A stretch of DNA of 64,000 nucleotides from an uncultured bacterium (GCA_967789005.1 CBRFFM010000015.1:2623-66622), one strand, 5' to 3'. Shown: positions 1 to 64,000, numbered from the stretch's first letter. Notes: generated from the letters alone by a model not told the origin. Made by a program: numbers and translations.

Positions 1-9
1 CAATGAGAA

Positions 10-75
10 TTCAAAATTTCAAATTCAAAATTATCTAGCGTCTAGCTTCCAGAATCCACCCTCCAGCATCTAGAA
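10..75. repeat. Two blocks of tandem heptamers upstream of glyQS. Three TT(T)CAAA(A) units lie at 10-30 and six TCYAGnn units at 34-75.
   Basis: Read directly: ttcaaaa|tttcaaa|ttcaaaa, then tctagcg|tctagct|tccagaa|tccaccc|tccagca|tctagaa, all in strict 7-nt register. Confidence 0.8.
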
Positions 76-80
76 TTTTC

Positions 81-88
81 TATTTTTG
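81..88 (+). promoter_or_regulatory. Candidate Bacteroidota -7 promoter box (TAttTTTG) for glyQS
   Basis: The sequence tatttttg matches the TAnnTTTG consensus. It ends 7 nt before the ATG at 96, which implies a leaderless or very short 5' UTR. No clear -33 TTTG is present. Confidence 0.35.
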
Positions 89-95
89 CACCCTT

Positions 96-1655
96 ATGGC
101 AAACGATCAAGAGAACCTGTTGAAAAAAGTGATTTCCCATGCCAAGGAGTATGGGTTTGTTTTTCCTTCGAGTGAAATTTATGACGGCCTCAGCGCGGTG
201 TATGACTACGGGCAGAATGGCGTGGAACTGAAAAACAACATCAAGGAATACTGGTGGAAGTTTATGACGCAGATGCACGACAACATTGTGGGCATCGATA
301 CGGCCATCTTCATGCACCCCACCGTGTGGAAGGCGAGCGGCCACGTGGATGCCTTCAACGACCCGATGATCGACAACAAAGACTCGAAGAAGCGCTACCG
401 TGCCGATGTGCTGGTGGAAGATGCCATCGCCAAAATGGAAGAGAAAGTTGACAAAGAATGCGAGAAGGCTGCGAAACGTTTTGGGGAGTCGTTTGACAAA
501 GCGATGTTTTTGCAAACCAACCCACGTGTGTTGGAATACAAAAAGAAAATAGACGAAGCCAACGAGCGCCTGAAGAACGCCATGAACGCGAGCAACATGG
601 TGGCGATGAAACAACTGATCGTAGACTTAGAAATCAACGACCCGATCAGCGGCACTAAAAACTGGACGGACGTGCGTCAGTTCAATTTGATGTTCAGCAC
701 CGAGATGGGTTCAATTGCTGAAGATGCGAACAAGATTTATTTGCGCCCGGAAACCGCACAGGGAATTTTTGTGAACTTCTTGAACGTGCAGAAGACAGGA
801 CGGATGAAAATTCCTTTCGGGATTGCACAGATTGGTAAAGCGTTTAGAAATGAAATTGTGGCGCGCCAGTTTATTTTCCGCATGCGCGAGTTTGAACAGA
901 TGGAGATGCAATATTTTGTGAAGCCGGGCACAGAGATGGAGGCGTATGAATTCTGGAAAGCGAAGAGGATGAAGTGGCATCAGGCATTAGGTCTTGGGCA
1001 GGACAACTATCGTTTTCATGATCATTTGAATCTTGCGCATTACGCCAACGCTGCGTGCGACATTCAATTTAATTTCCCGATGGGCTTCAAGGAGTTGGAA
1101 GGAATTCACAGCAGAACTGATTTTGATTTGAAAAGCCACGAGAAACATTCGGGCAAGAAGCTTCAGTATTTCGATAGCGAAGACAATCAGAATTATGTTC
1201 CGTTTGTAGTAGAGACTTCGGTAGGATTGGACAGGATGTTCCTTTCTATTTTGTCGAATTCATATAAGGAAGAGAAAGTCTCTAATGCAGAAGGTGAAGA
1301 AGGAGGCGAGCGCGTGGTGCTTGCAATTCCTGCGGCATTGGCTCCATATAAAATTGCAGTGCTGCCTTTGATGAAGAAAGATGGTTTGCCTGAGAAGGCG
1401 ATCGATATTCTTCACGAACTCAAGGCCGACTTCCGCTGCTACTACGAAGACAAAGACACGATTGGCAGAAGATACAGAAGGATGGATGCCATCGGCACTC
1501 CTTATTGTGTAACGATTGATCATCAGACTTTGCAAGACAACACAGTGACTATTCGCGAGCGTGACTCGATGAAGCAGGAGCGGATTGAGATTTCGAAAGT
1601 GGGTGAGAAGATTCAGAAGCTCGTTTCGATGACTGAGTTGTTGAAGAAGGTTTAA
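96..1655 (+). CDS. glyQS: Glycine--tRNA ligase (dimeric class II GlyRS)
   Basis: 519-aa ORF. The N-terminus KEYGFVFPSSEIYDG, the motif FRNEI..RQFIFRMREFEQMEMQYF, and GLDR plus the anticodon-binding C-terminal domain are typical of alpha2-type GlyRS. Confidence 0.95.
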   Translation: MANDQENLLKKVISHAKEYGFVFPSSEIYDGLSAVYDYGQNGVELKNNIKEYWWKFMTQMHDNIVGIDTAIFMHPTVWKASGHVDAFNDPMIDNKDSKKRYRADVLVEDAIAKMEEKVDKECEKAAKRFGESFDKAMFLQTNPRVLEYKKKIDEANERLKNAMNASNMVAMKQLIVDLEINDPISGTKNWTDVRQFNLMFSTEMGSIAEDANKIYLRPETAQGIFVNFLNVQKTGRMKIPFGIAQIGKAFRNEIVARQFIFRMREFEQMEMQYFVKPGTEMEAYEFWKAKRMKWHQALGLGQDNYRFHDHLNLAHYANAACDIQFNFPMGFKELEGIHSRTDFDLKSHEKHSGKKLQYFDSEDNQNYVPFVVETSVGLDRMFLSILSNSYKEEKVSNAEGEEGGERVVLAIPAALAPYKIAVLPLMKKDGLPEKAIDILHELKADFRCYYEDKDTIGRRYRRMDAIGTPYCVTIDHQTLQDNTVTIRERDSMKQERIEISKVGEKIQKLVSMTELLKKV

Positions 1656-1738
1656 ATTCTTTGCATCCTTTGCGTACTTAGCGGTTTAGAATGCATTTAC
1701 CGCGGAGGTTCGGAGAGAGATTTTTGTAACTTTGAATA

Positions 1739-2023
1739 ATGAGAGTCAGAAAACCAATTTCACTTACCGATTCGATTGGTAAGGATTTGCATAAAGTCCT
1801 TGTCAAAGAGAAATTGGTGTGGTCTCACCCTGAACGGGTTTCTGGTGATTTACTGATTTACGAAACTCGTGTTCCTCTTACTTTATTTTTGCAATTCCTT
1901 TCTGAAAACAGAGTTGAAGAATTTGAGGAGGCATATCCTTCAGTTTCTAAGGATAAAATCATTAGTATTCTTAGTCACCTCGCGATTCCTTCCTTAGGAA
2001 AACGAAAAGCAAAAGTTCGCTGA
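1739..2023 (+). CDS. DUF433-family protein (putative antitoxin-like)
   Basis: 94 aa. The segment HPERVSGDLLIYETRVPLTLFLQFL...EAYPSVSKDKIISILSHL follows the DUF433 pattern. Its stop overlaps the next start as TGATG. Confidence 0.65.
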   Translation: MRVRKPISLTDSIGKDLHKVLVKEKLVWSHPERVSGDLLIYETRVPLTLFLQFLSENRVEEFEEAYPSVSKDKIISILSHLAIPSLGKRKAKVR

Positions 2024-2355
2024 TGAAAGTTTTGCTTGACGAAAACCTCGATCATCGTCTCAAGAATCATATTCCGAACTCATTCACTGTTTTCGAGATG
2101 GGATGGAGTAGCCTGAAAAATGGTGAGCTCTTGAAAAAACTTTTAAGCAATGAATTTTCTTTCCTTTTGTCGGCTGACTTAAATATGCCTTACCAACAAA
2201 ATGAGAAAAAGATTATCGCTTCTGATCTCACCATTATAATCCTAAACGGGAAGAACGAGCTCAAAGAGCATTTGAAATACGTTGATCAGATTAAGGACTT
2301 AATCAAGTCGAAGGATGCCCCTAAGGGATTTGTGGTTTTGAACTATAAAAAATAG
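2023..2355 (+). CDS. DUF5615-family PIN-like protein (putative toxin)
   Basis: 110 aa. The N-terminus MKVLLDENLDHRL is the hallmark start of DUF5615 (Mut7-C/PIN-like). It is translationally coupled to the DUF433 gene. Confidence 0.65.
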   Translation: MKVLLDENLDHRLKNHIPNSFTVFEMGWSSLKNGELLKKLLSNEFSFLLSADLNMPYQQNEKKIIASDLTIIILNGKNELKEHLKYVDQIKDLIKSKDAPKGFVVLNYKK

Positions 2356-2390
2356 GAAACGAACTGGCCCCAACTTCTTTCCTTTCGCCT

Positions 2391-3350
2391 TCACTTTCTT
2401 TTCTTCGGCCGATGGTCTTTAAGTTTTTCTATGGTGAGGTTGGCTTCAAAGTCTTTTGACTCGAGGGTGATTAACTTTGAATTCTTGTCTTGCCTGACTT
2501 CAAATCGAATTGGAAAATAAGGGTTCGCGCTAATGATTTCACAGTGTGGATTGGTGTCTCCCAAACAAACCTTGACGAGCTTCTCTGCAGGAGGCTGAAC
2601 TTCTATCCAGCCGTAATCTTTTAAAGTGTATGTGCTATCGCAGACGGAAATCCGGATGTCGTTATCAGATGCTTTACCGTATTTTATTCTGTCGGCTAAA
2701 TTGGTTGCTAAGTCTTTGCCTGTTCGAAAGAATATAGCTGTTCCAAAATTTTTGCCGTCTCCTTTTTCTTCTTCTTTTGTGTGGCTGGCAAGGTTATACG
2801 CTCGGATGACTTCTTTCAGACTTTCTTTATTCAGTTTAAAGTTATCATCGATTGTTTTTAAGCTTTGCGAGTCATCAGCAACAAACAATTTAAGGAGATC
2901 AATTTCTTTTTTCTTGTTTTGAAATAATGAGTGACTCTCGAAAATGGGCTCAAATCTCCCGGATTTTTCAATAAAGAAATAATTGATGGTTGTGGGAGGG
3001 ATTGGAGGTGAGCCTGGTGCTGAAGGTGCTCCCGGGTAGATCACGATTTTTTCATAGAGATTGATCTTTCCCACCAGTGCTCTTGTTACGAATTGATAAG
3101 TTTTCGAACTGCCATCAACCTCAGGTTTAGCATAGTAGAGAGTTTCTTCATAATCAGAGAAATACCCTCTGACATCGGCTATTTTGATTTCTGTTTTTTC
3201 CTTTTTACCTGGCTCTTTGAGCAGAACACTGCTTTGACTTTCGCTGAATTTATTGAACCTGATTTTTTGGCCGTCATTCAAGATGAAATAGCCCTGACCA
3301 TGTGCTATTAGTTGGAGGGTAATAAAAATTAGCGTGAATGTTAGTCTCAT
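2391..3350 (-). CDS. Hypothetical secreted protein
   Basis: 319-aa ORF with an N-terminal signal peptide (MRLTFTLIFITLQLIAHGQ). I recognise no family motif. Confidence 0.6.
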   Translation of the reverse strand: MRLTFTLIFITLQLIAHGQGYFILNDGQKIRFNKFSESQSSVLLKEPGKKEKTEIKIADVRGYFSDYEETLYYAKPEVDGSSKTYQFVTRALVGKINLYEKIVIYPGAPSAPGSPPIPPTTINYFFIEKSGRFEPIFESHSLFQNKKKEIDLLKLFVADDSQSLKTIDDNFKLNKESLKEVIRAYNLASHTKEEEKGDGKNFGTAIFFRTGKDLATNLADRIKYGKASDNDIRISVCDSTYTLKDYGWIEVQPPAEKLVKVCLGDTNPHCEIISANPYFPIRFEVRQDKNSKLITLESKDFEANLTIEKLKDHRPKKRK

Positions 3351-3400
3351 CTGTTGTGCTTAAGAAGCAGCAATATGCTAAACTTGCGAGAATTATAATT

Positions 3401-4726
3401 ATGAACTGGCCACAACTTCTTTCCTCTCATCGCCTTGGGCAAAAGCAAGACGCAGTTGATCAATCGCGAAGTGCTTTCGAACAAGACTATGATCGAATTA
3501 TTTTCTCACATCCTTTCAGAAGGCTGCAAGACAAAACGCAAGTTCATCCGCTGCCCGTTGAGGATTTTGTGCACACGAGATTGACTCATAGTCTTGAAGT
3601 GTCGAGTGTGGGAAGATCGCTTGGTAAGAAGGTAGGGGAACAGATTTTAAAGAGACACGCAGAGCTTAACAAAGATTTTTCTCTGTTTGATTTTGGTGCG
3701 ATAGTAGCGGCAGCATCACTTGCTCATGATTTAGGTAATCCTCCGTTTGGGCATGCGGGTGAAGAAGCGATCTCTGATTTTTTTATTTATCACGAAAAAG
3801 GCAAGTCGCTAAAACCATTTGTAACTGAAAGTGAGTGGGCTGACCTGACCAACTTTGAAGGCAATGCGCAAGGCTTTCGATTGCTGAATCAAAAACAATA
3901 CGGACTGAAATTGACAGCGGCTACGCTTGGGGCTTTTACAAAATATCCTTGCCCTGCATTTTTTCCTGAGCGCGATAAGTCAAAGAAGAGCCAGAAGAAA
4001 TTTGGTTTCTTTGAATCGGAGCGCCAAGCTTTTGAAACCGTAGCTTCTGATCTTGGATTAGTTAAGGTGAATAGTAATTCGTGGAGTCGTCACCCGCTTG
4101 CGTTTTTGGTGGAGGCGGCTGATGACATTTGTTATTCGCTTATCGATTTAGAAGATGGTTGTCGGTTGGGATTGGTAAGCTTGGATGAAACGATAGCATT
4201 AATTGCAGCGATTCTTAAAGACAAATTCAAAAAAGATAAAGTTGACAAGATTGTTGGCTTGAACGAAAAGTTGGGTGTGTTGCGCGCTCTTGCTATCGGT
4301 CAACTGCTGGATGAATCGGTTGCTCTGTTTCTTGATGAAGAGAAAAATATTCTTGATGGGAAATTTGACAAGGCACTTACGGATGAAATTGTTTCTAAAA
4401 ATGCGTTGAAAGAAATCTCAAAAATTTCTGTTGATAAAATTTATCGTGCTAGAACAGTAGTAGAGATTGAAGCGAGTGGCCATGCAGTGTTACCGGGATT
4501 GCTCGAAGAGTTTGTGGTGGCAGCTCAATCGCTTCAGCAAAATAGTGCGTCACGCAAACATAAAAACCTGCAATTATTGTTGCCTGAAGAAATTCGCTGG
4601 GCGCTGGCGAATCAAGTAGAAACGCCAAATCAGATGCTTCGCTTGATTGTCGATTTTATTTCGGGTCTTACAGATCGGCATGCATTGAGCCTTTACCAGA
4701 AAATTAAAGGAATTTCTGCGTTGTAG
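3401..4726 (+). CDS. dgt: dGTP triphosphohydrolase-like HD-domain protein
   Basis: HD motifs HSLEVSSVGRSLG and AHDLGNPPFGH are present, with a C-terminal DFISGLTDRHA. I chose the start at ATG 3401 (MNWPQLLS) to avoid overlapping the divergent gene. Confidence 0.85.
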   Translation: MNWPQLLSSHRLGQKQDAVDQSRSAFEQDYDRIIFSHPFRRLQDKTQVHPLPVEDFVHTRLTHSLEVSSVGRSLGKKVGEQILKRHAELNKDFSLFDFGAIVAAASLAHDLGNPPFGHAGEEAISDFFIYHEKGKSLKPFVTESEWADLTNFEGNAQGFRLLNQKQYGLKLTAATLGAFTKYPCPAFFPERDKSKKSQKKFGFFESERQAFETVASDLGLVKVNSNSWSRHPLAFLVEAADDICYSLIDLEDGCRLGLVSLDETIALIAAILKDKFKKDKVDKIVGLNEKLGVLRALAIGQLLDESVALFLDEEKNILDGKFDKALTDEIVSKNALKEISKISVDKIYRARTVVEIEASGHAVLPGLLEEFVVAAQSLQQNSASRKHKNLQLLLPEEIRWALANQVETPNQMLRLIVDFISGLTDRHALSLYQKIKGISAL

Positions 4727-4804
4727 ACCATTTGTAAGTTTCTAAAGGCTTTTGTTATTGTTTTCGCCTCAGCCAATCGTTAATTTTATAAGCTAATTTC
4801 TCCT

Positions 4805-6073
4805 ATGGAAACCTACGGTAAGATAGTACTCATTGCCATGCCGGCATTTTTGTTTTTGGTGCTCTTCGAAAAATGGTGGGGCATCAGGAAAGGCAACGAC
4901 ACCGTTCGACAGAATGATATGATCTCCAGCCTCAGCTCTGGAGTTACGAATGCCACTAAAGATGTATTGGGCTTAAGTGTTGCCATTATTTCTTATCCGT
5001 GGATTGTTAGTAAAATAGCTGTGATGCATGTGGAGGCAACGTGGGCCGTTTATTTCATTGCTTTCATGGCGCTTGATTTTGCAGGCTACTGGGTGCATCG
5101 CATTTCGCATGAAGTGAATTTTTTCTGGAACAATCATATCATTCACCACAGTAGCGAGGAATTTAATCTGGCGTGCGCGCTTCGTCAGAGTGTATCCGTG
5201 ATTTTTAAAGTATTTGCGCTATTCTTAATCCCTGCCGCAGTATTCGGAGTGCCTGAGTCTGTGATTGCCATCGTTGCTCCACTACACTTGTTTGCACAAT
5301 TCTGGTATCATACCCAGCACATTGACAAGATGGGTTTTCTTGAAAAAATTATCGTAACGCCATCACATCATCGCGTTCACCATGCGATCAACCCAGTGTA
5401 TCTCGACAAAAATTATGGTCAGATATTTATTTTCTGGGACAAGCTGTTTGGCACTTTTCAGGAAGAACTCCCCAATGTGCCAGCAGTGTATGGAGTTACA
5501 CGACCAGTGCAAACCTGGAATCCCATCAAGATCAATTTTCTACACGCTTGGCTGTTGATCAAAGATGCGTGGCGTACGAATAATATAATGGACAAGTTTC
5601 GGATTTGGTTCATGCCACTCGGATGGCGTCCGGCAGATGTAGCTGACAAATATCCTGTATACAAAATCAAAGACGTATACAATTTCGAAAAGTATGACCC
5701 TAAAGTTTCTAATGGCATCATTGTTTGGAGCTGGGTGCAGATGACGATGATGTTTTTATTGGTCAGTTATCTTTTTGGAAACATTGCTAAGATCGGTGCG
5801 CCAAACATATTTTGGTATGGCGGAATTGTTTTCCTTTCGATCTATGCGTACACCGAATTGCTTGATAAGAGCAAATTTGCTTTTGTGTGGGAGCTGGCTA
5901 AAAATATTTTAGGAGGTTATCTCATTTGGAAAAATGGTGGATGGTTTGGGCTTGACTCTGTGTTGCCTTATGGAAGCGCGTTCCTTGCGTTCTATTTTGG
6001 AGTTTCTTCAGTTGTTGTTGCTTATTTTTCTAGCAGTTTTTCTTCTTCCACAGAGCAGACAATCCCGCTTTAG
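4805..6073 (+). CDS. Fatty acid hydroxylase / sterol desaturase family membrane protein
   Basis: His boxes HRISHE, NNHIIHH and HHRVHH are present, with multiple TM segments and an additional C-terminal membrane domain. Confidence 0.8.
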   Translation: METYGKIVLIAMPAFLFLVLFEKWWGIRKGNDTVRQNDMISSLSSGVTNATKDVLGLSVAIISYPWIVSKIAVMHVEATWAVYFIAFMALDFAGYWVHRISHEVNFFWNNHIIHHSSEEFNLACALRQSVSVIFKVFALFLIPAAVFGVPESVIAIVAPLHLFAQFWYHTQHIDKMGFLEKIIVTPSHHRVHHAINPVYLDKNYGQIFIFWDKLFGTFQEELPNVPAVYGVTRPVQTWNPIKINFLHAWLLIKDAWRTNNIMDKFRIWFMPLGWRPADVADKYPVYKIKDVYNFEKYDPKVSNGIIVWSWVQMTMMFLLVSYLFGNIAKIGAPNIFWYGGIVFLSIYAYTELLDKSKFAFVWELAKNILGGYLIWKNGGWFGLDSVLPYGSAFLAFYFGVSSVVVAYFSSSFSSSTEQTIPL

Positions 6074-6308
6074 CATGCTGGCCATCATTGCAGGTGCAAT
6101 TCATACGCCCACTGATTCCGAACTTTGGGTTATTCTTTTCCTGGCGATTCTCACTTTAATCGGAGTAAGTTTCTTAATGGGATGGTTTTTCAGCCGGGTG
6201 CTTTTCTCAAACAAAGACAGGAGGAAAAAGTATTTCTGGTGGATAAGTTTTTCCATCCTGCTTTCAAGTATGGTAGCGATGGGGCTGTTTATTTATTGGA
6301 TATTATGA
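6066..6308 (+). CDS. Possible small membrane protein (80 aa)
   Basis: This is an internal ATG of the 5934..6308 ORF. MLAIIAGAIH...VILFLAILTLIGVSFLMGWFF...WWISFSILLSSMVAMGLFIYWIL contains 2-3 hydrophobic helices. It overlaps the 3' end of the convergent gene by 20 nt. There is no homology support. Confidence 0.3.
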   Translation, partial: RFSMLAIIAGAIHTPTDSELWVILFLAILTLIGVSFLMGWFFSRVLFSNKDRRKKYFWWISFSILLSSMVAMGLFIYWIL

Positions 6309-8589
6309 TGGGTGCTGCTAAACAGCTATCAGGAATAGCAAATGCATCAACTAATGGAACAGCCTCTAGCCTAATATCCCAACAAAGTTGATTGAGCAAT
6401 TTGCGGATGGCTTTGGTTTTAGCCCCGCTCATGTATCCTTGTTCTAAATACCATCCTTTGTTTTTGTCGATTTGCGATAAAGCAAAGAGCGAACAAAGTT
6501 TTCTCAAGATCGCCTGGCAATTCTTATCAGCTGTGTTTTGAACTTGTTCTATAAATTTCTCCAGCACAATTCGTTCGATATAGGCGAACCCCACTTGTAC
6601 CAAATGATGTTGCGACACATTAAATGCATCAAACGAATCCATGCCTTGATCGATGTGACGTTTCAAACGCTTGGCTGCTGAAGTAAGAATGTCTCGTTCA
6701 CGATATTCAAATGCATCCATGTGAAATTCAGGATCGAGCAAATGATCTTCATCTGTTTTTCTGACAATGATCGGATTGAGCTCGGTAAACGAAGTCTTGG
6801 CTTGATCGGCTACATAGTTAAGAATACCAAACAAGTTCATGTGGGCAAACTCCTGCTTGAATTCAGTCAATCTGCTTTTCGCGACTAGCTGCATCAACAC
6901 CGTGTTGTCGCCTTCAAATGTGGTGAAGATGTCGGTGTCGTTTTTTAATGCATCGATTCTATTTTCCGATAAATAACCTTTTCCACCACAACACTCTCTA
7001 CATTCTTGTAAAGTTGCGGTTGCATTCCATGTGGCAAAAGATTTTAATCCAGCGGCCAGCGCTTCGATCTCCTGCATCTCCTCTTCCTTTCGATTGATAA
7101 AGCGATTGGTCAGGTATTGCAAAGAAAAGTGCAACGCATACGCATTCGCGAGAAGCGGCATCAATCTTCGCTGATGCGTTCTGTAATTTAAGATGGGAAC
7201 CTCAGGCGCTCCTTCCGGTCCGAATTGTTTTCGTTGATCTCCATACTTAATAGCGATCGTCAAACCTGATTTAGACGCACTCAATCCAGCTCGAGGAATT
7301 CCTATTCTTCCTCCTACTAATGTGCCCAGCATGGTGAAGAATCTTCGATTATCGCTAGAGATGGGACTTGAGAATTTCCCTTCTTCAGTAATGGAAGTGT
7401 AGCGGTCGAGTAAATTTTCTGCAGGCACTACTACGTTTCTAAATTCAATCTTTCCGTTATCAACTCCGTTCAATCCCATTTTTCGTCCGCAGTCTTCAAT
7501 GGTGATTCCTGGCAATGTGTTTCCTTTTTTATCACGAAGCGGAACTACAATTGCACAAACACCATAATCTTTCCCTTCTACAATTAATTTAGCAAAGACA
7601 GTTGCCATTTGTCCGTGCAAGGCGGCATTGCCGATGAATTCCTTGCGTGCATTCGGGTGAGGTGTGTGAACTGTAATTGTTTTTGTTGAGTGATCATAAG
7701 TAGCTGTAGTCTCAACTCCCTTCACGTTTGATCCATGATGGATCTCTGTCATCGCAAAACATCCCGGTAAGTCAAGTGTGCCGATGTCTTTCAAATATTT
7801 TTTGTGATGCTTTTCTGTGCCAAGAAAGTAAACGCTCATTCCCCACAAGCCGAACTGAACTCCAAATTTTATCACTAGACTCAAGTCGTGGTAGCTCAGT
7901 GTTTCCATAATGGCGAAATAAGATGCCATATCGTTTTGGCCACCGTATTCTTTAGGATAAGCAATCGAACCAAATCCCTGATCGGCCAGCATGTGCGCCC
8001 ATTGCAAAACTTTTGAGCGATAGATAGAGAGATCTCCCGGGTCGATGTATCTGAATTCAGGATCATCCAATATGGTTTTTACTTTGCGGATGATACCTTC
8101 ATTTTTTCCATCTAAAATTTTCGTCAATGCTTCGACATCGAAAGTTCGCTGAGTGGAAAGTTGTTGTGTAACGGACTCGCGTTTCCCTGATTGGAAATTG
8201 TAAGCCGCTTCGTGACTGATAAATCCTAATGTTGCTTCGATGTTTTCAAGTGCAGATTTTCCTTTCAATAATTCGCTGGAGACTGATCCGCGACTGCGTA
8301 CTAACTGAAACCCGATATCGACCAGACTTTTGCCATCTGTCTGGTCAGCAGCTTTCTTTATTTCTTCTTTCCAGCTCATTAAATCATCTGGCGATGGGGG
8401 AGAGGCCGGATTTATCTGCGAAAACAGAAATGATTTTTCGTCCGCATTCAACCACGGCTGGCTTTCAATCAAACCTTCAAGCGTTGCGATTTCACTGGGA
8501 GTGAGAACAGCATCTGACCAAACCGTATAAAACAATGGAAGGAAGACAAATAAAGACGGATTGGATTTCAATTGAGGTGATTGTAGCAT
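6289..8589 (-). CDS. Acyl-CoA oxidase/dehydrogenase family protein with an N-terminal extension
   Basis: The ACAD/ACOX core (GCFAMTEIHHGSN, FEGDNTVL) follows an uncharacterised N-terminal region of about 150 aa. I prefer the ATG at 8589 over the TTG at 8610. Confidence 0.85.
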   Translation of the reverse strand: MLQSPQLKSNPSLFVFLPLFYTVWSDAVLTPSEIATLEGLIESQPWLNADEKSFLFSQINPASPPSPDDLMSWKEEIKKAADQTDGKSLVDIGFQLVRSRGSVSSELLKGKSALENIEATLGFISHEAAYNFQSGKRESVTQQLSTQRTFDVEALTKILDGKNEGIIRKVKTILDDPEFRYIDPGDLSIYRSKVLQWAHMLADQGFGSIAYPKEYGGQNDMASYFAIMETLSYHDLSLVIKFGVQFGLWGMSVYFLGTEKHHKKYLKDIGTLDLPGCFAMTEIHHGSNVKGVETTATYDHSTKTITVHTPHPNARKEFIGNAALHGQMATVFAKLIVEGKDYGVCAIVVPLRDKKGNTLPGITIEDCGRKMGLNGVDNGKIEFRNVVVPAENLLDRYTSITEEGKFSSPISSDNRRFFTMLGTLVGGRIGIPRAGLSASKSGLTIAIKYGDQRKQFGPEGAPEVPILNYRTHQRRLMPLLANAYALHFSLQYLTNRFINRKEEEMQEIEALAAGLKSFATWNATATLQECRECCGGKGYLSENRIDALKNDTDIFTTFEGDNTVLMQLVAKSRLTEFKQEFAHMNLFGILNYVADQAKTSFTELNPIIVRKTDEDHLLDPEFHMDAFEYRERDILTSAAKRLKRHIDQGMDSFDAFNVSQHHLVQVGFAYIERIVLEKFIEQVQNTADKNCQAILRKLCSLFALSQIDKNKGWYLEQGYMSGAKTKAIRKLLNQLCWDIRLEAVPLVDAFAIPDSCLAAPIIISNK

Positions 8590-8622
8590 AATCGATGCGT
8601 TTATAACCAAAGATAAGATTAA

Positions 8623-8722
8623 TGTGTTGAGGTGTGGACGTGTTGATGTGTTGAAGTATTTCCGGTCAAAACTTAACGACTTCCAAACATGCGTACGTCA
8701 GACACGTCAACACATCAACACT
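8623..8722. repeat. Inverted arrays of octamers nGTGTKGA (4 units) and TCMACACn (3 units) in the divergent promoter region
   Basis: Left array: tgtgttga|ggtgtgga|cgtgttga|tgtgttga (8623-8654). Right array: tcagacac(g)|tcaacaca|tcaacact (8698-8722). A 15-nt perfect inverted repeat pairs 8640-8654 with 8707-8721. Confidence 0.85.
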
Positions 8723-8755
8723 TTTTCTTAGTTTTACCATTTAAATTTTCAGTTC

Positions 8756-11176
8756 ATGTGGGATAAAGTCGCTGCATTCATCATTCGCTTTCGTTTGCCT
8801 TTAATTATTCTTATCGGGCTTGTCACCGTGGTGATGGGTTATTACGCCTCGAAAGTGGAGATGAGTTATGATCTCGCTCGCACTGTGCCGGCCGATGATC
8901 CCGAAATGGTTTTCCTGCAGCAATTCAAAAAACAGTTTGGCGAAGACGCTAACATCATTGGTGTGGGAATTAGAGACAGTTCAATCTATTCACTGAAAAG
9001 CTTCAATCATTTTCGTGAGCTCAATACCATCATCAAAAATATTAAGGGCGTAAACAATTTGCTCAGCATGCCCGAAGTAAAGATCATTCATAAAGACACA
9101 GCAAATAAAAAATTCAAACTTGAGCCACTCTTTCCGAAAGAATTACAAAGCCAGTCTCAACTCGATAGCTTGCTGGGCGTTCTTCGTGATCAAAAATTTT
9201 ATATGGGCCAATTGGTGAATCAAAACAATGGCGCCACCATGATGCTGATTTCTGTTCAAAAGGAAATCATGAACTCCCCAAAAAGGGTTGAACTCACCAA
9301 TCAGTTAGTGGAGGCCGGCAACGCGTTTACCAAATTCACCAACATCAAGATGCATTATGCGGGCTTGCCTTTTATTCGAACTATCATGGCTACGAAAGTG
9401 CGACAAGAGATGCAGTTCTTTCTCTATCTCTCGGCATTGGTCACCGGCTTGATTATGTTTTTCTTTTTCCGCTCGGTGCGCGCGGTGTTATTCTCAATGG
9501 TTATCATTGGCGTAGTGGTAGTTTGGGTAATGGGCACGCTCACCTTGTTTGGTTATAAGATCACTTTGCTTAGCGGATTGATTCCACCAGTAATCGTGAC
9601 GATCGGCATTACCAATTGCATTTACCTACTCAACAAATATCATTTGGAGTTTTTCAAGCTTAAGAGCAAGCCCGATGCAATTGCCGTAGTGGTGAAGAAG
9701 ATGGGACTTGCCATGTTTCTCACTAACCTAACTGTAGCCATCGGTTTCCTCACTCTTCTCTCAACAGATATTTTGTTGCTTCGCGAATTCGGAATTGTTG
9801 CAGGCATTAACATCATGGCGCTGTTTGTGGTGAGCCTGGTCATGATCCCAGCAATTTTCTCTTGGTTGCCCGAGCCCAAGCCAAAACACTTGCGTCACCT
9901 TGATTTTAAAATTCTTGGGTGGTTTTTAAATCTCAATGATATTACGGTGCACCGCTACCGCCCTGCCATTTATATCGCATCAGCTTTACTTGCTGTCTTC
10001 GCAGTGCTTGGAATGATGCGCTTGAAGTCGGTAACATTTATGGTGGATGACGTGCCCGAAAACACCGACATCAGTAAAGACCTTAAATTTTTCGAGTCGA
10101 ATTTCAGTGGCATCATGCCATTGGAGATAGAGGTGAACATGAACAAGCGCAGAGGTGTGCTCAATGTTACTAATCTTAAAAAAGTAGATGAGTTTGAAAC
10201 TTTTATCGATTCGTTGCCGCAAGTATCCAGACCTATTTCGATTATCAGTTTGGTGAAAGCATCCAAGCAGGCGTTTTATGGAAACAATCCCGATAAGTAT
10301 GAGTTACCTACGAAACCTGAGAGTGCTTTCATTTTGCGTTACATGAAAGGTCAGGGCGAAGGTGAAACGACAGGACTACTCAAGTCTTTTGTTGACTCTA
10401 CTTACACCCGCATGCGCATCTCCATGCAGATTGCAGATATCGGATCCATTAAAATGGATTCATTGGTGCATTACGTGATTGAACCACGAATGAATAAAAT
10501 ATTTGAAGGAACAAACATCACCACCAATGTTACGGGTACTACGAAGCTGTTCATCAAAGGGAATAAGTTTTTGATTGCCAATTTGCAGGAGAGCTTGTTG
10601 CTCGCATTTATTCTCATCACGCTTTCCATGGCCTTGTTGTTTGCGAATGTGCGTATGATCATCATTTCTTTAGTGCCGAATTTGTTGGCGCTGATGATCA
10701 CGGCAGGATTGATGGGCTACTTCGGTATTCCACTTAAAGCAAGTACCGCATTGATATTCAGTATCACTTTTGGAATCTCCGTTGACAACTCCATTCGCTT
10801 TTTGGCAAAGTATCGGCAAGAACAATTGACCAATAATTTTTTTGTGCCTCTTTCAGTGAGTGAGAGTATTTTGGAAACAGGCAAAAGCATCATTTATACA
10901 TCAGTGGTGTTGTTTGCAGGGTTCATCATTTTTGCGTTCTCCTCTTTTGGAGGAACGATTGCGTTGGGAGTGCTCACTTCAACGACACTGATCATTTCGA
11001 TGTTTACCAACCTGCTCTTGCTTCCCGCGCTGATCATGACTTTTGACAAACCAAAGAAGGACAAAGAAAAATTGCTCATCGATGAGTTTGATTCTGACTT
11101 CTACAATGAACAAGAAGACGTGGATATTGATTTGAGTAAAATTAAAATTCACGATAGGTCTGGATCAGCGGAATAA
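8756..11176 (+). CDS. MMPL/RND-superfamily exporter
   Basis: 806 aa with two blocks of about 6 TM helices each and large periplasmic loops, the typical MMPL/SSD architecture. Confidence 0.85.
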   Translation: MWDKVAAFIIRFRLPLIILIGLVTVVMGYYASKVEMSYDLARTVPADDPEMVFLQQFKKQFGEDANIIGVGIRDSSIYSLKSFNHFRELNTIIKNIKGVNNLLSMPEVKIIHKDTANKKFKLEPLFPKELQSQSQLDSLLGVLRDQKFYMGQLVNQNNGATMMLISVQKEIMNSPKRVELTNQLVEAGNAFTKFTNIKMHYAGLPFIRTIMATKVRQEMQFFLYLSALVTGLIMFFFFRSVRAVLFSMVIIGVVVVWVMGTLTLFGYKITLLSGLIPPVIVTIGITNCIYLLNKYHLEFFKLKSKPDAIAVVVKKMGLAMFLTNLTVAIGFLTLLSTDILLLREFGIVAGINIMALFVVSLVMIPAIFSWLPEPKPKHLRHLDFKILGWFLNLNDITVHRYRPAIYIASALLAVFAVLGMMRLKSVTFMVDDVPENTDISKDLKFFESNFSGIMPLEIEVNMNKRRGVLNVTNLKKVDEFETFIDSLPQVSRPISIISLVKASKQAFYGNNPDKYELPTKPESAFILRYMKGQGEGETTGLLKSFVDSTYTRMRISMQIADIGSIKMDSLVHYVIEPRMNKIFEGTNITTNVTGTTKLFIKGNKFLIANLQESLLLAFILITLSMALLFANVRMIIISLVPNLLALMITAGLMGYFGIPLKASTALIFSITFGISVDNSIRFLAKYRQEQLTNNFFVPLSVSESILETGKSIIYTSVVLFAGFIIFAFSSFGGTIALGVLTSTTLIISMFTNLLLLPALIMTFDKPKKDKEKLLIDEFDSDFYNEQEDVDIDLSKIKIHDRSGSAE

Positions 11177-11179
11177 CTT

Positions 11180-11890
11180 ATGAAGGTCTCTTCGTTTGCT
11201 AAAGAGCTCTTCGGTTACTTAAGGAATCCTCTCTTCATTGAGACAACTCATGGCGACTTAAAAAATAAATCAACAGATATTCTCTCAGCGTATTTGGTGT
11301 GCCTGCCTGCATTGGTATCCTTGTTGATTGTCATTAATCTTTTTGATCGGTTCATTGTTCAACAACTTTTTGATTATTCTATTAATGCGCATAAACTCAA
11401 CCCTAAAACAGCAATAGGTAGAAATGCGTGGCTCTTTATTCTATTGATAGGCCCTCTGTTTGAAGAGATCATATTTCGCCTTCCATTAAAATTGCGAAGA
11501 ACCGGTTTAGGATTAAGCTCAGGCGTTTTGATCTATCGACTAATTGCACCTCACTTTTTTGTTTTGGATTTTAATGGGCGCTATTATCTGGCAATAGGTG
11601 CTGCAATGATTGTATTTCTCTTCTTCATGTTCGTATTTCCAAATCACGTTATCGAACAAATCAAAGGAAGGTATTTTAAGTATTTCTTTTATTTCAGTGC
11701 CATTATATTTGGGCTTGCTCATATTCTAAATTATGATTTGAACATTCACCTTTTTCTGGTTTACCCACTTTACATCCTTCCTCAATTTGCCATGGGTCTA
11801 TGCATCGCATACGTCAGAATGAAGCATGGTTTTCTTTCCGGGTGGGGTCTTCATGCGCTATTCAATTTACCTGGTGCTTTGTTCTTATAA
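11180..11890 (+). CDS. CPBP-family intramembrane glutamic endopeptidase (CAAX protease-like)
   Basis: Motifs EEIIFR, FGLAH and HALFN occur in a polytopic membrane protein. The start is 4 nt after the MMPL stop. Confidence 0.8.
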   Translation: MKVSSFAKELFGYLRNPLFIETTHGDLKNKSTDILSAYLVCLPALVSLLIVINLFDRFIVQQLFDYSINAHKLNPKTAIGRNAWLFILLIGPLFEEIIFRLPLKLRRTGLGLSSGVLIYRLIAPHFFVLDFNGRYYLAIGAAMIVFLFFMFVFPNHVIEQIKGRYFKYFFYFSAIIFGLAHILNYDLNIHLFLVYPLYILPQFAMGLCIAYVRMKHGFLSGWGLHALFNLPGALFL

Positions 11891-11924
11891 ATTGAAACTG
11901 GATTGCAAGGAGCTGCAAAAATAA

Positions 11925-11947
11925 GAGCGGCAATATTGTTGCCGCTC
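11925..11947 (-). terminator. Hairpin terminator downstream of the sigma-factor operon
   Basis: The stem gagcggcaa/ttgccgctc is 9 bp perfect with a 5-nt loop. On the minus strand it is followed by ttattttt. Confidence 0.6.
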
Positions 11948-11972
11948 GGGGGTTAGATGTGCAATTCAGGCA

Positions 11973-12149
11973 TTACGTTTTCTTACTCAAATGATCTGCG
12001 TTCCACACGATTGAGCAACCGGCAATTAAGGCGATAGGTAACAATGCGATAAATAAGGGGAATACCACGATGCTCAACAAGATTAGCGTAATGACTGCTA
12101 TTGCGACATACTCAACCTCATGAGTCCAATATTTTGCTCCTGGTTTCAT
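11973..12149 (-). CDS. Possible small membrane protein (58 aa)
   Basis: MKPGAKYWTHEVEYVAIAVITLILLSIVVFPLFIALLPIALIAGCSIVW contains two hydrophobic helices. It is the last gene before the terminator. There is no homology support. Confidence 0.35.
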   Translation of the reverse strand: MKPGAKYWTHEVEYVAIAVITLILLSIVVFPLFIALLPIALIAGCSIVWNADHLSKKT

Positions 12150-12279
12150 AAGTGTGATTTTTAATGTTTTAGTCCGCCTGAATGCACAAGAAAGTTGCAT
12201 CGAATTATTCTTCTAACCGATGACAATGGTCAACCGAAATTGAAATTGTTATCATAAGTCGCTCTATGGGGCCACAGAC

Positions 12280-13542
12280 TTAGTTTAATTTTGAAAGCTT
12301 TTTAGTCAAAAGTTTTTGCTCCAATGGCGATTGGGCAATTTCAATAGCCATTTTTAAAAAATACTTGGCCTTATCAAATTGACCTAACTGCCTGTACATT
12401 TCACCAAGCGTGGACGGGAACAAATAATGTGTTTCTACCAGCTTCTCAAAATCAGGAATTTGATGAATAGCTTCAATAGCATTTTCAATGGAATCCACTT
12501 TGCTTAAAACGATAGCTCGATTAAGCATAACCACGGGAGAAGGATTTAATATCAAGAGCGTATCATACAAAGAAAGAATGCGTGTCCAGTTGGTCTCAGA
12601 GAAATTTGGCGCTATCGAATGCTCAGCAACAATAGCGGCCTCGATGTGATATTCGCCCAGTTCGTTCCCGCCCATCGATTTCTCAAAATAATTCATGCCA
12701 ATGGCAATCAGGTCGTGATTCCATTTATTCCTGTCTTGGTCTTCGAGCAAAACAATCTCGCCTTCTTCGTCAATGCGCGCATCAAATCGTGAGGCGAGCA
12801 AACAAAGCAGTGCAATCAATGCATAACATTTGTGCTGATTGGTGAATCGATTTTTCTCTAACAAAAGCGAAAGACGAATCGCTTCTTCACAAAGATCTTT
12901 ACGGATGAGGTTTTCTTTGCTTGAAGAATGATAGCCTTCATTAAAAATCAAATAGATGGTGTGCAGCACCATGTCGAGCCGATTTTTTAATTCTTCACCC
13001 GTAGGGATATTCAGCTTAATGTCATGCTCAGCAATGAGATACCTGGCGCGCTGTAAACGTTTCTTTACTACTTCGTGATTAAGGAGCAAGGCCGAAGCAA
13101 TTTCTTGCAAACTAAATCCCGAACTTGTTTTCAATGTGAGTGCAATTTGGTCAGCCTCTGAAAGCGAAGGATGGCAGCAAGCAAATATCAATCGCAACTG
13201 ACTGTCTTCTATTTCGTGACCCATGAATAAATTTTCGATGACAGCCGAGGCGGTATATTCTGATTTAAGTAATTGAGCATTCTCTTCGGCAAATTCTTTT
13301 TGATAGCGTTGCCTTCGTACAATGTCGATGGCTTTGTTTTTTGCTGTTTGCATCAGCCAGGCAGAAGGGTTTGCGGGAATTTGATAAGTCCAATCTTTGA
13401 GGGCCTTGCCAAATGCCTCTTGCACCACGTCTTCTACCAACTCAAAATTATGGAAACCAAAAATCCGTGTTAACACAGCGACCATCCTTCCGGCTTCGTG
13501 CCGAAAGAGATGGTCGGTGAGTTGTTGCACATTTTCAGGCAT
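12280..13542 (-). CDS. ECF-like sigma-70 family RNA polymerase sigma factor with a long C-terminal helical extension
   Basis: The N-terminal 170 aa carry sigma regions 2 and 4 (DVVQEAF, WLMQTAKNKAIDIVRR, FSLQEIASALL). They are followed by about 240 aa of TPR-like repeats. It lies downstream of a YciI-like gene, a recurrent pairing. Confidence 0.85.
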   Translation of the reverse strand: MPENVQQLTDHLFRHEAGRMVAVLTRIFGFHNFELVEDVVQEAFGKALKDWTYQIPANPSAWLMQTAKNKAIDIVRRQRYQKEFAEENAQLLKSEYTASAVIENLFMGHEIEDSQLRLIFACCHPSLSEADQIALTLKTSSGFSLQEIASALLLNHEVVKKRLQRARYLIAEHDIKLNIPTGEELKNRLDMVLHTIYLIFNEGYHSSSKENLIRKDLCEEAIRLSLLLEKNRFTNQHKCYALIALLCLLASRFDARIDEEGEIVLLEDQDRNKWNHDLIAIGMNYFEKSMGGNELGEYHIEAAIVAEHSIAPNFSETNWTRILSLYDTLLILNPSPVVMLNRAIVLSKVDSIENAIEAIHQIPDFEKLVETHYLFPSTLGEMYRQLGQFDKAKYFLKMAIEIAQSPLEQKLLTKKLSKLN

Positions 13543-13576
13543 AGATCAAATTTAATGCAATGCCCGAATTTGTTGA

Positions 13577-13927
13577 TTACATTTTCAATTCCTGAATTTC
13601 GCGTACTTCTACGATGCCATCCGTAAATTCAAGGATTGGGCAACCTTTTGAAATTTCAACAGCTTCATTGTAATCAGCAGCCTTACACATTAAATAGCCG
13701 CCTACCATTTCTTTGCCTTCCATATATGGGCCATCGGTCACTACTTTTTTGTTACCAGTAACAATCTTTCCGGTTTCATTTAATGGTTGAGCACCGATGA
13801 GTTGACCTTTGGTTTGCAAGTCGCCCATCCACTGCATCCACTTCTGCATGTGTGCTTGCCATTTTTCTGGCGACTGCTGTAATGTTACGTGATCACCGCC
13901 TCTGAATAAGAATAAGAAATCTTTCAT
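13577..13927 (-). CDS. YciI-family (DGPF domain) protein
   Basis: 116 aa. The segment VVTDGPYMEGKEMVGGYLMCKAADYNEAVEISKGCP shows the YCII/DGPF pattern. Confidence 0.8.
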   Translation of the reverse strand: MKDFLFLFRGGDHVTLQQSPEKWQAHMQKWMQWMGDLQTKGQLIGAQPLNETGKIVTGNKKVVTDGPYMEGKEMVGGYLMCKAADYNEAVEISKGCPILEFTDGIVEVREIQELKM

Positions 13928-13962
13928 GGTATCTATTATTTAATAGTTTTTAAAAATTTGAA

Positions 13963-14583
13963 TTACTTTTTTGGAAACGCTGCATTACTCTTCACCTCCT
14001 CAATTTGAAGTGTATGTCTTTTGGTATGACCGGCCATAAAGAGAAACAATTGGTATGAATCAACAGTGCCAAGAGCCTCAACAGGGAATGTGAAGAAATG
14101 ATTTCTCAAATCATCAGCGGTCGTGTTCACGTATTGAGTGTTTGATTCGCGCTTCGCTAAAAATTCTTTCACGGTAGCATCAAATGATCCGAACTTATTG
14201 GAAGGCTGAAATGCTTCCTGCGTTTTTACTTTGTAGCTGCGGTCAACAATCGCATTGAAAAGACCTTCGTCTGTTTGTTTTACTTCACTTCTCTTAGCAG
14301 GCGTTGCTTCTCCTTTCAATGTGCCTTGAATCATGGCAAACAAATTGGTTTCTGCTATCGCGATGTGCTCAACGCATTCGGCAACAGACCAAGATTCAGG
14401 TGAGCTTTTGAAATTCAATTGTTCCGTTGAAAGTCCTTTGATGCTTTTCAATAAATCTTCTTTGGTGCTGTTCAGGCGGTCGATGGCAAATTTTCTTTCC
14501 GCTTTGGTGATTTCAGGGCCGACTACCTTGAAGTTCATCAATAGTAGTGCCGGCACGAACAGGATTAGTTTCATCGTTTTCAT
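13963..14583 (-). CDS. DinB-family protein
   Basis: It has a signal or hydrophobic N-terminus (MKTMKLILFVPALLL) and four-helix DinB-like His motifs (ECVEHIAIAE, GHTKRHTLQIEE). The start is set at the internal ATG 14583. Confidence 0.75.
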   Translation of the reverse strand: MKTMKLILFVPALLLMNFKVVGPEITKAERKFAIDRLNSTKEDLLKSIKGLSTEQLNFKSSPESWSVAECVEHIAIAETNLFAMIQGTLKGEATPAKRSEVKQTDEGLFNAIVDRSYKVKTQEAFQPSNKFGSFDATVKEFLAKRESNTQYVNTTADDLRNHFFTFPVEALGTVDSYQLFLFMAGHTKRHTLQIEEVKSNAAFPKK

Positions 14584-14688
14584 AATGTTGGTTTTAGTTA
14601 AAATTTGGTCTAAGACGAATGGGATCTGCCGCAGGGGACAAATCATGAAAATTATTTTCAAATTATTTAAAGAAAGGCAAGTTATCGC

Positions 14689-14723
14689 AATCCCTAAGTC
14701 CCAATGCCCAATCCCTAAGTCCA
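14689..14723. repeat. Five tandem heptamers AAkyCCn, which give a 14-nt perfect direct repeat at 21-nt spacing
   Basis: Units: aatccct|aagtccc|aatgccc|aatccct|aagtcca. The 14-mer CAATCCCTAAGTCC occurs at 14688-14701 and 14709-14722. Confidence 0.85.
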
Positions 14724-14836
14724 GGCATTTTCACCTACGCCACCCCCTCATTCACCGACATTCTTCGGGCAACAACCTATCTTGCATAGCTCAGCGCGAT
14801 ATTCTTGCGTTGATTTGAGCATAAATTCAAAAGCAA

Positions 14837-15544
14837 ATGGAAACCAAAGACAAAAGTTCAGAAAGATTTATGGAACGCGGATCGGGCAAGGCACTAGCCG
14901 GGATTATTTTAGTGACAATTGGTGCCGCACTACTTGGCCGTGAAATGGGTCTTGATATCCCTCACTGGGTATTGACCTGGGAAATGTTGCTGATTGGCAT
15001 TGGCTTATTTGTTGGAGCGCGCAGAATGTTTCGCCCCGGTGGTTGGTTAGTGATGGTTTTGGTTGGCTCAGTATTTATGCTATCCGACTTTACTGACGTG
15101 GAGGTTGGTCACTACATCTGGCCTTCTGCAATTATTTTGTTTGGTCTTTGGATGATTCTAAGACCCAAGAGATCACGCAGAGAGTGGGGTTATACTGAAA
15201 GCGTTTCCGGAGATAATTACATCGATGCCAACTCTGTATTCGGTGGATCGAAAAAAAAAATAACGGCTAAAGATTTTAAAGGAGGCGCTATCAACTCGGT
15301 ATTTGGTGGTAATGACCTGGATTTTATGCAGGCCGACATCAACGGATCTGCAGTGATTGAAGTTAATATAGTGTTTGGTGGTGCAAAACTATTGGTTCCC
15401 AATCACTGGAAAGTGCAGTCGGATGTAGATTGTGTGTTTGGCGCTGTGGAAGATAAAAGACGTGATGCAACTGAAGTTTCCGACAAAACCTTAGTACTGA
15501 AGGGCGCTGTGGTATTTGGTGGCATCGAAATTAAAAGTTACTAG
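14837..15544 (+). CDS. LiaF-like / DUF2154 cell-envelope stress protein
   Basis: An N-terminal 4-TM region is followed by a C-terminal domain with repeated VFGG motifs (SVFGGS, SVFGGN, IVFGGA, CVFGAV, VVFGGI), as in LiaF-family proteins. Confidence 0.75.
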   Translation: METKDKSSERFMERGSGKALAGIILVTIGAALLGREMGLDIPHWVLTWEMLLIGIGLFVGARRMFRPGGWLVMVLVGSVFMLSDFTDVEVGHYIWPSAIILFGLWMILRPKRSRREWGYTESVSGDNYIDANSVFGGSKKKITAKDFKGGAINSVFGGNDLDFMQADINGSAVIEVNIVFGGAKLLVPNHWKVQSDVDCVFGAVEDKRRDATEVSDKTLVLKGAVVFGGIEIKSY

Positions 15545-15566
15545 ACAATTCTAAATCGATAAGGTT

Positions 15567-15908
15567 ATGGAATGGTATATCGCAAAAATAATTTTTCAGA
15601 TCAAAGGTGATGGTATGGAACGTCAGCAGTTTGACGAACACCTAAGATTGATTGAAGCAGAAAATTTTGAAGATGCTTTTTTCATCGCGCGCATGCTGGG
15701 CATCTCCTTTGAAGAATCAGTGGTCAATAAAGAACATGGCTTGGTGCAATGGGAATTTGTCAATGTAGCGGAGCTTCGGCCACTGAAACTGAAAAGCGGT
15801 ATTGAAATCCATTCACAGGTGCGCGAAATGGATGAAGCAAACCAATACATTAATTATATTCACAATCAGGCTGCCTGTATGCAGTTGGAAGCGCGGCCAG
15901 TATTCTAA
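15567..15908 (+). CDS. DUF4288-family protein
   Basis: 113 aa. MEWYIAKIIFQI...FDEHLRLIEAENFEDAFFIARMLG matches my memory of DUF4288. Confidence 0.6.
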   Translation: MEWYIAKIIFQIKGDGMERQQFDEHLRLIEAENFEDAFFIARMLGISFEESVVNKEHGLVQWEFVNVAELRPLKLKSGIEIHSQVREMDEANQYINYIHNQAACMQLEARPVF

Positions 15909-15918
15909 GCGTGCAACA

Positions 15919-16947
15919 GTGATCAAACAAAAATACCTTTTCATCCTTGCAGCAGCCGGCTGGTTAATTTTTTGGGCTGTCGTTCAGGTCTTGGTAATGG
16001 TCAAGTATGGTATTGCCCTTCGAGAGTCTGTGATCGATGCTACCACAACAGGAGCAACCTTGGCGCTTGCTGGTTTCGACCTCAATATGATGGTGAAATA
16101 TTACAAGCCATCCATTAAAAATCTTAGCTATGTTTTGTTAGCCAGTGTTGTGCTTTCTGTTTTGTGCTGTGTATTGCTGAATTGGGCTTTAACTCAATTC
16201 ACTACTGACACCGGGTATCTGGCCACCCTTAAATCGACCATGTTGATTCGATTTGTTTTTATTTGGTTGATGACAATGATTGCAGGAGCGCAGGGTTGGG
16301 TGTGGTGGTTTATTAAGGAACAAAATCTGATCAAACAACGCAATAAAGAAAATGAACAGTTGATGCGCGATGCAGAGCTCGCCAATTTGCGTCAGCAACT
16401 CCAACCCCACTTTTTATTTAATAGCTTGAACTCGATCAGTGCCTTGACGATTGCTCAACCTGAACAAGCCAGGAAAATGATTGAACAACTTTCTGATTTT
16501 TTGAGGGGCACGGTAAAAAAAGACGGTCATCAGCTAATTCCGTTGCGCGATGAACTTCACCACTTACAACTATATCTGGATATAGAAAAAGTGCGCTTTG
16601 GTCACAGACTCGTTACAAAAGTTTTGGCAGATGAATCTCTACTTGACTTAAAGTTGCCATCGTTGTTATTGCAACCCGTTTTAGAAAATGCAATCAAGTT
16701 TGGACTGTATGATACCATTGGTGAAGTAACCATTAGTCTCGAGGCGAAAGCAATTCAGAATAATTTATTGATTGAAATAAAGAATCCTTTCGACCCGGAG
16801 ACAGCTCATCCAAAATCGGGAACAGGATTTGGATTGAGTTCTGTGCAACGAAGGCTGTCGTTGATGTTTCACAGAAATGATTTATTCTCGATTGAGAAGA
16901 AAGAAAACGTTTTTACAGCGACTCTAAAAATTCCACAAATTAGTTGA
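15919..16947 (+). CDS. LytS/YehU-type sensor histidine kinase
   Basis: A membrane N-terminal domain is followed by the His_kinase motif LRQQLQPHFLFNSLNSI and an HATPase C-terminus (ENAIKFG, GTGFGL). I chose the GTG at 15919 so the gene does not overlap DUF4288. The start is uncertain. Confidence 0.8.
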   Translation: MIKQKYLFILAAAGWLIFWAVVQVLVMVKYGIALRESVIDATTTGATLALAGFDLNMMVKYYKPSIKNLSYVLLASVVLSVLCCVLLNWALTQFTTDTGYLATLKSTMLIRFVFIWLMTMIAGAQGWVWWFIKEQNLIKQRNKENEQLMRDAELANLRQQLQPHFLFNSLNSISALTIAQPEQARKMIEQLSDFLRGTVKKDGHQLIPLRDELHHLQLYLDIEKVRFGHRLVTKVLADESLLDLKLPSLLLQPVLENAIKFGLYDTIGEVTISLEAKAIQNNLLIEIKNPFDPETAHPKSGTGFGLSSVQRRLSLMFHRNDLFSIEKKENVFTATLKIPQIS

Positions 16948-16968
16948 CGAAATAGTTATTCGTATATC

Positions 16969-17712
16969 ATGGGAATCACACAAATCATAAAAATCATAGT
17001 TATTGACGATGAGCCTTTAGCCCGGGGAATTGTAAAAGAATATTTGAAGAGCTATTCGCAAGTTGAAGTTGCGGCTGAGTGTAGCGATGGTTTTGAAGGA
17101 GTGAAAGCAATTGCACAACATCAACCCGATTTGATTTTCCTTGACATTCAAATGCCAAAAATCAATGGGTTTGAAATGCTGGAGCTGGTCGACAACCCTC
17201 CGCCCGTAATTTTTACAACCGCCTTTGACGAATATGCAATCAAAGCATTTGAAACGCATGCGATCGATTACTTACTTAAGCCCTTTGGAAAAGAACGCTT
17301 TGATAAGGCAATGAACAAATGGTTGTCGCAAAAGCCTTCAAACATGCCCACTGCTCTGTCTGAAGAAGTAAGCCCGCCAGAAAGTCAGAGCCGAGTGGTG
17401 GTAAAGAAGGGACAGAACATCGTAGTATTGCCAATTCAACGCATTCACTATTTCGAAGCATTTGATGACTACGTCAAAATCTATACTACTGAAGGCTTTT
17501 ACTTGAAAAAGAAAACAATGGCTTTCTTCGAGAAGACATTGGATGCTTCGCAGTTTGTTCGTGTGCATCGTTCTTATCTCATGAATTTGCAAGAACTCAC
17601 TCGCATCGAACCAATGGAAAAAGATAATCACGTGGCATTATTGAAGAGTGGCATGCGAATTCCACTAAGCCAAACCGGCTACACTAAATTGAAAGGTGTA
17701 TTAGGAATCTAA
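16969..17712 (+). CDS. LytTR-family response regulator
   Basis: It has a receiver domain (VIDDEPLAR, LIFLDIQMP, KPF) and a C-terminal LytTR DNA-binding domain (FVRVHRSYLMNL). Confidence 0.9.
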   Translation: MGITQIIKIIVIDDEPLARGIVKEYLKSYSQVEVAAECSDGFEGVKAIAQHQPDLIFLDIQMPKINGFEMLELVDNPPPVIFTTAFDEYAIKAFETHAIDYLLKPFGKERFDKAMNKWLSQKPSNMPTALSEEVSPPESQSRVVVKKGQNIVVLPIQRIHYFEAFDDYVKIYTTEGFYLKKKTMAFFEKTLDASQFVRVHRSYLMNLQELTRIEPMEKDNHVALLKSGMRIPLSQTGYTKLKGVLGI

Positions 17713-17764
17713 GATTTGCCAATGAGACACGAAATTTTCTGTGTTTCCGTGGCAAAGAATTTTT

Positions 17765-18658
17765 CTACGCTATCTGCTTCGCGAGGAGCGCAAGTCCCTC
17801 CGTAAAACTGTGTGGCTTAAAACCCAATTCTCTCTTTGCCTTCTCAATAATAAATCCAGTCTTTGGTGGGCGCTTCGCGGGCTGAGTGAACTTGCTTGAA
17901 TCGGTTTGATTGATCAAAGACTTATCTAGCTTGAAATAGTCGGCTGTAGCAATGGCAATATCATAAGGAGTCATCATGGCTTCGCCCGAAATGTTAAAAA
18001 TGCCTTTCGCTTTTTTCTTCGCAGCAAGAAAACATCCCATCGCCAAATCTTCAGCAAGTGTGGGTGTGCGAAATTGATCGTTCACTACATTGATGCTCTT
18101 TCTTTCTTCTAAACTCTTCTTTACCCAAAGCACAATGTTACTGCGACTCATATCTTTGGTTACTCCAAAGACAAGCACTGTTCTGAGAATCGCCCAGTCG
18201 ATCGTGCTTTTTTGAATGACAACTTCAGCAGCTAATTTACTTTCGCCATAATAGCTAAGCGGATTCGGTTTTTCATTTTCATCTAGTGGACCGTGTGTCC
18301 CATCAAAAATAAAATCGGTCGACACATGAATAAGGTGAACATTATGTTTTTTGCAGACCTCAACCAAATAAGAAACCGCGTCTACGTTGGCTGTCCAGCA
18401 TTTCTCTCTTTCGGTCTCACATTGGTCTACTTGTGTCATCGCGGCCGTGTTGATCACCACATCGGGTTTCGTTTTGGCAATCACTTCTTCCACTTCAAGA
18501 ACATTGGTAATGTCAAGTGAATGAAATTCCCCTCGAGACAAATCAGGAATCAGTTTTGATTTAGCGGTGGCGATCAAATAGCAATCGGCTTGAGTTGAGA
18601 TCAGTTCAACTAATTTTTGCCCAAGCAATCCGTTACAACCGGTGACAAGTATTCTCAT
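17765..18658 (-). CDS. SDR-family NAD(P)-dependent sugar reductase/epimerase (dTDP-4-dehydrorhamnose reductase-like)
   Basis: It has a Rossmann motif MRILVTGCNGLLGQ, a YGESK catalytic motif, and the length expected for an RfbD-like enzyme. Confidence 0.75.
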   Translation of the reverse strand: MRILVTGCNGLLGQKLVELISTQADCYLIATAKSKLIPDLSRGEFHSLDITNVLEVEEVIAKTKPDVVINTAAMTQVDQCETEREKCWTANVDAVSYLVEVCKKHNVHLIHVSTDFIFDGTHGPLDENEKPNPLSYYGESKLAAEVVIQKSTIDWAILRTVLVFGVTKDMSRSNIVLWVKKSLEERKSINVVNDQFRTPTLAEDLAMGCFLAAKKKAKGIFNISGEAMMTPYDIAIATADYFKLDKSLINQTDSSKFTQPAKRPPKTGFIIEKAKRELGFKPHSFTEGLALLAKQIA

Positions 18659-19536
18659 TTTTTCTTTTCTACTTCTGGATAAACGTAACTGTATTCTTTC
18701 GAAATCTTTTTCTTTGGCATTTCTTCAACAGTCACAAACATACGCACATCTTCAATGGGCCGGTCTGCGGCTCCTTTTTTGACGGCAGCAATTTTATCTA
18801 CTACATCCAGCCCTTTAATCACTTCACCAAACACTGTATAGTTGTCATCTAGGTGAGGTGATCCTCCAATTGTTGTATAAGCTTTAATTCTTTCAGGAGA
18901 AACATCTCTCAAAATATTTATGCCTGTTTCTTTTTCCAGAACTCTTGCGAGGCCAATGATTTTATTGTTGAATGCCTCTGTTTGTCCTGATGCATAAAGC
19001 TTACCGAGAGTGTCGTAGATGTGTTTGTTCTCGGGCTTTGATAAATACTTGGGCATGGCTGAACTCAGCTTCGCTTGATCAATCTTCATGGAGTTAAGTT
19101 GTTCGTTGGGAATCACTTTTCCTTGCACAATATAAAACTGACTGCCACTTGAAGCCTTGTTTGGATTTTGGGCATCGTTAAGTCGTGCGGCTGAGAGAGC
19201 ACCTTTTTTATGAAAAAATTTTGGATTGAATTCGGCATCGAGAGTATAACCCGGACCACCATTGCCTAAGCTCTGCCCGGCCTTAGCACGCTTTGAATCA
19301 GGATCTCCCCCTTGAATCATAAAACCTTCGATCACGCGATGAAAAAGTAAGCTGTCGAAGTAATGTGCCTTGGCCAGCTTGATAAAATTTTCTTTGTGCT
19401 TAGGAGTTTCATCATAAAGAATGGCGACAATGTTCCCATAATTAGTTTTGATGGTAACTACAAAATCTTTTTTCTGAGCCTGAGTTTTCGTGCCGATCGC
19501 TAAAAACAAAAGGGTAATGAAGAGAAGTCGTTTCAT
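18655..19536 (-). CDS. Secreted cyclophilin-type peptidyl-prolyl cis-trans isomerase
   Basis: Signal peptide MKRLLFITLLFLAIG plus the cyclophilin core FHRVIEGFMIQGGDP...SQFYIV. The start is set at ATG 19536. Confidence 0.9.
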   Translation of the reverse strand: MKRLLFITLLFLAIGTKTQAQKKDFVVTIKTNYGNIVAILYDETPKHKENFIKLAKAHYFDSLLFHRVIEGFMIQGGDPDSKRAKAGQSLGNGGPGYTLDAEFNPKFFHKKGALSAARLNDAQNPNKASSGSQFYIVQGKVIPNEQLNSMKIDQAKLSSAMPKYLSKPENKHIYDTLGKLYASGQTEAFNNKIIGLARVLEKETGINILRDVSPERIKAYTTIGGSPHLDDNYTVFGEVIKGLDVVDKIAAVKKGAADRPIEDVRMFVTVEEMPKKKISKEYSYVYPEVEKKK

Positions 19537-19570
19537 TTGATCAATGAATATAAGGGGCAAAAATAAGGAA

Positions 19571-20695
19571 TTATGGATTGATGGTTTTAGAAAGCTGCAA
19601 CGACAAATCCATGAAAATCATCTTAGCGCTGCCGTTCCGCTCCAGGTGGTAAGTTGCTTCGTTGATCAGTTTATTGAACGTTTCAATTTTTGGAAGATTG
19701 ATGATCTTGCTAAAATCTTTGATGAACTTCTCCTCGGCTCCTTTTACCCTGCCGATAGTATTGGCATTAGAAACTTGGATCAAGGCTTCGCGTATCATGC
19801 TCAGGGCGTAATGAAACAAATTACGTTGAGCTAATTTATCGAGTTCATGAAATTCATCGGCCAGGCCGAGGAGTTTGATATAATCTTTTTTGAAACAGGA
19901 GCGCATCCAATCGATGAAACGTTGTTGATGATGATCTTCTTCAGTGCTAGTGAGTTGAATAGCGAAATTCAAATTGCCTTCTGCCATCTGAACAATTTCA
20001 TTACGCTGCTCGTCATTCAATTCGAAGTTTTTGGAAAGGTAATTCTCTACATCTTCATCACTGAGCAACGGCACATGCACAATTTGTGTGCGTGATAAAA
20101 TGGTTGGGAGCAGTTGCTCGGCTCCGTTGGTCACCAGAAGAAAAAATGTTTGTGGTGGTGGTTCTTCCAGAATTTTTAAAATGCCGTTGGCAGCTGACGG
20201 ATGCATGAGCTCTGGCAACCAGATGATCATGATTTTATTGGTGCTTTCAAAAGATTTTAAAGATAGTGCTTGCACGATCTTCCGGCTTTCCTCGCGCGCT
20301 ATGAGAGCTTGCTTGTCTTCACCGCCATAAGCGGCCATCCATTGAGAGAGGTTTCCAAATGGCTGCTCGATTAAAAAGCTGCGCCATGTTTTTAGTATCT
20401 CCGCACGAAATCGATCCTCATCCTTATCATTACTGATATTCCCCAACGGAAAAACAAAATGAGTATCGGGGTGAACGTACTTCAAACTTTTGCTGCAGCC
20501 AGGACAAGTGCCACAGGCATCAGTTCCGTTTTTATTGGTGCAGTGAAGATACTGGGCAAAGGCTAATGCCAATGGAAAACTAAGCGCACCGGGTTTTCCG
20601 GCAAACAATAATGCATGAGCAATATGATTAGACTGCACCGAGGCGGTGAGTTGTTTCTTTACATCTTCAAGACCGGGTATGGAGGAGAATGTCAT
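19571..20695 (-). CDS. holB: DNA polymerase III subunit delta'
   Basis: AAA+ clamp-loader fold (HALLFAGKPG), a Zn module (HCTNKNGTDACGTCPGC) and a sensor ILSRTQ. Confidence 0.8.
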   Translation of the reverse strand: MTFSSIPGLEDVKKQLTASVQSNHIAHALLFAGKPGALSFPLALAFAQYLHCTNKNGTDACGTCPGCSKSLKYVHPDTHFVFPLGNISNDKDEDRFRAEILKTWRSFLIEQPFGNLSQWMAAYGGEDKQALIAREESRKIVQALSLKSFESTNKIMIIWLPELMHPSAANGILKILEEPPPQTFFLLVTNGAEQLLPTILSRTQIVHVPLLSDEDVENYLSKNFELNDEQRNEIVQMAEGNLNFAIQLTSTEEDHHQQRFIDWMRSCFKKDYIKLLGLADEFHELDKLAQRNLFHYALSMIREALIQVSNANTIGRVKGAEEKFIKDFSKIINLPKIETFNKLINEATYHLERNGSAKMIFMDLSLQLSKTINP

Positions 20696-20711
20696 TCTAT
20701 TAAAAGTATTG

Positions 20712-20785
20712 GCTATGAGTTTCGAGCTGCCAGCTATGAGTTAATGATCCTACAAACTCGAGGCTCGAAGCTAGCAACTCAAAGC
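20712..20785. repeat. Heptamer-built imperfect palindrome with 31-nt arms and a 12-nt loop
   Basis: Left arm: gctatga|gtttcga|gctgcca|gctatga|gtt. Right arm: aac|tcgaggc|tcgaagc|tagcaac|tcaaagc. 23 of 31 positions are complementary. GCTATGAGTT is repeated at a 21-nt spacing. Confidence 0.85.
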
Positions 20786-21951
20786 TATTTATTCGATTCA
20801 CCAAAAACACTTTTCAAAATCTCTCTTTCAATTTCATCGAGCTTGATATTTCTTCGGGCCATTACACGTTCTGCGGTTTCCATTGCTGCTTCATATTTAT
20901 AAGTAACAAATCCAGCAGCGCCTCCCCACTGAAAGGAAGGAATAAAATTACGTGGATAGCCTGCTCCAAAAATATTTGAACTCACACCCACCACGGTGCC
21001 GGTGTTAAACATGGTGTTGATTCCGCATTTGCTGTGGTCTCCCATGATCAATCCGCAGAAAGTACTGCCGGTGTCAACAAATCCTTTTTTCTCATAGCTC
21101 CACAACTTCACGTTGTCGTAATTGTTTTTGAGATTGGAGGTATTGGTGTCTGCACCTAGATTACACCATTCGCCTAAAACCGAGTTTCCCAAGAATCCAT
21201 CGTGACCTTTGTTGCTGTAACCGAATAGAATTGAGTTACTCACCTCTCCACCAATTTTACAATGCGGTCCAACCGTTGTGTCACCTTTCATCTTTGCGCC
21301 CATATTTACAATAGATAATTCACCCAGTGAAAATGGTCCGCGAATAACGGCTCCTTCTTGCACTTCTGAATTTTTCCCCAGATAAATTGGTCCGTTTTCA
21401 GCGTTGAGTACTGCCGAACGAAGCGCCACCCCTTCTTCTAAGAAGATTTCAGAAGAATTGTAAGTGTGTACATGCGGATCGCTAATGACTGCTGACTTTC
21501 TATTGGCAGTAATCAGTTTGAAATCAGAACGGATTTGATTTCCATTGTTCTGAAAGATTTTCCAGAGTTTATCGATCAGCACAATTTCTCCAGGGTATTC
21601 AGTTGCCTCTCCTGAGATCACCTCAGGCAATTCATCATCATCTGTGCGAACCGCAATGATCATCGAGTTCTTATGAATGACGTCACCGGGATTCAATTTT
21701 TTAATGGCCTCAACCAAAGTTGCGTCCGGGCAAGCTGCTCCGTTGATCCAGAGATTATCAGATGAAGTTTTCTTGGCGAATTTTTTGGAAAGATAATCTT
21801 GAGATGAATAGGATGGCTTCGTCTGAAAATAACGTTCCCATTTTTCAGCGATAGTTAAAATCCCTATTCGAATCTCGGCCACAGGCCTTGTGAATGTAAG
21901 CGGCAAGAGACTGGCGCGAATAGAGGGGTCGTCAAAGAGGATAAGATTCAT
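20785..21951 (-). CDS. GlmU-like sugar nucleotidyltransferase/acyltransferase (left-handed beta-helix) protein
   Basis: 388 aa. The C-terminal half carries hexapeptide repeats (GKNSEVQEGAVIRG, GAKMKGDTTVG, IGGEVSNS), and the N-terminal part is nucleotidyltransferase-like. Confidence 0.7.
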   Translation of the reverse strand: MNLILFDDPSIRASLLPLTFTRPVAEIRIGILTIAEKWERYFQTKPSYSSQDYLSKKFAKKTSSDNLWINGAACPDATLVEAIKKLNPGDVIHKNSMIIAVRTDDDELPEVISGEATEYPGEIVLIDKLWKIFQNNGNQIRSDFKLITANRKSAVISDPHVHTYNSSEIFLEEGVALRSAVLNAENGPIYLGKNSEVQEGAVIRGPFSLGELSIVNMGAKMKGDTTVGPHCKIGGEVSNSILFGYSNKGHDGFLGNSVLGEWCNLGADTNTSNLKNNYDNVKLWSYEKKGFVDTGSTFCGLIMGDHSKCGINTMFNTGTVVGVSSNIFGAGYPRNFIPSFQWGGAAGFVTYKYEAAMETAERVMARRNIKLDEIEREILKSVFGESNK

Positions 21952-21980
21952 TCAAGAGAAATATTTTTGAAAGTTAAGGC

Positions 21981-22011
21981 AAAAAAAAAGAATCCCGCAC
22001 CTGCGAGATTC
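21981..22011 (-). terminator. Rho-independent terminator of rpmE2
   Basis: On the minus strand: gaatctcgcaggtgcgggattc followed by T9. Confidence 0.8.
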
Positions 22012-22038
22012 TCGTTCTTAAAAACGCTAATAGCAATA

Positions 22039-22284
22039 TTATTTCTTGCCGTATTTCTTTTGGAATTTCTCCACACGGCCCGCAGTATCAACAAACATTT
22101 TCTTGCCGGTAAAGAACGGGTGTGACGCAGAGCTAACTTCGACTTTAATCACCGGATATTCCTTGCCGTCTGTAAAAGTGATTTTTTCTTTAGGCACGTT
22201 AGTAGAACGGCTCAAAAACTTAAAATCGCTTGATGTATCCCAAAAAACAACTTCCTGATAGTTTGGGTGGATGCTCTTCTTCAT
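22039..22284 (-). CDS. rpmE2: 50S ribosomal protein L31, type B (no CxxC zinc motif)
   Basis: MKKSIHPNY...HPFFTGK is the L31 signature. The protein has no cysteines. Confidence 0.95.
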
Positions 22285-22305
22285 AGTCTTTCTTTAAAAG
22301 GACTG

Positions 22306-22313
22306 CAAAAATA
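22306..22313 (-). promoter_or_regulatory. Candidate -7 box TAttTTTG for rpmE2
   Basis: The reverse complement of caaaaata lies 22 nt upstream of the ATG, with a TTGC 18 nt further upstream. Confidence 0.45.
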
Positions 22314-22426
22314 GGCAAACACGAGTAATTTGCAATAACGGCCCATGTCATTTTTAGTAAAACCTTCCAGATTTGCCCTAAAATCAAATAAAAAGGGCAA
22401 TTTTGAGGTTCTTAGAAACGAATACT

Positions 22427-24121
22427 TTGAAAAAAATCGCCCTTATTTCTCTTCTTTTCCTCGGATGCGGCTTTTCTTATGGTCAAAGTACCAATGCTAC
22501 CATTAATGAGGACTACTACCATTGGATTACCCGGTACGAAATAAAGACAGGCCGAATTGCTCCTGAAATCTTCTCGTCTGTGCGGCCATTTCCTCGCAAT
22601 GCAATAGTCGCTTTTGTGGATTCCGTTGAGAAAAGAGACCAGGTTTTTACCTCCAGGGCAGATAAATTCAATTACGATTACCTAATGAATGACAGTTGGG
22701 AATGGAGCTGTGCGGAGTCAAGCAATAGCACCAAGTCTTTCCTTGGCATGTACAAAAAGAAGTCGGACCTGGCCAGCGTTGATGTTCCGGAATTTGATTT
22801 TCATGTGAGCCCGGTGGTGTATTTTGGTTCGGGCCACGACAGTCGCCTGAAACAGTCGATGTATATCAACTCCAGAGGAGTAGAGATGCGGGGCATGATC
22901 GATAAGAAAATAGGGTTCTACACTTTCTTCACCGATAACCAGGCCATTCTTCCTGGTTATGCCCATGATGCTTTAATACTTAACAATACTTTTGCTGTGC
23001 CACACGAAGGGTTCTGGAAAAATTTTAAAACGAACGGAGTCGATTTCTTTCAAGTACGTGGCTATATCGATTTTAATGTGAGCAAAAACATTTATGTGCA
23101 GTTTGGTCATGATCGCACGTTTATCGGTAATGGTTTCCGTTCACTGATCTTTTCAGATTACTCTCCGCCCAATCTTTTTCTCAGAGCCAACGCAAAGATC
23201 TGGAAGCTGAATTACCTGTTTCAACTCAATCGCCTGACAGCTGGTGCAACCGGTTCGCCTAGTGGGTCAACAGCAAACAAAAATTACCCGGTGAAGTTTA
23301 TGGCGTTTCATCACGCTAGCATCAACATCGGAAAGAAATTTAATCTCGGAGTTTTTGAATCCGTGATTTTTACCCCGCAAGACACGATCAACAAGAACAA
23401 CATTCAACTCAATTATCTGAACCCCATCATTTTTTACCGGGCCATTGAGCAACAAGGGGGCAGCCCCGACAACGTTTTGCTTGGGGGCGATTTTAAATGG
23501 AATGTCTTCAAGAAAGTTTCTTTGTACGGACAGGTTGTGATTGATGAGTTTGTGTTGAGGGAGCTGAGGGGAGGTAAAGGTTGGTGGGGAAATAAATTCG
23601 CCATGCAAGGCGGTTTAAAATATATTGACGCCTTTAGCGTCCCTAACCTGGACATCCAGCTTGAAGCAAATATGGTGAAGCCATATACTTATTCGCACGA
23701 CACGCAATACAGCAATTATAGCAACTATAACCAGTCATTGGCGCACCCGCTTGGTGCTAATTTGTTGGAAGGTGTAATGATCGTTCGCTATCAACCATTG
23801 CCAAAGTTGAATCTGATTGTTAAAAGTTTCTATACTAAAATCGGAAGAGACACAGTGGGCGTAAACTGGGGAAGCGATATTTTAAAGGATAACAGCACAC
23901 GCACTGGAGGCGATTATGGTCACAAAGTGGGAGAGGGAGTAAATAATACTATCTCGTTTATGGATTTCACGGCTTCATATATGATTCGTCATAATGTGTT
24001 TATTGATTTTAAAGCAACTATTCGCAGAAGCACGAGCCCGGTTGCTTTGTATAACAACAATTCTACTATAACTTCGGTATCACTGCGCTGGAATATTCCT
24101 GCTCGCACTTACGACTTTTAA
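22427..24121 (+). CDS. Predicted outer-membrane beta-barrel protein (unassigned family)
   Basis: The ORF is open from TTG 22403, and an in-frame TTG at 22427 gives MKKIALISLLFLGCGF, a signal/lipobox-like N-terminus. Alternating beta-strand character and a C-terminal aromatic residue (...RTYDF) support a barrel. The start is uncertain. Confidence 0.6.
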   Translation: MKKIALISLLFLGCGFSYGQSTNATINEDYYHWITRYEIKTGRIAPEIFSSVRPFPRNAIVAFVDSVEKRDQVFTSRADKFNYDYLMNDSWEWSCAESSNSTKSFLGMYKKKSDLASVDVPEFDFHVSPVVYFGSGHDSRLKQSMYINSRGVEMRGMIDKKIGFYTFFTDNQAILPGYAHDALILNNTFAVPHEGFWKNFKTNGVDFFQVRGYIDFNVSKNIYVQFGHDRTFIGNGFRSLIFSDYSPPNLFLRANAKIWKLNYLFQLNRLTAGATGSPSGSTANKNYPVKFMAFHHASINIGKKFNLGVFESVIFTPQDTINKNNIQLNYLNPIIFYRAIEQQGGSPDNVLLGGDFKWNVFKKVSLYGQVVIDEFVLRELRGGKGWWGNKFAMQGGLKYIDAFSVPNLDIQLEANMVKPYTYSHDTQYSNYSNYNQSLAHPLGANLLEGVMIVRYQPLPKLNLIVKSFYTKIGRDTVGVNWGSDILKDNSTRTGGDYGHKVGEGVNNTISFMDFTASYMIRHNVFIDFKATIRRSTSPVALYNNNSTITSVSLRWNIPARTYDF

Positions 24122-24124
24122 CTC

Positions 24125-25951
24125 ATGGATATTTTCTTTCGGATTCTTTCGTATGCAGATTTAATTGTAAGAAGACTGGTATTCTTTTTTATCTATTCCG
24201 TGTTGGGAACCATATTCAGTGTTTTCAATATCGTATTGATCATCCCCATGCTCAAGTTACTCTTTAGTCAAAAGGGTGTCATTGAAGTTCCACCAATTCC
24301 AAAGTTCGCTTTATCGACCGACTATATCGTGGGAATGTTTAACCACTACAATCTTTTGGTGATTCGCGATTACGGTCAGCTGAATGCATTACTCTTTGTT
24401 TGTTCTCTGATTGTGTCGAGCATGATCATTGGCAATTTGTTTCGATTTCTTGAACGAGTGATGGCAACTAAAATCCGCGCTGACTTAGTGAAAAATATTC
24501 GAATGGATATTTTTAGAAAAGTGTCATTACTGCACATCGGATTTTTTAACACCGAACGTAAAGGTGATTTGATGTCAAGGTTCACTAACGATGTGATGGA
24601 GGTCGAGGGCGCTGTAATGAATAGCTTAAAAGCCGTGATGAAAGAGCCGATTTCGATCATCGTCTTTTTCTTTGTGCTCTTCTCGATCTCTCCTAAACTC
24701 ACTTTGTTTACACTGCTGGTCCTTCCGATTACGGGCGGAGCTTTAGCCGAGATTATCAAACGACTGAAACGGCAGGCGAGGGAAAGCCAGGAATCACTTG
24801 GTAGAATTGTAAATATTCTGGATGAGACTTTTGGGGGCATGCGCGTGGTAAAAGCATTCAATGCCCGCAAGTTTGTAATAGATAAGCTTGAAGTAGAGAG
24901 CGCGCACTATCGCAGGGTGAATAAATCGATGTCGTATAAGAACGAATTGGCTTCGCCTGTGTCAGAAATTCTAGGAACCATGATCGTTGCCGGCATTATC
25001 TTTTTCGGTGGTAATATGGTTCTCAGCGAGAATTCAACGTTGAGCCCCGAAGCATTCTTGGGATTCATTGGCGTGTTTGCTCAGATCATCCAACCCGCCA
25101 AGAGTTTTTCGAACGGAATCACCTCTTTACAGCGAGGCATTGCTTCAGCCAGAAGAATTTTTGAATTGATCGATAGCGAGCCCGAGATTAAAAATAAACC
25201 TAATGCGGTTGAATTAAAGAGTTTTGAAAAGGACATTGAGTTTAAAAATGTGTCATTCGCTTATGAAACAGAGAACGTTCTTAAAGGCATTAATTTGAAA
25301 GTAGAAAAAGGAAAGACCATTGCGCTCGTAGGCCCTTCCGGTGGAGGTAAGTCTACTCTTGCTGATTTGGTCCCACGCTTTTATGATCCAACCGAAGGCG
25401 AAGTCTGCATCGATGGCAAATCCTTGACAGATTATGAGATTGAGTCTTTGCGCAAGCATATGGGTGTTGTTACTCAAGAGTCAATTTTGTTTAACGATAC
25501 CATCTTCAACAACATCGCTTTTGGCAACCCGAGTATAAGCGAAGAAGCCGTCATTCAGGCAGCCAAGATTGCCAATGCTCATGATTTCATTATGCAAACA
25601 GAGAATGGATATCAAACCTATATTGGTGAGCGTGGATCTAAACTTTCCGGTGGTCAGCGTCAGCGATTAAGCATTGCCAGAGCTGTTTTAAAAAACCCAC
25701 CGATATTAATTTTAGATGAAGCTACTTCAGCTCTGGATTCAGAGTCAGAGAAGTTGGTTCAGGAGGCCTTATTCAATTTGATGAAAAACCGAACCTCCTT
25801 GGTCATAGCTCACAGGCTTAGCACTATTCAGCATGCGGATGAGATTTTAGTTATTCAACAGGGCCAGATTGTGGAGCGGGGAACTCACGAAAGTCTGAAT
25901 AGCCAGAACGGTCTTTATAAGAAACTGGTGGATATCCAGAAGACAGCCTGA
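24125..25951 (+). CDS. ABC transporter, fused permease/ATPase (MsbA-like lipid exporter)
   Basis: A 6-TM domain is followed by Walker A GPSGGGKST, the signature LSGGQRQR and Walker B ILILDEATSALD. Confidence 0.9.
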   Translation: MDIFFRILSYADLIVRRLVFFFIYSVLGTIFSVFNIVLIIPMLKLLFSQKGVIEVPPIPKFALSTDYIVGMFNHYNLLVIRDYGQLNALLFVCSLIVSSMIIGNLFRFLERVMATKIRADLVKNIRMDIFRKVSLLHIGFFNTERKGDLMSRFTNDVMEVEGAVMNSLKAVMKEPISIIVFFFVLFSISPKLTLFTLLVLPITGGALAEIIKRLKRQARESQESLGRIVNILDETFGGMRVVKAFNARKFVIDKLEVESAHYRRVNKSMSYKNELASPVSEILGTMIVAGIIFFGGNMVLSENSTLSPEAFLGFIGVFAQIIQPAKSFSNGITSLQRGIASARRIFELIDSEPEIKNKPNAVELKSFEKDIEFKNVSFAYETENVLKGINLKVEKGKTIALVGPSGGGKSTLADLVPRFYDPTEGEVCIDGKSLTDYEIESLRKHMGVVTQESILFNDTIFNNIAFGNPSISEEAVIQAAKIANAHDFIMQTENGYQTYIGERGSKLSGGQRQRLSIARAVLKNPPILILDEATSALDSESEKLVQEALFNLMKNRTSLVIAHRLSTIQHADEILVIQQGQIVERGTHESLNSQNGLYKKLVDIQKTA

Positions 25952-26000
25952 TATGCAAGGTTTTGAAGAGAATTACAATTTTGTATAACTTGGAATAACA

Positions 26001-26008
26001 TAAGTTTG
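26001..26008 (+). promoter_or_regulatory. Candidate -7 box TAagTTTG
   Basis: TTTG at 25980-25983 is followed by a 17-nt spacer and TAagTTTG. The ATG lies 21 nt downstream. Confidence 0.45.
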
Positions 26009-26028
26009 CGACTTTTAAGATCAAGCCC

Positions 26029-26259
26029 ATGAACACCCGCAGAATCATTTTCCTCACCCTCTTTGGACTCTATCAATTGTCCATCCTTTGCTTCACCATT
26101 TACATGGAGTCTAAGAGAGATGATCTCAACTTTCTGTTTGAGATGTTTAAAGAGATAGGCCTGTTCAAATATGGTGCAATGGTGGGCGTTCTTTTGTTGG
26201 CAATTGAATTTGTCTGGTCACGTAGCGATGCCAAGAAAGTGGTTAACCCAGCAGAATAG
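26029..26259 (+). CDS. Small membrane protein (76 aa), hypothetical
   Basis: It has two hydrophobic helices ([20 protein letters not shown] and [15 protein letters not shown]) and a promoter-like box upstream. Confidence 0.45.
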
Positions 26260-26267
26260 CTTTAGAT

Positions 26268-26852
26268 ATGGAGCTCAAGGAAATAATTAAAGGAGAATTT
26301 TCACAGGCTGCTCAAGTACTTGAAAAGTTCATGAGCAATGATCACAACATTACATTGATCGAGCGGGCAGCAAAAGTCATTTCAGATTCTATTATTCAAG
26401 GAGGCAAAATTATTTCTTGTGGCAATGGCGGGTCTCATTGTGATGCCATGCATTTTGCCGAAGAGCTTACAGGCAAATACAGAGAAAATCGAAGAGCGAT
26501 TCCTGCTATCTGTATTTCAGACCCAAGTCATATTTCTTGCGTGGGCAATGATTATGGATATGAGTTTATTTTTTCACGCTATATCGATGCGCTCGGCAAT
26601 AACGGAGACGTTTTGTTAGGACTGAGCACCAGTGGCAACTCGATGAATATTATTCGCGCAGCAGAAATAGCTAAAGAGAAAGGAATGAAAGTGATCATTC
26701 TTTCAGGCAAAGACGGTGGCAAGCTTGCTCCTTTAGCCGATGTTGAATTGCGCGTGCCTCATCATGGCTATGCTGATCGTATTCAGGAAGTTCATATCAA
26801 GATCATTCACATCCTCATGCTTCTGATCGAGAAGCAGGTTGTAAATAATTAA
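26268..26852 (+). CDS. gmhA: D-sedoheptulose-7-phosphate isomerase (SIS domain)
   Basis: [24 protein letters not shown] and a length of about 190 aa are typical of GmhA. Confidence 0.85.
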
Positions 26853-26940
26853 GCGCGCTTTCCAAGCGCACTTGAATTTGGAATACAGGCATAATTGTAG
26901 AATCAATCTATGTGTTCTACGTTCCTATGCGTTTAGAAAG

Positions 26941-27795
26941 TTACTTTCTTGTCTTCTCAAGCATATCCCACATTTCATTTGGAATCATCTCCAAATGACT
27001 GAACTCACCGCCACTCTTAAGCCACTCACCGCCATCGATAGTGATCACATCTCCATTGATGTAAGCTGAATAATCAGACAACAAATAAGCAGCAAGGTTT
27101 GCCAATTCCTGATGTTCTCCCACGCGACCTAGAGGAATTCGTTTTGAAGGATCAAATTTCTTCACCAAGTCTCCAGGTAGTAATCGACTCCACGCACCTT
27201 CAGTTGGAAATGGCCCTGGTGCGATAGCATTACTTCTAATGTTGTACTTCGCCCACTCGACTGCGAGTGACCGTGTTAGTGCAAGCACGCCAGCCTTACC
27301 ACAAGCGGAAGGTACCACATAGCCGGAACCGGTCCAGGCATAAGTCGTAACGATGTTAAGGAAAATACCAGGTTGTTTTTTTTCAATCCAATTTTTGCCA
27401 GCGGCCAGAGTGGTATAATAGGTTCCCCTTAAAACAATATCCACCACAATATCAAAAGCACGATGCGATAACCGCTCAGTTGGGCTGATAAAATTTCCTG
27501 CAGCATTATTGAGTACGGCATCAATTTTCCCAAAACGATTTTCAGTTTCTTTAATTACGTTCACGATCTCTTCATACTTGCGCACATCGCATGCCACGGC
27601 AAGCACTTTGCCTCCTGTCTCTTTCTCAAGTTCAGCGGCCGTTTTATCAAGCACATCTTTTTTACGACTGGTGATGACAAGATTTGCACCAAGCTCCAAT
27701 AAATATTTTCCGATAGAGCGGCCTAGTCCTGTTCCACCTCCGGTAATGATAATGGTTTTGCCTTTGAACGATTCGGGTTTGAGCATGCCTTCCAT
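26941..27795 (-). CDS. SDR-family oxidoreductase (2,4-dienoyl-CoA reductase-like)
   Basis: It has TGGGTGLGRS and NNAAGNF, with an SDR core of about 280 aa. Confidence 0.85.
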   Translation of the reverse strand: MEGMLKPESFKGKTIIITGGGTGLGRSIGKYLLELGANLVITSRKKDVLDKTAAELEKETGGKVLAVACDVRKYEEIVNVIKETENRFGKIDAVLNNAAGNFISPTERLSHRAFDIVVDIVLRGTYYTTLAAGKNWIEKKQPGIFLNIVTTYAWTGSGYVVPSACGKAGVLALTRSLAVEWAKYNIRSNAIAPGPFPTEGAWSRLLPGDLVKKFDPSKRIPLGRVGEHQELANLAAYLLSDYSAYINGDVITIDGGEWLKSGGEFSHLEMIPNEMWDMLEKTRK

Positions 27796-27860
27796 AAGTT
27801 TGGATTTTTATTTATTAGAAAGATAGCAGTAAGCCGTGTTGCCATCCAATGAATTATGGA

Positions 27861-27868
27861 TATTTTTG
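27861..27868 (+). promoter_or_regulatory. Candidate -7 box TAttTTTG
   Basis: The sequence tatttttg lies 28 nt upstream of the ATG at 27896, with a TTGC 18 nt upstream of it. Confidence 0.45.
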
Positions 27869-27895
27869 TTCCATTATTTTTTAAACTGATCGTCT

Positions 27896-28825
27896 ATGAA
27901 AAAAGCCACTATTTTATTTCTTGTATTATCCTGCGTATTATCTTCTTGCATCGTCTCAAAGAAAAAATTTGACGACATGCTCGCGCAAAAAATAAAAGCT
28001 GAGGGTGAACTTGCAGATAAATCAAAGAAATTAGATGACACAAATGAATTACTCAAGAAATTGAAACAAGATTCAGTTAGTATAACTCAGAGCCTTCAGT
28101 CTTCAAGCAAAAAATTAACAGAGCTCAATAGTGAATACGAAAAGCTTAACATGAATTACAAATCATCGTTGAATAAAAGTGGAAAGTTAAGTGCGGATTT
28201 GGTACAGCAGCGTGATCAATTGCTGGCTATTCAAGACAACCTTGAAAAGACAAGGAAACAAAATGACTCACTCAGTAATAGTTTGTCTGAAAGAGAGAAG
28301 AAAGTAAAAGAGCTTGAACAAGTTCTGGCAAATAAAGACAAAGCAGTTCAAGCTTTGAAAACACGAATCAGCAATGCATTACTCAACTTTAAAGAGAATG
28401 ATCTTACGGTAAAAGTTAAGAATGGAAAAGTTTATGTTTCTCTGGCGGAACAACTCTTGTTTGGTTCAGGAAGCATTGCAGTTGATAAAAAAGGAGAGAC
28501 CGCTTTACAGCAATTGGCAAAAGCGCTTAAAGATCAGAAAGATATTCGCATGATGATAGAAGGGCATACTGATAATGTGCAGATCTCAAAGAAATCGCAA
28601 TACATGGAAGACAACTGGGATTTAAGTGTGATGCGTGCTACTTCCATCACAAAAATTTTAATGAAAGCAGGAATGTCGCCTAATCAAATTACTGCGGCAG
28701 GCAAAGGTGAATTTTCACCGGTGGCTCCAAATGATAATGCCGGTAACAAACAAAAGAACCGGAGAACAGAAATCATTGTTACGCCTAACCTGGACGAGCT
28801 TTTTAAAATTTTAGACGCAAATTAA
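27896..28825 (+). CDS. OmpA-family lipoprotein with a coiled-coil N-terminal region
   Basis: Lipobox LVLSCVLSSC, a long heptad-rich helical region, and a C-terminal OmpA-like domain (IEGHTDN..., NRRTEI). Confidence 0.85.
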   Translation: MKKATILFLVLSCVLSSCIVSKKKFDDMLAQKIKAEGELADKSKKLDDTNELLKKLKQDSVSITQSLQSSSKKLTELNSEYEKLNMNYKSSLNKSGKLSADLVQQRDQLLAIQDNLEKTRKQNDSLSNSLSEREKKVKELEQVLANKDKAVQALKTRISNALLNFKENDLTVKVKNGKVYVSLAEQLLFGSGSIAVDKKGETALQQLAKALKDQKDIRMMIEGHTDNVQISKKSQYMEDNWDLSVMRATSITKILMKAGMSPNQITAAGKGEFSPVAPNDNAGNKQKNRRTEIIVTPNLDELFKILDAN

Positions 28826-28836
28826 ATATCAAATTT

Positions 28837-29001
28837 ATGGGAAGACTCATTTCCTTAGCGGTCTTAGTTCTTGATGTCATTGTGATTCTAGACATCCTCA
28901 AAAGCAACAAAGACATGGAGAAGAAAATCTTGTGGATAATAGCTGTTGTTTTCCTTCCGTTGATTGGCCCTGTTTTGTACTACCTTATCGGGAAGAAGTA
29001 A
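28837..29001 (+). CDS. PLDc_N-domain small membrane protein (54 aa), below the ORF-track length cut-off
   Basis: Hand translation gives MGRLISLAVLVLDVIVILDILKSNKDMEKKILWIIAVVFLPLIGPVLYYLIGKK. The W..(V)VF.P.iG...Y motif is characteristic of the PLD N-terminal domain family. Confidence 0.7.
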   Translation: MGRLISLAVLVLDVIVILDILKSNKDMEKKILWIIAVVFLPLIGPVLYYLIGKK

Positions 29002-30307
29002 GTTCAAACCTCAGTATTCTTTTGGTGGAGGAGGTGATTTTATAATTGTCGCCAATGCGATGGCCAACGATCCATGCAATTTCATTTCCTGACTCTAGAA
29101 CTGTAATCATTTCCTTGTCTGTAACAGAAACTTTCTGATCGATGAGAAAGTCACTTACCTTTTTCTTGTGATCCATGCCGAGTGGATGAAAATGATCTCC
29201 CGCTCTCCATTTGCGCCACGTTAATGGAAATTGGAGCTTATCTTCATCAAGCACCGCAAGGGAAGTTTTATTGGAGAACTCCGCCTTAGTAGTTTCCGAA
29301 ATTCTTAAAACATATTTTCCTAAGTGCGCTTCAATCAGCTCTTTGTTAATTTGAATTTCAGCTAATTCACTTTCATGTTTTGCGATAACCAAATACTCAC
29401 GGTCAATGACCAATTCAAATTCATGTGAGTAAAATTTCTTGCCCGGTTGTCCATTCAATGATTTTACAACTTGTTTGCATTGATCCAGGTTAAAACCAAA
29501 ATGCTTTGTTAGATTCCAAAGTAGCCCGCCAGGGTTTTGAAAATCTTGAAGTCCTTTCTTGTTTAAAAGAATCTGTTCTCCTTTTTGAGTTTCGAATTCT
29601 TTCTTCCAATGCCAAATGCCAAATGCCATTAATTCGCTAGCCCCTGAGATCTTATCACTGGAATCGGAGAAAGAATTTTCAAGGGAAGGATTTATTTCTT
29701 TAAGTGCAGGAACAACCTTATGCCGGATGAAATTGCGTTGATAGTCATCACTCGCGTTACTACTGTCTTCCCGCCACAAGATTTTATTTTTTTTCGCGTA
29801 AGTTTCAATTTGTTGCCTGGTGGCAAATAGCAAAGGGCGGATGATCTTTCCGTTTTTCGATTCAATGCCATTAAGACCTTCAAGCCCTGAACCTCGAGTA
29901 AAATTCAAAAGCGCGGTTTCAATCGAATCATTTAGATGATGTGCTGTGGCGATGCAATCAAATTGGTGTTCATTTGCTAATTCTTTAAACCAGTGATAAC
30001 GCAATTCGCGTGCGGCCATTTGAATGGATAAAGAATTTTCTAACGCAAACACCGCGGTCTCAAATCGCGTAGCGAAAAAGGGAACAGAAAATTTCTCGCA
30101 TTCCTTCTTAACGAACAGCTCGTCTCCATTGGATTCTTCACCACGCAACTCAAAATTAACGTGAGCCACGCTAATGTTAAATCCGCATTCGCGGAACAAA
30201 TGCAGCATCACCATAGAATCCATTCCTCCACTGACAGTCAGAAGGACTTTGTCTTTGGGAGTGCAAAGGTCCTTTTTAGTTAGATAGCTTAGAAATTCCT
30301 CTTTCAT
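28985..30307 (-). CDS. tilS: tRNA(Ile)-lysidine synthase
   Basis: PP-loop SGGMDS, HLNDSIET and a C-terminal TilS domain. Confidence 0.9.
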   Translation of the reverse strand: MKEEFLSYLTKKDLCTPKDKVLLTVSGGMDSMVMLHLFRECGFNISVAHVNFELRGEESNGDELFVKKECEKFSVPFFATRFETAVFALENSLSIQMAARELRYHWFKELANEHQFDCIATAHHLNDSIETALLNFTRGSGLEGLNGIESKNGKIIRPLLFATRQQIETYAKKNKILWREDSSNASDDYQRNFIRHKVVPALKEINPSLENSFSDSSDKISGASELMAFGIWHWKKEFETQKGEQILLNKKGLQDFQNPGGLLWNLTKHFGFNLDQCKQVVKSLNGQPGKKFYSHEFELVIDREYLVIAKHESELAEIQINKELIEAHLGKYVLRISETTKAEFSNKTSLAVLDEDKLQFPLTWRKWRAGDHFHPLGMDHKKKVSDFLIDQKVSVTDKEMITVLESGNEIAWIVGHRIGDNYKITSSTKRILRFELTSSR

Positions 30308-30313
30308 GTTTAT

Positions 30314-30874
30314 TTAAACAGCCATCCTCTTCTTCGCCTCAATACACCACAACAATTCATTTACAAATGTGGTTGCGCGTTTATCGGTGCGAGATTTGTC
30401 AATAGCGTTTCCGTTTTCGTCAAACATCTCAGCCACTTTCGGAACGGGGAACATCGCGGGCACTGTCCATGCACGGATTTTCCAGAGTGAAAACTGCAAA
30501 GAAGTTATTACTTGTGTTCCGCCAAATGATCCATCGGACACAGTGGTGATGGCAATGGGTTTTTTAAACCATTCATCGTAAAGAAGATCAACTGCATTTT
30601 TTAATGCTGCCGGGTAGCCGCCATTATATTCTGGTGTAACAAGGATAACACCATCGGCCGATTTTATTTTGCCAGCAAATTCAAGAACCGATGAAGAAGG
30701 GTTTGGTTGAAATTTTAATCGCTCATTGAAAATTGGGAATTGGTATTCATTCAAATCCAAAATTTCGACAGTGCCTAATTTATTTTCCTCTACGAATTTT
30801 TTGAAATACATCGCAACGCGATGACTATGGCGCCCCGTGCGAACGCTGGCTGATAAAATGGTAATGTGTGGCAT
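30314..30874 (-). CDS. NADPH-dependent FMN reductase family protein
   Basis: ILSASVRTGRHSHRV and LVTPEYNGGYPAALKNAVD mark a flavodoxin-like fold. Confidence 0.85.
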   Translation of the reverse strand: MPHITILSASVRTGRHSHRVAMYFKKFVEENKLGTVEILDLNEYQFPIFNERLKFQPNPSSSVLEFAGKIKSADGVILVTPEYNGGYPAALKNAVDLLYDEWFKKPIAITTVSDGSFGGTQVITSLQFSLWKIRAWTVPAMFPVPKVAEMFDENGNAIDKSRTDKRATTFVNELLWCIEAKKRMAV

Positions 30875-30950
30875 GTGCTTTCTGTTGAAAGCATAAAAGT
30901 AATTGATTCCTGCCGAAGTGAGTTGAAGGAAATACGACCTAATTTAAATT

Positions 30951-31011
30951 CTTCGCGCCTTAGCGTCTTTGCGGTTAGCATTTTTTACCGCAAAGGCGCA
31001 AGGACGCAAGG
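30951..31011. repeat. Octamer-built imperfect palindrome, CTTnGCGn x3 facing nCGCAAGG x3
   Basis: cttcgcgc|cttagcgt|ctttgcgg, then a loop, then ccgcaaag|gcgcaagg|acgcaagg. The inner unit pair is perfectly complementary and about 18 of 24 positions pair overall. It shares the 13-mer gcgtctttgcggt with 58218-58230. Confidence 0.85.
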
Positions 31012-31020
31012 GGATGCAGC

Positions 31021-32223
31021 CTAAGTCTCTAGAACAACTCTCTTTGATATCGCTTCTTCCAACGGCTCTGATTTTTTCATTTTCAAGCCGAAGAGAAGGC
31101 GAGTCACATTGTTAGTTCGAATTACTAAGAAAATCAGGACGCAACTCACCAATGTAAGTAAGCTGATCGTCCAGAATTTTGCGAAGATGCTCCAGTCCCA
31201 TTGGCAAACATAATAACCGATTGCTAGGATTGCGGTCTGGTGTAAAATGTAAAACGGATATAACCCTTCGTTAAAATATTTCAACCATGGGTGTGGACGG
31301 TTGAGGTAGTGTTGTCCGTAACCGATAATAGTGATCAGCGAAAACCATCCCACAAAAATGGAGAACACACTGAAGACGGCCTCCACGGTATCATCACTCC
31401 ATGGGAACTGAATCACATGTCTGAAATGCAAGAACACTACATAAAATGGAATCAAAGCAAAAACAGTTGCTATCAATAAATGCCTTCTATTCTGTCCGAT
31501 CAATTGCCACAGTTGTGCTGATGAATAACAGATCATCCCGAATAGGAAAAAGCAGAAATAATAAACAACATAGGATAAATCGCGCAGGTTGTGTTTCTCT
31601 TGCGGAAAATAAGGGCGAAGAAGAATTTGAGTGATCAAAATGAAAATAGATGGGATGAACAACATGCCTGCGGGGCTTGATAAAATTTTTGTAATGAAGT
31701 TTCTGAACTTAATTGATTTTGGTGAGCGCAGATAGATCAGGAAAGGAATTGTAGCTAAAGAATACAAAAACAAATAGGCCACAAACCACAAATGATGCCA
31801 GCTGAAACTTCCTCTGGGGTAAGGAACGAAATTGAATACCGTTTTATAAAAATCCCCATAGCTCGAATAGTTCTTAATGTGTTCATAGTAAATCTGCGGA
31901 GGCACAATCACAAACATTCCAAATACCAAAGGAATGAAAAGTTTTCTGAACCGCTCACCAGCAAACTGGCCAGGGGTTCTTTTCCCCAGCGCCATGTAGG
32001 TGCCGGCACCCGAAATGAAAAGGAGAAGCGGCATGCGCCAATAGTGAAGCCAAACCATCCAATAATTAAAGGAGGTGGAGAGTTCATTATTTTTTATGTG
32101 CCAATCCCAGGTGTTAAACCACATCCCCGTGTGAAAAAATAAAAGAATAAGGATAGCAATAAAGCGTAACCAGTCGAGGTCATGCCTGCGAGCTGTGAGT
32201 TCTAGTGTTTGTTGAGTGAGCAT
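31021..32223 (-). CDS. Acyltransferase family 3 (OpgC-like) membrane protein
   Basis: The N-terminus RRHDLDWLRFIAILILLFFH and about 10 TM helices fit the family. The start is set at ATG 32223. Confidence 0.8.
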   Translation of the reverse strand: MLTQQTLELTARRHDLDWLRFIAILILLFFHTGMWFNTWDWHIKNNELSTSFNYWMVWLHYWRMPLLLFISGAGTYMALGKRTPGQFAGERFRKLFIPLVFGMFVIVPPQIYYEHIKNYSSYGDFYKTVFNFVPYPRGSFSWHHLWFVAYLFLYSLATIPFLIYLRSPKSIKFRNFITKILSSPAGMLFIPSIFILITQILLRPYFPQEKHNLRDLSYVVYYFCFFLFGMICYSSAQLWQLIGQNRRHLLIATVFALIPFYVVFLHFRHVIQFPWSDDTVEAVFSVFSIFVGWFSLITIIGYGQHYLNRPHPWLKYFNEGLYPFYILHQTAILAIGYYVCQWDWSIFAKFWTISLLTLVSCVLIFLVIRTNNVTRLLFGLKMKKSEPLEEAISKRVVLET

Positions 32224-32381
32224 ATCGTTTGATTTTTTGACAAATAAACGAAGCCAAAGGATGCAGGTAAGACGGTTTTTATAGCCTCGCAGGCCGATTT
32301 TATAAAGTCGAACGCCTTCCACCCGTCAAATTCATGAAACATTGATTTGAGAAAAGAGTTTAATTGCGAAAAACTAAAACC

Positions 32382-33836
32382 ATGAAGGCTTTTTTTACTT
32401 TAACCTTGCTTGCTTGCTTTTCTCTCATCGGGTTCGCGCAGGAATCCGATCTGCCCAACGATTTTATGTCTAAGGCCTTTTATAAGGAACGGAGGGACAA
32501 ACTCCGCGAAAAGCTGCCGGCTAATTCTGTAGCTGTTTTTTTTGCAAACGCTATACGTAATAGGGCGAACGATGTGCAATATGTTTATCACCAAGACCCT
32601 GATTTTTATTATCTCACCGGATATAAAGAGCCAGACGCCCTTTTGTTAGTTTTTAAAGACATGCAAACGGCCAGCAACGGCACTGCTTATAATGAGATCA
32701 TCTTTGTGCAGCCACGCGATGAGCGAGCCGAGCAATGGACAGGCCGCAGACTTGGCGATAAGGGGGCCAAAAATTTGTTGGGCCTGGATCAGTCATTCAA
32801 CAATACCGAATTCAAACGCTATAATGTGGACTTCTCCAAATTTGCTTCCGTTTTGTTTTTTGATTTCAAGAACGATGTTCGCAACGACCCGAATGACTCC
32901 TCTGATTTGTACGATTTGATTACTCAATTCAAGGCCAAGACGAATTATCCGGAAAAGAATACTTCAACACTGACTGTTGAACCCGCCAAGAATAATTTGG
33001 ATGCCAAAGGTCTTAGCAAGATCATGAACAATTTGCGCGGAATTAAAACCAACGATGAGCTTGATATGATTCGCAAAGCGGTGAAGATCTCATGTGCCAG
33101 CCAAGTAGAAGTTATGAAAGCGATCAAGCCCGGAATGAGTGAGCGCGAGATTGAGGGCATTCATCAATATGTATTTAAAAAATATCAAGCGGAAGATATG
33201 GGCTACCCATCGATTGTGGGTGCGGGCCACAACGGATGCATTTTGCATTACGAAGATAACTACAAGCCAAGCATTTCTAGCAAGGAATTGATCTTAATGG
33301 ATTTGGGAGCCGAGTTTCATGGATATACGGCTGACATCACTCGCACGATTCCCGTGAACGGTAAGTTCTCTCCCGAACAAAAAATAATCTATGAGCTTGT
33401 GTTGAAAGCACAGGAAGAAGCAATGAAAGTTTGTAAGGCAGGCACACCTTTTCGTGACTTGTACGCTGCCACCGCCAAAATAATCGGACAGGGATTAAAA
33501 GAGCTCGGTATTATTCAAAGTGAAAGTGATGCACGTAAATATTATCCGCATGGATGTTGCCATCACATCGGATTGGATGTGCATGACCGAGGAACGTATG
33601 AAGTGCAGCAAGAGAACATGGTGATTACCATTGAGCCGGGCATTTATATCCCTGACAATTCTCCTTGCGATAAGAAATGGTGGGGAATAGCTGTGCGCAT
33701 TGAAGATGACTATTTAATCACAAAGGATGGCTATGATCATCTTTCAGTCTCTGCACCCCGCACCGTGAAAGACATTGAAGCCATGATGAAATTGCCGAGT
33801 GCGCTCGATGATTTCGTTCTGCCTGACCTTAAATGA
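32382..33836 (+). CDS. Secreted Xaa-Pro aminopeptidase (M24B)
   Basis: Signal peptide, AMP_N domain, and metal ligands in DLGAEFHGYTADITRT, HGCCHHIGLDVHD, EPGIY and VRIEDD. Confidence 0.9.
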   Translation: MKAFFTLTLLACFSLIGFAQESDLPNDFMSKAFYKERRDKLREKLPANSVAVFFANAIRNRANDVQYVYHQDPDFYYLTGYKEPDALLLVFKDMQTASNGTAYNEIIFVQPRDERAEQWTGRRLGDKGAKNLLGLDQSFNNTEFKRYNVDFSKFASVLFFDFKNDVRNDPNDSSDLYDLITQFKAKTNYPEKNTSTLTVEPAKNNLDAKGLSKIMNNLRGIKTNDELDMIRKAVKISCASQVEVMKAIKPGMSEREIEGIHQYVFKKYQAEDMGYPSIVGAGHNGCILHYEDNYKPSISSKELILMDLGAEFHGYTADITRTIPVNGKFSPEQKIIYELVLKAQEEAMKVCKAGTPFRDLYAATAKIIGQGLKELGIIQSESDARKYYPHGCCHHIGLDVHDRGTYEVQQENMVITIEPGIYIPDNSPCDKKWWGIAVRIEDDYLITKDGYDHLSVSAPRTVKDIEAMMKLPSALDDFVLPDLK

Positions 33837-33865
33837 TAAGAAAGACTAATTATTTTTTAGGAGGG

Positions 33866-34819
33866 CTAGTTGCTGCAACGCTCCAGGCCCTCCTTTGCTT
33901 CTTTTAAATTTGGATCTAGTTTAAGCGCAACCTCGAAATATTTTTTAGCCTCAACCTTTTTTCCCCTCTTTTCCTGGATCTGAGCCAAGCGCATATTGGT
34001 TCCTGAATGATTAGGTTCATTTTTTTGAGGCTCATAGTTTAAATATTTCCTTAAACACACTTCACCCTGATCCAATTTTTGTCCGCTGAGCGCTGCTGTT
34101 TTTCCTAACTGATAAATTGCACTATAATCTTCGGGATTCTTTTTTAACAGATTGTCCAAAAGATCGAATGCCTTCACATATTGCTTTTGACTTTGATAGT
34201 AACCTATTAGTTGAATGTTGTAAGCAGGATCAGCAGCAGCCATTTTCTGAAATTCTTTCTCGGCTTCATCATTCTTTTTTTCAGAAAGAAGAATGATACC
34301 CAATTGCCGATGGCCTTCTGCCGGCTTTATGTCGATGATTTGTTTTGCGGTTTCTTTCGCCTTATCGATACTGCCACCCATGAAGCCGGGCGCCATCCGG
34401 TAGAATTGAATAAGTGGAATACGCGCGTTTATATTCTTCGGATCCAGAGCAACTGCAGTCTCCCATGCTTTCCTCATCTTGGGCGCTAGCAATCCTTGCT
34501 TAAATGGATTGGCATCTTTTGCAATGTTGCCGTACGCATCGCCTAACCAATTAAAGTATTCGGACGACTTTGTATTCTTGATGGTGGCTGTTTCAAAATA
34601 ATCCGCGGCATCGTCATAATCTTTTCGGTCGAAAGCAATACGACCCAGGTAATATTGAGCCGCGGCATAGTCGCTGTGACTTTTTGAAATTAATTTCAGG
34701 GCGTCAATGGCTTCTGTGTATCTACTGGTTTCGTAGAGAGATTTCGCTCTTTCTAAAGTAGTAGTCTGACCAAATGAGGTTAGAGAAAGAAGAAGGGACA
34801 GGAACAAGAGTTTCATCAT
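33866..34819 (-). CDS. Secreted TPR-repeat protein
   Basis: Signal peptide MMKLLFLSLLLSLTSFGQ and several TPR-like A..Y..G/A..F..A motifs. Confidence 0.7.
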   Translation of the reverse strand: MMKLLFLSLLLSLTSFGQTTTLERAKSLYETSRYTEAIDALKLISKSHSDYAAAQYYLGRIAFDRKDYDDAADYFETATIKNTKSSEYFNWLGDAYGNIAKDANPFKQGLLAPKMRKAWETAVALDPKNINARIPLIQFYRMAPGFMGGSIDKAKETAKQIIDIKPAEGHRQLGIILLSEKKNDEAEKEFQKMAAADPAYNIQLIGYYQSQKQYVKAFDLLDNLLKKNPEDYSAIYQLGKTAALSGQKLDQGEVCLRKYLNYEPQKNEPNHSGTNMRLAQIQEKRGKKVEAKKYFEVALKLDPNLKEAKEGLERCSN

Positions 34820-34886
34820 AAGGTTATTTGATTGTGCATAGACGTTTAGGAAGTGTAAAGAGTTGCGTGATGAGGTGAAGATCAAT

Positions 34887-36113
34887 CTATTCAGACCTAT
34901 ATTCTGAAGGTGTTTTGCCTGTTATTTTTTTAAAGACGGTATTGAACGAGGACTTTGAATTGTAGCCCACCTTCTCTGCAATCTCTTCAATCTTAGTGTT
35001 AGGCTGGCCTTTCAATAATTGCTTTGCTTCGTTCACCCGATATTCTGCAGTCAATTCAAAGAAATTTTTGTTTAGACCTTCGTTGATGGCTTGCGAAAGC
35101 TGATGAACAGAGACTTTAAGTTTATCCGATAAATCGGGCAATGAAAACAAGGGATTGAGAAAAGGTTTTTCGGTTTCCATCACTTGCTTTAGTTTGGAGA
35201 TAATACTTTCTCTTTGGTCGGATGAAAGGGTAGAACTTTTGTATTTAGCAGTGGTGTCAATTAGTGACGCTTGTTTAAAGAATCCGGAATTTTGAATCAC
35301 CCGAAAGCTTGTAAAGTATACAGTCAATGAAATGTAGGCTGCAAACAAATGATCTCCGGTGTCATTCCTGTTAAATAATTTCACAATGGCGACAATGATC
35401 AATAGGGAGATGGATATTATAACTTCTGATCTCAAAAGAGTTAGAATTGGATTAGTTGATTTCCAGAACGATTCGCGTTTTGCTCGAAAGGCTTTGATGA
35501 TTTCAATGGAAGCAAGTCCGATGTAAATGAGAAGGCTGGATAATATCAGTTCTGTTGGATGATGCGTGAACCAATTCCATCGCGGATCATAATCAAGATG
35601 AACTTCTTTGAATGGAGAGCCCGGATGATAGGCGCTGATGTAGGCGTTGTATTTGGCGTTTTCGGGTGTAAGAAAAAATGGAAACAGCAGAATCAGATAG
35701 ATGATTGGCGTGATGAAGTGCAGGTAGTGTATTTTTTTAACACTGCCGCGAGCGCGACTTCGAATCATTAGATAAAGTGCGGGCCCTATTGCAAATGCGA
35801 CTGGCTCAGAAAAATCGGCCAGGTACAAGCAATTCACGATGTAGCCCGTGTACATTACGAATATCTCAATGTTGTTGAGCGCAATCGCGAGCAGCAAGAT
35901 TCCTTGAAAGAAATTGGCCTGCACTTTTCTGTTTTCCCCTGTCAAAAAGAAATAGGATAAGAAAATAGCTTGCACTATGCCGAGCAAAATGAAAATAGCA
36001 AATAGGTCGATCCGATAGTTCATGCCCAAAAATAGCTGACTTTTGTCAACAATGAATTCTGTCATGCCTCGCCATTTGTTAATATCACTTCTTTTTGAAA
36101 ACTTGAAAGGCAA
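34887..36113 (-). CDS. AraC-family transcriptional regulator with a polytopic membrane N-terminal domain
   Basis: The C-terminal HTH is IEEIAEKVGYNSKSSFNTVFKKITGKTPSEYR. The N-terminal 270 aa hold about 7 TM helices. Confidence 0.8.
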   Translation of the reverse strand: MPFKFSKRSDINKWRGMTEFIVDKSQLFLGMNYRIDLFAIFILLGIVQAIFLSYFFLTGENRKVQANFFQGILLLAIALNNIEIFVMYTGYIVNCLYLADFSEPVAFAIGPALYLMIRSRARGSVKKIHYLHFITPIIYLILLFPFFLTPENAKYNAYISAYHPGSPFKEVHLDYDPRWNWFTHHPTELILSSLLIYIGLASIEIIKAFRAKRESFWKSTNPILTLLRSEVIISISLLIIVAIVKLFNRNDTGDHLFAAYISLTVYFTSFRVIQNSGFFKQASLIDTTAKYKSSTLSSDQRESIISKLKQVMETEKPFLNPLFSLPDLSDKLKVSVHQLSQAINEGLNKNFFELTAEYRVNEAKQLLKGQPNTKIEEIAEKVGYNSKSSFNTVFKKITGKTPSEYRSE

Positions 36114-36131
36114 TTCAAATTCTCTTTAGCC

Positions 36132-36908
36132 ATGCTCAAACTCTTTCGAAGCCTAAAACTGATTATCAATTATAAAACATGGGTGATTACAGGTCTCTCA
36201 GTCTTATCCAGTTATCTGTGTTTTCATTGGGGGCTGACTGCAAAGTTTCCGGATATGCTGGTTGGTGTTGCAATTGTTTTTCCCGTAGTGTTTAGCATCG
36301 GTTCGGCCTACACAAGAAGAGAGACAGCGCTACAGAAATTTTCTGATTTTAAAGGACATGCAATAGCAATCTATTATGCTTCACGCGATTGGTCGACTGA
36401 AAAAGACCATGATCTTTCGGGTAAAGCTAAAGTCCTGATCCTTGAATTGCTGGTCCTCATGAAAGACATGTTCAAAAGCAACGACCATGCGGTGTGGGAT
36501 GAAGACGAAAGGAAAATCTATGAATTGTTTTCAAAGCTCTCTGGCCTCACCATGGAGTTTCGCAAGCATGGTGTGCAGAGTGGAGAGGTATCACGCGTAA
36601 GTCAGTATGTAAGCAAAATGGTTATCGCATTTGATAACATGCGGATTATTCATCGTTATCGCACGCCAGTTACGTTGCGTGCCTACAGTAAAGTGTTCAT
36701 TTATTCTTTTCCAATTATTTATGGCCCCTATTTCGCCAGCACCTTTCACGATTTTTCTGCGCAGCTGGAATATGTTATGCCAATCATGTACAGCTTTATA
36801 CTAGTGAGCTTAGATAATATTCAGGACCAGTTAGAAAATCCCTTTGATGAAGTAGGAGAAGATGACATCGAGATTGAAACCGATGAGACTGCCATGCATT
36901 TAGTCTGA
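36132..36908 (+). CDS. Bestrophin-like (UPF0187) membrane protein
   Basis: N-terminal TM pairs and the C-terminal LENPFDEVGEDDIEI motif resemble bacterial bestrophin homologues. Assigned from memory only. Confidence 0.55.
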   Translation: MLKLFRSLKLIINYKTWVITGLSVLSSYLCFHWGLTAKFPDMLVGVAIVFPVVFSIGSAYTRRETALQKFSDFKGHAIAIYYASRDWSTEKDHDLSGKAKVLILELLVLMKDMFKSNDHAVWDEDERKIYELFSKLSGLTMEFRKHGVQSGEVSRVSQYVSKMVIAFDNMRIIHRYRTPVTLRAYSKVFIYSFPIIYGPYFASTFHDFSAQLEYVMPIMYSFILVSLDNIQDQLENPFDEVGEDDIEIETDETAMHLV

Positions 36909-36910
36909 TT

Positions 36911-36949
36911 GATCGCGGATTGATTATGGATTAATGGATAACACGGATT
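36911..36949. repeat. Left inverted-repeat arm (GGATT units) flanking the GxxExxY pseudogene
   Basis: The terminus gatcgcggatt at 36911-36921 is perfectly complementary to aatccgcgatc at 37383-37393. The inner end acacggatt pairs with aatccgcgt at 8 of 9 positions. Confidence 0.85.
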
Positions 36950-36950
36950 T

Positions 36951-37344
36951 TTATAGCTCCTTAACTGTGTGATTTTGCATTAACACCAATCTTTTGAAAG
37001 TTAAACTCTTAGATCCGAAATTGATGAGAAGCCCTACTTCTAATTTGTAGGCTTTTAGGTAATTGAGTGCTTGCCGTCTTCAAGTTGAATAATCGCTTTG
37101 GAGTTCTACCAAGATTTTTTCTTCCACAACAAAGTCGGCTCTTCGTTTACCAATGGGATCTGGCAAATCCTTATAAAAAATCTCATGCTCTATTTCTCTT
37201 TTAAAACTAAGATTGTATTTACCTAATTCATAAGCTAAAGCTCGTTGATAAATGACTTCTGGAAATCCGTTGCCTAGAAATTTATGAACCTCAAAAAGAT
37301 GCTCCGATGATCTTTTCTGTAATGTCTTTATACTTTAATTCCAT
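36951..37344 (-). pseudogene. GxxExxY-family (PD-(D/E)XK-like) gene disrupted by frameshifts
   Basis: Minus-strand translation gives MELKYKDITEKIIGASF, then TGA at a T5 run (37293-37297). Shifting frame restores EVHKFLGNGFPEVIYQRALAYELGKYNLSFKREIEHEIFYKDLPDPIGKRRADFVVEEKILVEL. A second disruption follows (..QSDYST*RR), then QALNYLKAYKLEVGLLINFGSKSLTFKRL. The track shows no ORF of 60 aa or more here. Confidence 0.75.
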
Positions 37345-37356
37345 TTTCAAATTTTG

Positions 37357-37393
37357 AATCCGCGTAAATCCATCAATCCTCTAATCCGCGATC
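37357..37393. repeat. Right inverted-repeat arm (AATCC units) flanking the GxxExxY pseudogene
   Basis: In aatccgcgtaaatccatcaatcctctaatccgcgatc, AATCC recurs at spacings of 10, 8 and 8 nt. The arm overlaps the stop codon of the OmpA-PD40 gene. Confidence 0.85.
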
Positions 37394-39338
37394 ATTCTTT
37401 TATTAACTCAAACTCCACTCTTCGGTTGAATTTTTTTGACTCTTCCGAGTTTTCCTGAACGATTGGTTTGGAGCTACCATAGCCAATGGCGGTAATTCGG
37501 GATTCATCAATTTTGAATTGATCGATGAGGTACGTTCGAATAGCATCGGCACGAGCCTGAGAGAGTTTTAGATTCAGTTCTTCATGGCCGTCTGAATCGG
37601 TATGACCGGCAATTCTCAATTTCTCTTCTGGATGATCTAACAAGAAGTTTCCAACTTTGGCCAAGTCGTTATGCATGGCAGGCAAAATATCTGATTTTCC
37701 ATTTTCAAATTCCAGAGAAATAAACGCAATCTTGCTTTCAATTGGCTCCGCGATGTGTGTTGCCTTTTTGTTGCCATCCATGTAAAAGACTTCTTCAATT
37801 CTGAAAAAGTCATCGCCCTGAATGATGATGAGATAATTTCGTTTGTTAATGAGATTGAAATCATACGTTCCATCTTCTCTTAAATATTTCGGAGCAACTT
37901 CCACACCATGATCCAAATCCAAGACTGAAACAATACCACTCATAGGTTTGCCCTTTCTATCTTGCACCGAACCACTGAGTTCCACTACAGCTTCAGGATG
38001 GGCTTCCATCGGAAGTAAAAAAGAATAGATATCAAGATTTTTAATATCGTTTTCTATTGATCGCGCATAATACAATTCATGACTTTTAGAATCGATAGTG
38101 AAATAATATTCGCTGCCAGCGCCATTCACTAAAGGCCCGATGTTCTTTGGCTCACCCCAACTATTTTTTTGCCGATACGATTTATAAATATCGAAATCCC
38201 CAAAATTGAGCGGATGGCCATCGGAAGAAAAATACAGCACATTGAACTTGTGGTGAAAGAATGGGCTTACCTCGCTTCTTACAGTATTGATGATTGGCCC
38301 CGCATTTTGCGCTCGACCCCAATTCCCTCTTTTGTCTTTTACGGAAAAATAAATGTCAGACAAGCCGAAGCCCCCAAAGCGATTGCTTGCGAAGTAAATG
38401 GTATCTCCACTATGACTGATTGCAGGCTGCGATTCCCAACCCGAAGTATTTACGTTCACTCCCAGGTTTTTGACATCGCCCCAGGTGCTGTCTTTGCTTA
38501 ACGTAGCAACATACAAATCGCAACTGCCAAAACCTTTGGGTGCCTCGCACCTGGAAAAAAATAAGTATTTTCCATCAAGGCTCAGACACGCTGACCCCTC
38601 ATTATAATCGGTATTGATGGTTTTAAAATCTTCGGCTTTGGTCCACGCTCCATCCACTTTATAACTATAAAAAATATCTTCATTGTAAGCACGTTGCTGA
38701 TGGGTGTTGCGCTTGGATGTAAAAAGAAAAACATAGTCTACATTGCCGATGGCAGGTCCGTAATCTTCCTTTGGTGAATTGATATTATCTCCCATCGACT
38801 CAAGCACCGTATGCGGTGGTTTAAGCGTGTCAACTTCTTTTCGATAATTCACTAACTGATAGTAGTGCTCAAGTGGAACGTAGTATTTTTTCTTGTCTGT
38901 TTCGATTGAATCGTATCTCTTATAAATGTTGCTAATATCAACTCCTTGTTTGTGATGTTTAAGCGCCAGTTTGTACAATAATATTGCCTCTCCTTTAGGA
39001 CCAAATTTTTCTGACAGTTCCGCTAACTTCCAGATCATTGGCACATTATCAGAAAAATTTTCGATGCCGAAATTCTTCACGTAATCTTTCAGGGCCTCAT
39101 ACATTTCCTCAGGTTTGTCGCTCAGCTCTTTTAGATGTTTGAGCTTGGTGTGGTCAACATAATACTTGAGCTTATTTACATTGGGGAAATTAAATATGTC
39201 AGACTGGCTGTAGTGAGTGATAGAGTCATTGACAAAGACTGTTTTTACAATCTTTCCTTTTTGATCTTGTGCTAAACTGTGATCAAAACAAAGCGCACAC
39301 CAACACAGGGCAGCTAAAAATGCTTTGAATGGGGTCAT
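37392..39338 (-). CDS. OmpA-family protein with TolB-like (PD40) beta-propeller repeats
   Basis: Signal peptide, an N-terminal TPR-like region, repeated S.P..S.DG..lYF.S.R....G..DIY motifs, and a C-terminal OmpA domain (IAGHTDSDG, NRRVEF). Confidence 0.85.
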   Translation of the reverse strand: MTPFKAFLAALCWCALCFDHSLAQDQKGKIVKTVFVNDSITHYSQSDIFNFPNVNKLKYYVDHTKLKHLKELSDKPEEMYEALKDYVKNFGIENFSDNVPMIWKLAELSEKFGPKGEAILLYKLALKHHKQGVDISNIYKRYDSIETDKKKYYVPLEHYYQLVNYRKEVDTLKPPHTVLESMGDNINSPKEDYGPAIGNVDYVFLFTSKRNTHQQRAYNEDIFYSYKVDGAWTKAEDFKTINTDYNEGSACLSLDGKYLFFSRCEAPKGFGSCDLYVATLSKDSTWGDVKNLGVNVNTSGWESQPAISHSGDTIYFASNRFGGFGLSDIYFSVKDKRGNWGRAQNAGPIINTVRSEVSPFFHHKFNVLYFSSDGHPLNFGDFDIYKSYRQKNSWGEPKNIGPLVNGAGSEYYFTIDSKSHELYYARSIENDIKNLDIYSFLLPMEAHPEAVVELSGSVQDRKGKPMSGIVSVLDLDHGVEVAPKYLREDGTYDFNLINKRNYLIIIQGDDFFRIEEVFYMDGNKKATHIAEPIESKIAFISLEFENGKSDILPAMHNDLAKVGNFLLDHPEEKLRIAGHTDSDGHEELNLKLSQARADAIRTYLIDQFKIDESRITAIGYGSSKPIVQENSEESKKFNRRVEFELIKE

Positions 39339-39526
39339 GATGGGTTATTTGTTCACCTTCATTCAACGAAAAGTTATTCAAATATATGCGATTAACAGGA
39401 ACATTTAGGTAAGAACGCGCTGAGGGAGAGCTAATTCAATCGATTGGCACAGCTATTGACTCATAAGATGTCGGTAAAATTTTAATAGGAGTCGCAATTT
39501 TTTTGTGTCAAATTGGCACTGATATT

Positions 39527-41983
39527 ATGTTCAAAGAAATAACAATACAACCATCAGATCAACAGGAAACAGAGGAGTTGATTCAACTGATTAACCCTGA
39601 AAAAGACATTGAACTTCGTCCTGAAGATCTGCCCGAAGAGCTTTCCATTCTCCCAATAAAGAATACAGTTTTGTTTCCCGGGGTTGTAATTCCGATTACA
39701 GTCACGCGTCAAAAATCGATACGCTTAATTAAGAAAGCGTATCAAGGCAATCGCATCATCGGAGTAATCGCTCAAAAAAATAAACAGGCCGAAGACCCTG
39801 CCATCGAAGATTTGTATCGTTTCGGCACAGTTGCTCGCATCATCAAGATGTTGGTGTTGCCCGATGGAAATACCACGATCATCATTCAAGGTAAAAATCG
39901 CTTTGCGATAAAAGAGTTTGTGGTCGAAGAGCCATTCCTCACAGCGAAAATAGAATTGCAATCAGAACCTACTTTGGATCTGGAGAGCAAGGAAGTGAAG
40001 GCGTTGGTTCAATCTCTGAAAGATGCGGCTTCTAAAATTTTGAAACTCAACCCCGACATACCTCAAGAAGCGCAAGTTGCACTTGATAACATTAACAGTA
40101 CTGCATTTCTCGTTCATTTCCTTTCTTCGAATTTGAATGTGGATGTAGCCGAGAAACAAAAAATTCTTGAAGTCAACAACATCATCGATCGCGGCACATT
40201 GTTGTTGCAGTACATGCTGAAAGAAATTCAGATGTTGGAGATTAAGCATGAGATTCAAAAGAAAGTTCATACTGACATCGATCAACAACAGCGCGATTAT
40301 TTTTTGCGACAGCAAATTAAAGTGCTTCAAGATGAACTTGGCTTTGATGGCCCGGATAAAGAAATAGAAAAACTCCGCAAGCGTGGTGCAGAAAAAAAAT
40401 GGCCAAAGGCTGCAGCCGAGCATTTTAATAAAGAGTTGGATAAGCTTCAACGCACCAATCCTCAAGCACCTGATTTTCCGGTGATGATGAACTATGTGGA
40501 GTTCATGCTCGACTTGCCTTGGGAAGATTATACCAAGGATGATTTTGATTTAAAGAAAGCCAAAAAGATTTTGGACAAAGATCATTTTGGTCTAGAGAAG
40601 GTGAAGACGCGTATTCTTGAATATCTAGCTGTGTTGAAATTGAAGCAAGATATGAAAGGACCGATTTTGTGTTTGTATGGCCCACCCGGAGTTGGAAAAA
40701 CTTCCTTGGGAAAATCAATTGCGAAATCGCTAGGAAGAAATTACATGCGTATGTCTCTGGGCGGCATTCATGACGAAGCTGAGATTCGAGGTCACCGCAA
40801 AACTTATATTGGTGCAATGCCCGGAAAGATTTTGCAAAACATTAAGAAAGCGAAATCATCTAACCCGGTTTTTGTGTTGGATGAAATTGATAAGGTGCGT
40901 ACCGATTTTCGTGGTGACCCGTCATCTGCGCTGCTTGAAGTTTTAGATCCGGAGCAAAACAATGCCTTTGGTGATAACTACCTCGAAGTAGAATACGATT
41001 TATCAAAAGTGTTGTTCATTGCCACGGCCAACTCACTTGATACGATTCAGCCTGCATTGCGCGATCGAATGGAGATCATTGAATTGTCAGGATATACAAT
41101 TGAAGAAAAACTTCAGATCGCCATCAAGCATTTGATTCCTAAACAAATCAAAGAGCACGGCCTCTTACTAAGCGATGTGAAATTTTCTAAAGAAGGTGTG
41201 CTGAAAGTGATCGAAGCCTATACACGGGAATCAGGTGTAAGAAGCTTGGAAAGAAAAATCGGTTCCGTTGTTCGCAACGTTGCTAAGTCAAAAGCGATGG
41301 ATGAGGAGCTTCCAGGTCAAATTACCGAGAAAGAAGTAGTGAAGATTTTGGGAGCTGAGATTTTTGATGAAGAACTTTATCAAGGCAATGAAATTGCAGG
41401 TGTAGTTACTGGCCTTGCCTGGACTTCCGTGGGCGGAGATATTTTGTTTGTCGAGTCAAGCGTGAGCAAAGGAAAAGGAGCGTTGACCATTTCAGGTCAG
41501 TTGGGCGATGTGATGAAAGAATCGGCTACAGCTGCATTATCTTATCTTAAAGCGAATGCCGATTCATTGAATATTGATCATCGTGTGTTTCAAAATTACG
41601 ATTTGCACATTCACGTTCCTGCAGGTGCTGTACCCAAAGATGGTCCATCGGCAGGAATCACTATGCTTACTTCTTTAGCTTCGACTTTCACCCAGCGCAA
41701 AGTAAAATCTCAGTTGGCAATGACTGGGGAGATCACCTTACGTGGAAAGGTTTTGCCTGTTGGCGGTATCAAGGAAAAAATATTGGCAGCGAAGCGCAGC
41801 GGAATTAAGGAGATTATCCTGAGCTCGAAAAATAAACGCGATATTCAGGAAATCGAAAAGAACTACATCAAAGGACTATCATTTAAGTATGTTGATTCCG
41901 TTGATGAAGTTTTGAAGATGGCATTGCTCAAAGAAAAGGTGGCACATCCAATTCATTTCAACTTGCCCGAAGTAAAAGCTTAA
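39527..41983 (+). CDS. lon: ATP-dependent Lon protease (LonA)
   Basis: A LON N-domain, Walker [10 protein letters not shown], and the protease active site [10 protein letters not shown] with K in [22 protein letters not shown]. Confidence 0.95.
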
Positions 41984-41988
41984 AAAAA

Positions 41989-42051
41989 CGTTAATCGTTA
42001 TCCGTTAATAGCGGATAGCGATAACGAGCACGAATAACTATTAACGAATTC
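41989..42051. repeat. Heptamer-built element CGTTAAT/CGTTATC facing CGATAA/CGAATAA in the lon-hslU spacer
   Basis: cgttaat|cgttatc|cgttaat|ag|cggatag|cgataa|cgagca|cgaataa|ctattaa|cgaattc. It shares the 11-mer acgaataacta with 57305-57315. Confidence 0.8.
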
Positions 42052-42054
42052 CTC

Positions 42055-43455
42055 ATGCTTGATTCGAAAAGCCTAACTCCACAACAGATCGTTCAGGAGC
42101 TCGATAAATATATTGTTGGTCAAAAAGATGCCAAACGCAATGTCGCCATCGCTTTACGCAATCGTTGGAGACGCATGAATGCCAATCCGGAAATGCGAAA
42201 CGAAATTGTGCCCAACAACATTCTGATGATTGGAGCCACGGGAGTGGGTAAAACAGAAATTGCCCGAAGACTTGCTAAGATTGCAGATGCACCATTTATA
42301 AAAGTGGAGGCCTCGAAGTTTACGGAAGTGGGTTACGTTGGCCGTGATGTGGAAGGAATGGTTCGCGATCTTGCTGAGCAAGCAGTGAACATGGTAAAGT
42401 CGCGCAAGAAGGAAGAAGTGAAAGAGAAAGCGGCTCAGGTAGTGGAAGAAATTATTCTTGATGCTCTCATTCCACCAATGCGTAAGCCAGCCGGATTTTC
42501 GGTAGCCAATGCAACGGATGAAGAAAATCAGGATGAACCTAAAAGCGATGTTGAATTGAACGAACGTACTCGCAATATCTTTCGCGAGAAAATCCGCAAT
42601 GGCGAATTAGAAGATCGTAAAATTGAAATCGACATTAAGCAAAGCGGAACTCCTGGAGTTGGAATGATCGGAGCGGGAATGATGGATGAAGTGTCGATGA
42701 TGAATTTGCAGGAGATGCTCAGCGGCATGATGCCGAAGAAAAATAAAAAGAGAAAACTCACGGTAGCTGAAGCGAGAAGAGTTTTGTTGGAAGAGGAGGC
42801 AGCAAAACTTATCGATATGGATGAGGTAAAGGAAGAAGCACTTCGCAAAGCGGAAGATGCTGGTATCATTTTTATTGACGAGATCGATAAGATTGCCTCT
42901 GGTGGAAAGAAGGGTGGCGGTGGGCCAGATGTGAGCCGAGAGGGAGTGCAAAGAGATTTACTTCCGATTGTGGAAGGAAGTACAGTGAATACAAAATATG
43001 GGATCATTAACACCGATCACATTTTATTCATTGCTGCTGGAGCATTCCATGTTTCAAAACCTTCCGATCTGATTCCTGAATTGCAAGGGCGCTTCCCTAT
43101 TCGCGTTGAACTGAATAGTTTGACAAAAGACGATTTCGTTCGCATTTTGAAAGAACCTAAGAATGCATTGACGCGTCAGTATCAGGCATTGTTCGAAGCA
43201 GAAGATTTTAAAGTTACGTTTGATGACGATGCTATCGATGAGATTGCTCAAACAGCTTTTGATATCAATGCCGAAGTAGAAAACATTGGCGCCCGCAGAC
43301 TTCATACGGTGATGAGTAAATTACTCAACGAGTTTCTGTTTGACGTGCCTGATAAGATTTCAAAAGAGAAGCCTATCAATATCACCAAAGCTATGGTGGT
43401 AGAAAAATTAAGAGAGCTGATAAAAAATAAGGATTTGAGTGAGTATATTTTGTAA
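42055..43455 (+). CDS. hslU: HslU ATPase subunit of the HslUV protease
   Basis: The N-terminus LTPQQIVQELDKYIVGQKDAKRNVAIALRNRWRR, Walker A GATGVGKTEIARRLA, and an I-domain insertion. Confidence 0.95.
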   Translation: MLDSKSLTPQQIVQELDKYIVGQKDAKRNVAIALRNRWRRMNANPEMRNEIVPNNILMIGATGVGKTEIARRLAKIADAPFIKVEASKFTEVGYVGRDVEGMVRDLAEQAVNMVKSRKKEEVKEKAAQVVEEIILDALIPPMRKPAGFSVANATDEENQDEPKSDVELNERTRNIFREKIRNGELEDRKIEIDIKQSGTPGVGMIGAGMMDEVSMMNLQEMLSGMMPKKNKKRKLTVAEARRVLLEEEAAKLIDMDEVKEEALRKAEDAGIIFIDEIDKIASGGKKGGGGPDVSREGVQRDLLPIVEGSTVNTKYGIINTDHILFIAAGAFHVSKPSDLIPELQGRFPIRVELNSLTKDDFVRILKEPKNALTRQYQALFEAEDFKVTFDDDAIDEIAQTAFDINAEVENIGARRLHTVMSKLLNEFLFDVPDKISKEKPINITKAMVVEKLRELIKNKDLSEYIL

Positions 43456-43541
43456 CTCAATCTCCATTTTGATGAAGGTAATTCAATTAGCATTACCGAT
43501 TTCATTCCCTAAAAGCCTACCTATTAGAAAAGAAGAAAGAT

Positions 43542-43549
43542 TAGATTTG
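43542..43549 (+). promoter_or_regulatory. Candidate -7 box TAgaTTTG
   Basis: The sequence tagatttg lies 13 nt upstream of the ATG at 43563. Confidence 0.4.
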
Positions 43550-43562
43550 CGAAGTCAATGAT

Positions 43563-44612
43563 ATGAAATCAATCATGAGAGTTGTCTTGATTTTAGTTTT
43601 AAGTTTGGGAACTGTAATCAATACTTCGGCAAACAAGCCCTCAGATTCTCTTCGCAATAAGAACATTCAACGCTTTCCCGATTATTTCTTTATCTGGCCT
43701 GTAATCAAACAGCGCAGTACCTCTTTTGAAATAGAAAACCTTCCAGGCAAAAGCGAAAAACTTATTTACAAACCCAATGGCAATGTTGGATTAGGCTTGG
43801 GAATGTATCTTTTTGAAATTGGCTTTGAACTTACATTTTCAGTTCAACCAAAGGAAAGTACTCAATACCTCTATGGTCATTCACGAGTAAAAGATATACA
43901 GGCAAACATTCTTGGAAAACATTGGGGCCTTGACGTCTTCACACAAAACTACAATGGCTTTTACCGAACGGACAAAAATGTTTCAGTGCCAGCAAACATG
44001 CCTTACCCACAACGTCCTGATATTAGCACATGGAATACGGGTGTGAACGGCATTTATCTCTTCAACAAAAACAAATACTCAATTCGTGCTGCGTATAATT
44101 TTGCAGAGCGTCAACTTCGAAGTGGTGGTTCGTTTTTGTTGAGTGGTACGGTGAACACTTTCAGTCTCCGGGCAGATTCTGCTATTTATGGGCCGAAGTA
44201 TGAACCAACTTTTGGAGTGAATGCTGACTTCAATAAACTCGACTATACCACGATTAGTGTCGCTCCCGGTTATGCGCATACTTTTGTGATCAGACATTTT
44301 TTTGTGAATAGCTCCTTATCCATCGGTCCTGCCCAGCATTGGGTTTACTATCAATCAGCTTCAAATTCAAAACACGAAACAACACTGAACAGCTTTGTCG
44401 ATTTGAGATTAGCTATTGGCTACAACAGCGACAGGTTCTTTTCAGGGATAAACTTCGTGGCGCAATCACGCAACATTAAGTTCGAGCAGATTCAATTCAC
44501 AAGCACAAGTTCCACTTTTAAGATGGTGATTGGCTACCGCTTTCGCGAATTTGGCATCTTGAAAAAAAGTGCGAGAGATTTGCTTCCGAGGGAGAGGAAA
44601 AGTAAGATTTGA
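43563..44612 (+). CDS. Hypothetical outer-membrane-like protein (possibly DUF4421)
   Basis: Signal peptide MKSIMRVVLILVLSLGTVINTSA and a beta-strand-rich sequence with alternating aromatics. The family assignment is from memory only. Confidence 0.5.
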   Translation: MKSIMRVVLILVLSLGTVINTSANKPSDSLRNKNIQRFPDYFFIWPVIKQRSTSFEIENLPGKSEKLIYKPNGNVGLGLGMYLFEIGFELTFSVQPKESTQYLYGHSRVKDIQANILGKHWGLDVFTQNYNGFYRTDKNVSVPANMPYPQRPDISTWNTGVNGIYLFNKNKYSIRAAYNFAERQLRSGGSFLLSGTVNTFSLRADSAIYGPKYEPTFGVNADFNKLDYTTISVAPGYAHTFVIRHFFVNSSLSIGPAQHWVYYQSASNSKHETTLNSFVDLRLAIGYNSDRFFSGINFVAQSRNIKFEQIQFTSTSSTFKMVIGYRFREFGILKKSARDLLPRERKSKI

Positions 44613-44660
44613 TTCCTTGTCTCATAACTTTAACTTGCTATTTAGTAACCCAAAAAAACC

Positions 44661-45668
44661 TTGCTGATTACACTAATAGGTATCGTGCTAGGCACCATCG
44701 TAATGTTTTTTGCAGTATCGAAAACTGCAAAACTTCGCGATTTATTGCTCACCGGCCCCAATGCACAAAAATGGAAATGGCTCATCTACATGATGGTGTT
44801 CTTTCTTTTGGGCTACGCGATCTCGATTGCCTTGGTGCTTGCAAAAGAAGTCGATGTTCTTCTGGTCATCACCGGTATTGTATTTTTTGTAGGAGCCCTT
44901 TTCGTCTTGTTGGTAGTCATTACCGCCAAATCTGACATCGAGCGAATCAAGGAGGCCAGCGCCACATTGGAGATAAATAACAAAGAGCTTGAAAAAATCA
45001 ACAAAGAACTTGACCTGTTCGCTTATCGGGTTTCACATGATTTGCGTGGACCCATCGCTTCCATTCGGGGATTGATAGAAATCGTTAAGTCGGCCAAGAC
45101 CAAAGAAGAAAGTGATTTTTGCCTGGAAAAAATCAGTGCAAGTACTATTAAACTTGACGGCTTTATTCAGGATATTCTTGACCTCTCTAGAAATTCAAGA
45201 ACCGAAATCGTTAGTGAACCTGTTGACGTCCGCGCAATGGTCATGGAAGTAACAGAAGGTCTTAAATACATGGATCAGGATCAGAGAATTGAATTTAGAT
45301 TGGGCTGCGAATCACCAACGATCACCACCGATCCCTTGAGGCTTAAAATTATTCTTACTAACCTGATCGCAAATGCATACAAATATCAGGACATGAAAAA
45401 AGATAAACCGATAATTGAGATTTCCTGTGCTCTCAAGAATCAATCCATCAATCTGTTGGTAAAAGACAATGGCATTGGCATCAAGGATGAGTATAAAGAC
45501 AAAATTTTCGAAATGTTTTTTAGAGGAACAGATAAATCTGTCGGAACCGGACTTGGACTTTACGTTGTAAAGGAGATTATTGAAAAATTAAACGGAACAA
45601 TTAATGTGAGAAGCGAATTTGAAAAGGGATCCGAATTCGAGATTAATTTTCCCGTTAAAGGTGTCTAG
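44661..45668 (+). CDS. Orphan sensor histidine kinase (HisKA + HATPase_c)
   Basis: Three TM helices, a coiled coil, the H-box FAYRVSHDLRGPI, the N-box LIANAYKY and the G-boxes DNGIGI and GTGLGL. It has a TTG start at 44661. No response regulator is adjacent. Confidence 0.8.
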   Translation: MLITLIGIVLGTIVMFFAVSKTAKLRDLLLTGPNAQKWKWLIYMMVFFLLGYAISIALVLAKEVDVLLVITGIVFFVGALFVLLVVITAKSDIERIKEASATLEINNKELEKINKELDLFAYRVSHDLRGPIASIRGLIEIVKSAKTKEESDFCLEKISASTIKLDGFIQDILDLSRNSRTEIVSEPVDVRAMVMEVTEGLKYMDQDQRIEFRLGCESPTITTDPLRLKIILTNLIANAYKYQDMKKDKPIIEISCALKNQSINLLVKDNGIGIKDEYKDKIFEMFFRGTDKSVGTGLGLYVVKEIIEKLNGTINVRSEFEKGSEFEINFPVKGV

Positions 45669-45675
45669 CGTTAAC

Positions 45676-46656
45676 TCAATCTAAGTCCTTCATTCGTTGA
45701 AGTGCTTTCTTCTGGAAATACTCAATTGGTTTGTATTCTTTCTCCAGACATTGCTGATAGGCCTTTTTAGCCTTATCGTTATTCTTATGGAATTCTTCTT
45801 CGATTAATCCTTTTAGAAAATGACCAGGCCCTGAGAAGTAGAAAAAGTTTTGTTTCCCTAAGACTTCAACGAGCGGAATTGCTTCTGCATATTTTTTGCT
45901 TCTGATCAGATTCTCAGCATAGAACTCTGTTAGCTTCAAGTTATGTGGGTAATTCTGAATTAGACGTTCACTGTAAGGGAGGGCATCATTAGGTTTGTTT
46001 TCCAGATGGAGGAGAATGTGCGCGAGAAAAATGCAAGCCTCTGTCTGGATTAAGGAAGGATTTTCAGCACACTGTTTCAAAAGTTTTAAGCCTTCCACTT
46101 TGTTGCCTGATCTTAGCGGTACCAAAGCAGCTCTGAAGAAAAAACTTTTCTGCCGATAGTACTCTACATAATATTTGTAAAGCCCGACAATGAACAAATA
46201 CTCGGGGTATGAATATTTCTTGTCCATTGCTTCAGTCAAAAGCGGATAAGCTTTTTGTGCATACTTTAAGGCAAACCAATTTTCTCCCTGGGATGAATAG
46301 TATTCCGAAATAAAAAGGTAGGTACAGATTTTATAGTAAGAAATCCTTAACCCGGTTTTGGACTGCTTCTCTAACTGATCGGCATTTTTTAGTAATAGAT
46401 CTAGATAGTGTTTATGATGAGAACTGAATGACACCGGGATTTCCTTCCATCTCCAAAGGAAAATCTCTAATAACCGCTGCACATTGGCATCAACCGATTT
46501 AATATCTACCTGGTTGTATTTGTCGAATTCATTATGGTAAATAAAATTTAGCGCCCTTAATTCAGGAACAGTGTCCGATACCGTGATAGATTGTGATTGG
46601 GCGGCTATGGTGCCAGTACACCCGAAGAGAAGCAAAAAGTAAATCCCCAATCTCAT
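45676..46656 (-). CDS. Secreted TPR-like helical-repeat protein, hypothetical
   Basis: Signal peptide MRLGIYFLLLFGCTGTIAAQ (start set at ATG 46656) and helical repeats rich in Y/A/L. Confidence 0.6.
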   Translation of the reverse strand: MRLGIYFLLLFGCTGTIAAQSQSITVSDTVPELRALNFIYHNEFDKYNQVDIKSVDANVQRLLEIFLWRWKEIPVSFSSHHKHYLDLLLKNADQLEKQSKTGLRISYYKICTYLFISEYYSSQGENWFALKYAQKAYPLLTEAMDKKYSYPEYLFIVGLYKYYVEYYRQKSFFFRAALVPLRSGNKVEGLKLLKQCAENPSLIQTEACIFLAHILLHLENKPNDALPYSERLIQNYPHNLKLTEFYAENLIRSKKYAEAIPLVEVLGKQNFFYFSGPGHFLKGLIEEEFHKNNDKAKKAYQQCLEKEYKPIEYFQKKALQRMKDLD

Positions 46657-46774
46657 TATGCCCTGAAAAACGGCATGATAGCAAGGAAAAACCGAAAATG
46701 CCAATAGGGTATTTTTCACGTATTCTTGCATTATTGTCTCTGATTAATTAACCTTGACAAAATTTTAAACTCAA

Positions 46775-47185
46775 ATGAAAAAAATTCTATTACTCGCGCT
46801 CGTTTGTACACTAGGATTTGCGTACAGCAGCAAAGCATCTTCTATCTATCAAGTTAATGATAACGCTATCGAAGCGGCATTAAACACCGCTACTCCAGTA
46901 GCTGTTCAAGCTGATGATGCAGGATCACTATTTAGCCCTATGGCAATTCAAGCAAAAGGATCAGACAAAAATGTTTGGGTTGCTTGTATCCTTGACTGGC
47001 TTTTGGGCGGTATCGCTGTTCACCGTGTTTACTTGGGCAGTACACCAGCTATGATTTTCTATTACCTGATCACAGGTTGTGGTATCTTCGGTATTGTGCC
47101 AACAATCGACTTAATCGTTTTGTTGATCAACAATCAGGACATCAGCAAGTATGTTGGTAACAACAAATACTTCATGTGGGGATAA
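46775..47185 (+). CDS. TM2-domain protein
   Basis: Signal peptide and a TM2 core: VACILDWLLGGIAVHRVYLG...GIFGIVPTIDLIVLL. Confidence 0.8.
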   Translation: MKKILLLALVCTLGFAYSSKASSIYQVNDNAIEAALNTATPVAVQADDAGSLFSPMAIQAKGSDKNVWVACILDWLLGGIAVHRVYLGSTPAMIFYYLITGCGIFGIVPTIDLIVLLINNQDISKYVGNNKYFMWG

Positions 47186-47204
47186 GAACTATTCCTCCTA
47201 GATA

Positions 47205-47245
47205 AATGAAGGGCTGTCTCAAAAAGACGGCCCTTCATTTTTTTT
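47205..47245 (+). terminator. Rho-independent terminator of the TM2 gene, shared with the convergent gene
   Basis: The stem aatgaagggc/gcccttcatt is 10 bp perfect and is followed by a T-run. The stop codon of the minus-strand gene lies within the descending arm. Confidence 0.75.
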
Positions 47246-48074
47246 GTATTCCTTGCGCTGAGAGCCTTATTTTCTGATTCAATTGATTTACCAATTCATC
47301 ATTCTTTTTCTCAGCCAAATATTGAGCATGACGGGCTCCCCCGTTGTTGAACATATAAAACAATCCCATTCCTGTAAAGGCACCTGAAAAATAATAGCCA
47401 TTTAAAAAACTGTAAGCTGTAAACAAAAGTAATCCGGCTTGTATAGTTCCTGAAGTAATGCCCCTGCCCATATAACCGGCATACCATTGGCCTATACCGG
47501 GAAGAAAATGAGAAATGGATTCTGCTCGCACAGGGTTCTTCAATTTTCTGAATTTCTTAGTTTGATAAATGTTAGGCTCGTTGACGATGCCAAACTTGGC
47601 ACAAAACGATTTGTATTTTTTTTCAGCATCGGTCAGCTTGTGTTGTTGATTCAGTATCAGAATCTCGATTAGCTCGACAAAGGGTTGGTTTAAGTTCTGT
47701 AAATAGTATTGAGACTCCTGAGCCTTGTTAAGGGCCAAATCATATTTGGCAGCTAAGTAGGCATTCAGTGCTGACTCGTAATATAGGTTTAGTTTCAAGG
47801 TGTCGTTCCCTTGGAAAAAATCAGCTCGCTGCAATGTGTTATAGGCTTCTTCATATTTGCCTTCAGCTTTCAGGCAGTATGATTTTTGTAAAATCAGATG
47901 ATTGCTTAGTCCTATGGGTTGATGAAATAATAAGCGCTCGTACTCCACTCGAGCACGCAAAAAATCTCCTGCATTAAACAGGCTGTCTGCCTTCCTTGTT
48001 ACTTGCGCCTCAGTGAAAAAGGGTACGCAAAGGAATATGCATATCAAATAAGATTTGATCGTTGATCGTTTCAT
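47235..48074 (-). CDS. Secreted TPR-like protein with a C-terminal TM2-like membrane anchor (paralogue B)
   Basis: Signal peptide MKRSTIKSYLICIFLCVPFFTEAQ. The C-terminus FLPGIGQWYAGYMGRGITSGTIQAGLLLF is followed by a second hydrophobic helix. Confidence 0.65.
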   Translation of the reverse strand: MKRSTIKSYLICIFLCVPFFTEAQVTRKADSLFNAGDFLRARVEYERLLFHQPIGLSNHLILQKSYCLKAEGKYEEAYNTLQRADFFQGNDTLKLNLYYESALNAYLAAKYDLALNKAQESQYYLQNLNQPFVELIEILILNQQHKLTDAEKKYKSFCAKFGIVNEPNIYQTKKFRKLKNPVRAESISHFLPGIGQWYAGYMGRGITSGTIQAGLLLFTAYSFLNGYYFSGAFTGMGLFYMFNNGGARHAQYLAEKKNDELVNQLNQKIRLSAQGIQKK

Positions 48075-48891
48075 TAAGTTGATCTCTTTTAAACTTTACA
48101 GCAAATGCGCTTCCCCAAATGGTGCCAATGTAGATGGAGGAAAAAATAGCTCCATAGGCGATGAACCTGAAACTGGAAGGACCGTCCTTACGATAACCTT
48201 CCCAAGCTTGTAAACCTAATACGGTTGAAATTAATAAGGTATACATGCCTTGTCCCCTGTTACCAGCATAAAACTTTCCAGCCCCTGGCAAAATAGCTGA
48301 AAGAGTAGCTGCCAGAAGAGGAGATTTCTTGGGTTGTTGCGTAATTCTTCGGTAATGCTCCTTCATCTTTTCCTCCTGTTGGTCGATGACGTAGTTAGGA
48401 GGTGAAAAATAATGCGAAACGGAATCATACTTCTTAAGATCTCTCTGTAAGAGTGAAATGCCGGCTATCTCTAAATTGCGCAACTGAGTTTCAGTACTAT
48501 CAATGGGTGTGTATTTAAGTAGCTTCTGCTCTGCAATGCGGTATGATTTTAAATATGCCTGATTAAACGAGCTAAAAAATACAGCTTCTACTTTCATTCG
48601 ATGAGAGCCATCCTTAACCGAATCAAAATGTGTAATAGAGTTTCTTAAATCTTGCTGATTGTAATAGATATTGCCAAGCAAATAATGAATGCTGTCCTTC
48701 TGAATTGGATTGATTCCGCTACCTCTATTATTCGTCAAATTCTTCAACACAGAAATTGATTCGTCATAATATTTTTTGTTGAATAGATATTTAGAAAAAT
48801 TCAACTCGCTGGAAATGGAGTTGGTTTGCCCCTGAAGATCAAAAACAAAAAAGCCGAAGGAAATGAAAAAGAGGAATCGAACTAGCCGCAT
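48010..48891 (-). CDS. Secreted TPR-like protein with a C-terminal TM2-like membrane anchor (paralogue A)
   Basis: Signal peptide MRLVRFLFFISFGFFVF. The C-terminus ILPGAGKFYAGNRGQGMYTLLISTVLGL is followed by a second helix. It aligns with paralogue B over K(K/N).P..A..S..LPG.G..YAG..G.G. Confidence 0.65.
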   Translation of the reverse strand: MRLVRFLFFISFGFFVFDLQGQTNSISSELNFSKYLFNKKYYDESISVLKNLTNNRGSGINPIQKDSIHYLLGNIYYNQQDLRNSITHFDSVKDGSHRMKVEAVFFSSFNQAYLKSYRIAEQKLLKYTPIDSTETQLRNLEIAGISLLQRDLKKYDSVSHYFSPPNYVIDQQEEKMKEHYRRITQQPKKSPLLAATLSAILPGAGKFYAGNRGQGMYTLLISTVLGLQAWEGYRKDGPSSFRFIAYGAIFSSIYIGTIWGSAFAVKFKRDQLNETINDQILFDMHIPLRTLFH

Positions 48892-48894
48892 AAA

Positions 48895-49308
48895 TTAATG
48901 AAAGTGAAAATCGGCCGGAGTCTCCATTATTTTACCTTGTTTGGTTAGTCGGATGGGCAAGCTTTCCATCACCGAAATTTTAGAACATCTGCTTAGACGA
49001 TCGAAGGTGAGGAAATAACCTTTAAGGAAACCCTGATCCTTTACAATGGCACTACTGAATCTGGAACAGGTAAGTTCAAAAGCACAACTTGTAGCTAATT
49101 GCTCGCTAATGGCCTTTTGATAAAATTTAATACCGAGTTGATAGCTAATGGAGAGCGGATTCCAGCTACGTATTTTCTTGGATTGAGCCGAAGTGGATAC
49201 TTTTTGTGACTGCCCTAAAAGCGCCAAGTCGTTCTCAAAAGATTGTGCCTGACTATTGCCCGACAATATAAGCGACAAGCATACCAGTAATAGAGTCAAC
49301 CTGATCAT
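48895..49308 (-). CDS. YidD-like (DUF37) protein with a signal peptide and an N-terminal extension
   Basis: FYQKAISEQLATSCAFELTCSRFSSAIVKDQGFLKGYFLTFDRLSRCS follows the YidD pattern YQ..IS...C.F.PTCS......G..KG......R..RC. Confidence 0.7.
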   Translation of the reverse strand: MIRLTLLLVCLSLILSGNSQAQSFENDLALLGQSQKVSTSAQSKKIRSWNPLSISYQLGIKFYQKAISEQLATSCAFELTCSRFSSAIVKDQGFLKGYFLTFDRLSRCSKISVMESLPIRLTKQGKIMETPADFHFH

Positions 49309-50000
49309 TGAACTGTTTTTGCGTTGGTCGGCACTTTGAAATTCAAATATTGTTCATCTACATCTTTGTCAACTTTAAAGTTAGAGTAGATGGTTTTAGA
49401 AATCACGGAATCTTTTGCGTTGATGTAATTGATTTGCGTAACAGATGAGGGAAAATTCAAGCCTCCGACTAATTGATAATTATAGAAGTAAACTTTATTG
49501 ATCGCCTTTCCTTTTTTATCGAAGTAGCCAAGGAATACCGGGTTGTTTTTATCATGCGCTACTTCTACTCTTGAAATATCCTTGGCAAGCTGCATGGGCG
49601 GAGACCAAACCGTAACTCTTAATCCTTCTTGAAATTTTGTCTCTTTCAAACCGAACCCCATTTTTGACAAACCTAAATCTCCTCTATTATTTTCTAGAAA
49701 ATAGAAGAGCTGATTTGTCTCGGTGCCCATCATATAATTCTGCCTTTGAATGACTGAATTGCTGGTAAAGTCATAAATCATAAACTCACCCTTCGAATTG
49801 TTGATAACCATTGCTTCGCGAGGGTCAGTATAATGGCACGCCATCCTTCCTTCTGAGGTATAGTAAACCGCGGCCTTTAACGTGCTTAGCTTTCCTTTTT
49901 GGCTAGAACGTGTAACCATGTCCATCGACACTTTCTGATAAACGTATTGGTCAAACGACCAAAAGAGGCTTAAAAAGACAATAAATGAATATTGAAACAT
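49305..50000 (-). CDS. Hypothetical secreted/periplasmic protein (231 aa)
   Basis: Hydrophobic N-terminus and beta-rich sequence. Its stop overlaps the YidD-like start (ATGA). I could not assign a family. Confidence 0.55.
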   Translation of the reverse strand: MFQYSFIVFLSLFWSFDQYVYQKVSMDMVTRSSQKGKLSTLKAAVYYTSEGRMACHYTDPREAMVINNSKGEFMIYDFTSNSVIQRQNYMMGTETNQLFYFLENNRGDLGLSKMGFGLKETKFQEGLRVTVWSPPMQLAKDISRVEVAHDKNNPVFLGYFDKKGKAINKVYFYNYQLVGGLNFPSSVTQINYINAKDSVISKTIYSNFKVDKDVDEQYLNFKVPTNAKTVQ

Positions 50001-50064
50001 GGCGAGTTAAAAATTAGAGAAATGAAATTTAAAACTGAAATCGAAGAACTCGCGCGACTAGAGA

Positions 50065-50310
50065 TTAGTAAGCAATTCCGTCAGCGAGAACAATTACTTT
50101 GTTTTTGAGTACTTCAACTACGCCACCGGTGATAGCTACTTGCTCGGTGGATTCTTTTGTCTTATAAATTACTTGGCCATCCTTAAGCAAAGACACCAGT
50201 GGTGCGTGATCATTCATTACCTGAAATGATCCGTCAGATCCAGGAAACGTAACGATCGTAACCTCTCCTTCAAAAATCTTCTTCTCTGGTGTGATTATTT
50301 CTAAATGCAT
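50065..50310 (-). CDS. atpC: F0F1 ATP synthase subunit epsilon (short form)
   Basis: MHLEIITPEKKIFEGEVTIVTFPGSDGSFQVMNDHAPL is the epsilon N-terminal beta-sandwich. The gene lies downstream of atpD. Confidence 0.9.
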   Translation of the reverse strand: MHLEIITPEKKIFEGEVTIVTFPGSDGSFQVMNDHAPLVSLLKDGQVIYKTKESTEQVAITGGVVEVLKNKVIVLADGIAY

Positions 50311-50317
50311 GAGTTCA

Positions 50318-50427
50318 ATTTGAAAATTTGAAAATTAATCAATTTGAAAATTTAGAACCGATTTGAAGATTTGAAACGGATTATCACTAATTCAATTTTC
50401 AAATCTTCAAATCAATTCATTTTCAAA

Positions 50428-50428
<1 letters not shown>
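50318..50428. repeat. Octamer-built palindrome filling the atpD-atpC spacer: 7 ATTTGAAA-type units facing 4 TTTCAAAT-type units
   Basis: Left arm units run in two registers, 50318-50357 and 50361-50376. The right arm spans 50397-50428. A 17-bp perfect inverted repeat gatttgaagatttgaaa / tttcaaatcttcaaatc pairs 50360-50376 with 50397-50413 around a 20-nt loop. Confidence 0.9.
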
Positions 50429-52002
<1,574 letters not shown>

Positions 52003-52024
52003 TCAGGGCGAAAATTCCAGCCCG

Positions 52025-52032
52025 CAAAAGTA
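52025..52032 (-). promoter_or_regulatory. Candidate atpD promoter -7 box TActTTTG with a -33 TTTG
   Basis: On the minus strand, TTTG (52052-52055) is followed by a 19-nt spacer and TActTTTG, matching the Bacteroidota consensus spacing. The 5' UTR would be about 80 nt. Confidence 0.55.
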
Positions 52033-52157
52033 TATTTTTCGCGGGTTTATGCAAATGACAAACCCCATTTTAAGGCAACTATTTGCTGGTAAAGCTCAAA
52101 TCATTAATTATCTCGTCATCATCAGCGAAATCCTCGCAATCCCAGATAATCTGTGTT

Positions 52158-52165
52158 TATTTTTG
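52158..52165 (+). promoter_or_regulatory. Candidate -7 box TAttTTTG for the GH3-family gene
   Basis: The sequence tatttttg ends 4 nt before the ATG at 52170, which implies a leaderless transcript. Confidence 0.4.
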
Positions 52166-52169
52166 CTCC

Positions 52170-53669
52170 ATGGGAATCCGTTCTGTTTTAGCTAAGCCTT
52201 TTGCTGCAAGCATCTCCAAAGAGACCAAAGAATGGTCTTCAAATGCAGTACTTCACCAACAAAAAATTTTCCAAAATCTGATCAACACAGGTAAAAATAC
52301 TTTGTTTGGTAAGGATCATGGATTTTCATCAATCAAATCCTATGATGATTTTAAAAGGCAAGTTCCTATTCGGGATTACGAAGCGCTGAAGCCCTACGTT
52401 GAAAAAGTCCTCCATGGCGAAGCGAATATCTTGTGGAAAGGCAAACCGGAATATTTTGCAAAAACTTCGGGTACCACGTCAGGAACGAAATACATTCCCA
52501 TCACCAAAGATTCAATTCCTAATCACATCAATAGTGCTCGCAATGCTCTGTTGAGCTATGTGCATGAAACCGGCAATGCAAAGTTCCTAGATGGTGGGTT
52601 GATTTTTCTCTCAGGCTCTCCGGAATTAAGCGAAAAGGCTGGAATAAAAACGGGAAGGCTTTCAGGAATTGTAAATCATCATGTGCCCGGCTATTTGCGA
52701 TCAAATCAAAAACCGAGTTATGCTACGAATTGCATCGAAGACTGGGAAGAGAAATTAGATAAGATCATTGAAGAGACAATTCATGCAGACATGACTCTGA
52801 TCTCAGGCATTCCGCCTTGGGCACAAATGTACTTTGATCGGATTGCAGCAAAAACAGGAAAGAAGATAAAAGATGTATTTCCCAACTTCTCGATGTTTGT
52901 TTATGGTGGTGTCAACTTCGAGCCATATCGTGCGAAGCTTTTCGAGACGATCGGAAAGAAAATTGATTCAATTGAGACTTACCCTGCATCCGAAGGATTC
53001 ATTGCATATCAAGACTCGCAGAATGCCGAGGGTCTTTTGTTGTTACTTAATTCCGGAATCTTCTTTGAGTTTATTCCGACTGAAGAATACTTTAATGAAA
53101 AACCAACACGACTTTCGATTGAGCAAGTGGAGTTAGGAAAAAACTATGCAGTGGTCATTAACAGTAATGCTGGGCTGTGGGGTTATTCTATAGGTGATAC
53201 CGTAAAATTCGTTTCTAAAAATCCATATCGAATTATCGTTAGTGGACGTATCAAACATTTTATTTCCGCTTTTGGTGAGCACGTGATTGGCGAAGAGGTC
53301 GAAAAAGCAATGAAGGCCACTACTGAAAAATTTCCTGAAACACATCTGGTGGAGTTTACGGTTGCTCCAAATGTGGCTCCTAAAGAAGGAATGCCACATC
53401 ATGAATGGCTGATCGAGTTTTCAAATGCACCAAATGATATGAATGCCTTTGCGGAGGAATTGGATAATCAACTGCGCAAGCTCAATGTATATTACGATGA
53501 TCTCATCACCGGGAATATCTTGCGCACGCTGAAGATCACTTCGCTAAAGAAAAATGGATTCATCGATTACATGAAGTCGCAAGGCAAGCTTGGTGGACAA
53601 AACAAAGTACCGAGGCTTTCAAACGACAGGAAAATCGCAGATGAGCTGACTGCATTTGCTGCTCAATAA
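52170..53669 (+). CDS. GH3-family (acyl-acid amido synthetase-like) adenylating enzyme
   Basis: TSGTTSGTKYIPIT is the GH3 AMP-binding motif. The protein is about 500 aa. The start is set at ATG 52170. Confidence 0.85.
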   Translation: MGIRSVLAKPFAASISKETKEWSSNAVLHQQKIFQNLINTGKNTLFGKDHGFSSIKSYDDFKRQVPIRDYEALKPYVEKVLHGEANILWKGKPEYFAKTSGTTSGTKYIPITKDSIPNHINSARNALLSYVHETGNAKFLDGGLIFLSGSPELSEKAGIKTGRLSGIVNHHVPGYLRSNQKPSYATNCIEDWEEKLDKIIEETIHADMTLISGIPPWAQMYFDRIAAKTGKKIKDVFPNFSMFVYGGVNFEPYRAKLFETIGKKIDSIETYPASEGFIAYQDSQNAEGLLLLLNSGIFFEFIPTEEYFNEKPTRLSIEQVELGKNYAVVINSNAGLWGYSIGDTVKFVSKNPYRIIVSGRIKHFISAFGEHVIGEEVEKAMKATTEKFPETHLVEFTVAPNVAPKEGMPHHEWLIEFSNAPNDMNAFAEELDNQLRKLNVYYDDLITGNILRTLKITSLKKNGFIDYMKSQGKLGGQNKVPRLSNDRKIADELTAFAAQ

Positions 53670-53674
53670 ATCTC

Positions 53675-54670
53675 ATGGCCCTTCTCACCATCATTATGCC
53701 TGTTTACAATGCTTCGGCATTTGTTGAAGAGACGGTGGAGAGTATTCTAAATCAAACTTTCAAAGATTTTGAATTATGGATTGCTGATGATGCATCGACA
53801 GATGAAAGTTTGTCGATTGTCAAATCATTCAATGATTTAAGGGTCAAGATATTTCCAAACGCAACCAATCAAGGCCGGGTAAATACAGTTAACAAAATGG
53901 TGAAAGAAATCGCTTCACCTTTTTTTACTATAACTGATGCCGATGATGTCTCCCATCCTCAAAGGCTTAAAAGACAAATTGAATTTCTTGAAAGCCATTC
54001 TGATTATTTAATGGTCGGCACATCCTATTGGGCGATGGATGAGAAGGGTTTTTTGGTTCGCGAAATGAAATTAAAAACAGATGTGAAGGAATTAAGGTCT
54101 GCTGCGTTGAATCAATCTCAATTTCTTGGGCCAACCACAGTAATGCGAAAAACGGTACTCGATCATTTTCCCGAATTCTATCGCGAATACTTTATCGATA
54201 ATTTTGCTGATGCAGATTTGAGCTGCAGGATTCTTGATAAATTCAATTCGACCAACATCGATGAGCCTTTATATTTTTATCGGGTAGTTAAGAATTCGGT
54301 CACCCGAAAGAAAGTGACTGTGCGCAATCTCAACTTGAATCAAGTAATTGCCTTTTTATCAAGGCAGAGACGAGAGCAAAGAGAAGATTGTTTACAGCGC
54401 GGCAATAAGAGTGAGGCAGATGAGTTTTTAAGCACCATCCAAGAGGAATACGATAGCGACCCTTCCTTTTTTTATCGCCATCAGGCATTTTTTCATTTGT
54501 ATTGGAGACTCAATGATCTCGCCTTTCTAAATGGATGGAAGGCTTTTCAGAGAAGACCTTTTTATTTGAAAAACATTTTTGGCTTTTTACTCATCGTTTT
54601 TCGGATTGGCGTGTTTTCGCTAACTCGCGGGTTCAATAAGAGGCATTACTCTCAAATGATAAAATATTAA
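53675..54670 (+). CDS. Family 2 glycosyltransferase
   Basis: IIMPVYNASAFVEETVESILNQTFKDFELWIADDASTD and a DADD motif. Confidence 0.85.
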   Translation: MALLTIIMPVYNASAFVEETVESILNQTFKDFELWIADDASTDESLSIVKSFNDLRVKIFPNATNQGRVNTVNKMVKEIASPFFTITDADDVSHPQRLKRQIEFLESHSDYLMVGTSYWAMDEKGFLVREMKLKTDVKELRSAALNQSQFLGPTTVMRKTVLDHFPEFYREYFIDNFADADLSCRILDKFNSTNIDEPLYFYRVVKNSVTRKKVTVRNLNLNQVIAFLSRQRREQREDCLQRGNKSEADEFLSTIQEEYDSDPSFFYRHQAFFHLYWRLNDLAFLNGWKAFQRRPFYLKNIFGFLLIVFRIGVFSLTRGFNKRHYSQMIKY

Positions 54671-55830
54671 TGGAAGAGCAGAAGAAACGTATTGCCATAC
54701 TTGGATCCACCGGATCTATCGGAACCCAAGCGCTGGACGTAATCCAATCACATCCTGATTATTTTGAGGTAGAGGTGCTCACTGCTCAAAACAATGCCGA
54801 CTTGTTGATTGCACAAGCCAAGAAATTTAAGCCCAATGCGGTAGTTATTGCGAATGAAGATCATTACGCCAAAGTGAAAGAAGCGTTGATTTCGGAGGAT
54901 GTAAAGGTTTTTGCCGGAGAAAATGCACTGGAGGCTGTTGTTCAGATGGATTCGATTGATTTGGTATTGACTGCCCTGGTTGGATTTTCGGGGTTGAAGC
55001 CAACAATGAAGGCAATTGAAGCGGGAAAGGATATTGCTCTTGCTAACAAAGAAACTTTAGTTGTCGCTGGCGAACTGGTTACCACTCTTGCCAGGCAAAA
55101 AGGCGTGAATATTTTTCCGGTTGACTCAGAACACTCGGCTATTTTTCAATGTATAGTAGGTGAGTTTCACAATCCCATTGAAAAGATAATTCTCACGGCA
55201 TCAGGCGGGCCATTCCGTGGAAGAAAAAAGGAGGAATTAAAGAATGTGACAAAGGCGCAAGCACTGAAACATCCTAATTGGACGATGGGTGCAAAAGTGA
55301 CTATCGATTCTGCGACCTTAATGAATAAAGGTCTTGAAGTGATCGAAGCAAAATGGCTTTTTGGAGTGAAAACAGAGCAAATAGAAGTAGTTGTTCATCC
55401 GCAATCCATCATCCATTCGCTGGTGCAGTTTCGTGATGGCTCGATCAAGGCGCAACTTGGCTTACCTGATATGCGTTTACCGATCCAGTTTGCAATGGCC
55501 TATCCGGAACGCTTAGATTCTGATTTTCCACGATTCGATTTTTCAAAATACCCTTCACTTACTTTTGAAAAACCCGATACAGAAAGTTTTCGTAATCTTG
55601 CGCTTGCTTTTGAAGCCCTTGGGCGTGGCGGAAACATGCCTTGTGTGCTTAATGCCGCAAATGAGGTGGCCGTAGCGGAATTTTTAAGCGAAAAAGTGGG
55701 TTTTCTTGAAATGACGGACTTGGTGGAGGAATGCCTCGGAAAAATGAATTTCATACCAAAACCTTCTTTTGACGATTATTTACAAACCGACAAAGAAACC
55801 CGCATCAGAGCAAAGGAATTGATAAAGTAG
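54670..55830 (+). CDS. dxr: 1-deoxy-D-xylulose-5-phosphate reductoisomerase
   Basis: ILGSTGSIGTQALDV, LANKETLV, PVDSEHSAIFQC and NKGLEVIEA. Confidence 0.95.
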   Translation: MEEQKKRIAILGSTGSIGTQALDVIQSHPDYFEVEVLTAQNNADLLIAQAKKFKPNAVVIANEDHYAKVKEALISEDVKVFAGENALEAVVQMDSIDLVLTALVGFSGLKPTMKAIEAGKDIALANKETLVVAGELVTTLARQKGVNIFPVDSEHSAIFQCIVGEFHNPIEKIILTASGGPFRGRKKEELKNVTKAQALKHPNWTMGAKVTIDSATLMNKGLEVIEAKWLFGVKTEQIEVVVHPQSIIHSLVQFRDGSIKAQLGLPDMRLPIQFAMAYPERLDSDFPRFDFSKYPSLTFEKPDTESFRNLALAFEALGRGGNMPCVLNAANEVAVAEFLSEKVGFLEMTDLVEECLGKMNFIPKPSFDDYLQTDKETRIRAKELIK

Positions 55831-55840
55831 CAGACAGAAA

Positions 55841-55872
55841 TTTTCAAATTAGTTAATCTTCAAATTTTCAAA
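55841..55872. repeat. Four tandem octamers of TTTTCAAA type in the dxr-rseP spacer
   Basis: ttttcaaa|ttagttaa|tcttcaaa|ttttcaaa. It shares the 11-mer aatcttcaaat with the atpD-atpC element. Confidence 0.8.
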
Positions 55873-55880
55873 TCAGTAGT

Positions 55881-57248
55881 ATGGAAGGATTGATCATGAC
55901 GGCCCAGCTTTTGTTGAGCCTTTCGATTTTGATAGTAGTGCATGAGTGGGGACATTTTTTTGCGGCCCGTACATTCAATATTAAAGTAGAGAAGTTCTAT
56001 CTCTTCTTCGATTTCCTTTTCCCGATGGCAAACGTGATGAACTTCTCTTTGCTGAAATGGAAAAAAGGAGATACCGAATACGGAATAGGTTGGTTTCCTC
56101 TTGGCGGCTATGTAAAAATTGCCGGCATGGTCGATGAGAGCATGGACAAAGAGCAAATGAAACAACCTGCCCAGCCGTGGGAATTCCGTGCTAAGCCCGC
56201 TTGGCAAAGACTTATTGTTATGCTCGGGGGAATTATCGTGAATGTAATTGTAGGTGTTCTGATTTTTATCGGCATGACTTATTTCATTGGCGATAGTTAT
56301 ATCCCAATGAAATATGTGAACGCACACGGTGGAGTTCAGTCACTAGAATTGGCGCAGAAATTAGGTTTTAAGACTGGAGATCAAATTCTAAAGATCAACG
56401 GACAAGAGATTGATAAATTTGATGATGTGGCAAAGCCTGAAGTTTTGCTTACTCCTCATTCATTCTATACTGTAAAAAGAGATGCTGAAGAAATTAACAT
56501 TTCTATTCCTGAAGACTTCATTGAAAACTTTAGCAACAAAGATGCCGCCTCTAATTTTTTACTTCCTCGTTTCCCTGCGAAGGTTGGCTCTGTAAAACCA
56601 AAATCAATTGCAGACCAGGTTGGCTTAAAGGCAGGAGATACTTTTACAGAGATAGGCGGACAGCCTGCCATGTATTTTGATCAGGTTTCGGAATACGTGA
56701 AGAGTTTTAAAGGAGATTCAATCAGCTTTAAGGTTTTGCGTGGAACGCAGGAGCTCTCTTTCAAAAAATATTTCAAAGGGGAAAAGGCAATCGGGTTTCA
56801 TCCTGTAGGTGAGTTGGTACCAAAAGAAGAACTGATTAATGTGAATTACTCTTTGGGCGAATCGATCTTGCTGGGCCCTGGAAGAGCATTTGGTGTGTTG
56901 ACTGTTCAGCTTAAGGCTTTCAAAAAGATTTTCGCAGGCGAGTTATCTTTCAAAAAATCACTTTCAGGCCCGATCGGCATGGCCCAAATTTATGGGGGCA
57001 CATGGGATTGGTCACGCTTCTGGAGAGTGACCGGAATCCTTTCAATGGTGTTGGCATTTATGAACCTATTGCCAATTCCTGCACTTGATGGTGGTTACGT
57101 GGTGTTCTTGCTTTATGAAATGATCACTGGTCGTGAGCCATCAGAGAAGTTCTTCGAGAACTCGATTAAAGTAGGTATGGCCATTCTCCTCCTGCTCATG
57201 GTATTCGTTTTCTACAACGACATTGCGAAGTTGATCACTGGGAATTGA
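55881..57248 (+). CDS. rseP: RIP zinc metalloprotease RseP (site-2 protease, M50)
   Basis: HEWGHFFAA, PDZ regions, and NLLPIPALDGG. Confidence 0.9.
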   Translation: MEGLIMTAQLLLSLSILIVVHEWGHFFAARTFNIKVEKFYLFFDFLFPMANVMNFSLLKWKKGDTEYGIGWFPLGGYVKIAGMVDESMDKEQMKQPAQPWEFRAKPAWQRLIVMLGGIIVNVIVGVLIFIGMTYFIGDSYIPMKYVNAHGGVQSLELAQKLGFKTGDQILKINGQEIDKFDDVAKPEVLLTPHSFYTVKRDAEEINISIPEDFIENFSNKDAASNFLLPRFPAKVGSVKPKSIADQVGLKAGDTFTEIGGQPAMYFDQVSEYVKSFKGDSISFKVLRGTQELSFKKYFKGEKAIGFHPVGELVPKEELINVNYSLGESILLGPGRAFGVLTVQLKAFKKIFAGELSFKKSLSGPIGMAQIYGGTWDWSRFWRVTGILSMVLAFMNLLPIPALDGGYVVFLLYEMITGREPSEKFFENSIKVGMAILLLLMVFVFYNDIAKLITGN

Positions 57249-57249
57249 G

Positions 57250-57324
57250 AATCGTTGTTGGTTTGACTGTTATTCGTTGTTAGGCTGTTCTCGAACAACC
57301 GGCAACGAATAACTAACAACGATT
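57250..57324. terminator. Long heptamer-built hairpin between the convergent rseP and TPR genes (likely bidirectional terminator)
   Basis: aatcgttgtt (57250-57259) pairs perfectly with aacaacgatt (57315-57324). ttattcgttg (57270-57279) pairs perfectly with caacgaataa (57303-57312). The right arm reads gaacaac|cggcaac|gaataac|taacaac. Confidence 0.7.
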
Positions 57325-58180
57325 ATTTAAACACATCGAAACAAAACTCTTTCAGGTATTCTGCTGCATCATCTTCGCCAGCATCGAGGGCTTTGCGTAA
57401 GCAACGGCAGCCTTCATCTAGTTTCTCTTGCTGAACCAAGGCAATTCCTTTATAAAATATCGCAGAAATATTTTCTGGGTCTATTCTTAAAGCAAGATTC
57501 AAATATTTGACAGCCAGGTCATATTTTTCATCTTCTACACAGAAAGATCCTGCGTAGACGTACGAAGCGGAATAGTTCACGTCAAGTACGATGGCTTTGT
57601 TCAAACATATAAAAGCGCTATCTGTTTTTCCGAGGGCTCGATAAACGGTGCCAAGAGCAGTTTCTATTTCGGCATCGTCATTGAGATTTTTTACAAAAAG
57701 AAAATCTTTCTTGGCAACCTCATTTTCGCCTTTGGCTGCGAGCAAAGTACCTCTCCAAAAAATGAGTTGAGGATTTCCGTTCCCTAATTCTATCGCTTTC
57801 TGCAAATCGATTAATTGACTAGCCTCATCATTTTTTTGTCGATTGATGAGCGCACGCAAAAGTCGGGGTTGTGGGCTTTCAGGAAATTGAGTGATAAATA
57901 AACTTACATCTGCCAGTGCGAGGTCAAAATCGCCTACACTGTAATAACTTACTGCACGCTTGTATAGCGATTTGTAATTGCTCTTGTCTTTCAGTTTTGA
58001 TTCGTCAATGATTTTCGTGTAGAGCTTCGAGGCTTCCTCAAAATTCTCGTGTTTCATCAACGTGTCTGCATCAGCTTCCCATTGAGACCAGCGAGTCTGT
58101 TCGTCTTGCGCAAAGGCAAGACTTGAACATATTAGAATGAGCAAAGTTGTAAAAGAGAGATTCTTACAACGAAAGTGCAA
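57323..58180 (-). CDS. Secreted TPR-repeat protein
   Basis: An in-frame TTG at 58180 gives MHFRCKNLSFTTLLILICSSLAFAQ, a good signal peptide. The ATG at 58264 would add 28 residues read through a palindromic repeat and would overlap typA. Multiple TPR motifs are present. Confidence 0.65.
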   Translation of the reverse strand: MHFRCKNLSFTTLLILICSSLAFAQDEQTRWSQWEADADTLMKHENFEEASKLYTKIIDESKLKDKSNYKSLYKRAVSYYSVGDFDLALADVSLFITQFPESPQPRLLRALINRQKNDEASQLIDLQKAIELGNGNPQLIFWRGTLLAAKGENEVAKKDFLFVKNLNDDAEIETALGTVYRALGKTDSAFICLNKAIVLDVNYSASYVYAGSFCVEDEKYDLAVKYLNLALRIDPENISAIFYKGIALVQQEKLDEGCRCLRKALDAGEDDAAEYLKEFCFDVFK

Positions 58181-58230
58181 GGGCGCAAAGTCCTTGCTAT
58201 TAGTCCTTTGCGCCCTTGCGTCTTTGCGGT
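58175..58230. repeat. Octamer-built palindrome of the CGCAAGG/CTTTGCG family downstream of typA
   Basis: gtgcaagg|gcgcaaag, then a loop, then ctttgcgc|ccttgcgt|ctttgcgg. A 14-bp perfect stem pairs 58177-58190 with 58206-58219. Confidence 0.85.
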
Positions 58231-58256
58231 GAAAAAGATGTTTAGTTATGAAACCC

Positions 58257-60080
58257 TTAAACACTAGTTACCGATTTGTTTCTGTCGCGTTTGCGCTCGT
58301 TTTCGTCCAGATAGATTTTTCTTAAACGAATGGATTTTGGAGTTACTTCAACATACTCATCTGACTGAATGTATTCCAATGCTTCTTCAAGAGAAAATTT
58401 TACCGCAGGGGAGATGCGCATTTTTTCGTCAGATCCGGAAGCGCGCATGTTGGTCAATTTTTTGGTTTTGGTAACGTTAATCACCAAGTCACCAGAGCGA
58501 CTGTGCTCGCCAATTACCTGGCCTGCATAAATCGGTTCACTTGGTTCGATGAAAAACTTTCCGCGGTCTTGCAGGTTGTGCAAGCTGTAAGGAATGGCTT
58601 CGCCAACCTCCATACTGATTAATGATCCGTTAATACGACCTGGGATTTCTCCTTTGTAAGGTTGATAATCTTTGAAGCGGTGAGTAACCACAGCCTCACC
58701 AGCGGTTACGTTCATTAGATAATTTCTCAATCCAATAATTCCGCGAGCCGGCATCTCGAATTTTAAAATCATGCGCTCGCCTTTGGGCTCCATGTTCTTC
58801 ATTTCACCTCTGCGCATAGAAACCGTTTCTATGGCTTTTCCGGCAACATTTTCTGGCAAGTCGATGGTCAACTCTTCAATCGGTTCACATTTCACGCCAT
58901 CAATTTCTCTGATGATTACTTGCGGCTGACCGATTTGTAATTCGTATCCTTCTCTGCGCATCGTTTCAATTAACACCGACAAGTGAAGTACACCGCGGCC
59001 GAATACCATGAAACTATCTGCAGAACCTGTTTCGCCTACGCGAAGGGCAAGGTTCTTTTCCAATTCTTTTTCAAGTCTTTCTTTGATGTGACGTGAAGTA
59101 ACAAATTTTCCTTCTTTTCCATAGAAAGGCGAAGTGTTGATCGTGAAAAGCATGCTCATCGTAGGCTCATCAATTGCAATTGACTTCAATGCTTCCGGTT
59201 TATCAACATCGGCAACAGTATCGCCAATTTCAAAACCTTCAAGGCCAACCAGTGCACAAATTTCACCGGCTTTCACTTCCTCCACTTTCTTTTTCTCGAA
59301 GCCTTCAAAAACGTAAACTTCTTTAATTCTTGTTTTTACAATTGCTCCGGTGTCGCGTTTTACCAAGACAACAAACTGACCGGCCTTAACCGATCCACGC
59401 TGAATTCTTCCAATAGCTATTCGACCGATAAAAGATGAATACTCAAGAGATGTAATCATCAACTGAGTTGGTCCTTCAGAAACTTTTGGTGCAGGAATAT
59501 GTTCGATAACGCCTTCAATCAACGCGTTGATGTCAGTAGTTGGAGTTTTCCAGTCTTTGCTCATCCAGCCTTGCTTTGCCGAACCGTAGAACGTAGGGAA
59601 GTTCAACTGCTCTTCTGTCGCGTCAAGCGCAAACATCAATTCAAATACTTGTTCGTGTACTTCGTCAGGAGTACAGTTTTTCTTGTCTACTTTATTGATA
59701 ACAACAATTGGCTTCAAACCAAGTTGCAGTGCTTTCTGCAATACGAAACGAGTTTGTGGCATAGGGCCTTCGAAAGCATCTACCAGCAACAAACAACCAT
59801 CGGCCATGTTCAATACACGCTCTACTTCACCACCAAAGTCACTGTGACCAGGAGTGTCGATAACGTTGATCTTATAATCATGGTAACGAACAGAAACGTT
59901 TTTCGCCAAAATGGTGATTCCGCGCTCACGCTCGAGGTCATTGCTATCCATGATCAGTTCGCCAGGATTCTCGTGGTCTTTAAAAAGGTGACCTGCATGT
60001 AAAAGTTTGTCAACCAGCGTAGTTTTGCCGTGGTCAACGTGGGCGATAATCGCGATATTCCTGATCTTATTGACTTCCAT
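58257..60080 (-). CDS. typA: Translational GTPase TypA/BipA
   Basis: AHVDHGKTTLVD, DTPGHSDF and NKVD, followed by EF-G-like domains. Confidence 0.95.
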   Translation of the reverse strand: MEVNKIRNIAIIAHVDHGKTTLVDKLLHAGHLFKDHENPGELIMDSNDLERERGITILAKNVSVRYHDYKINVIDTPGHSDFGGEVERVLNMADGCLLLVDAFEGPMPQTRFVLQKALQLGLKPIVVINKVDKKNCTPDEVHEQVFELMFALDATEEQLNFPTFYGSAKQGWMSKDWKTPTTDINALIEGVIEHIPAPKVSEGPTQLMITSLEYSSFIGRIAIGRIQRGSVKAGQFVVLVKRDTGAIVKTRIKEVYVFEGFEKKKVEEVKAGEICALVGLEGFEIGDTVADVDKPEALKSIAIDEPTMSMLFTINTSPFYGKEGKFVTSRHIKERLEKELEKNLALRVGETGSADSFMVFGRGVLHLSVLIETMRREGYELQIGQPQVIIREIDGVKCEPIEELTIDLPENVAGKAIETVSMRRGEMKNMEPKGERMILKFEMPARGIIGLRNYLMNVTAGEAVVTHRFKDYQPYKGEIPGRINGSLISMEVGEAIPYSLHNLQDRGKFFIEPSEPIYAGQVIGEHSRSGDLVINVTKTKKLTNMRASGSDEKMRISPAVKFSLEEALEYIQSDEYVEVTPKSIRLRKIYLDENERKRDRNKSVTSV

Positions 60081-60119
60081 AAATAGTTAAATAATTGCCT
60101 CGAATTTTTTTTGAGGCCG

Positions 60120-60127
60120 CAAAGATA
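60120..60127 (-). promoter_or_regulatory. Candidate -7 box TAtcTTTG for typA
   Basis: The reverse complement of caaagata lies about 40 nt upstream of the typA ATG. Confidence 0.4.
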
Positions 60128-60226
60128 GTGAGAATTGTGCGAGCGACCTCATTTAAAGGGAGCATCAATTGATTAACATCTGATTTAAGTCATTAGGTCC
60201 CGGATTTCAATGTTCTGTCTTTTTTT

Positions 60227-60234
60227 TACCTTTG
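60227..60234 (+). promoter_or_regulatory. Candidate -7 box TAccTTTG for the alpha-oxoamine synthase gene
   Basis: The sequence tacctttg is preceded by a T-run. The 5' UTR would be about 80 nt. Confidence 0.4.
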
Positions 60235-60319
60235 CGGCCAATTCCGATAGGGCCTTTCATTGATTTTTGGCTCAGAACGAAGGATTCAAGCGAAAATTAA
60301 ACTCTAAATACAATAAGCA

Positions 60320-61573
60320 ATGGTTGATTTATTTGAAAAACTGCGCATGGAAGAGGGGCCGTTGGCCAAGTATTCTCACTTACCGGATGATTATTTTTTC
60401 TTTCCTAAGTTGGAAGGAGACATCGGGCCTCGCATGAAGTTTAATGGAAAGACGGTCCTCAACTGGAGCTTGAACAATTATTTAGGTCTAGCCAATCATC
60501 CTGAAGTTCGCAAGGCAGATGCTGATGGCGCTGCTGAATTCGGTCTTGCTGCCCCTATGGGTGCGCGCATGATGAGCGGCAACTCAGTTCATCATCTTGA
60601 ATTAGAAAAACAGCTTTCTGACTTCGTAAAGAAGGAAGATACCATGCTTTTGAACTATGGATATCAAGGAGTACTTTCAATAATCGATGCCTTGGTGAAT
60701 CGTAAGGATGTGATTGTGTACGATGCCGAGTGTCACGCTTGTATCATTGATGGCGTTCGCCTGCACATGGGCAAGCGCTTTGTGTACACGCACAACAATA
60801 TGGAGAACCTGGAGAAACAACTTCAGCGTGCGACCAAATTGGCCAACGAAACAGGTGGTGGGATTTTGGTGATCACTGAAGGTGTATTCGGCATGAGCGG
60901 AAACATGGGTGATTTGAAAGGAATTGTTGAACTGAAAAAGAAATACAATTTCCGTTTGTTTGTTGACGATGCACACGGCTTTGGTTCAATGGGCCCCACA
61001 GGTGCGGGTGTAGGTGAAGAACAAGGTGTACAAGATCAAATCGATTTGTACTTCTCAACTTTCGCAAAATCAATGGCTAGCATTGGTGCATTTGTATCTG
61101 GCGACAAGAAAATATTGAAATTCCTCCGTTACTCTGTTCGTTCTCAGATTTATGCCAAGTCAATTCCAATGCCCCTGATCATCGGTGGTTTGAAGCGTTT
61201 GGAGTTGGTGAAAAAGCATCCTGAATTCAGAGAAAATCTTCACAAAATCATGATGGCCATGAAGAGTGGATTGAAAGCAAGGGGATTCGCTATCAATGAA
61301 ACCCAAACTCCTCCAACACCTGTTCTTTTCAAAGGTGGTGTAGGTGAGGCAGCAAATATGAGCATGGATTTGCGCGAGAATTATGGCATTTTCTGCTCAG
61401 TTGTGATTTATCCGGTGGTTCCAAAAGACGTGATTATGTTCAGAATCATCCCTACGGCCTCACATACAATGGCCGATGTGGAAGAGACGCTTACCGCGTT
61501 TTCTGCCCTAAAAACGAAGCTTGACAGCGGATTTTACCGTAAAGAAGAGCTTGTTTCGGTAACGAAATTTTAA
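60320..61573 (+). CDS. Alpha-oxoamine synthase family PLP enzyme (Kbl/BioF/serine palmitoyltransferase-like)
   Basis: NNYLGLANHPEV, DDAHGFG, and the PLP-lysine region STFAKSMAS. The substrate cannot be assigned from sequence alone. Confidence 0.85.
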   Translation: MVDLFEKLRMEEGPLAKYSHLPDDYFFFPKLEGDIGPRMKFNGKTVLNWSLNNYLGLANHPEVRKADADGAAEFGLAAPMGARMMSGNSVHHLELEKQLSDFVKKEDTMLLNYGYQGVLSIIDALVNRKDVIVYDAECHACIIDGVRLHMGKRFVYTHNNMENLEKQLQRATKLANETGGGILVITEGVFGMSGNMGDLKGIVELKKKYNFRLFVDDAHGFGSMGPTGAGVGEEQGVQDQIDLYFSTFAKSMASIGAFVSGDKKILKFLRYSVRSQIYAKSIPMPLIIGGLKRLELVKKHPEFRENLHKIMMAMKSGLKARGFAINETQTPPTPVLFKGGVGEAANMSMDLRENYGIFCSVVIYPVVPKDVIMFRIIPTASHTMADVEETLTAFSALKTKLDSGFYRKEELVSVTKF

Positions 61574-61661
61574 AAAAGTGGGTTTTTAGCTTGTTTTTAA
61601 AGGTTTTTATTTAACTTGGCGTAAACAAGCAATCCAATTTTTAAAATTAAACCGTATAAAA

Positions 61662-61844
61662 ATGAAAAAATTCGAGGAACTCAAGGCTATGATCGCAATG
61701 ATCGAACAAGATGCCGACAAGTTTTATAACAAAGCTAACAGCGCAGCTGGTACGCGTTTGCGTAAAGGAATGCAGGATTTGAAAAACATAGCACAGCAAA
61801 TTCGCGCTGAAGTTCAGGATTTGAAAAACAAAGAAGCTAAATAA
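61662..61844 (+). CDS. Histone H1-like nucleoid protein (Hc1 family)
   Basis: 60 aa. DADKFYNKANSAAGTRLRKGMQDLKNIAQQIR matches the Hc1 motif. A strong terminator follows. Confidence 0.8.
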   Translation: MKKFEELKAMIAMIEQDADKFYNKANSAAGTRLRKGMQDLKNIAQQIRAEVQDLKNKEAK

Positions 61845-61868
61845 GGTCGCGCAAACCGACTTTGAATG

Positions 61869-61897
61869 AAAGGACAGCATTTTGCTGTCCTTTTTTT
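61869..61897 (+). terminator. Rho-independent terminator of the Hc1-like gene
   Basis: aaaggacagc atttt gctgtccttt followed by T-rich sequence. Confidence 0.85.
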
Positions 61898-62037
61898 GTT
61901 TGTATCTTCAGTAAGAGCATTGTGGTGGCACATGATTTTGTCCAGGCTCCTCGGATAATTCTGAATACGTATTGATGGGTATTGTACTACCACAGGCTGG
62001 CTTCGCAGATTTGTCATAGGCTTTAAATTTTCATCGT

Positions 62038-64000
62038 ATGAGAAAAATTGCTCTTTGCTTAATTCTGGCATCGCCTATTCATTCATGGTGTCAGTTTCAT
62101 GAAAAATTTGATGACAACAAAAACAACTGGCCATCGCATACTGATGATGTCTCAAGCCGGAAAATCGAAAACGGTAAATTTATTTTACAAACATTTGAGG
62201 TTGACAATGGCAGGTTTGTTCAAATGCCTCGTCATTTTAATCCCAATCGAGACTTTACAATGGAGGCCTCATTCACTCAGCAAAGTGGTTCAAATAATAA
62301 TGGCATCGGACTTTATTGGGGGGCCGTCAGTCGCGTAAGCAAACCATACAATCAGCTTTTATTCACCACCAATGGCTATTATAAGTTTGGTGCAACAGGT
62401 CAGGGTGATTGGATTGAAACAACATTGGTTAAGCCAATGGGCCAAGCCAATATTTTGCGGATCGAGAACAAGAAGGGCAATGTTACTTGTTACCTAAACG
62501 GAAACCGCCTTGCCAAACTGGAATTGAAGAGTTATGGATTTCTCGCTGGGTTTCTCAATTACACTAACATGAAATTAGAAGTTGACTATTTTAATTTCGA
62601 TCAGGAAGGTGAGCCCATAAAACTGGTGGAAAATATGCCTCATGGCTTGAAGAAAGAAAATCTTGGAGCGAATGTCAATTCAAAAGGGGAGGACTTGGCG
62701 CCCATTGTTTCTGCAGATGGCAAAACCATTTACTTCGGTCGAGAAGATTATGAGGGCAACACCGGAGGAATGAAGGATGTAGAAGATATCTGGATCACAG
62801 AGTTTAATGGTACCAGTTGGGGCTACGCCAAAAACTTTGGTCCACCCATTAATGATGGTAAGGCAAATAACCTCGCATCGGTGAGTGCAGACAATAACAC
62901 GCTGGTGTTCTCGGGTTCAGATAAATTTAATTTCAGAAAGAGAACCGGAACAGGATGGTCTGATCTGGTGGATGCCGGTATTTACTATATCAACGAATCA
63001 GCAAACCAGGAATCGCAATTGTCATCTGATGGAAAGGCGATGTTGTTCACTGTTAAGAATTCTAAAAACGTGTATTACAATTCGGCCATTGATGAGAAAG
63101 ACATTTATGTTTCGGTGCAAGACAAAAGTGGAAAATGGAGCGAGGCAATGAACTTGGGACCTGTGATCAATACACCGGGAGACGAAACTAGTCCCTTTCT
63201 TTCTTCTGATGGGAGAACATTGTATTTCAGTTCAACAGGTCACCCGGGTTATGGCGGCAATGACATGTTCATTTCAAAACGATTGGGAGATGGATGGGAC
63301 AAATGGTCTGAACCACGCAATCTTGGCCCGGAAATAAACACTCCGTTCTTTGATGCTTATTATACACTTCCTGCATCAGGTGATTATGCTTATATGGTGA
63401 ACAATGTAAACAGTATTGGCATGAGCGATATCTTCAGGATCAAATTGCCCAAAGAAGTAAAACCAGATCCGGTTATTCTGCTATCAGGTCGTGCCCTCAA
63501 TGTTAAAAACAAACAACCTGTAGCCGCTGAAATTTTGCTTGACAATCTTGTCAATGGAAAGGAAGTGGCTGAGGCGAATTCAGATCCTAGTTCCGGTGAA
63601 TTTAAAATTGTTTTACAGCCGGGAGCTAATTACGGTATTCACGCAGCAGCTAAAGGATATCTGTCGGTAAATGAAAACATGGAGTTGGCAACCATTCATG
63701 AATACAAGGAGATGCAAAAAGATTTATTACTGATGCCAATTGAAGTGGGACTGACACTTGCACTGAATAATGTGTTTTTCGAACAAGGCAAGCCAACGCT
63801 TCGAAAAGAATCTTATCCGGAACTTGATCGATTAGTGCAAATCATGATTGATAATCCGAAAATGCAAATCGAATTGGCGGGTCATACTGATAATGTTGGT
63901 AATGGAACAGCCCTGATGAAACTTTCGCAAGACAGAGTGGATGTAGTTAAAAAGTATTTAGAAGATCACTCTATTTCAGCACATCGCATTGCTGGTCGAG
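62038..64000 (+). CDS. OmpA-family protein with PD40 repeats (3' end outside the window); paralogue of 37392..39338
   Basis: The frame is open from ATG 62038 to the window edge and is absent from the track because it has no stop. It has a signal peptide MRKIALCLILASP, PD40-like repeats (SPFLSSDGRTLYFSS...GGNDMF), a carboxypeptidase-regulatory-like segment, and the start of an OmpA domain (LAGHTDNVGN). Confidence 0.85.
   Translation, partial: MRKIALCLILASPIHSWCQFHEKFDDNKNNWPSHTDDVSSRKIENGKFILQTFEVDNGRFVQMPRHFNPNRDFTMEASFTQQSGSNNNGIGLYWGAVSRVSKPYNQLLFTTNGYYKFGATGQGDWIETTLVKPMGQANILRIENKKGNVTCYLNGNRLAKLELKSYGFLAGFLNYTNMKLEVDYFNFDQEGEPIKLVENMPHGLKKENLGANVNSKGEDLAPIVSADGKTIYFGREDYEGNTGGMKDVEDIWITEFNGTSWGYAKNFGPPINDGKANNLASVSADNNTLVFSGSDKFNFRKRTGTGWSDLVDAGIYYINESANQESQLSSDGKAMLFTVKNSKNVYYNSAIDEKDIYVSVQDKSGKWSEAMNLGPVINTPGDETSPFLSSDGRTLYFSSTGHPGYGGNDMFISKRLGDGWDKWSEPRNLGPEINTPFFDAYYTLPASGDYAYMVNNVNSIGMSDIFRIKLPKEVKPDPVILLSGRALNVKNKQPVAAEILLDNLVNGKEVAEANSDPSSGEFKIVLQPGANYGIHAAAKGYLSVNENMELATIHEYKEMQKDLLLMPIEVGLTLALNNVFFEQGKPTLRKESYPELDRLVQIMIDNPKMQIELAGHTDNVGNGTALMKLSQDRVDVVKKYLEDHSISAHRIAGR

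Follow-up and report, generated by a model that had tools for sequence, protein, structure and literature searches.

Intergenic hairpins and arrays of degenerate 7–9-base units in Cytophagales DNA, and their likeness to the flanks of GxxExxY and "23S IVS" protein genes

About one-third of the intergenic gaps in a 64,000-nt stretch of Cytophagales DNA (hereafter the window) are hairpins or arrays of degenerate 7–9-base units. Their design is that found around genes for GxxExxY nuclease-like proteins and for four-helix-bundle "23S IVS" proteins, which are small and spread horizontally, and it ties the spacer elements to cyanobacterial heptamer repeats and to the intervening sequences (IVS) of rRNA. 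Published work already describes heptamer repeats from a few Bacteroidetes and the heptamers of the Coxiella IVS; the literature searched contained no link unifying spacer arrays, cargo cassettes and IVS. The window holds one decayed GxxExxY cassette (36909-37394), seven ORF-less hairpins and four solo arms, plus a weakly folding array (Table 1). All 13 segments listed in an initial annotation of this DNA carry the units attributed to them; the twelfth scoring spacer, 1656-1738, was absent from that list.

Periodicity was assessed with a soft lag score (+1/−1), arrays scoring at least 10 being compared with 200 dinucleotide shuffles. Among the 36 spacers of the window (4.7 kb), three arrays were found at period 7 (0.14 expected), five at period 8 (0.12), two at period 9 (0.10), one at period 14 (0.06) and zero at periods 3-6, 10-13 and 15; the excess is limited to periods 7, 8 and 9. 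Taken singly, 7 of 35 spacers gave p ≤ 0.05 and five gave p ≤ 0.01, two others being borderline (50311-50427, p 0.055; 55831-55880, p 0.08). With a strict mismatch penalty, just four spacers had p < 0.05; three show period 8, and the fourth, not among the listed elements, period 6. Thus, the short-period structure described initially does exceed dinucleotide shuffles, but calling it "strict" overstates the case, the units being degenerate. The comparison of periods 7 and 8 with shuffled spacers, proposed at the same time, was extended to the intergenic DNA of 80 Cytophagales genomes together with the window (114 kb), where a peak at 7/8 was again seen: 60 arrays at period 7 (4.6 expected) and 27 at period 8 (3.8), with 36 at period 14 (2.8) and little or no excess at periods 3-6 and 10-13. 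An E. coli control (14 kb) gave zero arrays at period 7 and one at period 8, with no 7/8 peak. The 143 arrays across all loci represent 116 different units, which supports the earlier view that the elements form a class by architecture (short-period units, often in inverted arms) and not by sequence. Some 10-mer is shared in 9 of 121 pairs of same-genome arrays more than 600 nt apart, and in 151 of 9994 pairs between loci.

Table 1. Short-period elements of the window, with coordinates, strand and supporting evidence (intervals in brackets after z are those folded).
Element	Coordinates	Strand	Evidence and details
AATTCAA x3.6, single period-7 array	8-32		TRF, lag score; 1-95 spacer p 0.005; no fold
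TCYAGNN x7, single period-7 array	34-86		Spacer p, lag score, no fold
CTTTGCG-like period-9 array, weak hairpin	1656-1738		Lag score 11, p 0.01
Period-8 hairpin, divergent spacer	8615-8730		TRF; p 0.005; z −3.90 (8615-8730); left arm 8619-8660, TTGANGTG x5; right arm 8695-8722, ACACNTCA x3; loop ~40 nt; inverted partner score 18 (shuffle maximum 12)
Single period-7 array, partnerless	14689-14723		p 0.045; z −1.6; AATCCCT AAGTCCC AATGCCC AATCCCT AAGTCC
Period-7 hairpin GCTATGA / AACTCNN, between two same-strand genes	20712-20785		p 0.025; z −2.98 (20705-20790)
Period-8 hairpin CTTNGCGN / NCGCAAGG, between two same-strand genes	30951-31011		TRF; p 0.005; z −5.31 (30945-31015)
GxxExxY cassette, downstream arm (gene sense)	36909-36949		(AATCN4)n ending in AATCCGCGATCAA
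GxxExxY (PD-(D/E)XK, PDDEXK_3) gene remnant, three frame changes	36954-37344	-	Three-frame translation
GxxExxY cassette, upstream arm (gene sense)	37357-37394		GATCGCGGATT AGAGGATT GATGGATT TACGCGGATT
Period-7 hairpin plus array, fills lon-hslU spacer	41989-42051		p 0.005; z −4.41 (41984-42054); CGTTAAT CGTTATC CGTTAAT / AGCGGAT AGCGATA ACGAGCA CGAATAA ...
Period-8 hairpin (N4[GA]ATT / AATYN4), fills atpD-atpC spacer	50311-50428		TRF; z −5.64 (50311-50430); stem ~31 bp, 2-3 further units unpaired
AATYN4 x4, single period-8 array, unstructured	55841-55873	+	TRF; p 0.08; MFE 0
Period-7 hairpin	57249-57325		z −5.65 (57246-57326); 11-mer in common with 41989 element; AATCGTT GTTGGTT ... AACAACC GGCAACG AATAACT AACAACG ATT
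Period-8 hairpin CCTTTGCG / CGCAAAGG, between typA and TPR gene	58175-58230		TRF; z −7.15 (58170-58235)

Inverted arms had been described as usual. In RNA folding, seven window elements do form strong hairpins (z −3 to −7), and 37 of the 143 arrays have an inverted partner beating all 30 shuffles (about 4.6 expected), but four listed segments (arrays 8-32, 34-86, 14689-14723 and 55841-55873) show neither a fold nor an inverted partner. For the first of these, an upstream partner is not visible because the array lies at the window edge. Some sequences recur: CCTTTGCG is common to the 1656, 30951 and 58175 elements, and the identical 13-mer GCGTCTTTGCGGT (30951 and 58175) and 11-mer ACGAATAACTA (41989 and 57250) reported initially were verified. 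On the other hand, 14689-14723 is made of 7-mers and does not belong to the AATCC/GGATT family of 36911-36949 and 37357-37393, in which it had been placed. Elements are present in operons, convergent spacers and divergent regions, as claimed, but at uneven density (1.21 arrays per kb in convergent, 0.84 in tandem and 0.32 in divergent spacers). An array end lies at most 10 nt from a start codon in 37% of cases; arrays are equally common 3' of stop codons and between convergent genes. In the window, the 34-86 array stops ~10 nt 5' of the start codon at 96, and the 55841-55873 array 7 nt 5' of that of rseP, while the 57249-57325 hairpin occupies precisely the interval from the rseP stop codon to that of a convergent TPR gene. 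The 58175-58230 hairpin is intergenic despite an over-extended ORF call, since alignments of relatives begin at ORF residues 38-51.

The two AATCC/GGATT segments, 36911-36949 and 37357-37393, had been counted as separate elements. They are in fact inverted arms ~400 nt apart that bracket a frameshifted GxxExxY pseudogene; because this gene was missed, no link to gene cassettes or to 23S rRNA IVS had been made. Against TIGR04256 (cut-off 35), the reconstructed protein reaches 125 bits, and against PF13366, 118 bits; it is also matched by tblastn and has an intact 133-aa homologue with 92% identity. One arm begins 2 nt past the TGA that closes the 36132-36908 gene, the other runs at its end into the stop codon of the 37392-39338 gene, and the 11-mer GATCGCGGATT has exactly two copies in the window, one per cassette end, in inverted orientation. 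GxxExxY genes in metagenome contigs and in a Nodularia genome likewise have N4-5GATT / AATCN4-5 arms, mostly of period 9, and many of these cassettes carry the conserved terminal repeat TCTGAATCA, found as exact inverted pairs around the gene at 12 loci. The flanks of 69 non-redundant GxxExxY genes contain, per 100 nt, 2.8 GATT on the upstream side and 3.2 AATC on the downstream side (background 0.6); 60 of the 69 have at least three on one side, and the commonest spacings are 9 (126 cases) and 8 (50 cases). At three loci (L143, L142, L114), ORF-less hairpins of 100-150 nt with the ends and units of full cassettes adjoin such a cassette. The site between the 258-aa gene and an OmpA-like gene is occupied by a GxxExxY cassette also in L085, L090 and L141, with conserved ends (TGATCGCGGATT) and variable inner units. 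The inner arm units of orthologous cassettes pair only partially, a pattern explained at least as well by repeated binding sites as by an RNA stem.

No intact GxxExxY or four-helix-bundle gene lies within the 64-kb window. Elsewhere, four-helix-bundle genes have 7-mer arms of unrelated sequences (L009, with two genes, L046, L080 and L170-L179), which include TAACYGG / CCRGTTA. In the relative L009, the lon-hslU spacer, which in the window is filled by an ORF-less period-7 hairpin, houses a cassette of this kind with period-7 arms; both contain a GTTA core. Period and cargo are linked: flanks of GxxExxY genes have period 9 in 52 cases, 8 in 8 and never 7, while the period is 7 in 14 of 15 four-helix-bundle flanks, which represent only about five independent cassettes. 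Between contigs encoding an identical four-helix-bundle protein, an arm differs by exactly 14 nt, a gain or loss of two heptamers between strains. ORF-bearing period-8 examples with strictly 8-nt units were not seen outside the window's own clade.

Comparison of orthologous spacers, as suggested initially, revealed presence/absence differences, those of relatives being empty or holding other unit families. The dxr-rseP spacer is 0-5 nt long in roughly half of the relatives and contains different 8-mer families in others; the TTTTCAAAWTAG motif lies near the rseP start in the window, L006, L008, L010 and L018, and an exact TAACTGATAACTGA lies 5' of rseP in L068. A 25-nt block of the atpD-atpC hairpin is identical in the window and L008, and L005 has an analogous hairpin. 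The 57249-57325 hairpin is absent from L005 (spacer 9-14 nt), and that at 58175-58230 from L005, L006 and L008. Within the species, independent assemblies are identical base for base in the elements from 50311 onward, with no difference in any element between the window and L001; L003 reaches up to 57410, and L002 and L004 cover only 55831-55880. No target-site duplication or strain-level empty-site/filled-site pair was seen.

On balance, we lean towards reading the spacer elements as palindromic cassettes akin to IVS, together with derivatives lacking the ORF; slippage would make them grow. An element would consist of two inverted arms, each made of a few degenerate tandem units of 7 nt or of 8-9 nt. 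In full-length forms, the loop contains a small gene: four-helix-bundle ("23S rRNA IVS protein", TIGR02436) genes between 7-nt arms, and GxxExxY (PD-(D/E)XK) genes between 8-9-nt N4-5GATT / AATCN4-5 arms, often with the terminal repeat TGTCTGAATCA. Such elements, presumed mobile, would insert into, or expand inside, very short spacers at gene ends; arm length would shift by whole units via replication slippage, and elements would be lost or replaced from genus to genus. Upon transcription of flanking genes, the arms may pair into a long imperfect stem serving as an RNase III substrate, by analogy with 23S rRNA IVS, and the insert could thus be tolerated inside operons. Those hairpins of the window that lack an ORF and have other unit sequences probably belong to the same class. 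Neither cassette type has the units of most window hairpins (TTGANGTG, CTTTGCG, GCTATGA), and TCTGAATCA or GATCGCGGATT ends are absent from all of them, so that class membership is assigned on architecture, period and position only.

In the Coxiella 23S IVS, a four-helix-bundle ORF sits in the loop of a 28-bp stem, with two to three strain-variable tandem heptamers 5' of it, and RNase III cuts at the first repeat (PMC4990558). More generally, 23S IVS with an S23p ORF (Leptospira, Coxiella, Brucella) resemble the present elements in their terminal inverted repeats, long stem and PF05635 / TIGR02436 ORF in the loop, in having ORF-less and decaying forms, and in their proposed horizontal acquisition (PMC4990558). 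However, the elements described here lie between protein-coding genes and not in rRNA helices, both arms are multi-unit arrays, and there is a second cargo family, GxxExxY, with 8-9-nt arms. RNase III cleavage, known for the Coxiella IVS, is here a prediction by analogy.

It is unlikely, though well worth weighing, that the elements are a mutational by-product, lineage-specific slippage duplicating 7-8-nt non-coding stretches as in STRR or long simple-sequence repeats, with hairpins and cassette arms as mere chance locations of arrays. Unit diversity, the many arrays lacking an inverted partner, the whole-unit indel between strains and higher-order repeats inside arrays (e.g., a 21-nt super-period in L058) would all be expected; Mrazek (2007), as cited in PMC4679880, has heptamers as the commonest long repeat class and proposes polymerase slippage. 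The initial comparison with STRR heptamers is apt, both being intergenic, genome-scattered tandem arrays favouring 7-nt units (Mazel 1990; Mrazek 2007). STRR families, however, are few fixed high-copy heptamers, whereas the units here are very diverse, periods 8 and 9 are also enriched, and arrays are often paired as inverted arms. STRR are not known to be associated with cargo genes, and no such association is reported in the literature searched. Slippage alone leaves unexplained the inverted partners at eight times shuffle expectation, the strand-specific GATT/AATC arms of GxxExxY genes with their conserved terminal repeats, the strict split between periods 7 and 9 by cargo, and the 25-nt atpD-atpC identity between genomes with only 84% identity in Dxr.

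We give little credence to the arrays being binding sites for a host nucleic-acid-binding protein that controls translation or stability of mRNA, the working form being single arms just 5' of start codons. To our knowledge, initiation in Bacteroidota is not Shine-Dalgarno-led, which, with the proximity of many array ends to start codons, the wholly unstructured dxr-rseP array and the recurrence of TTTTCAAAWTAG near the rseP start, counts in its favour. Such control was proposed for TAACTGA direct repeats, known from Beggiatoaceae, Cyanobacteria and five Bacteroidetes (MacGregor 2015, PMC4679880), a published case of Bacteroidota heptamers that the initial annotation had overlooked in finding no described equivalent. 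Those arrays are similarly placed, mostly intergenic and often stopping just 5' of a start codon; related heptamers are intermixed, close relatives lack them in orthologous spacers, and their cross-phylum distribution suggests transfer. TAACYGG / CCRGTTA and the TAACTGATAACTGA before rseP in L068 recall them in sequence; the window contains no TAACTGA array, and in that paper inverted arrangements are virtually lacking and a linked gene was not found, unlike the case here. Against a binding function, dxr and rseP abut in about half of the relatives, so that the array is dispensable; moreover, the units are too diverse for one binding protein, and arrays are as frequent after stop codons and between convergent genes.

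Equally doubtful is the possibility that these are ordinary hairpins selected as terminators or 3'-end stabilisers, duplication being an easy way to lengthen a stem. The density ranking of convergent and tandem over divergent spacers, the strong fold z-scores and the retention of the atpD-atpC hairpin in three relatives agree with it, but not one of the elements was called terminator-like, GC-rich stems of the canonical type, with T runs, stand elsewhere in the window (11925-11947, 21988-22013, 47204-47240), several elements lie inside operons or right before start codons, and four arrays do not fold.

REP/BIME-type repeats moved by a RAYT transposase, or MITEs derived from an ordinary insertion sequence, are hardly credible: the elements are extragenic, palindromic, recurrent within the genome and enriched 3' of genes, with gene-bearing forms flanked by the repeats of dispersed gene-less ones as in REPIN, and one unrelated metagenome locus (L157) has a RAYT-like gene with REP-like flanks, but the window shows no RAYT or transposase gene, target-site duplication, conserved GTAG/CGTC-type tag or near-identical copies, no high-copy identical families were found in the sequence at hand, the cargo is not a Y1 transposase, and the arms are tandem arrays of variable units and length, not fixed 20-40-bp palindromes.

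For the preferred cassette reading, transposons such as Ac/Ds or En/Spm, with their terminal inverted repeats and subterminal repeated motifs, and their MITEs offer a comparison. Unlike them, the GxxExxY cassette has no recognised transposase, and target-site duplication was not seen. In anatomy, this putatively mobile cassette resembles them: its terminal inverted repeats are conserved over 9-12 nt, GATT core arrays lie inside both ends, and short ORF-less derivatives have the same ends.

The most economical reading of the repeat elements is that they belong to one class of palindromic, IVS-like cassettes, with arms that would be short-period arrays and a loop that would either be empty or contain one of two small genes. 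The window, from an uncultured Cytophagales bacterium, has a G+C content of 41% and carries housekeeping genes including lon, hslU, atpD-atpC, dxr, rseP and typA. It has no rRNA, and all elements lie between protein-coding genes. The 13 repeat segments listed in the initial annotation all carry the units ascribed to them, and the 13-mer and the 11-mer said to be shared between elements are real. The seven self-contained hairpins have RNA fold z-scores from -2.98 to -7.15. Most elements fill their whole spacer and abut the adjacent stop or start codons, as does 57249-57322, located between the TGA of rseP and the TTA of the convergent TPR gene. An Rfam gathering scan and a tRNA scan of the window matched no family and no tRNA. 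The longest-ORF call of the TPR gene (57323-58264, GTG at 58264) passes through the hairpin at 58175-58230. Alignments of relatives begin at residues 38-51 of this ORF, so that the call is over-extended and the true start probably lies near 58110-58150.

Repeat elements of the window (window positions)
Position	Element	Context or layout	Fold
8-32	single array		no fold
34-86	single array	forward, ends a few nt before a start codon	no fold
1656-1738	related array	further spacer	
8615-8730	self-contained hairpin		fold
14689-14723	single array		no fold
20712-20785	self-contained hairpin		fold
30951-31011	self-contained hairpin		fold
36911-36949 + 37357-37393	inverted arms	~400 nt apart	
41989-42051	self-contained hairpin	lon-hslU spacer, period 7	fold
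50311-50428	self-contained hairpin	atpD-atpC spacer	fold
55841-55873	single array	forward, ends a few nt before a start codon	no fold
57249-57325	self-contained hairpin	between rseP and the convergent TPR gene	fold
58175-58230	self-contained hairpin	typA/TPR spacer	fold

The short-period structure had been described as strict. If tandem repeats are scored strictly (mismatch -2), p<0.05 is obtained for only four spacers, three of them at period 8 and one, outside the initial list, at period 6. The units are thus degenerate, and a soft self-alignment score at fixed lag was adopted for this reason, with 200 dinucleotide shuffles per spacer and an E. coli control as checks. The window then has 3 arrays at period 7 (0.14 expected), 5 at period 8 (0.12 expected) and 2 at period 9 (0.10 expected), and its spacers have zero arrays at periods 3-6, 10-13 and 15. 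The same procedure found no period-7/8 peak in 150 kb of E. coli K-12. A Dxr scan gave 80 Cytophagales genomes, including Ohtaekwangia-like MAGs, Fulvivirga, Pontibacter, Arcicella and Algoriphagus. In the intergenic DNA of these genomes and the window (114 kb), 60 arrays are found at period 7 versus 4.6 expected, 27 at period 8 versus 3.8 and 36 at period 14 versus 2.8, with little or no excess at periods 3-6 and 10-13. In the coding DNA of the same set, counts are highest at multiples of three, without a peak at 7 or 8. The period-7/8 excess is lineage-wide.

A limited unit vocabulary common to these genomes can be rejected, since 143 arrays comprise 116 different units. Unit families do recur inside a genome: a 10-mer is shared by 9 of 121 distant array pairs within a genome (7%), versus 151 of 9994 pairs between loci, where some comparisons include near-duplicate contigs. 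Among the arrays are CTTCCAG repeated 14 times in one comparison locus (L047), GTTTTGA/GTTTTCA repeated 15 times in another (L056) and the long inverted pairs of Arcicella aurantiaca. For 37 of the 143 arrays, an inverted partner within 250 nt is better than in all 30 shuffles (about 4.6 expected). On gene maps drawn by a simple longest-ORF rule, array density per kb is 1.21 in convergent, 0.84 in tandem and 0.32 in divergent spacers.

The units reported for the AATCC/GGATT family at 36911-36949 and 37357-37393 are present, but the pair does not represent a repeat family: it corresponds to the inverted arms of a GxxExxY gene cassette. These arms enclose a minus-strand GxxExxY gene remnant, which the ORF census had missed; no other gene remnant flanked by repeats was seen in the window. 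Its reading frame is not intact, three frame changes being needed to read through, and assembly error at 36.9-37.4 kb could account for these, because no second assembly covers this stretch. The profile scores of the reconstructed protein, 125 bits for TIGR04256 (cut-off 35) and 118 bits for PF13366 (cut-off 22), exceed the curated cut-offs. Its homologues are abundant (>7500 matches at E<=1e-20) and 80-85% identical across phyla (Nodularia, Pseudanabaena, Balneolaceae, Anaerophaga, Chitinophagales). This conservation, far above that of housekeeping proteins, implies that such genes would have been transferred recently between phyla. PDDEXK_3 has been listed as of unknown function, with multiple transfers (PMC3424549).

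The flanks of 69 non-redundant GxxExxY genes, taken from metagenome contigs, MAG contigs and one Nodularia genome, contain 2.8 GATT per 100 nt upstream and 3.2 AATC per 100 nt downstream (background 0.6), with maxima in their spacing at 9 and 8 nt. The inverted repeat TGTCTGAATCA...TGATTCAGACA forms the ends of many cassettes, and exact 9-mer pairs flank the gene in 12 loci. The cassette, including the window copy, often lies exactly between neighbouring genes, its ends overlapping their stop or start codons. The window's cassette site is also occupied in three other loci (L085, L090, L141), with conserved ends TGATCGCGGATT and inner units in which only the GATT core is preserved. In L114, L142 and L143, ORF-less hairpins of 100-150 nt with identical ends and units stand beside full cassettes, and TCTGAATCA pairs occur both around GxxExxY genes and on these hairpins. 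Thus, ORF-less derivatives of this cassette type demonstrably exist. The GxxExxY terminal repeats have no match in the window outside the cassette, and no GxxExxY gene was found in the 80 dxr-centred Cytophagales loci.

The second type of cargo is seen in the lon-hslU spacer, which holds a period-7 hairpin in the window versus a four-helix-bundle gene in the relative L009 (18103-18489; 84 bits against TIGR02436). The L009 gene lies between inverted heptamer arms, CCAGTTA... and ACTGGCA ACCGGAA ACAGGCA ACTGGTA. In other relatives, this spacer measures 23-47 nt. Further four-helix-bundle genes (a second one in L009, those of L046, L080 and L170-L179) all have 7-mer arms of unrelated sequence. 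The L170-L179 clade occupies one site between argE and argH of the arginine operon; its hosts are Lacibacter cauensis and several metagenome contigs, with spacers of 13-150 nt, mostly <60. When flanks were scored blind, GxxExxY genes gave period 9 in 52 cases, period 8 in 8 and period 7 never, and four-helix-bundle genes gave period 7 in 14 of 15 cases, which represent about five independent cassettes. A viral-contig scan for four-helix-bundle relatives gave nothing, and PADLOC and PDB sequence searches with both cargo proteins gave no match.

Comparison of orthologous sites shows both retention and turnover. The elements from 50311 onward are reproduced exactly in independent same-species assemblies, and no polymorphism of the window's own elements was seen in the parts covered by these 99.9% identical assemblies (L001-L004; L003 stops at 57410, L002 and L004 are limited to 55831-55880). 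At atpD-atpC the hairpin persists, with a 25-nt block identical in the window and the relative L008; at the same site L005 has an analogous hairpin made of GATT/AATC-core units. The three closest relatives lack the rseP/TPR and typA/TPR hairpins. In roughly half of the genomes dxr and rseP are 0-5 nt apart, and elsewhere the dxr-rseP spacer holds differing 8-mer families. A TTTTCAAAWTAG motif is common to the window, L006, L008, L010 and L018, with differing unit numbers, and AATTAACGAATCAACG units are found in L005 and L023.

Cyanobacterial heptamer repeats have been known since 1990, and the intervening sequences of 23S rRNA have been puzzling for about as long; to our knowledge, no origin or function is accepted for either. 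Heptamer direct repeats (TAACTGA and "other heptamers") were described in Beggiatoaceae, 15 Cyanobacteria and five Bacteroidetes, mostly just 5' of start codons and missing from orthologous spacers of close relatives, with no mechanism or linked gene proposed (PMC4679880). The window has no TAACTGA doublet at <3 mismatches, and one exact doublet is found in L068. Like STRR, the present elements are head-to-tail 7-nt units in non-coding DNA above chance, but they do not use few fixed units at many sites, as judged from the 116 units and from 64 kb of the source genome. In Coxiella, the 23S rRNA IVS forms a 28-bp stem whose loop contains a four-helix-bundle ORF, with 2-3 strain-variable tandem heptamers 5' of the ORF and an RNase III cut at the first repeat (PMC4990558). 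The L009 arms with an S23p/four-helix-bundle ORF in the loop are alike, whereas the window cassette has GxxExxY instead and the elements are not in a 23S rRNA helix. By analogy with the excised Coxiella stem, RNase III may process the stems described here. The elements differ from REP/BIME with RAYT in that their arms are variable arrays, not fixed 20-40-bp near-identical palindromes. The classical REP-RAYT arrangement is found in contrast in an unrelated metagenome contig (L157, 8510-9076), where short GC-rich palindromes stand on both sides of an IS200-like/RAYT-type tyrosine transposase gene. As in MITE/TIR transposons, full and short GxxExxY forms share terminal inverted repeats; the window's other hairpins do not, and no target-site duplication was noticed in the flanks read. 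In the literature searched on GxxExxY, PDDEXK_3 and the four-helix-bundle/IVS protein, flanking arrays are not described, and no paper joins the heptamer repeat, IVS and cassette observations. A published GxxExxY near a reverse transcriptase is a Cas4-like mis-call and is irrelevant here.

Under the cassette reading, the elements, which occupy short spacers next to gene ends, would vary by slippage of whole units and be replaced from one genus to the next, and the cargo proteins may take part in arm binding or mobility. Since units and ends of most of the window's ORF-less hairpins match no cassette found, their assignment to the class rests on architecture, period and position. Three other explanations are possible, each partly compatible with it. 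Firstly, the arrays may originate by slippage only; in contigs with an identical four-helix-bundle protein, an arm differs by exactly two heptamers and nothing else changes in 160 nt. Secondly, solo arms may have a translational or binding role, 37% of array ends lying <=10 nt from a start codon and 29% <=10 nt from a stop. Thirdly, the hairpins may act as stabilisers or terminators; terminator scans identified none of the elements as intrinsic terminators and placed canonical GC-rich sites elsewhere in the window. Finally, equating CTTTGCG units with Bacteroidota -7 promoter boxes (TAnnTTTG) fits only the typA/aminotransferase spacer, not the hairpins.

Within the cassette reading, it is conceivable, though on balance doubtful, that the cargo protein sets the unit length of the arms, which would then be protein-binding arrays driving cassette copying, homing or RNA processing. 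The four-helix-bundle homologue of Xanthomonas forms a pentameric toroid. Each subunit of a ring-shaped four-helix-bundle oligomer would recognise one 7-nt unit, the nuclease-like GxxExxY protein would recognise 8-9-nt GATT-core units, and both would act in trans on ORF-less hairpins and solo arms. If so, STRR, TAACTGA repeats and 23S rRNA IVS would be products of one cross-phylum mobile-cassette family. 

Should the link between arrays and cargo genes hold, heptamer repeats and 23S rRNA IVS become testable as parts of one element family, in which two cargo proteins can be identified and arm period can simply be compared with cargo. Much of the intergenic DNA of Cytophagales would then be accounted for (12 of about 37 window spacers are affected), as would the occurrence of four-helix-bundle and GxxExxY genes as large, horizontally shuffled paralogue families, and a functionally uncharacterised PD-(D/E)XK protein would become a candidate enzyme for mobility or processing. 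In practice, the arrays can mislead gene callers and break assemblies.

Several local observations can be added. A perfect AATGCCA heptamer occurs three times at 29608-29628, within the coding region 28985-30307 (minus strand). The divergent typA/aminotransferase spacer (60081-60319) has two facing TAnnTTTG matches, TATCTTTG (minus strand) and TACCTTTG (plus strand), which L005 and L008 also retain; judged from sequence, these CTTTGCG-like motifs are putative promoters, not repeat units. Of the 13 differences that separate the window from L001, ten fall within 180 nt of rseP (56198-56375), eight of them also in L003, and this cluster looks like a recombination tract between strains. Two insertions considered as cassettes were rejected as ordinary genes: a small ribosome-factor-like gene in L008, and, in the dxr-rseP spacer of Arcicella aurantiaca (L058, 11149-11907), a small antitoxin-like ORF with a frameshifted PemK/MazF-like toxin gene, after which a period-8 array stands just before rseP. 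In L143, the full GxxExxY cassette (705-1199) and the ORF-less mini-hairpin with the same ends (1476-1575) both seem to interrupt an hsdM-like coding region, and a TGA inside the terminal repeat terminates the upstream reading frame. In L105 (2400-2990), L106 and L108, a first copy of a histidine-kinase C-terminus ends just upstream of the cassette and a partial second copy (GHGGELKVETKEGEG...) lies 3' of it; the target gene may have had its 3' end duplicated or replaced. In Nodularia spumigena (L088), a unit of ~73 nt with AATCCGTG-type octamers is present in about four tandem copies (9700-10000) just 5' of the GxxExxY gene (10001-10384), which is followed by a complete ORF-less hairpin made of the same units.
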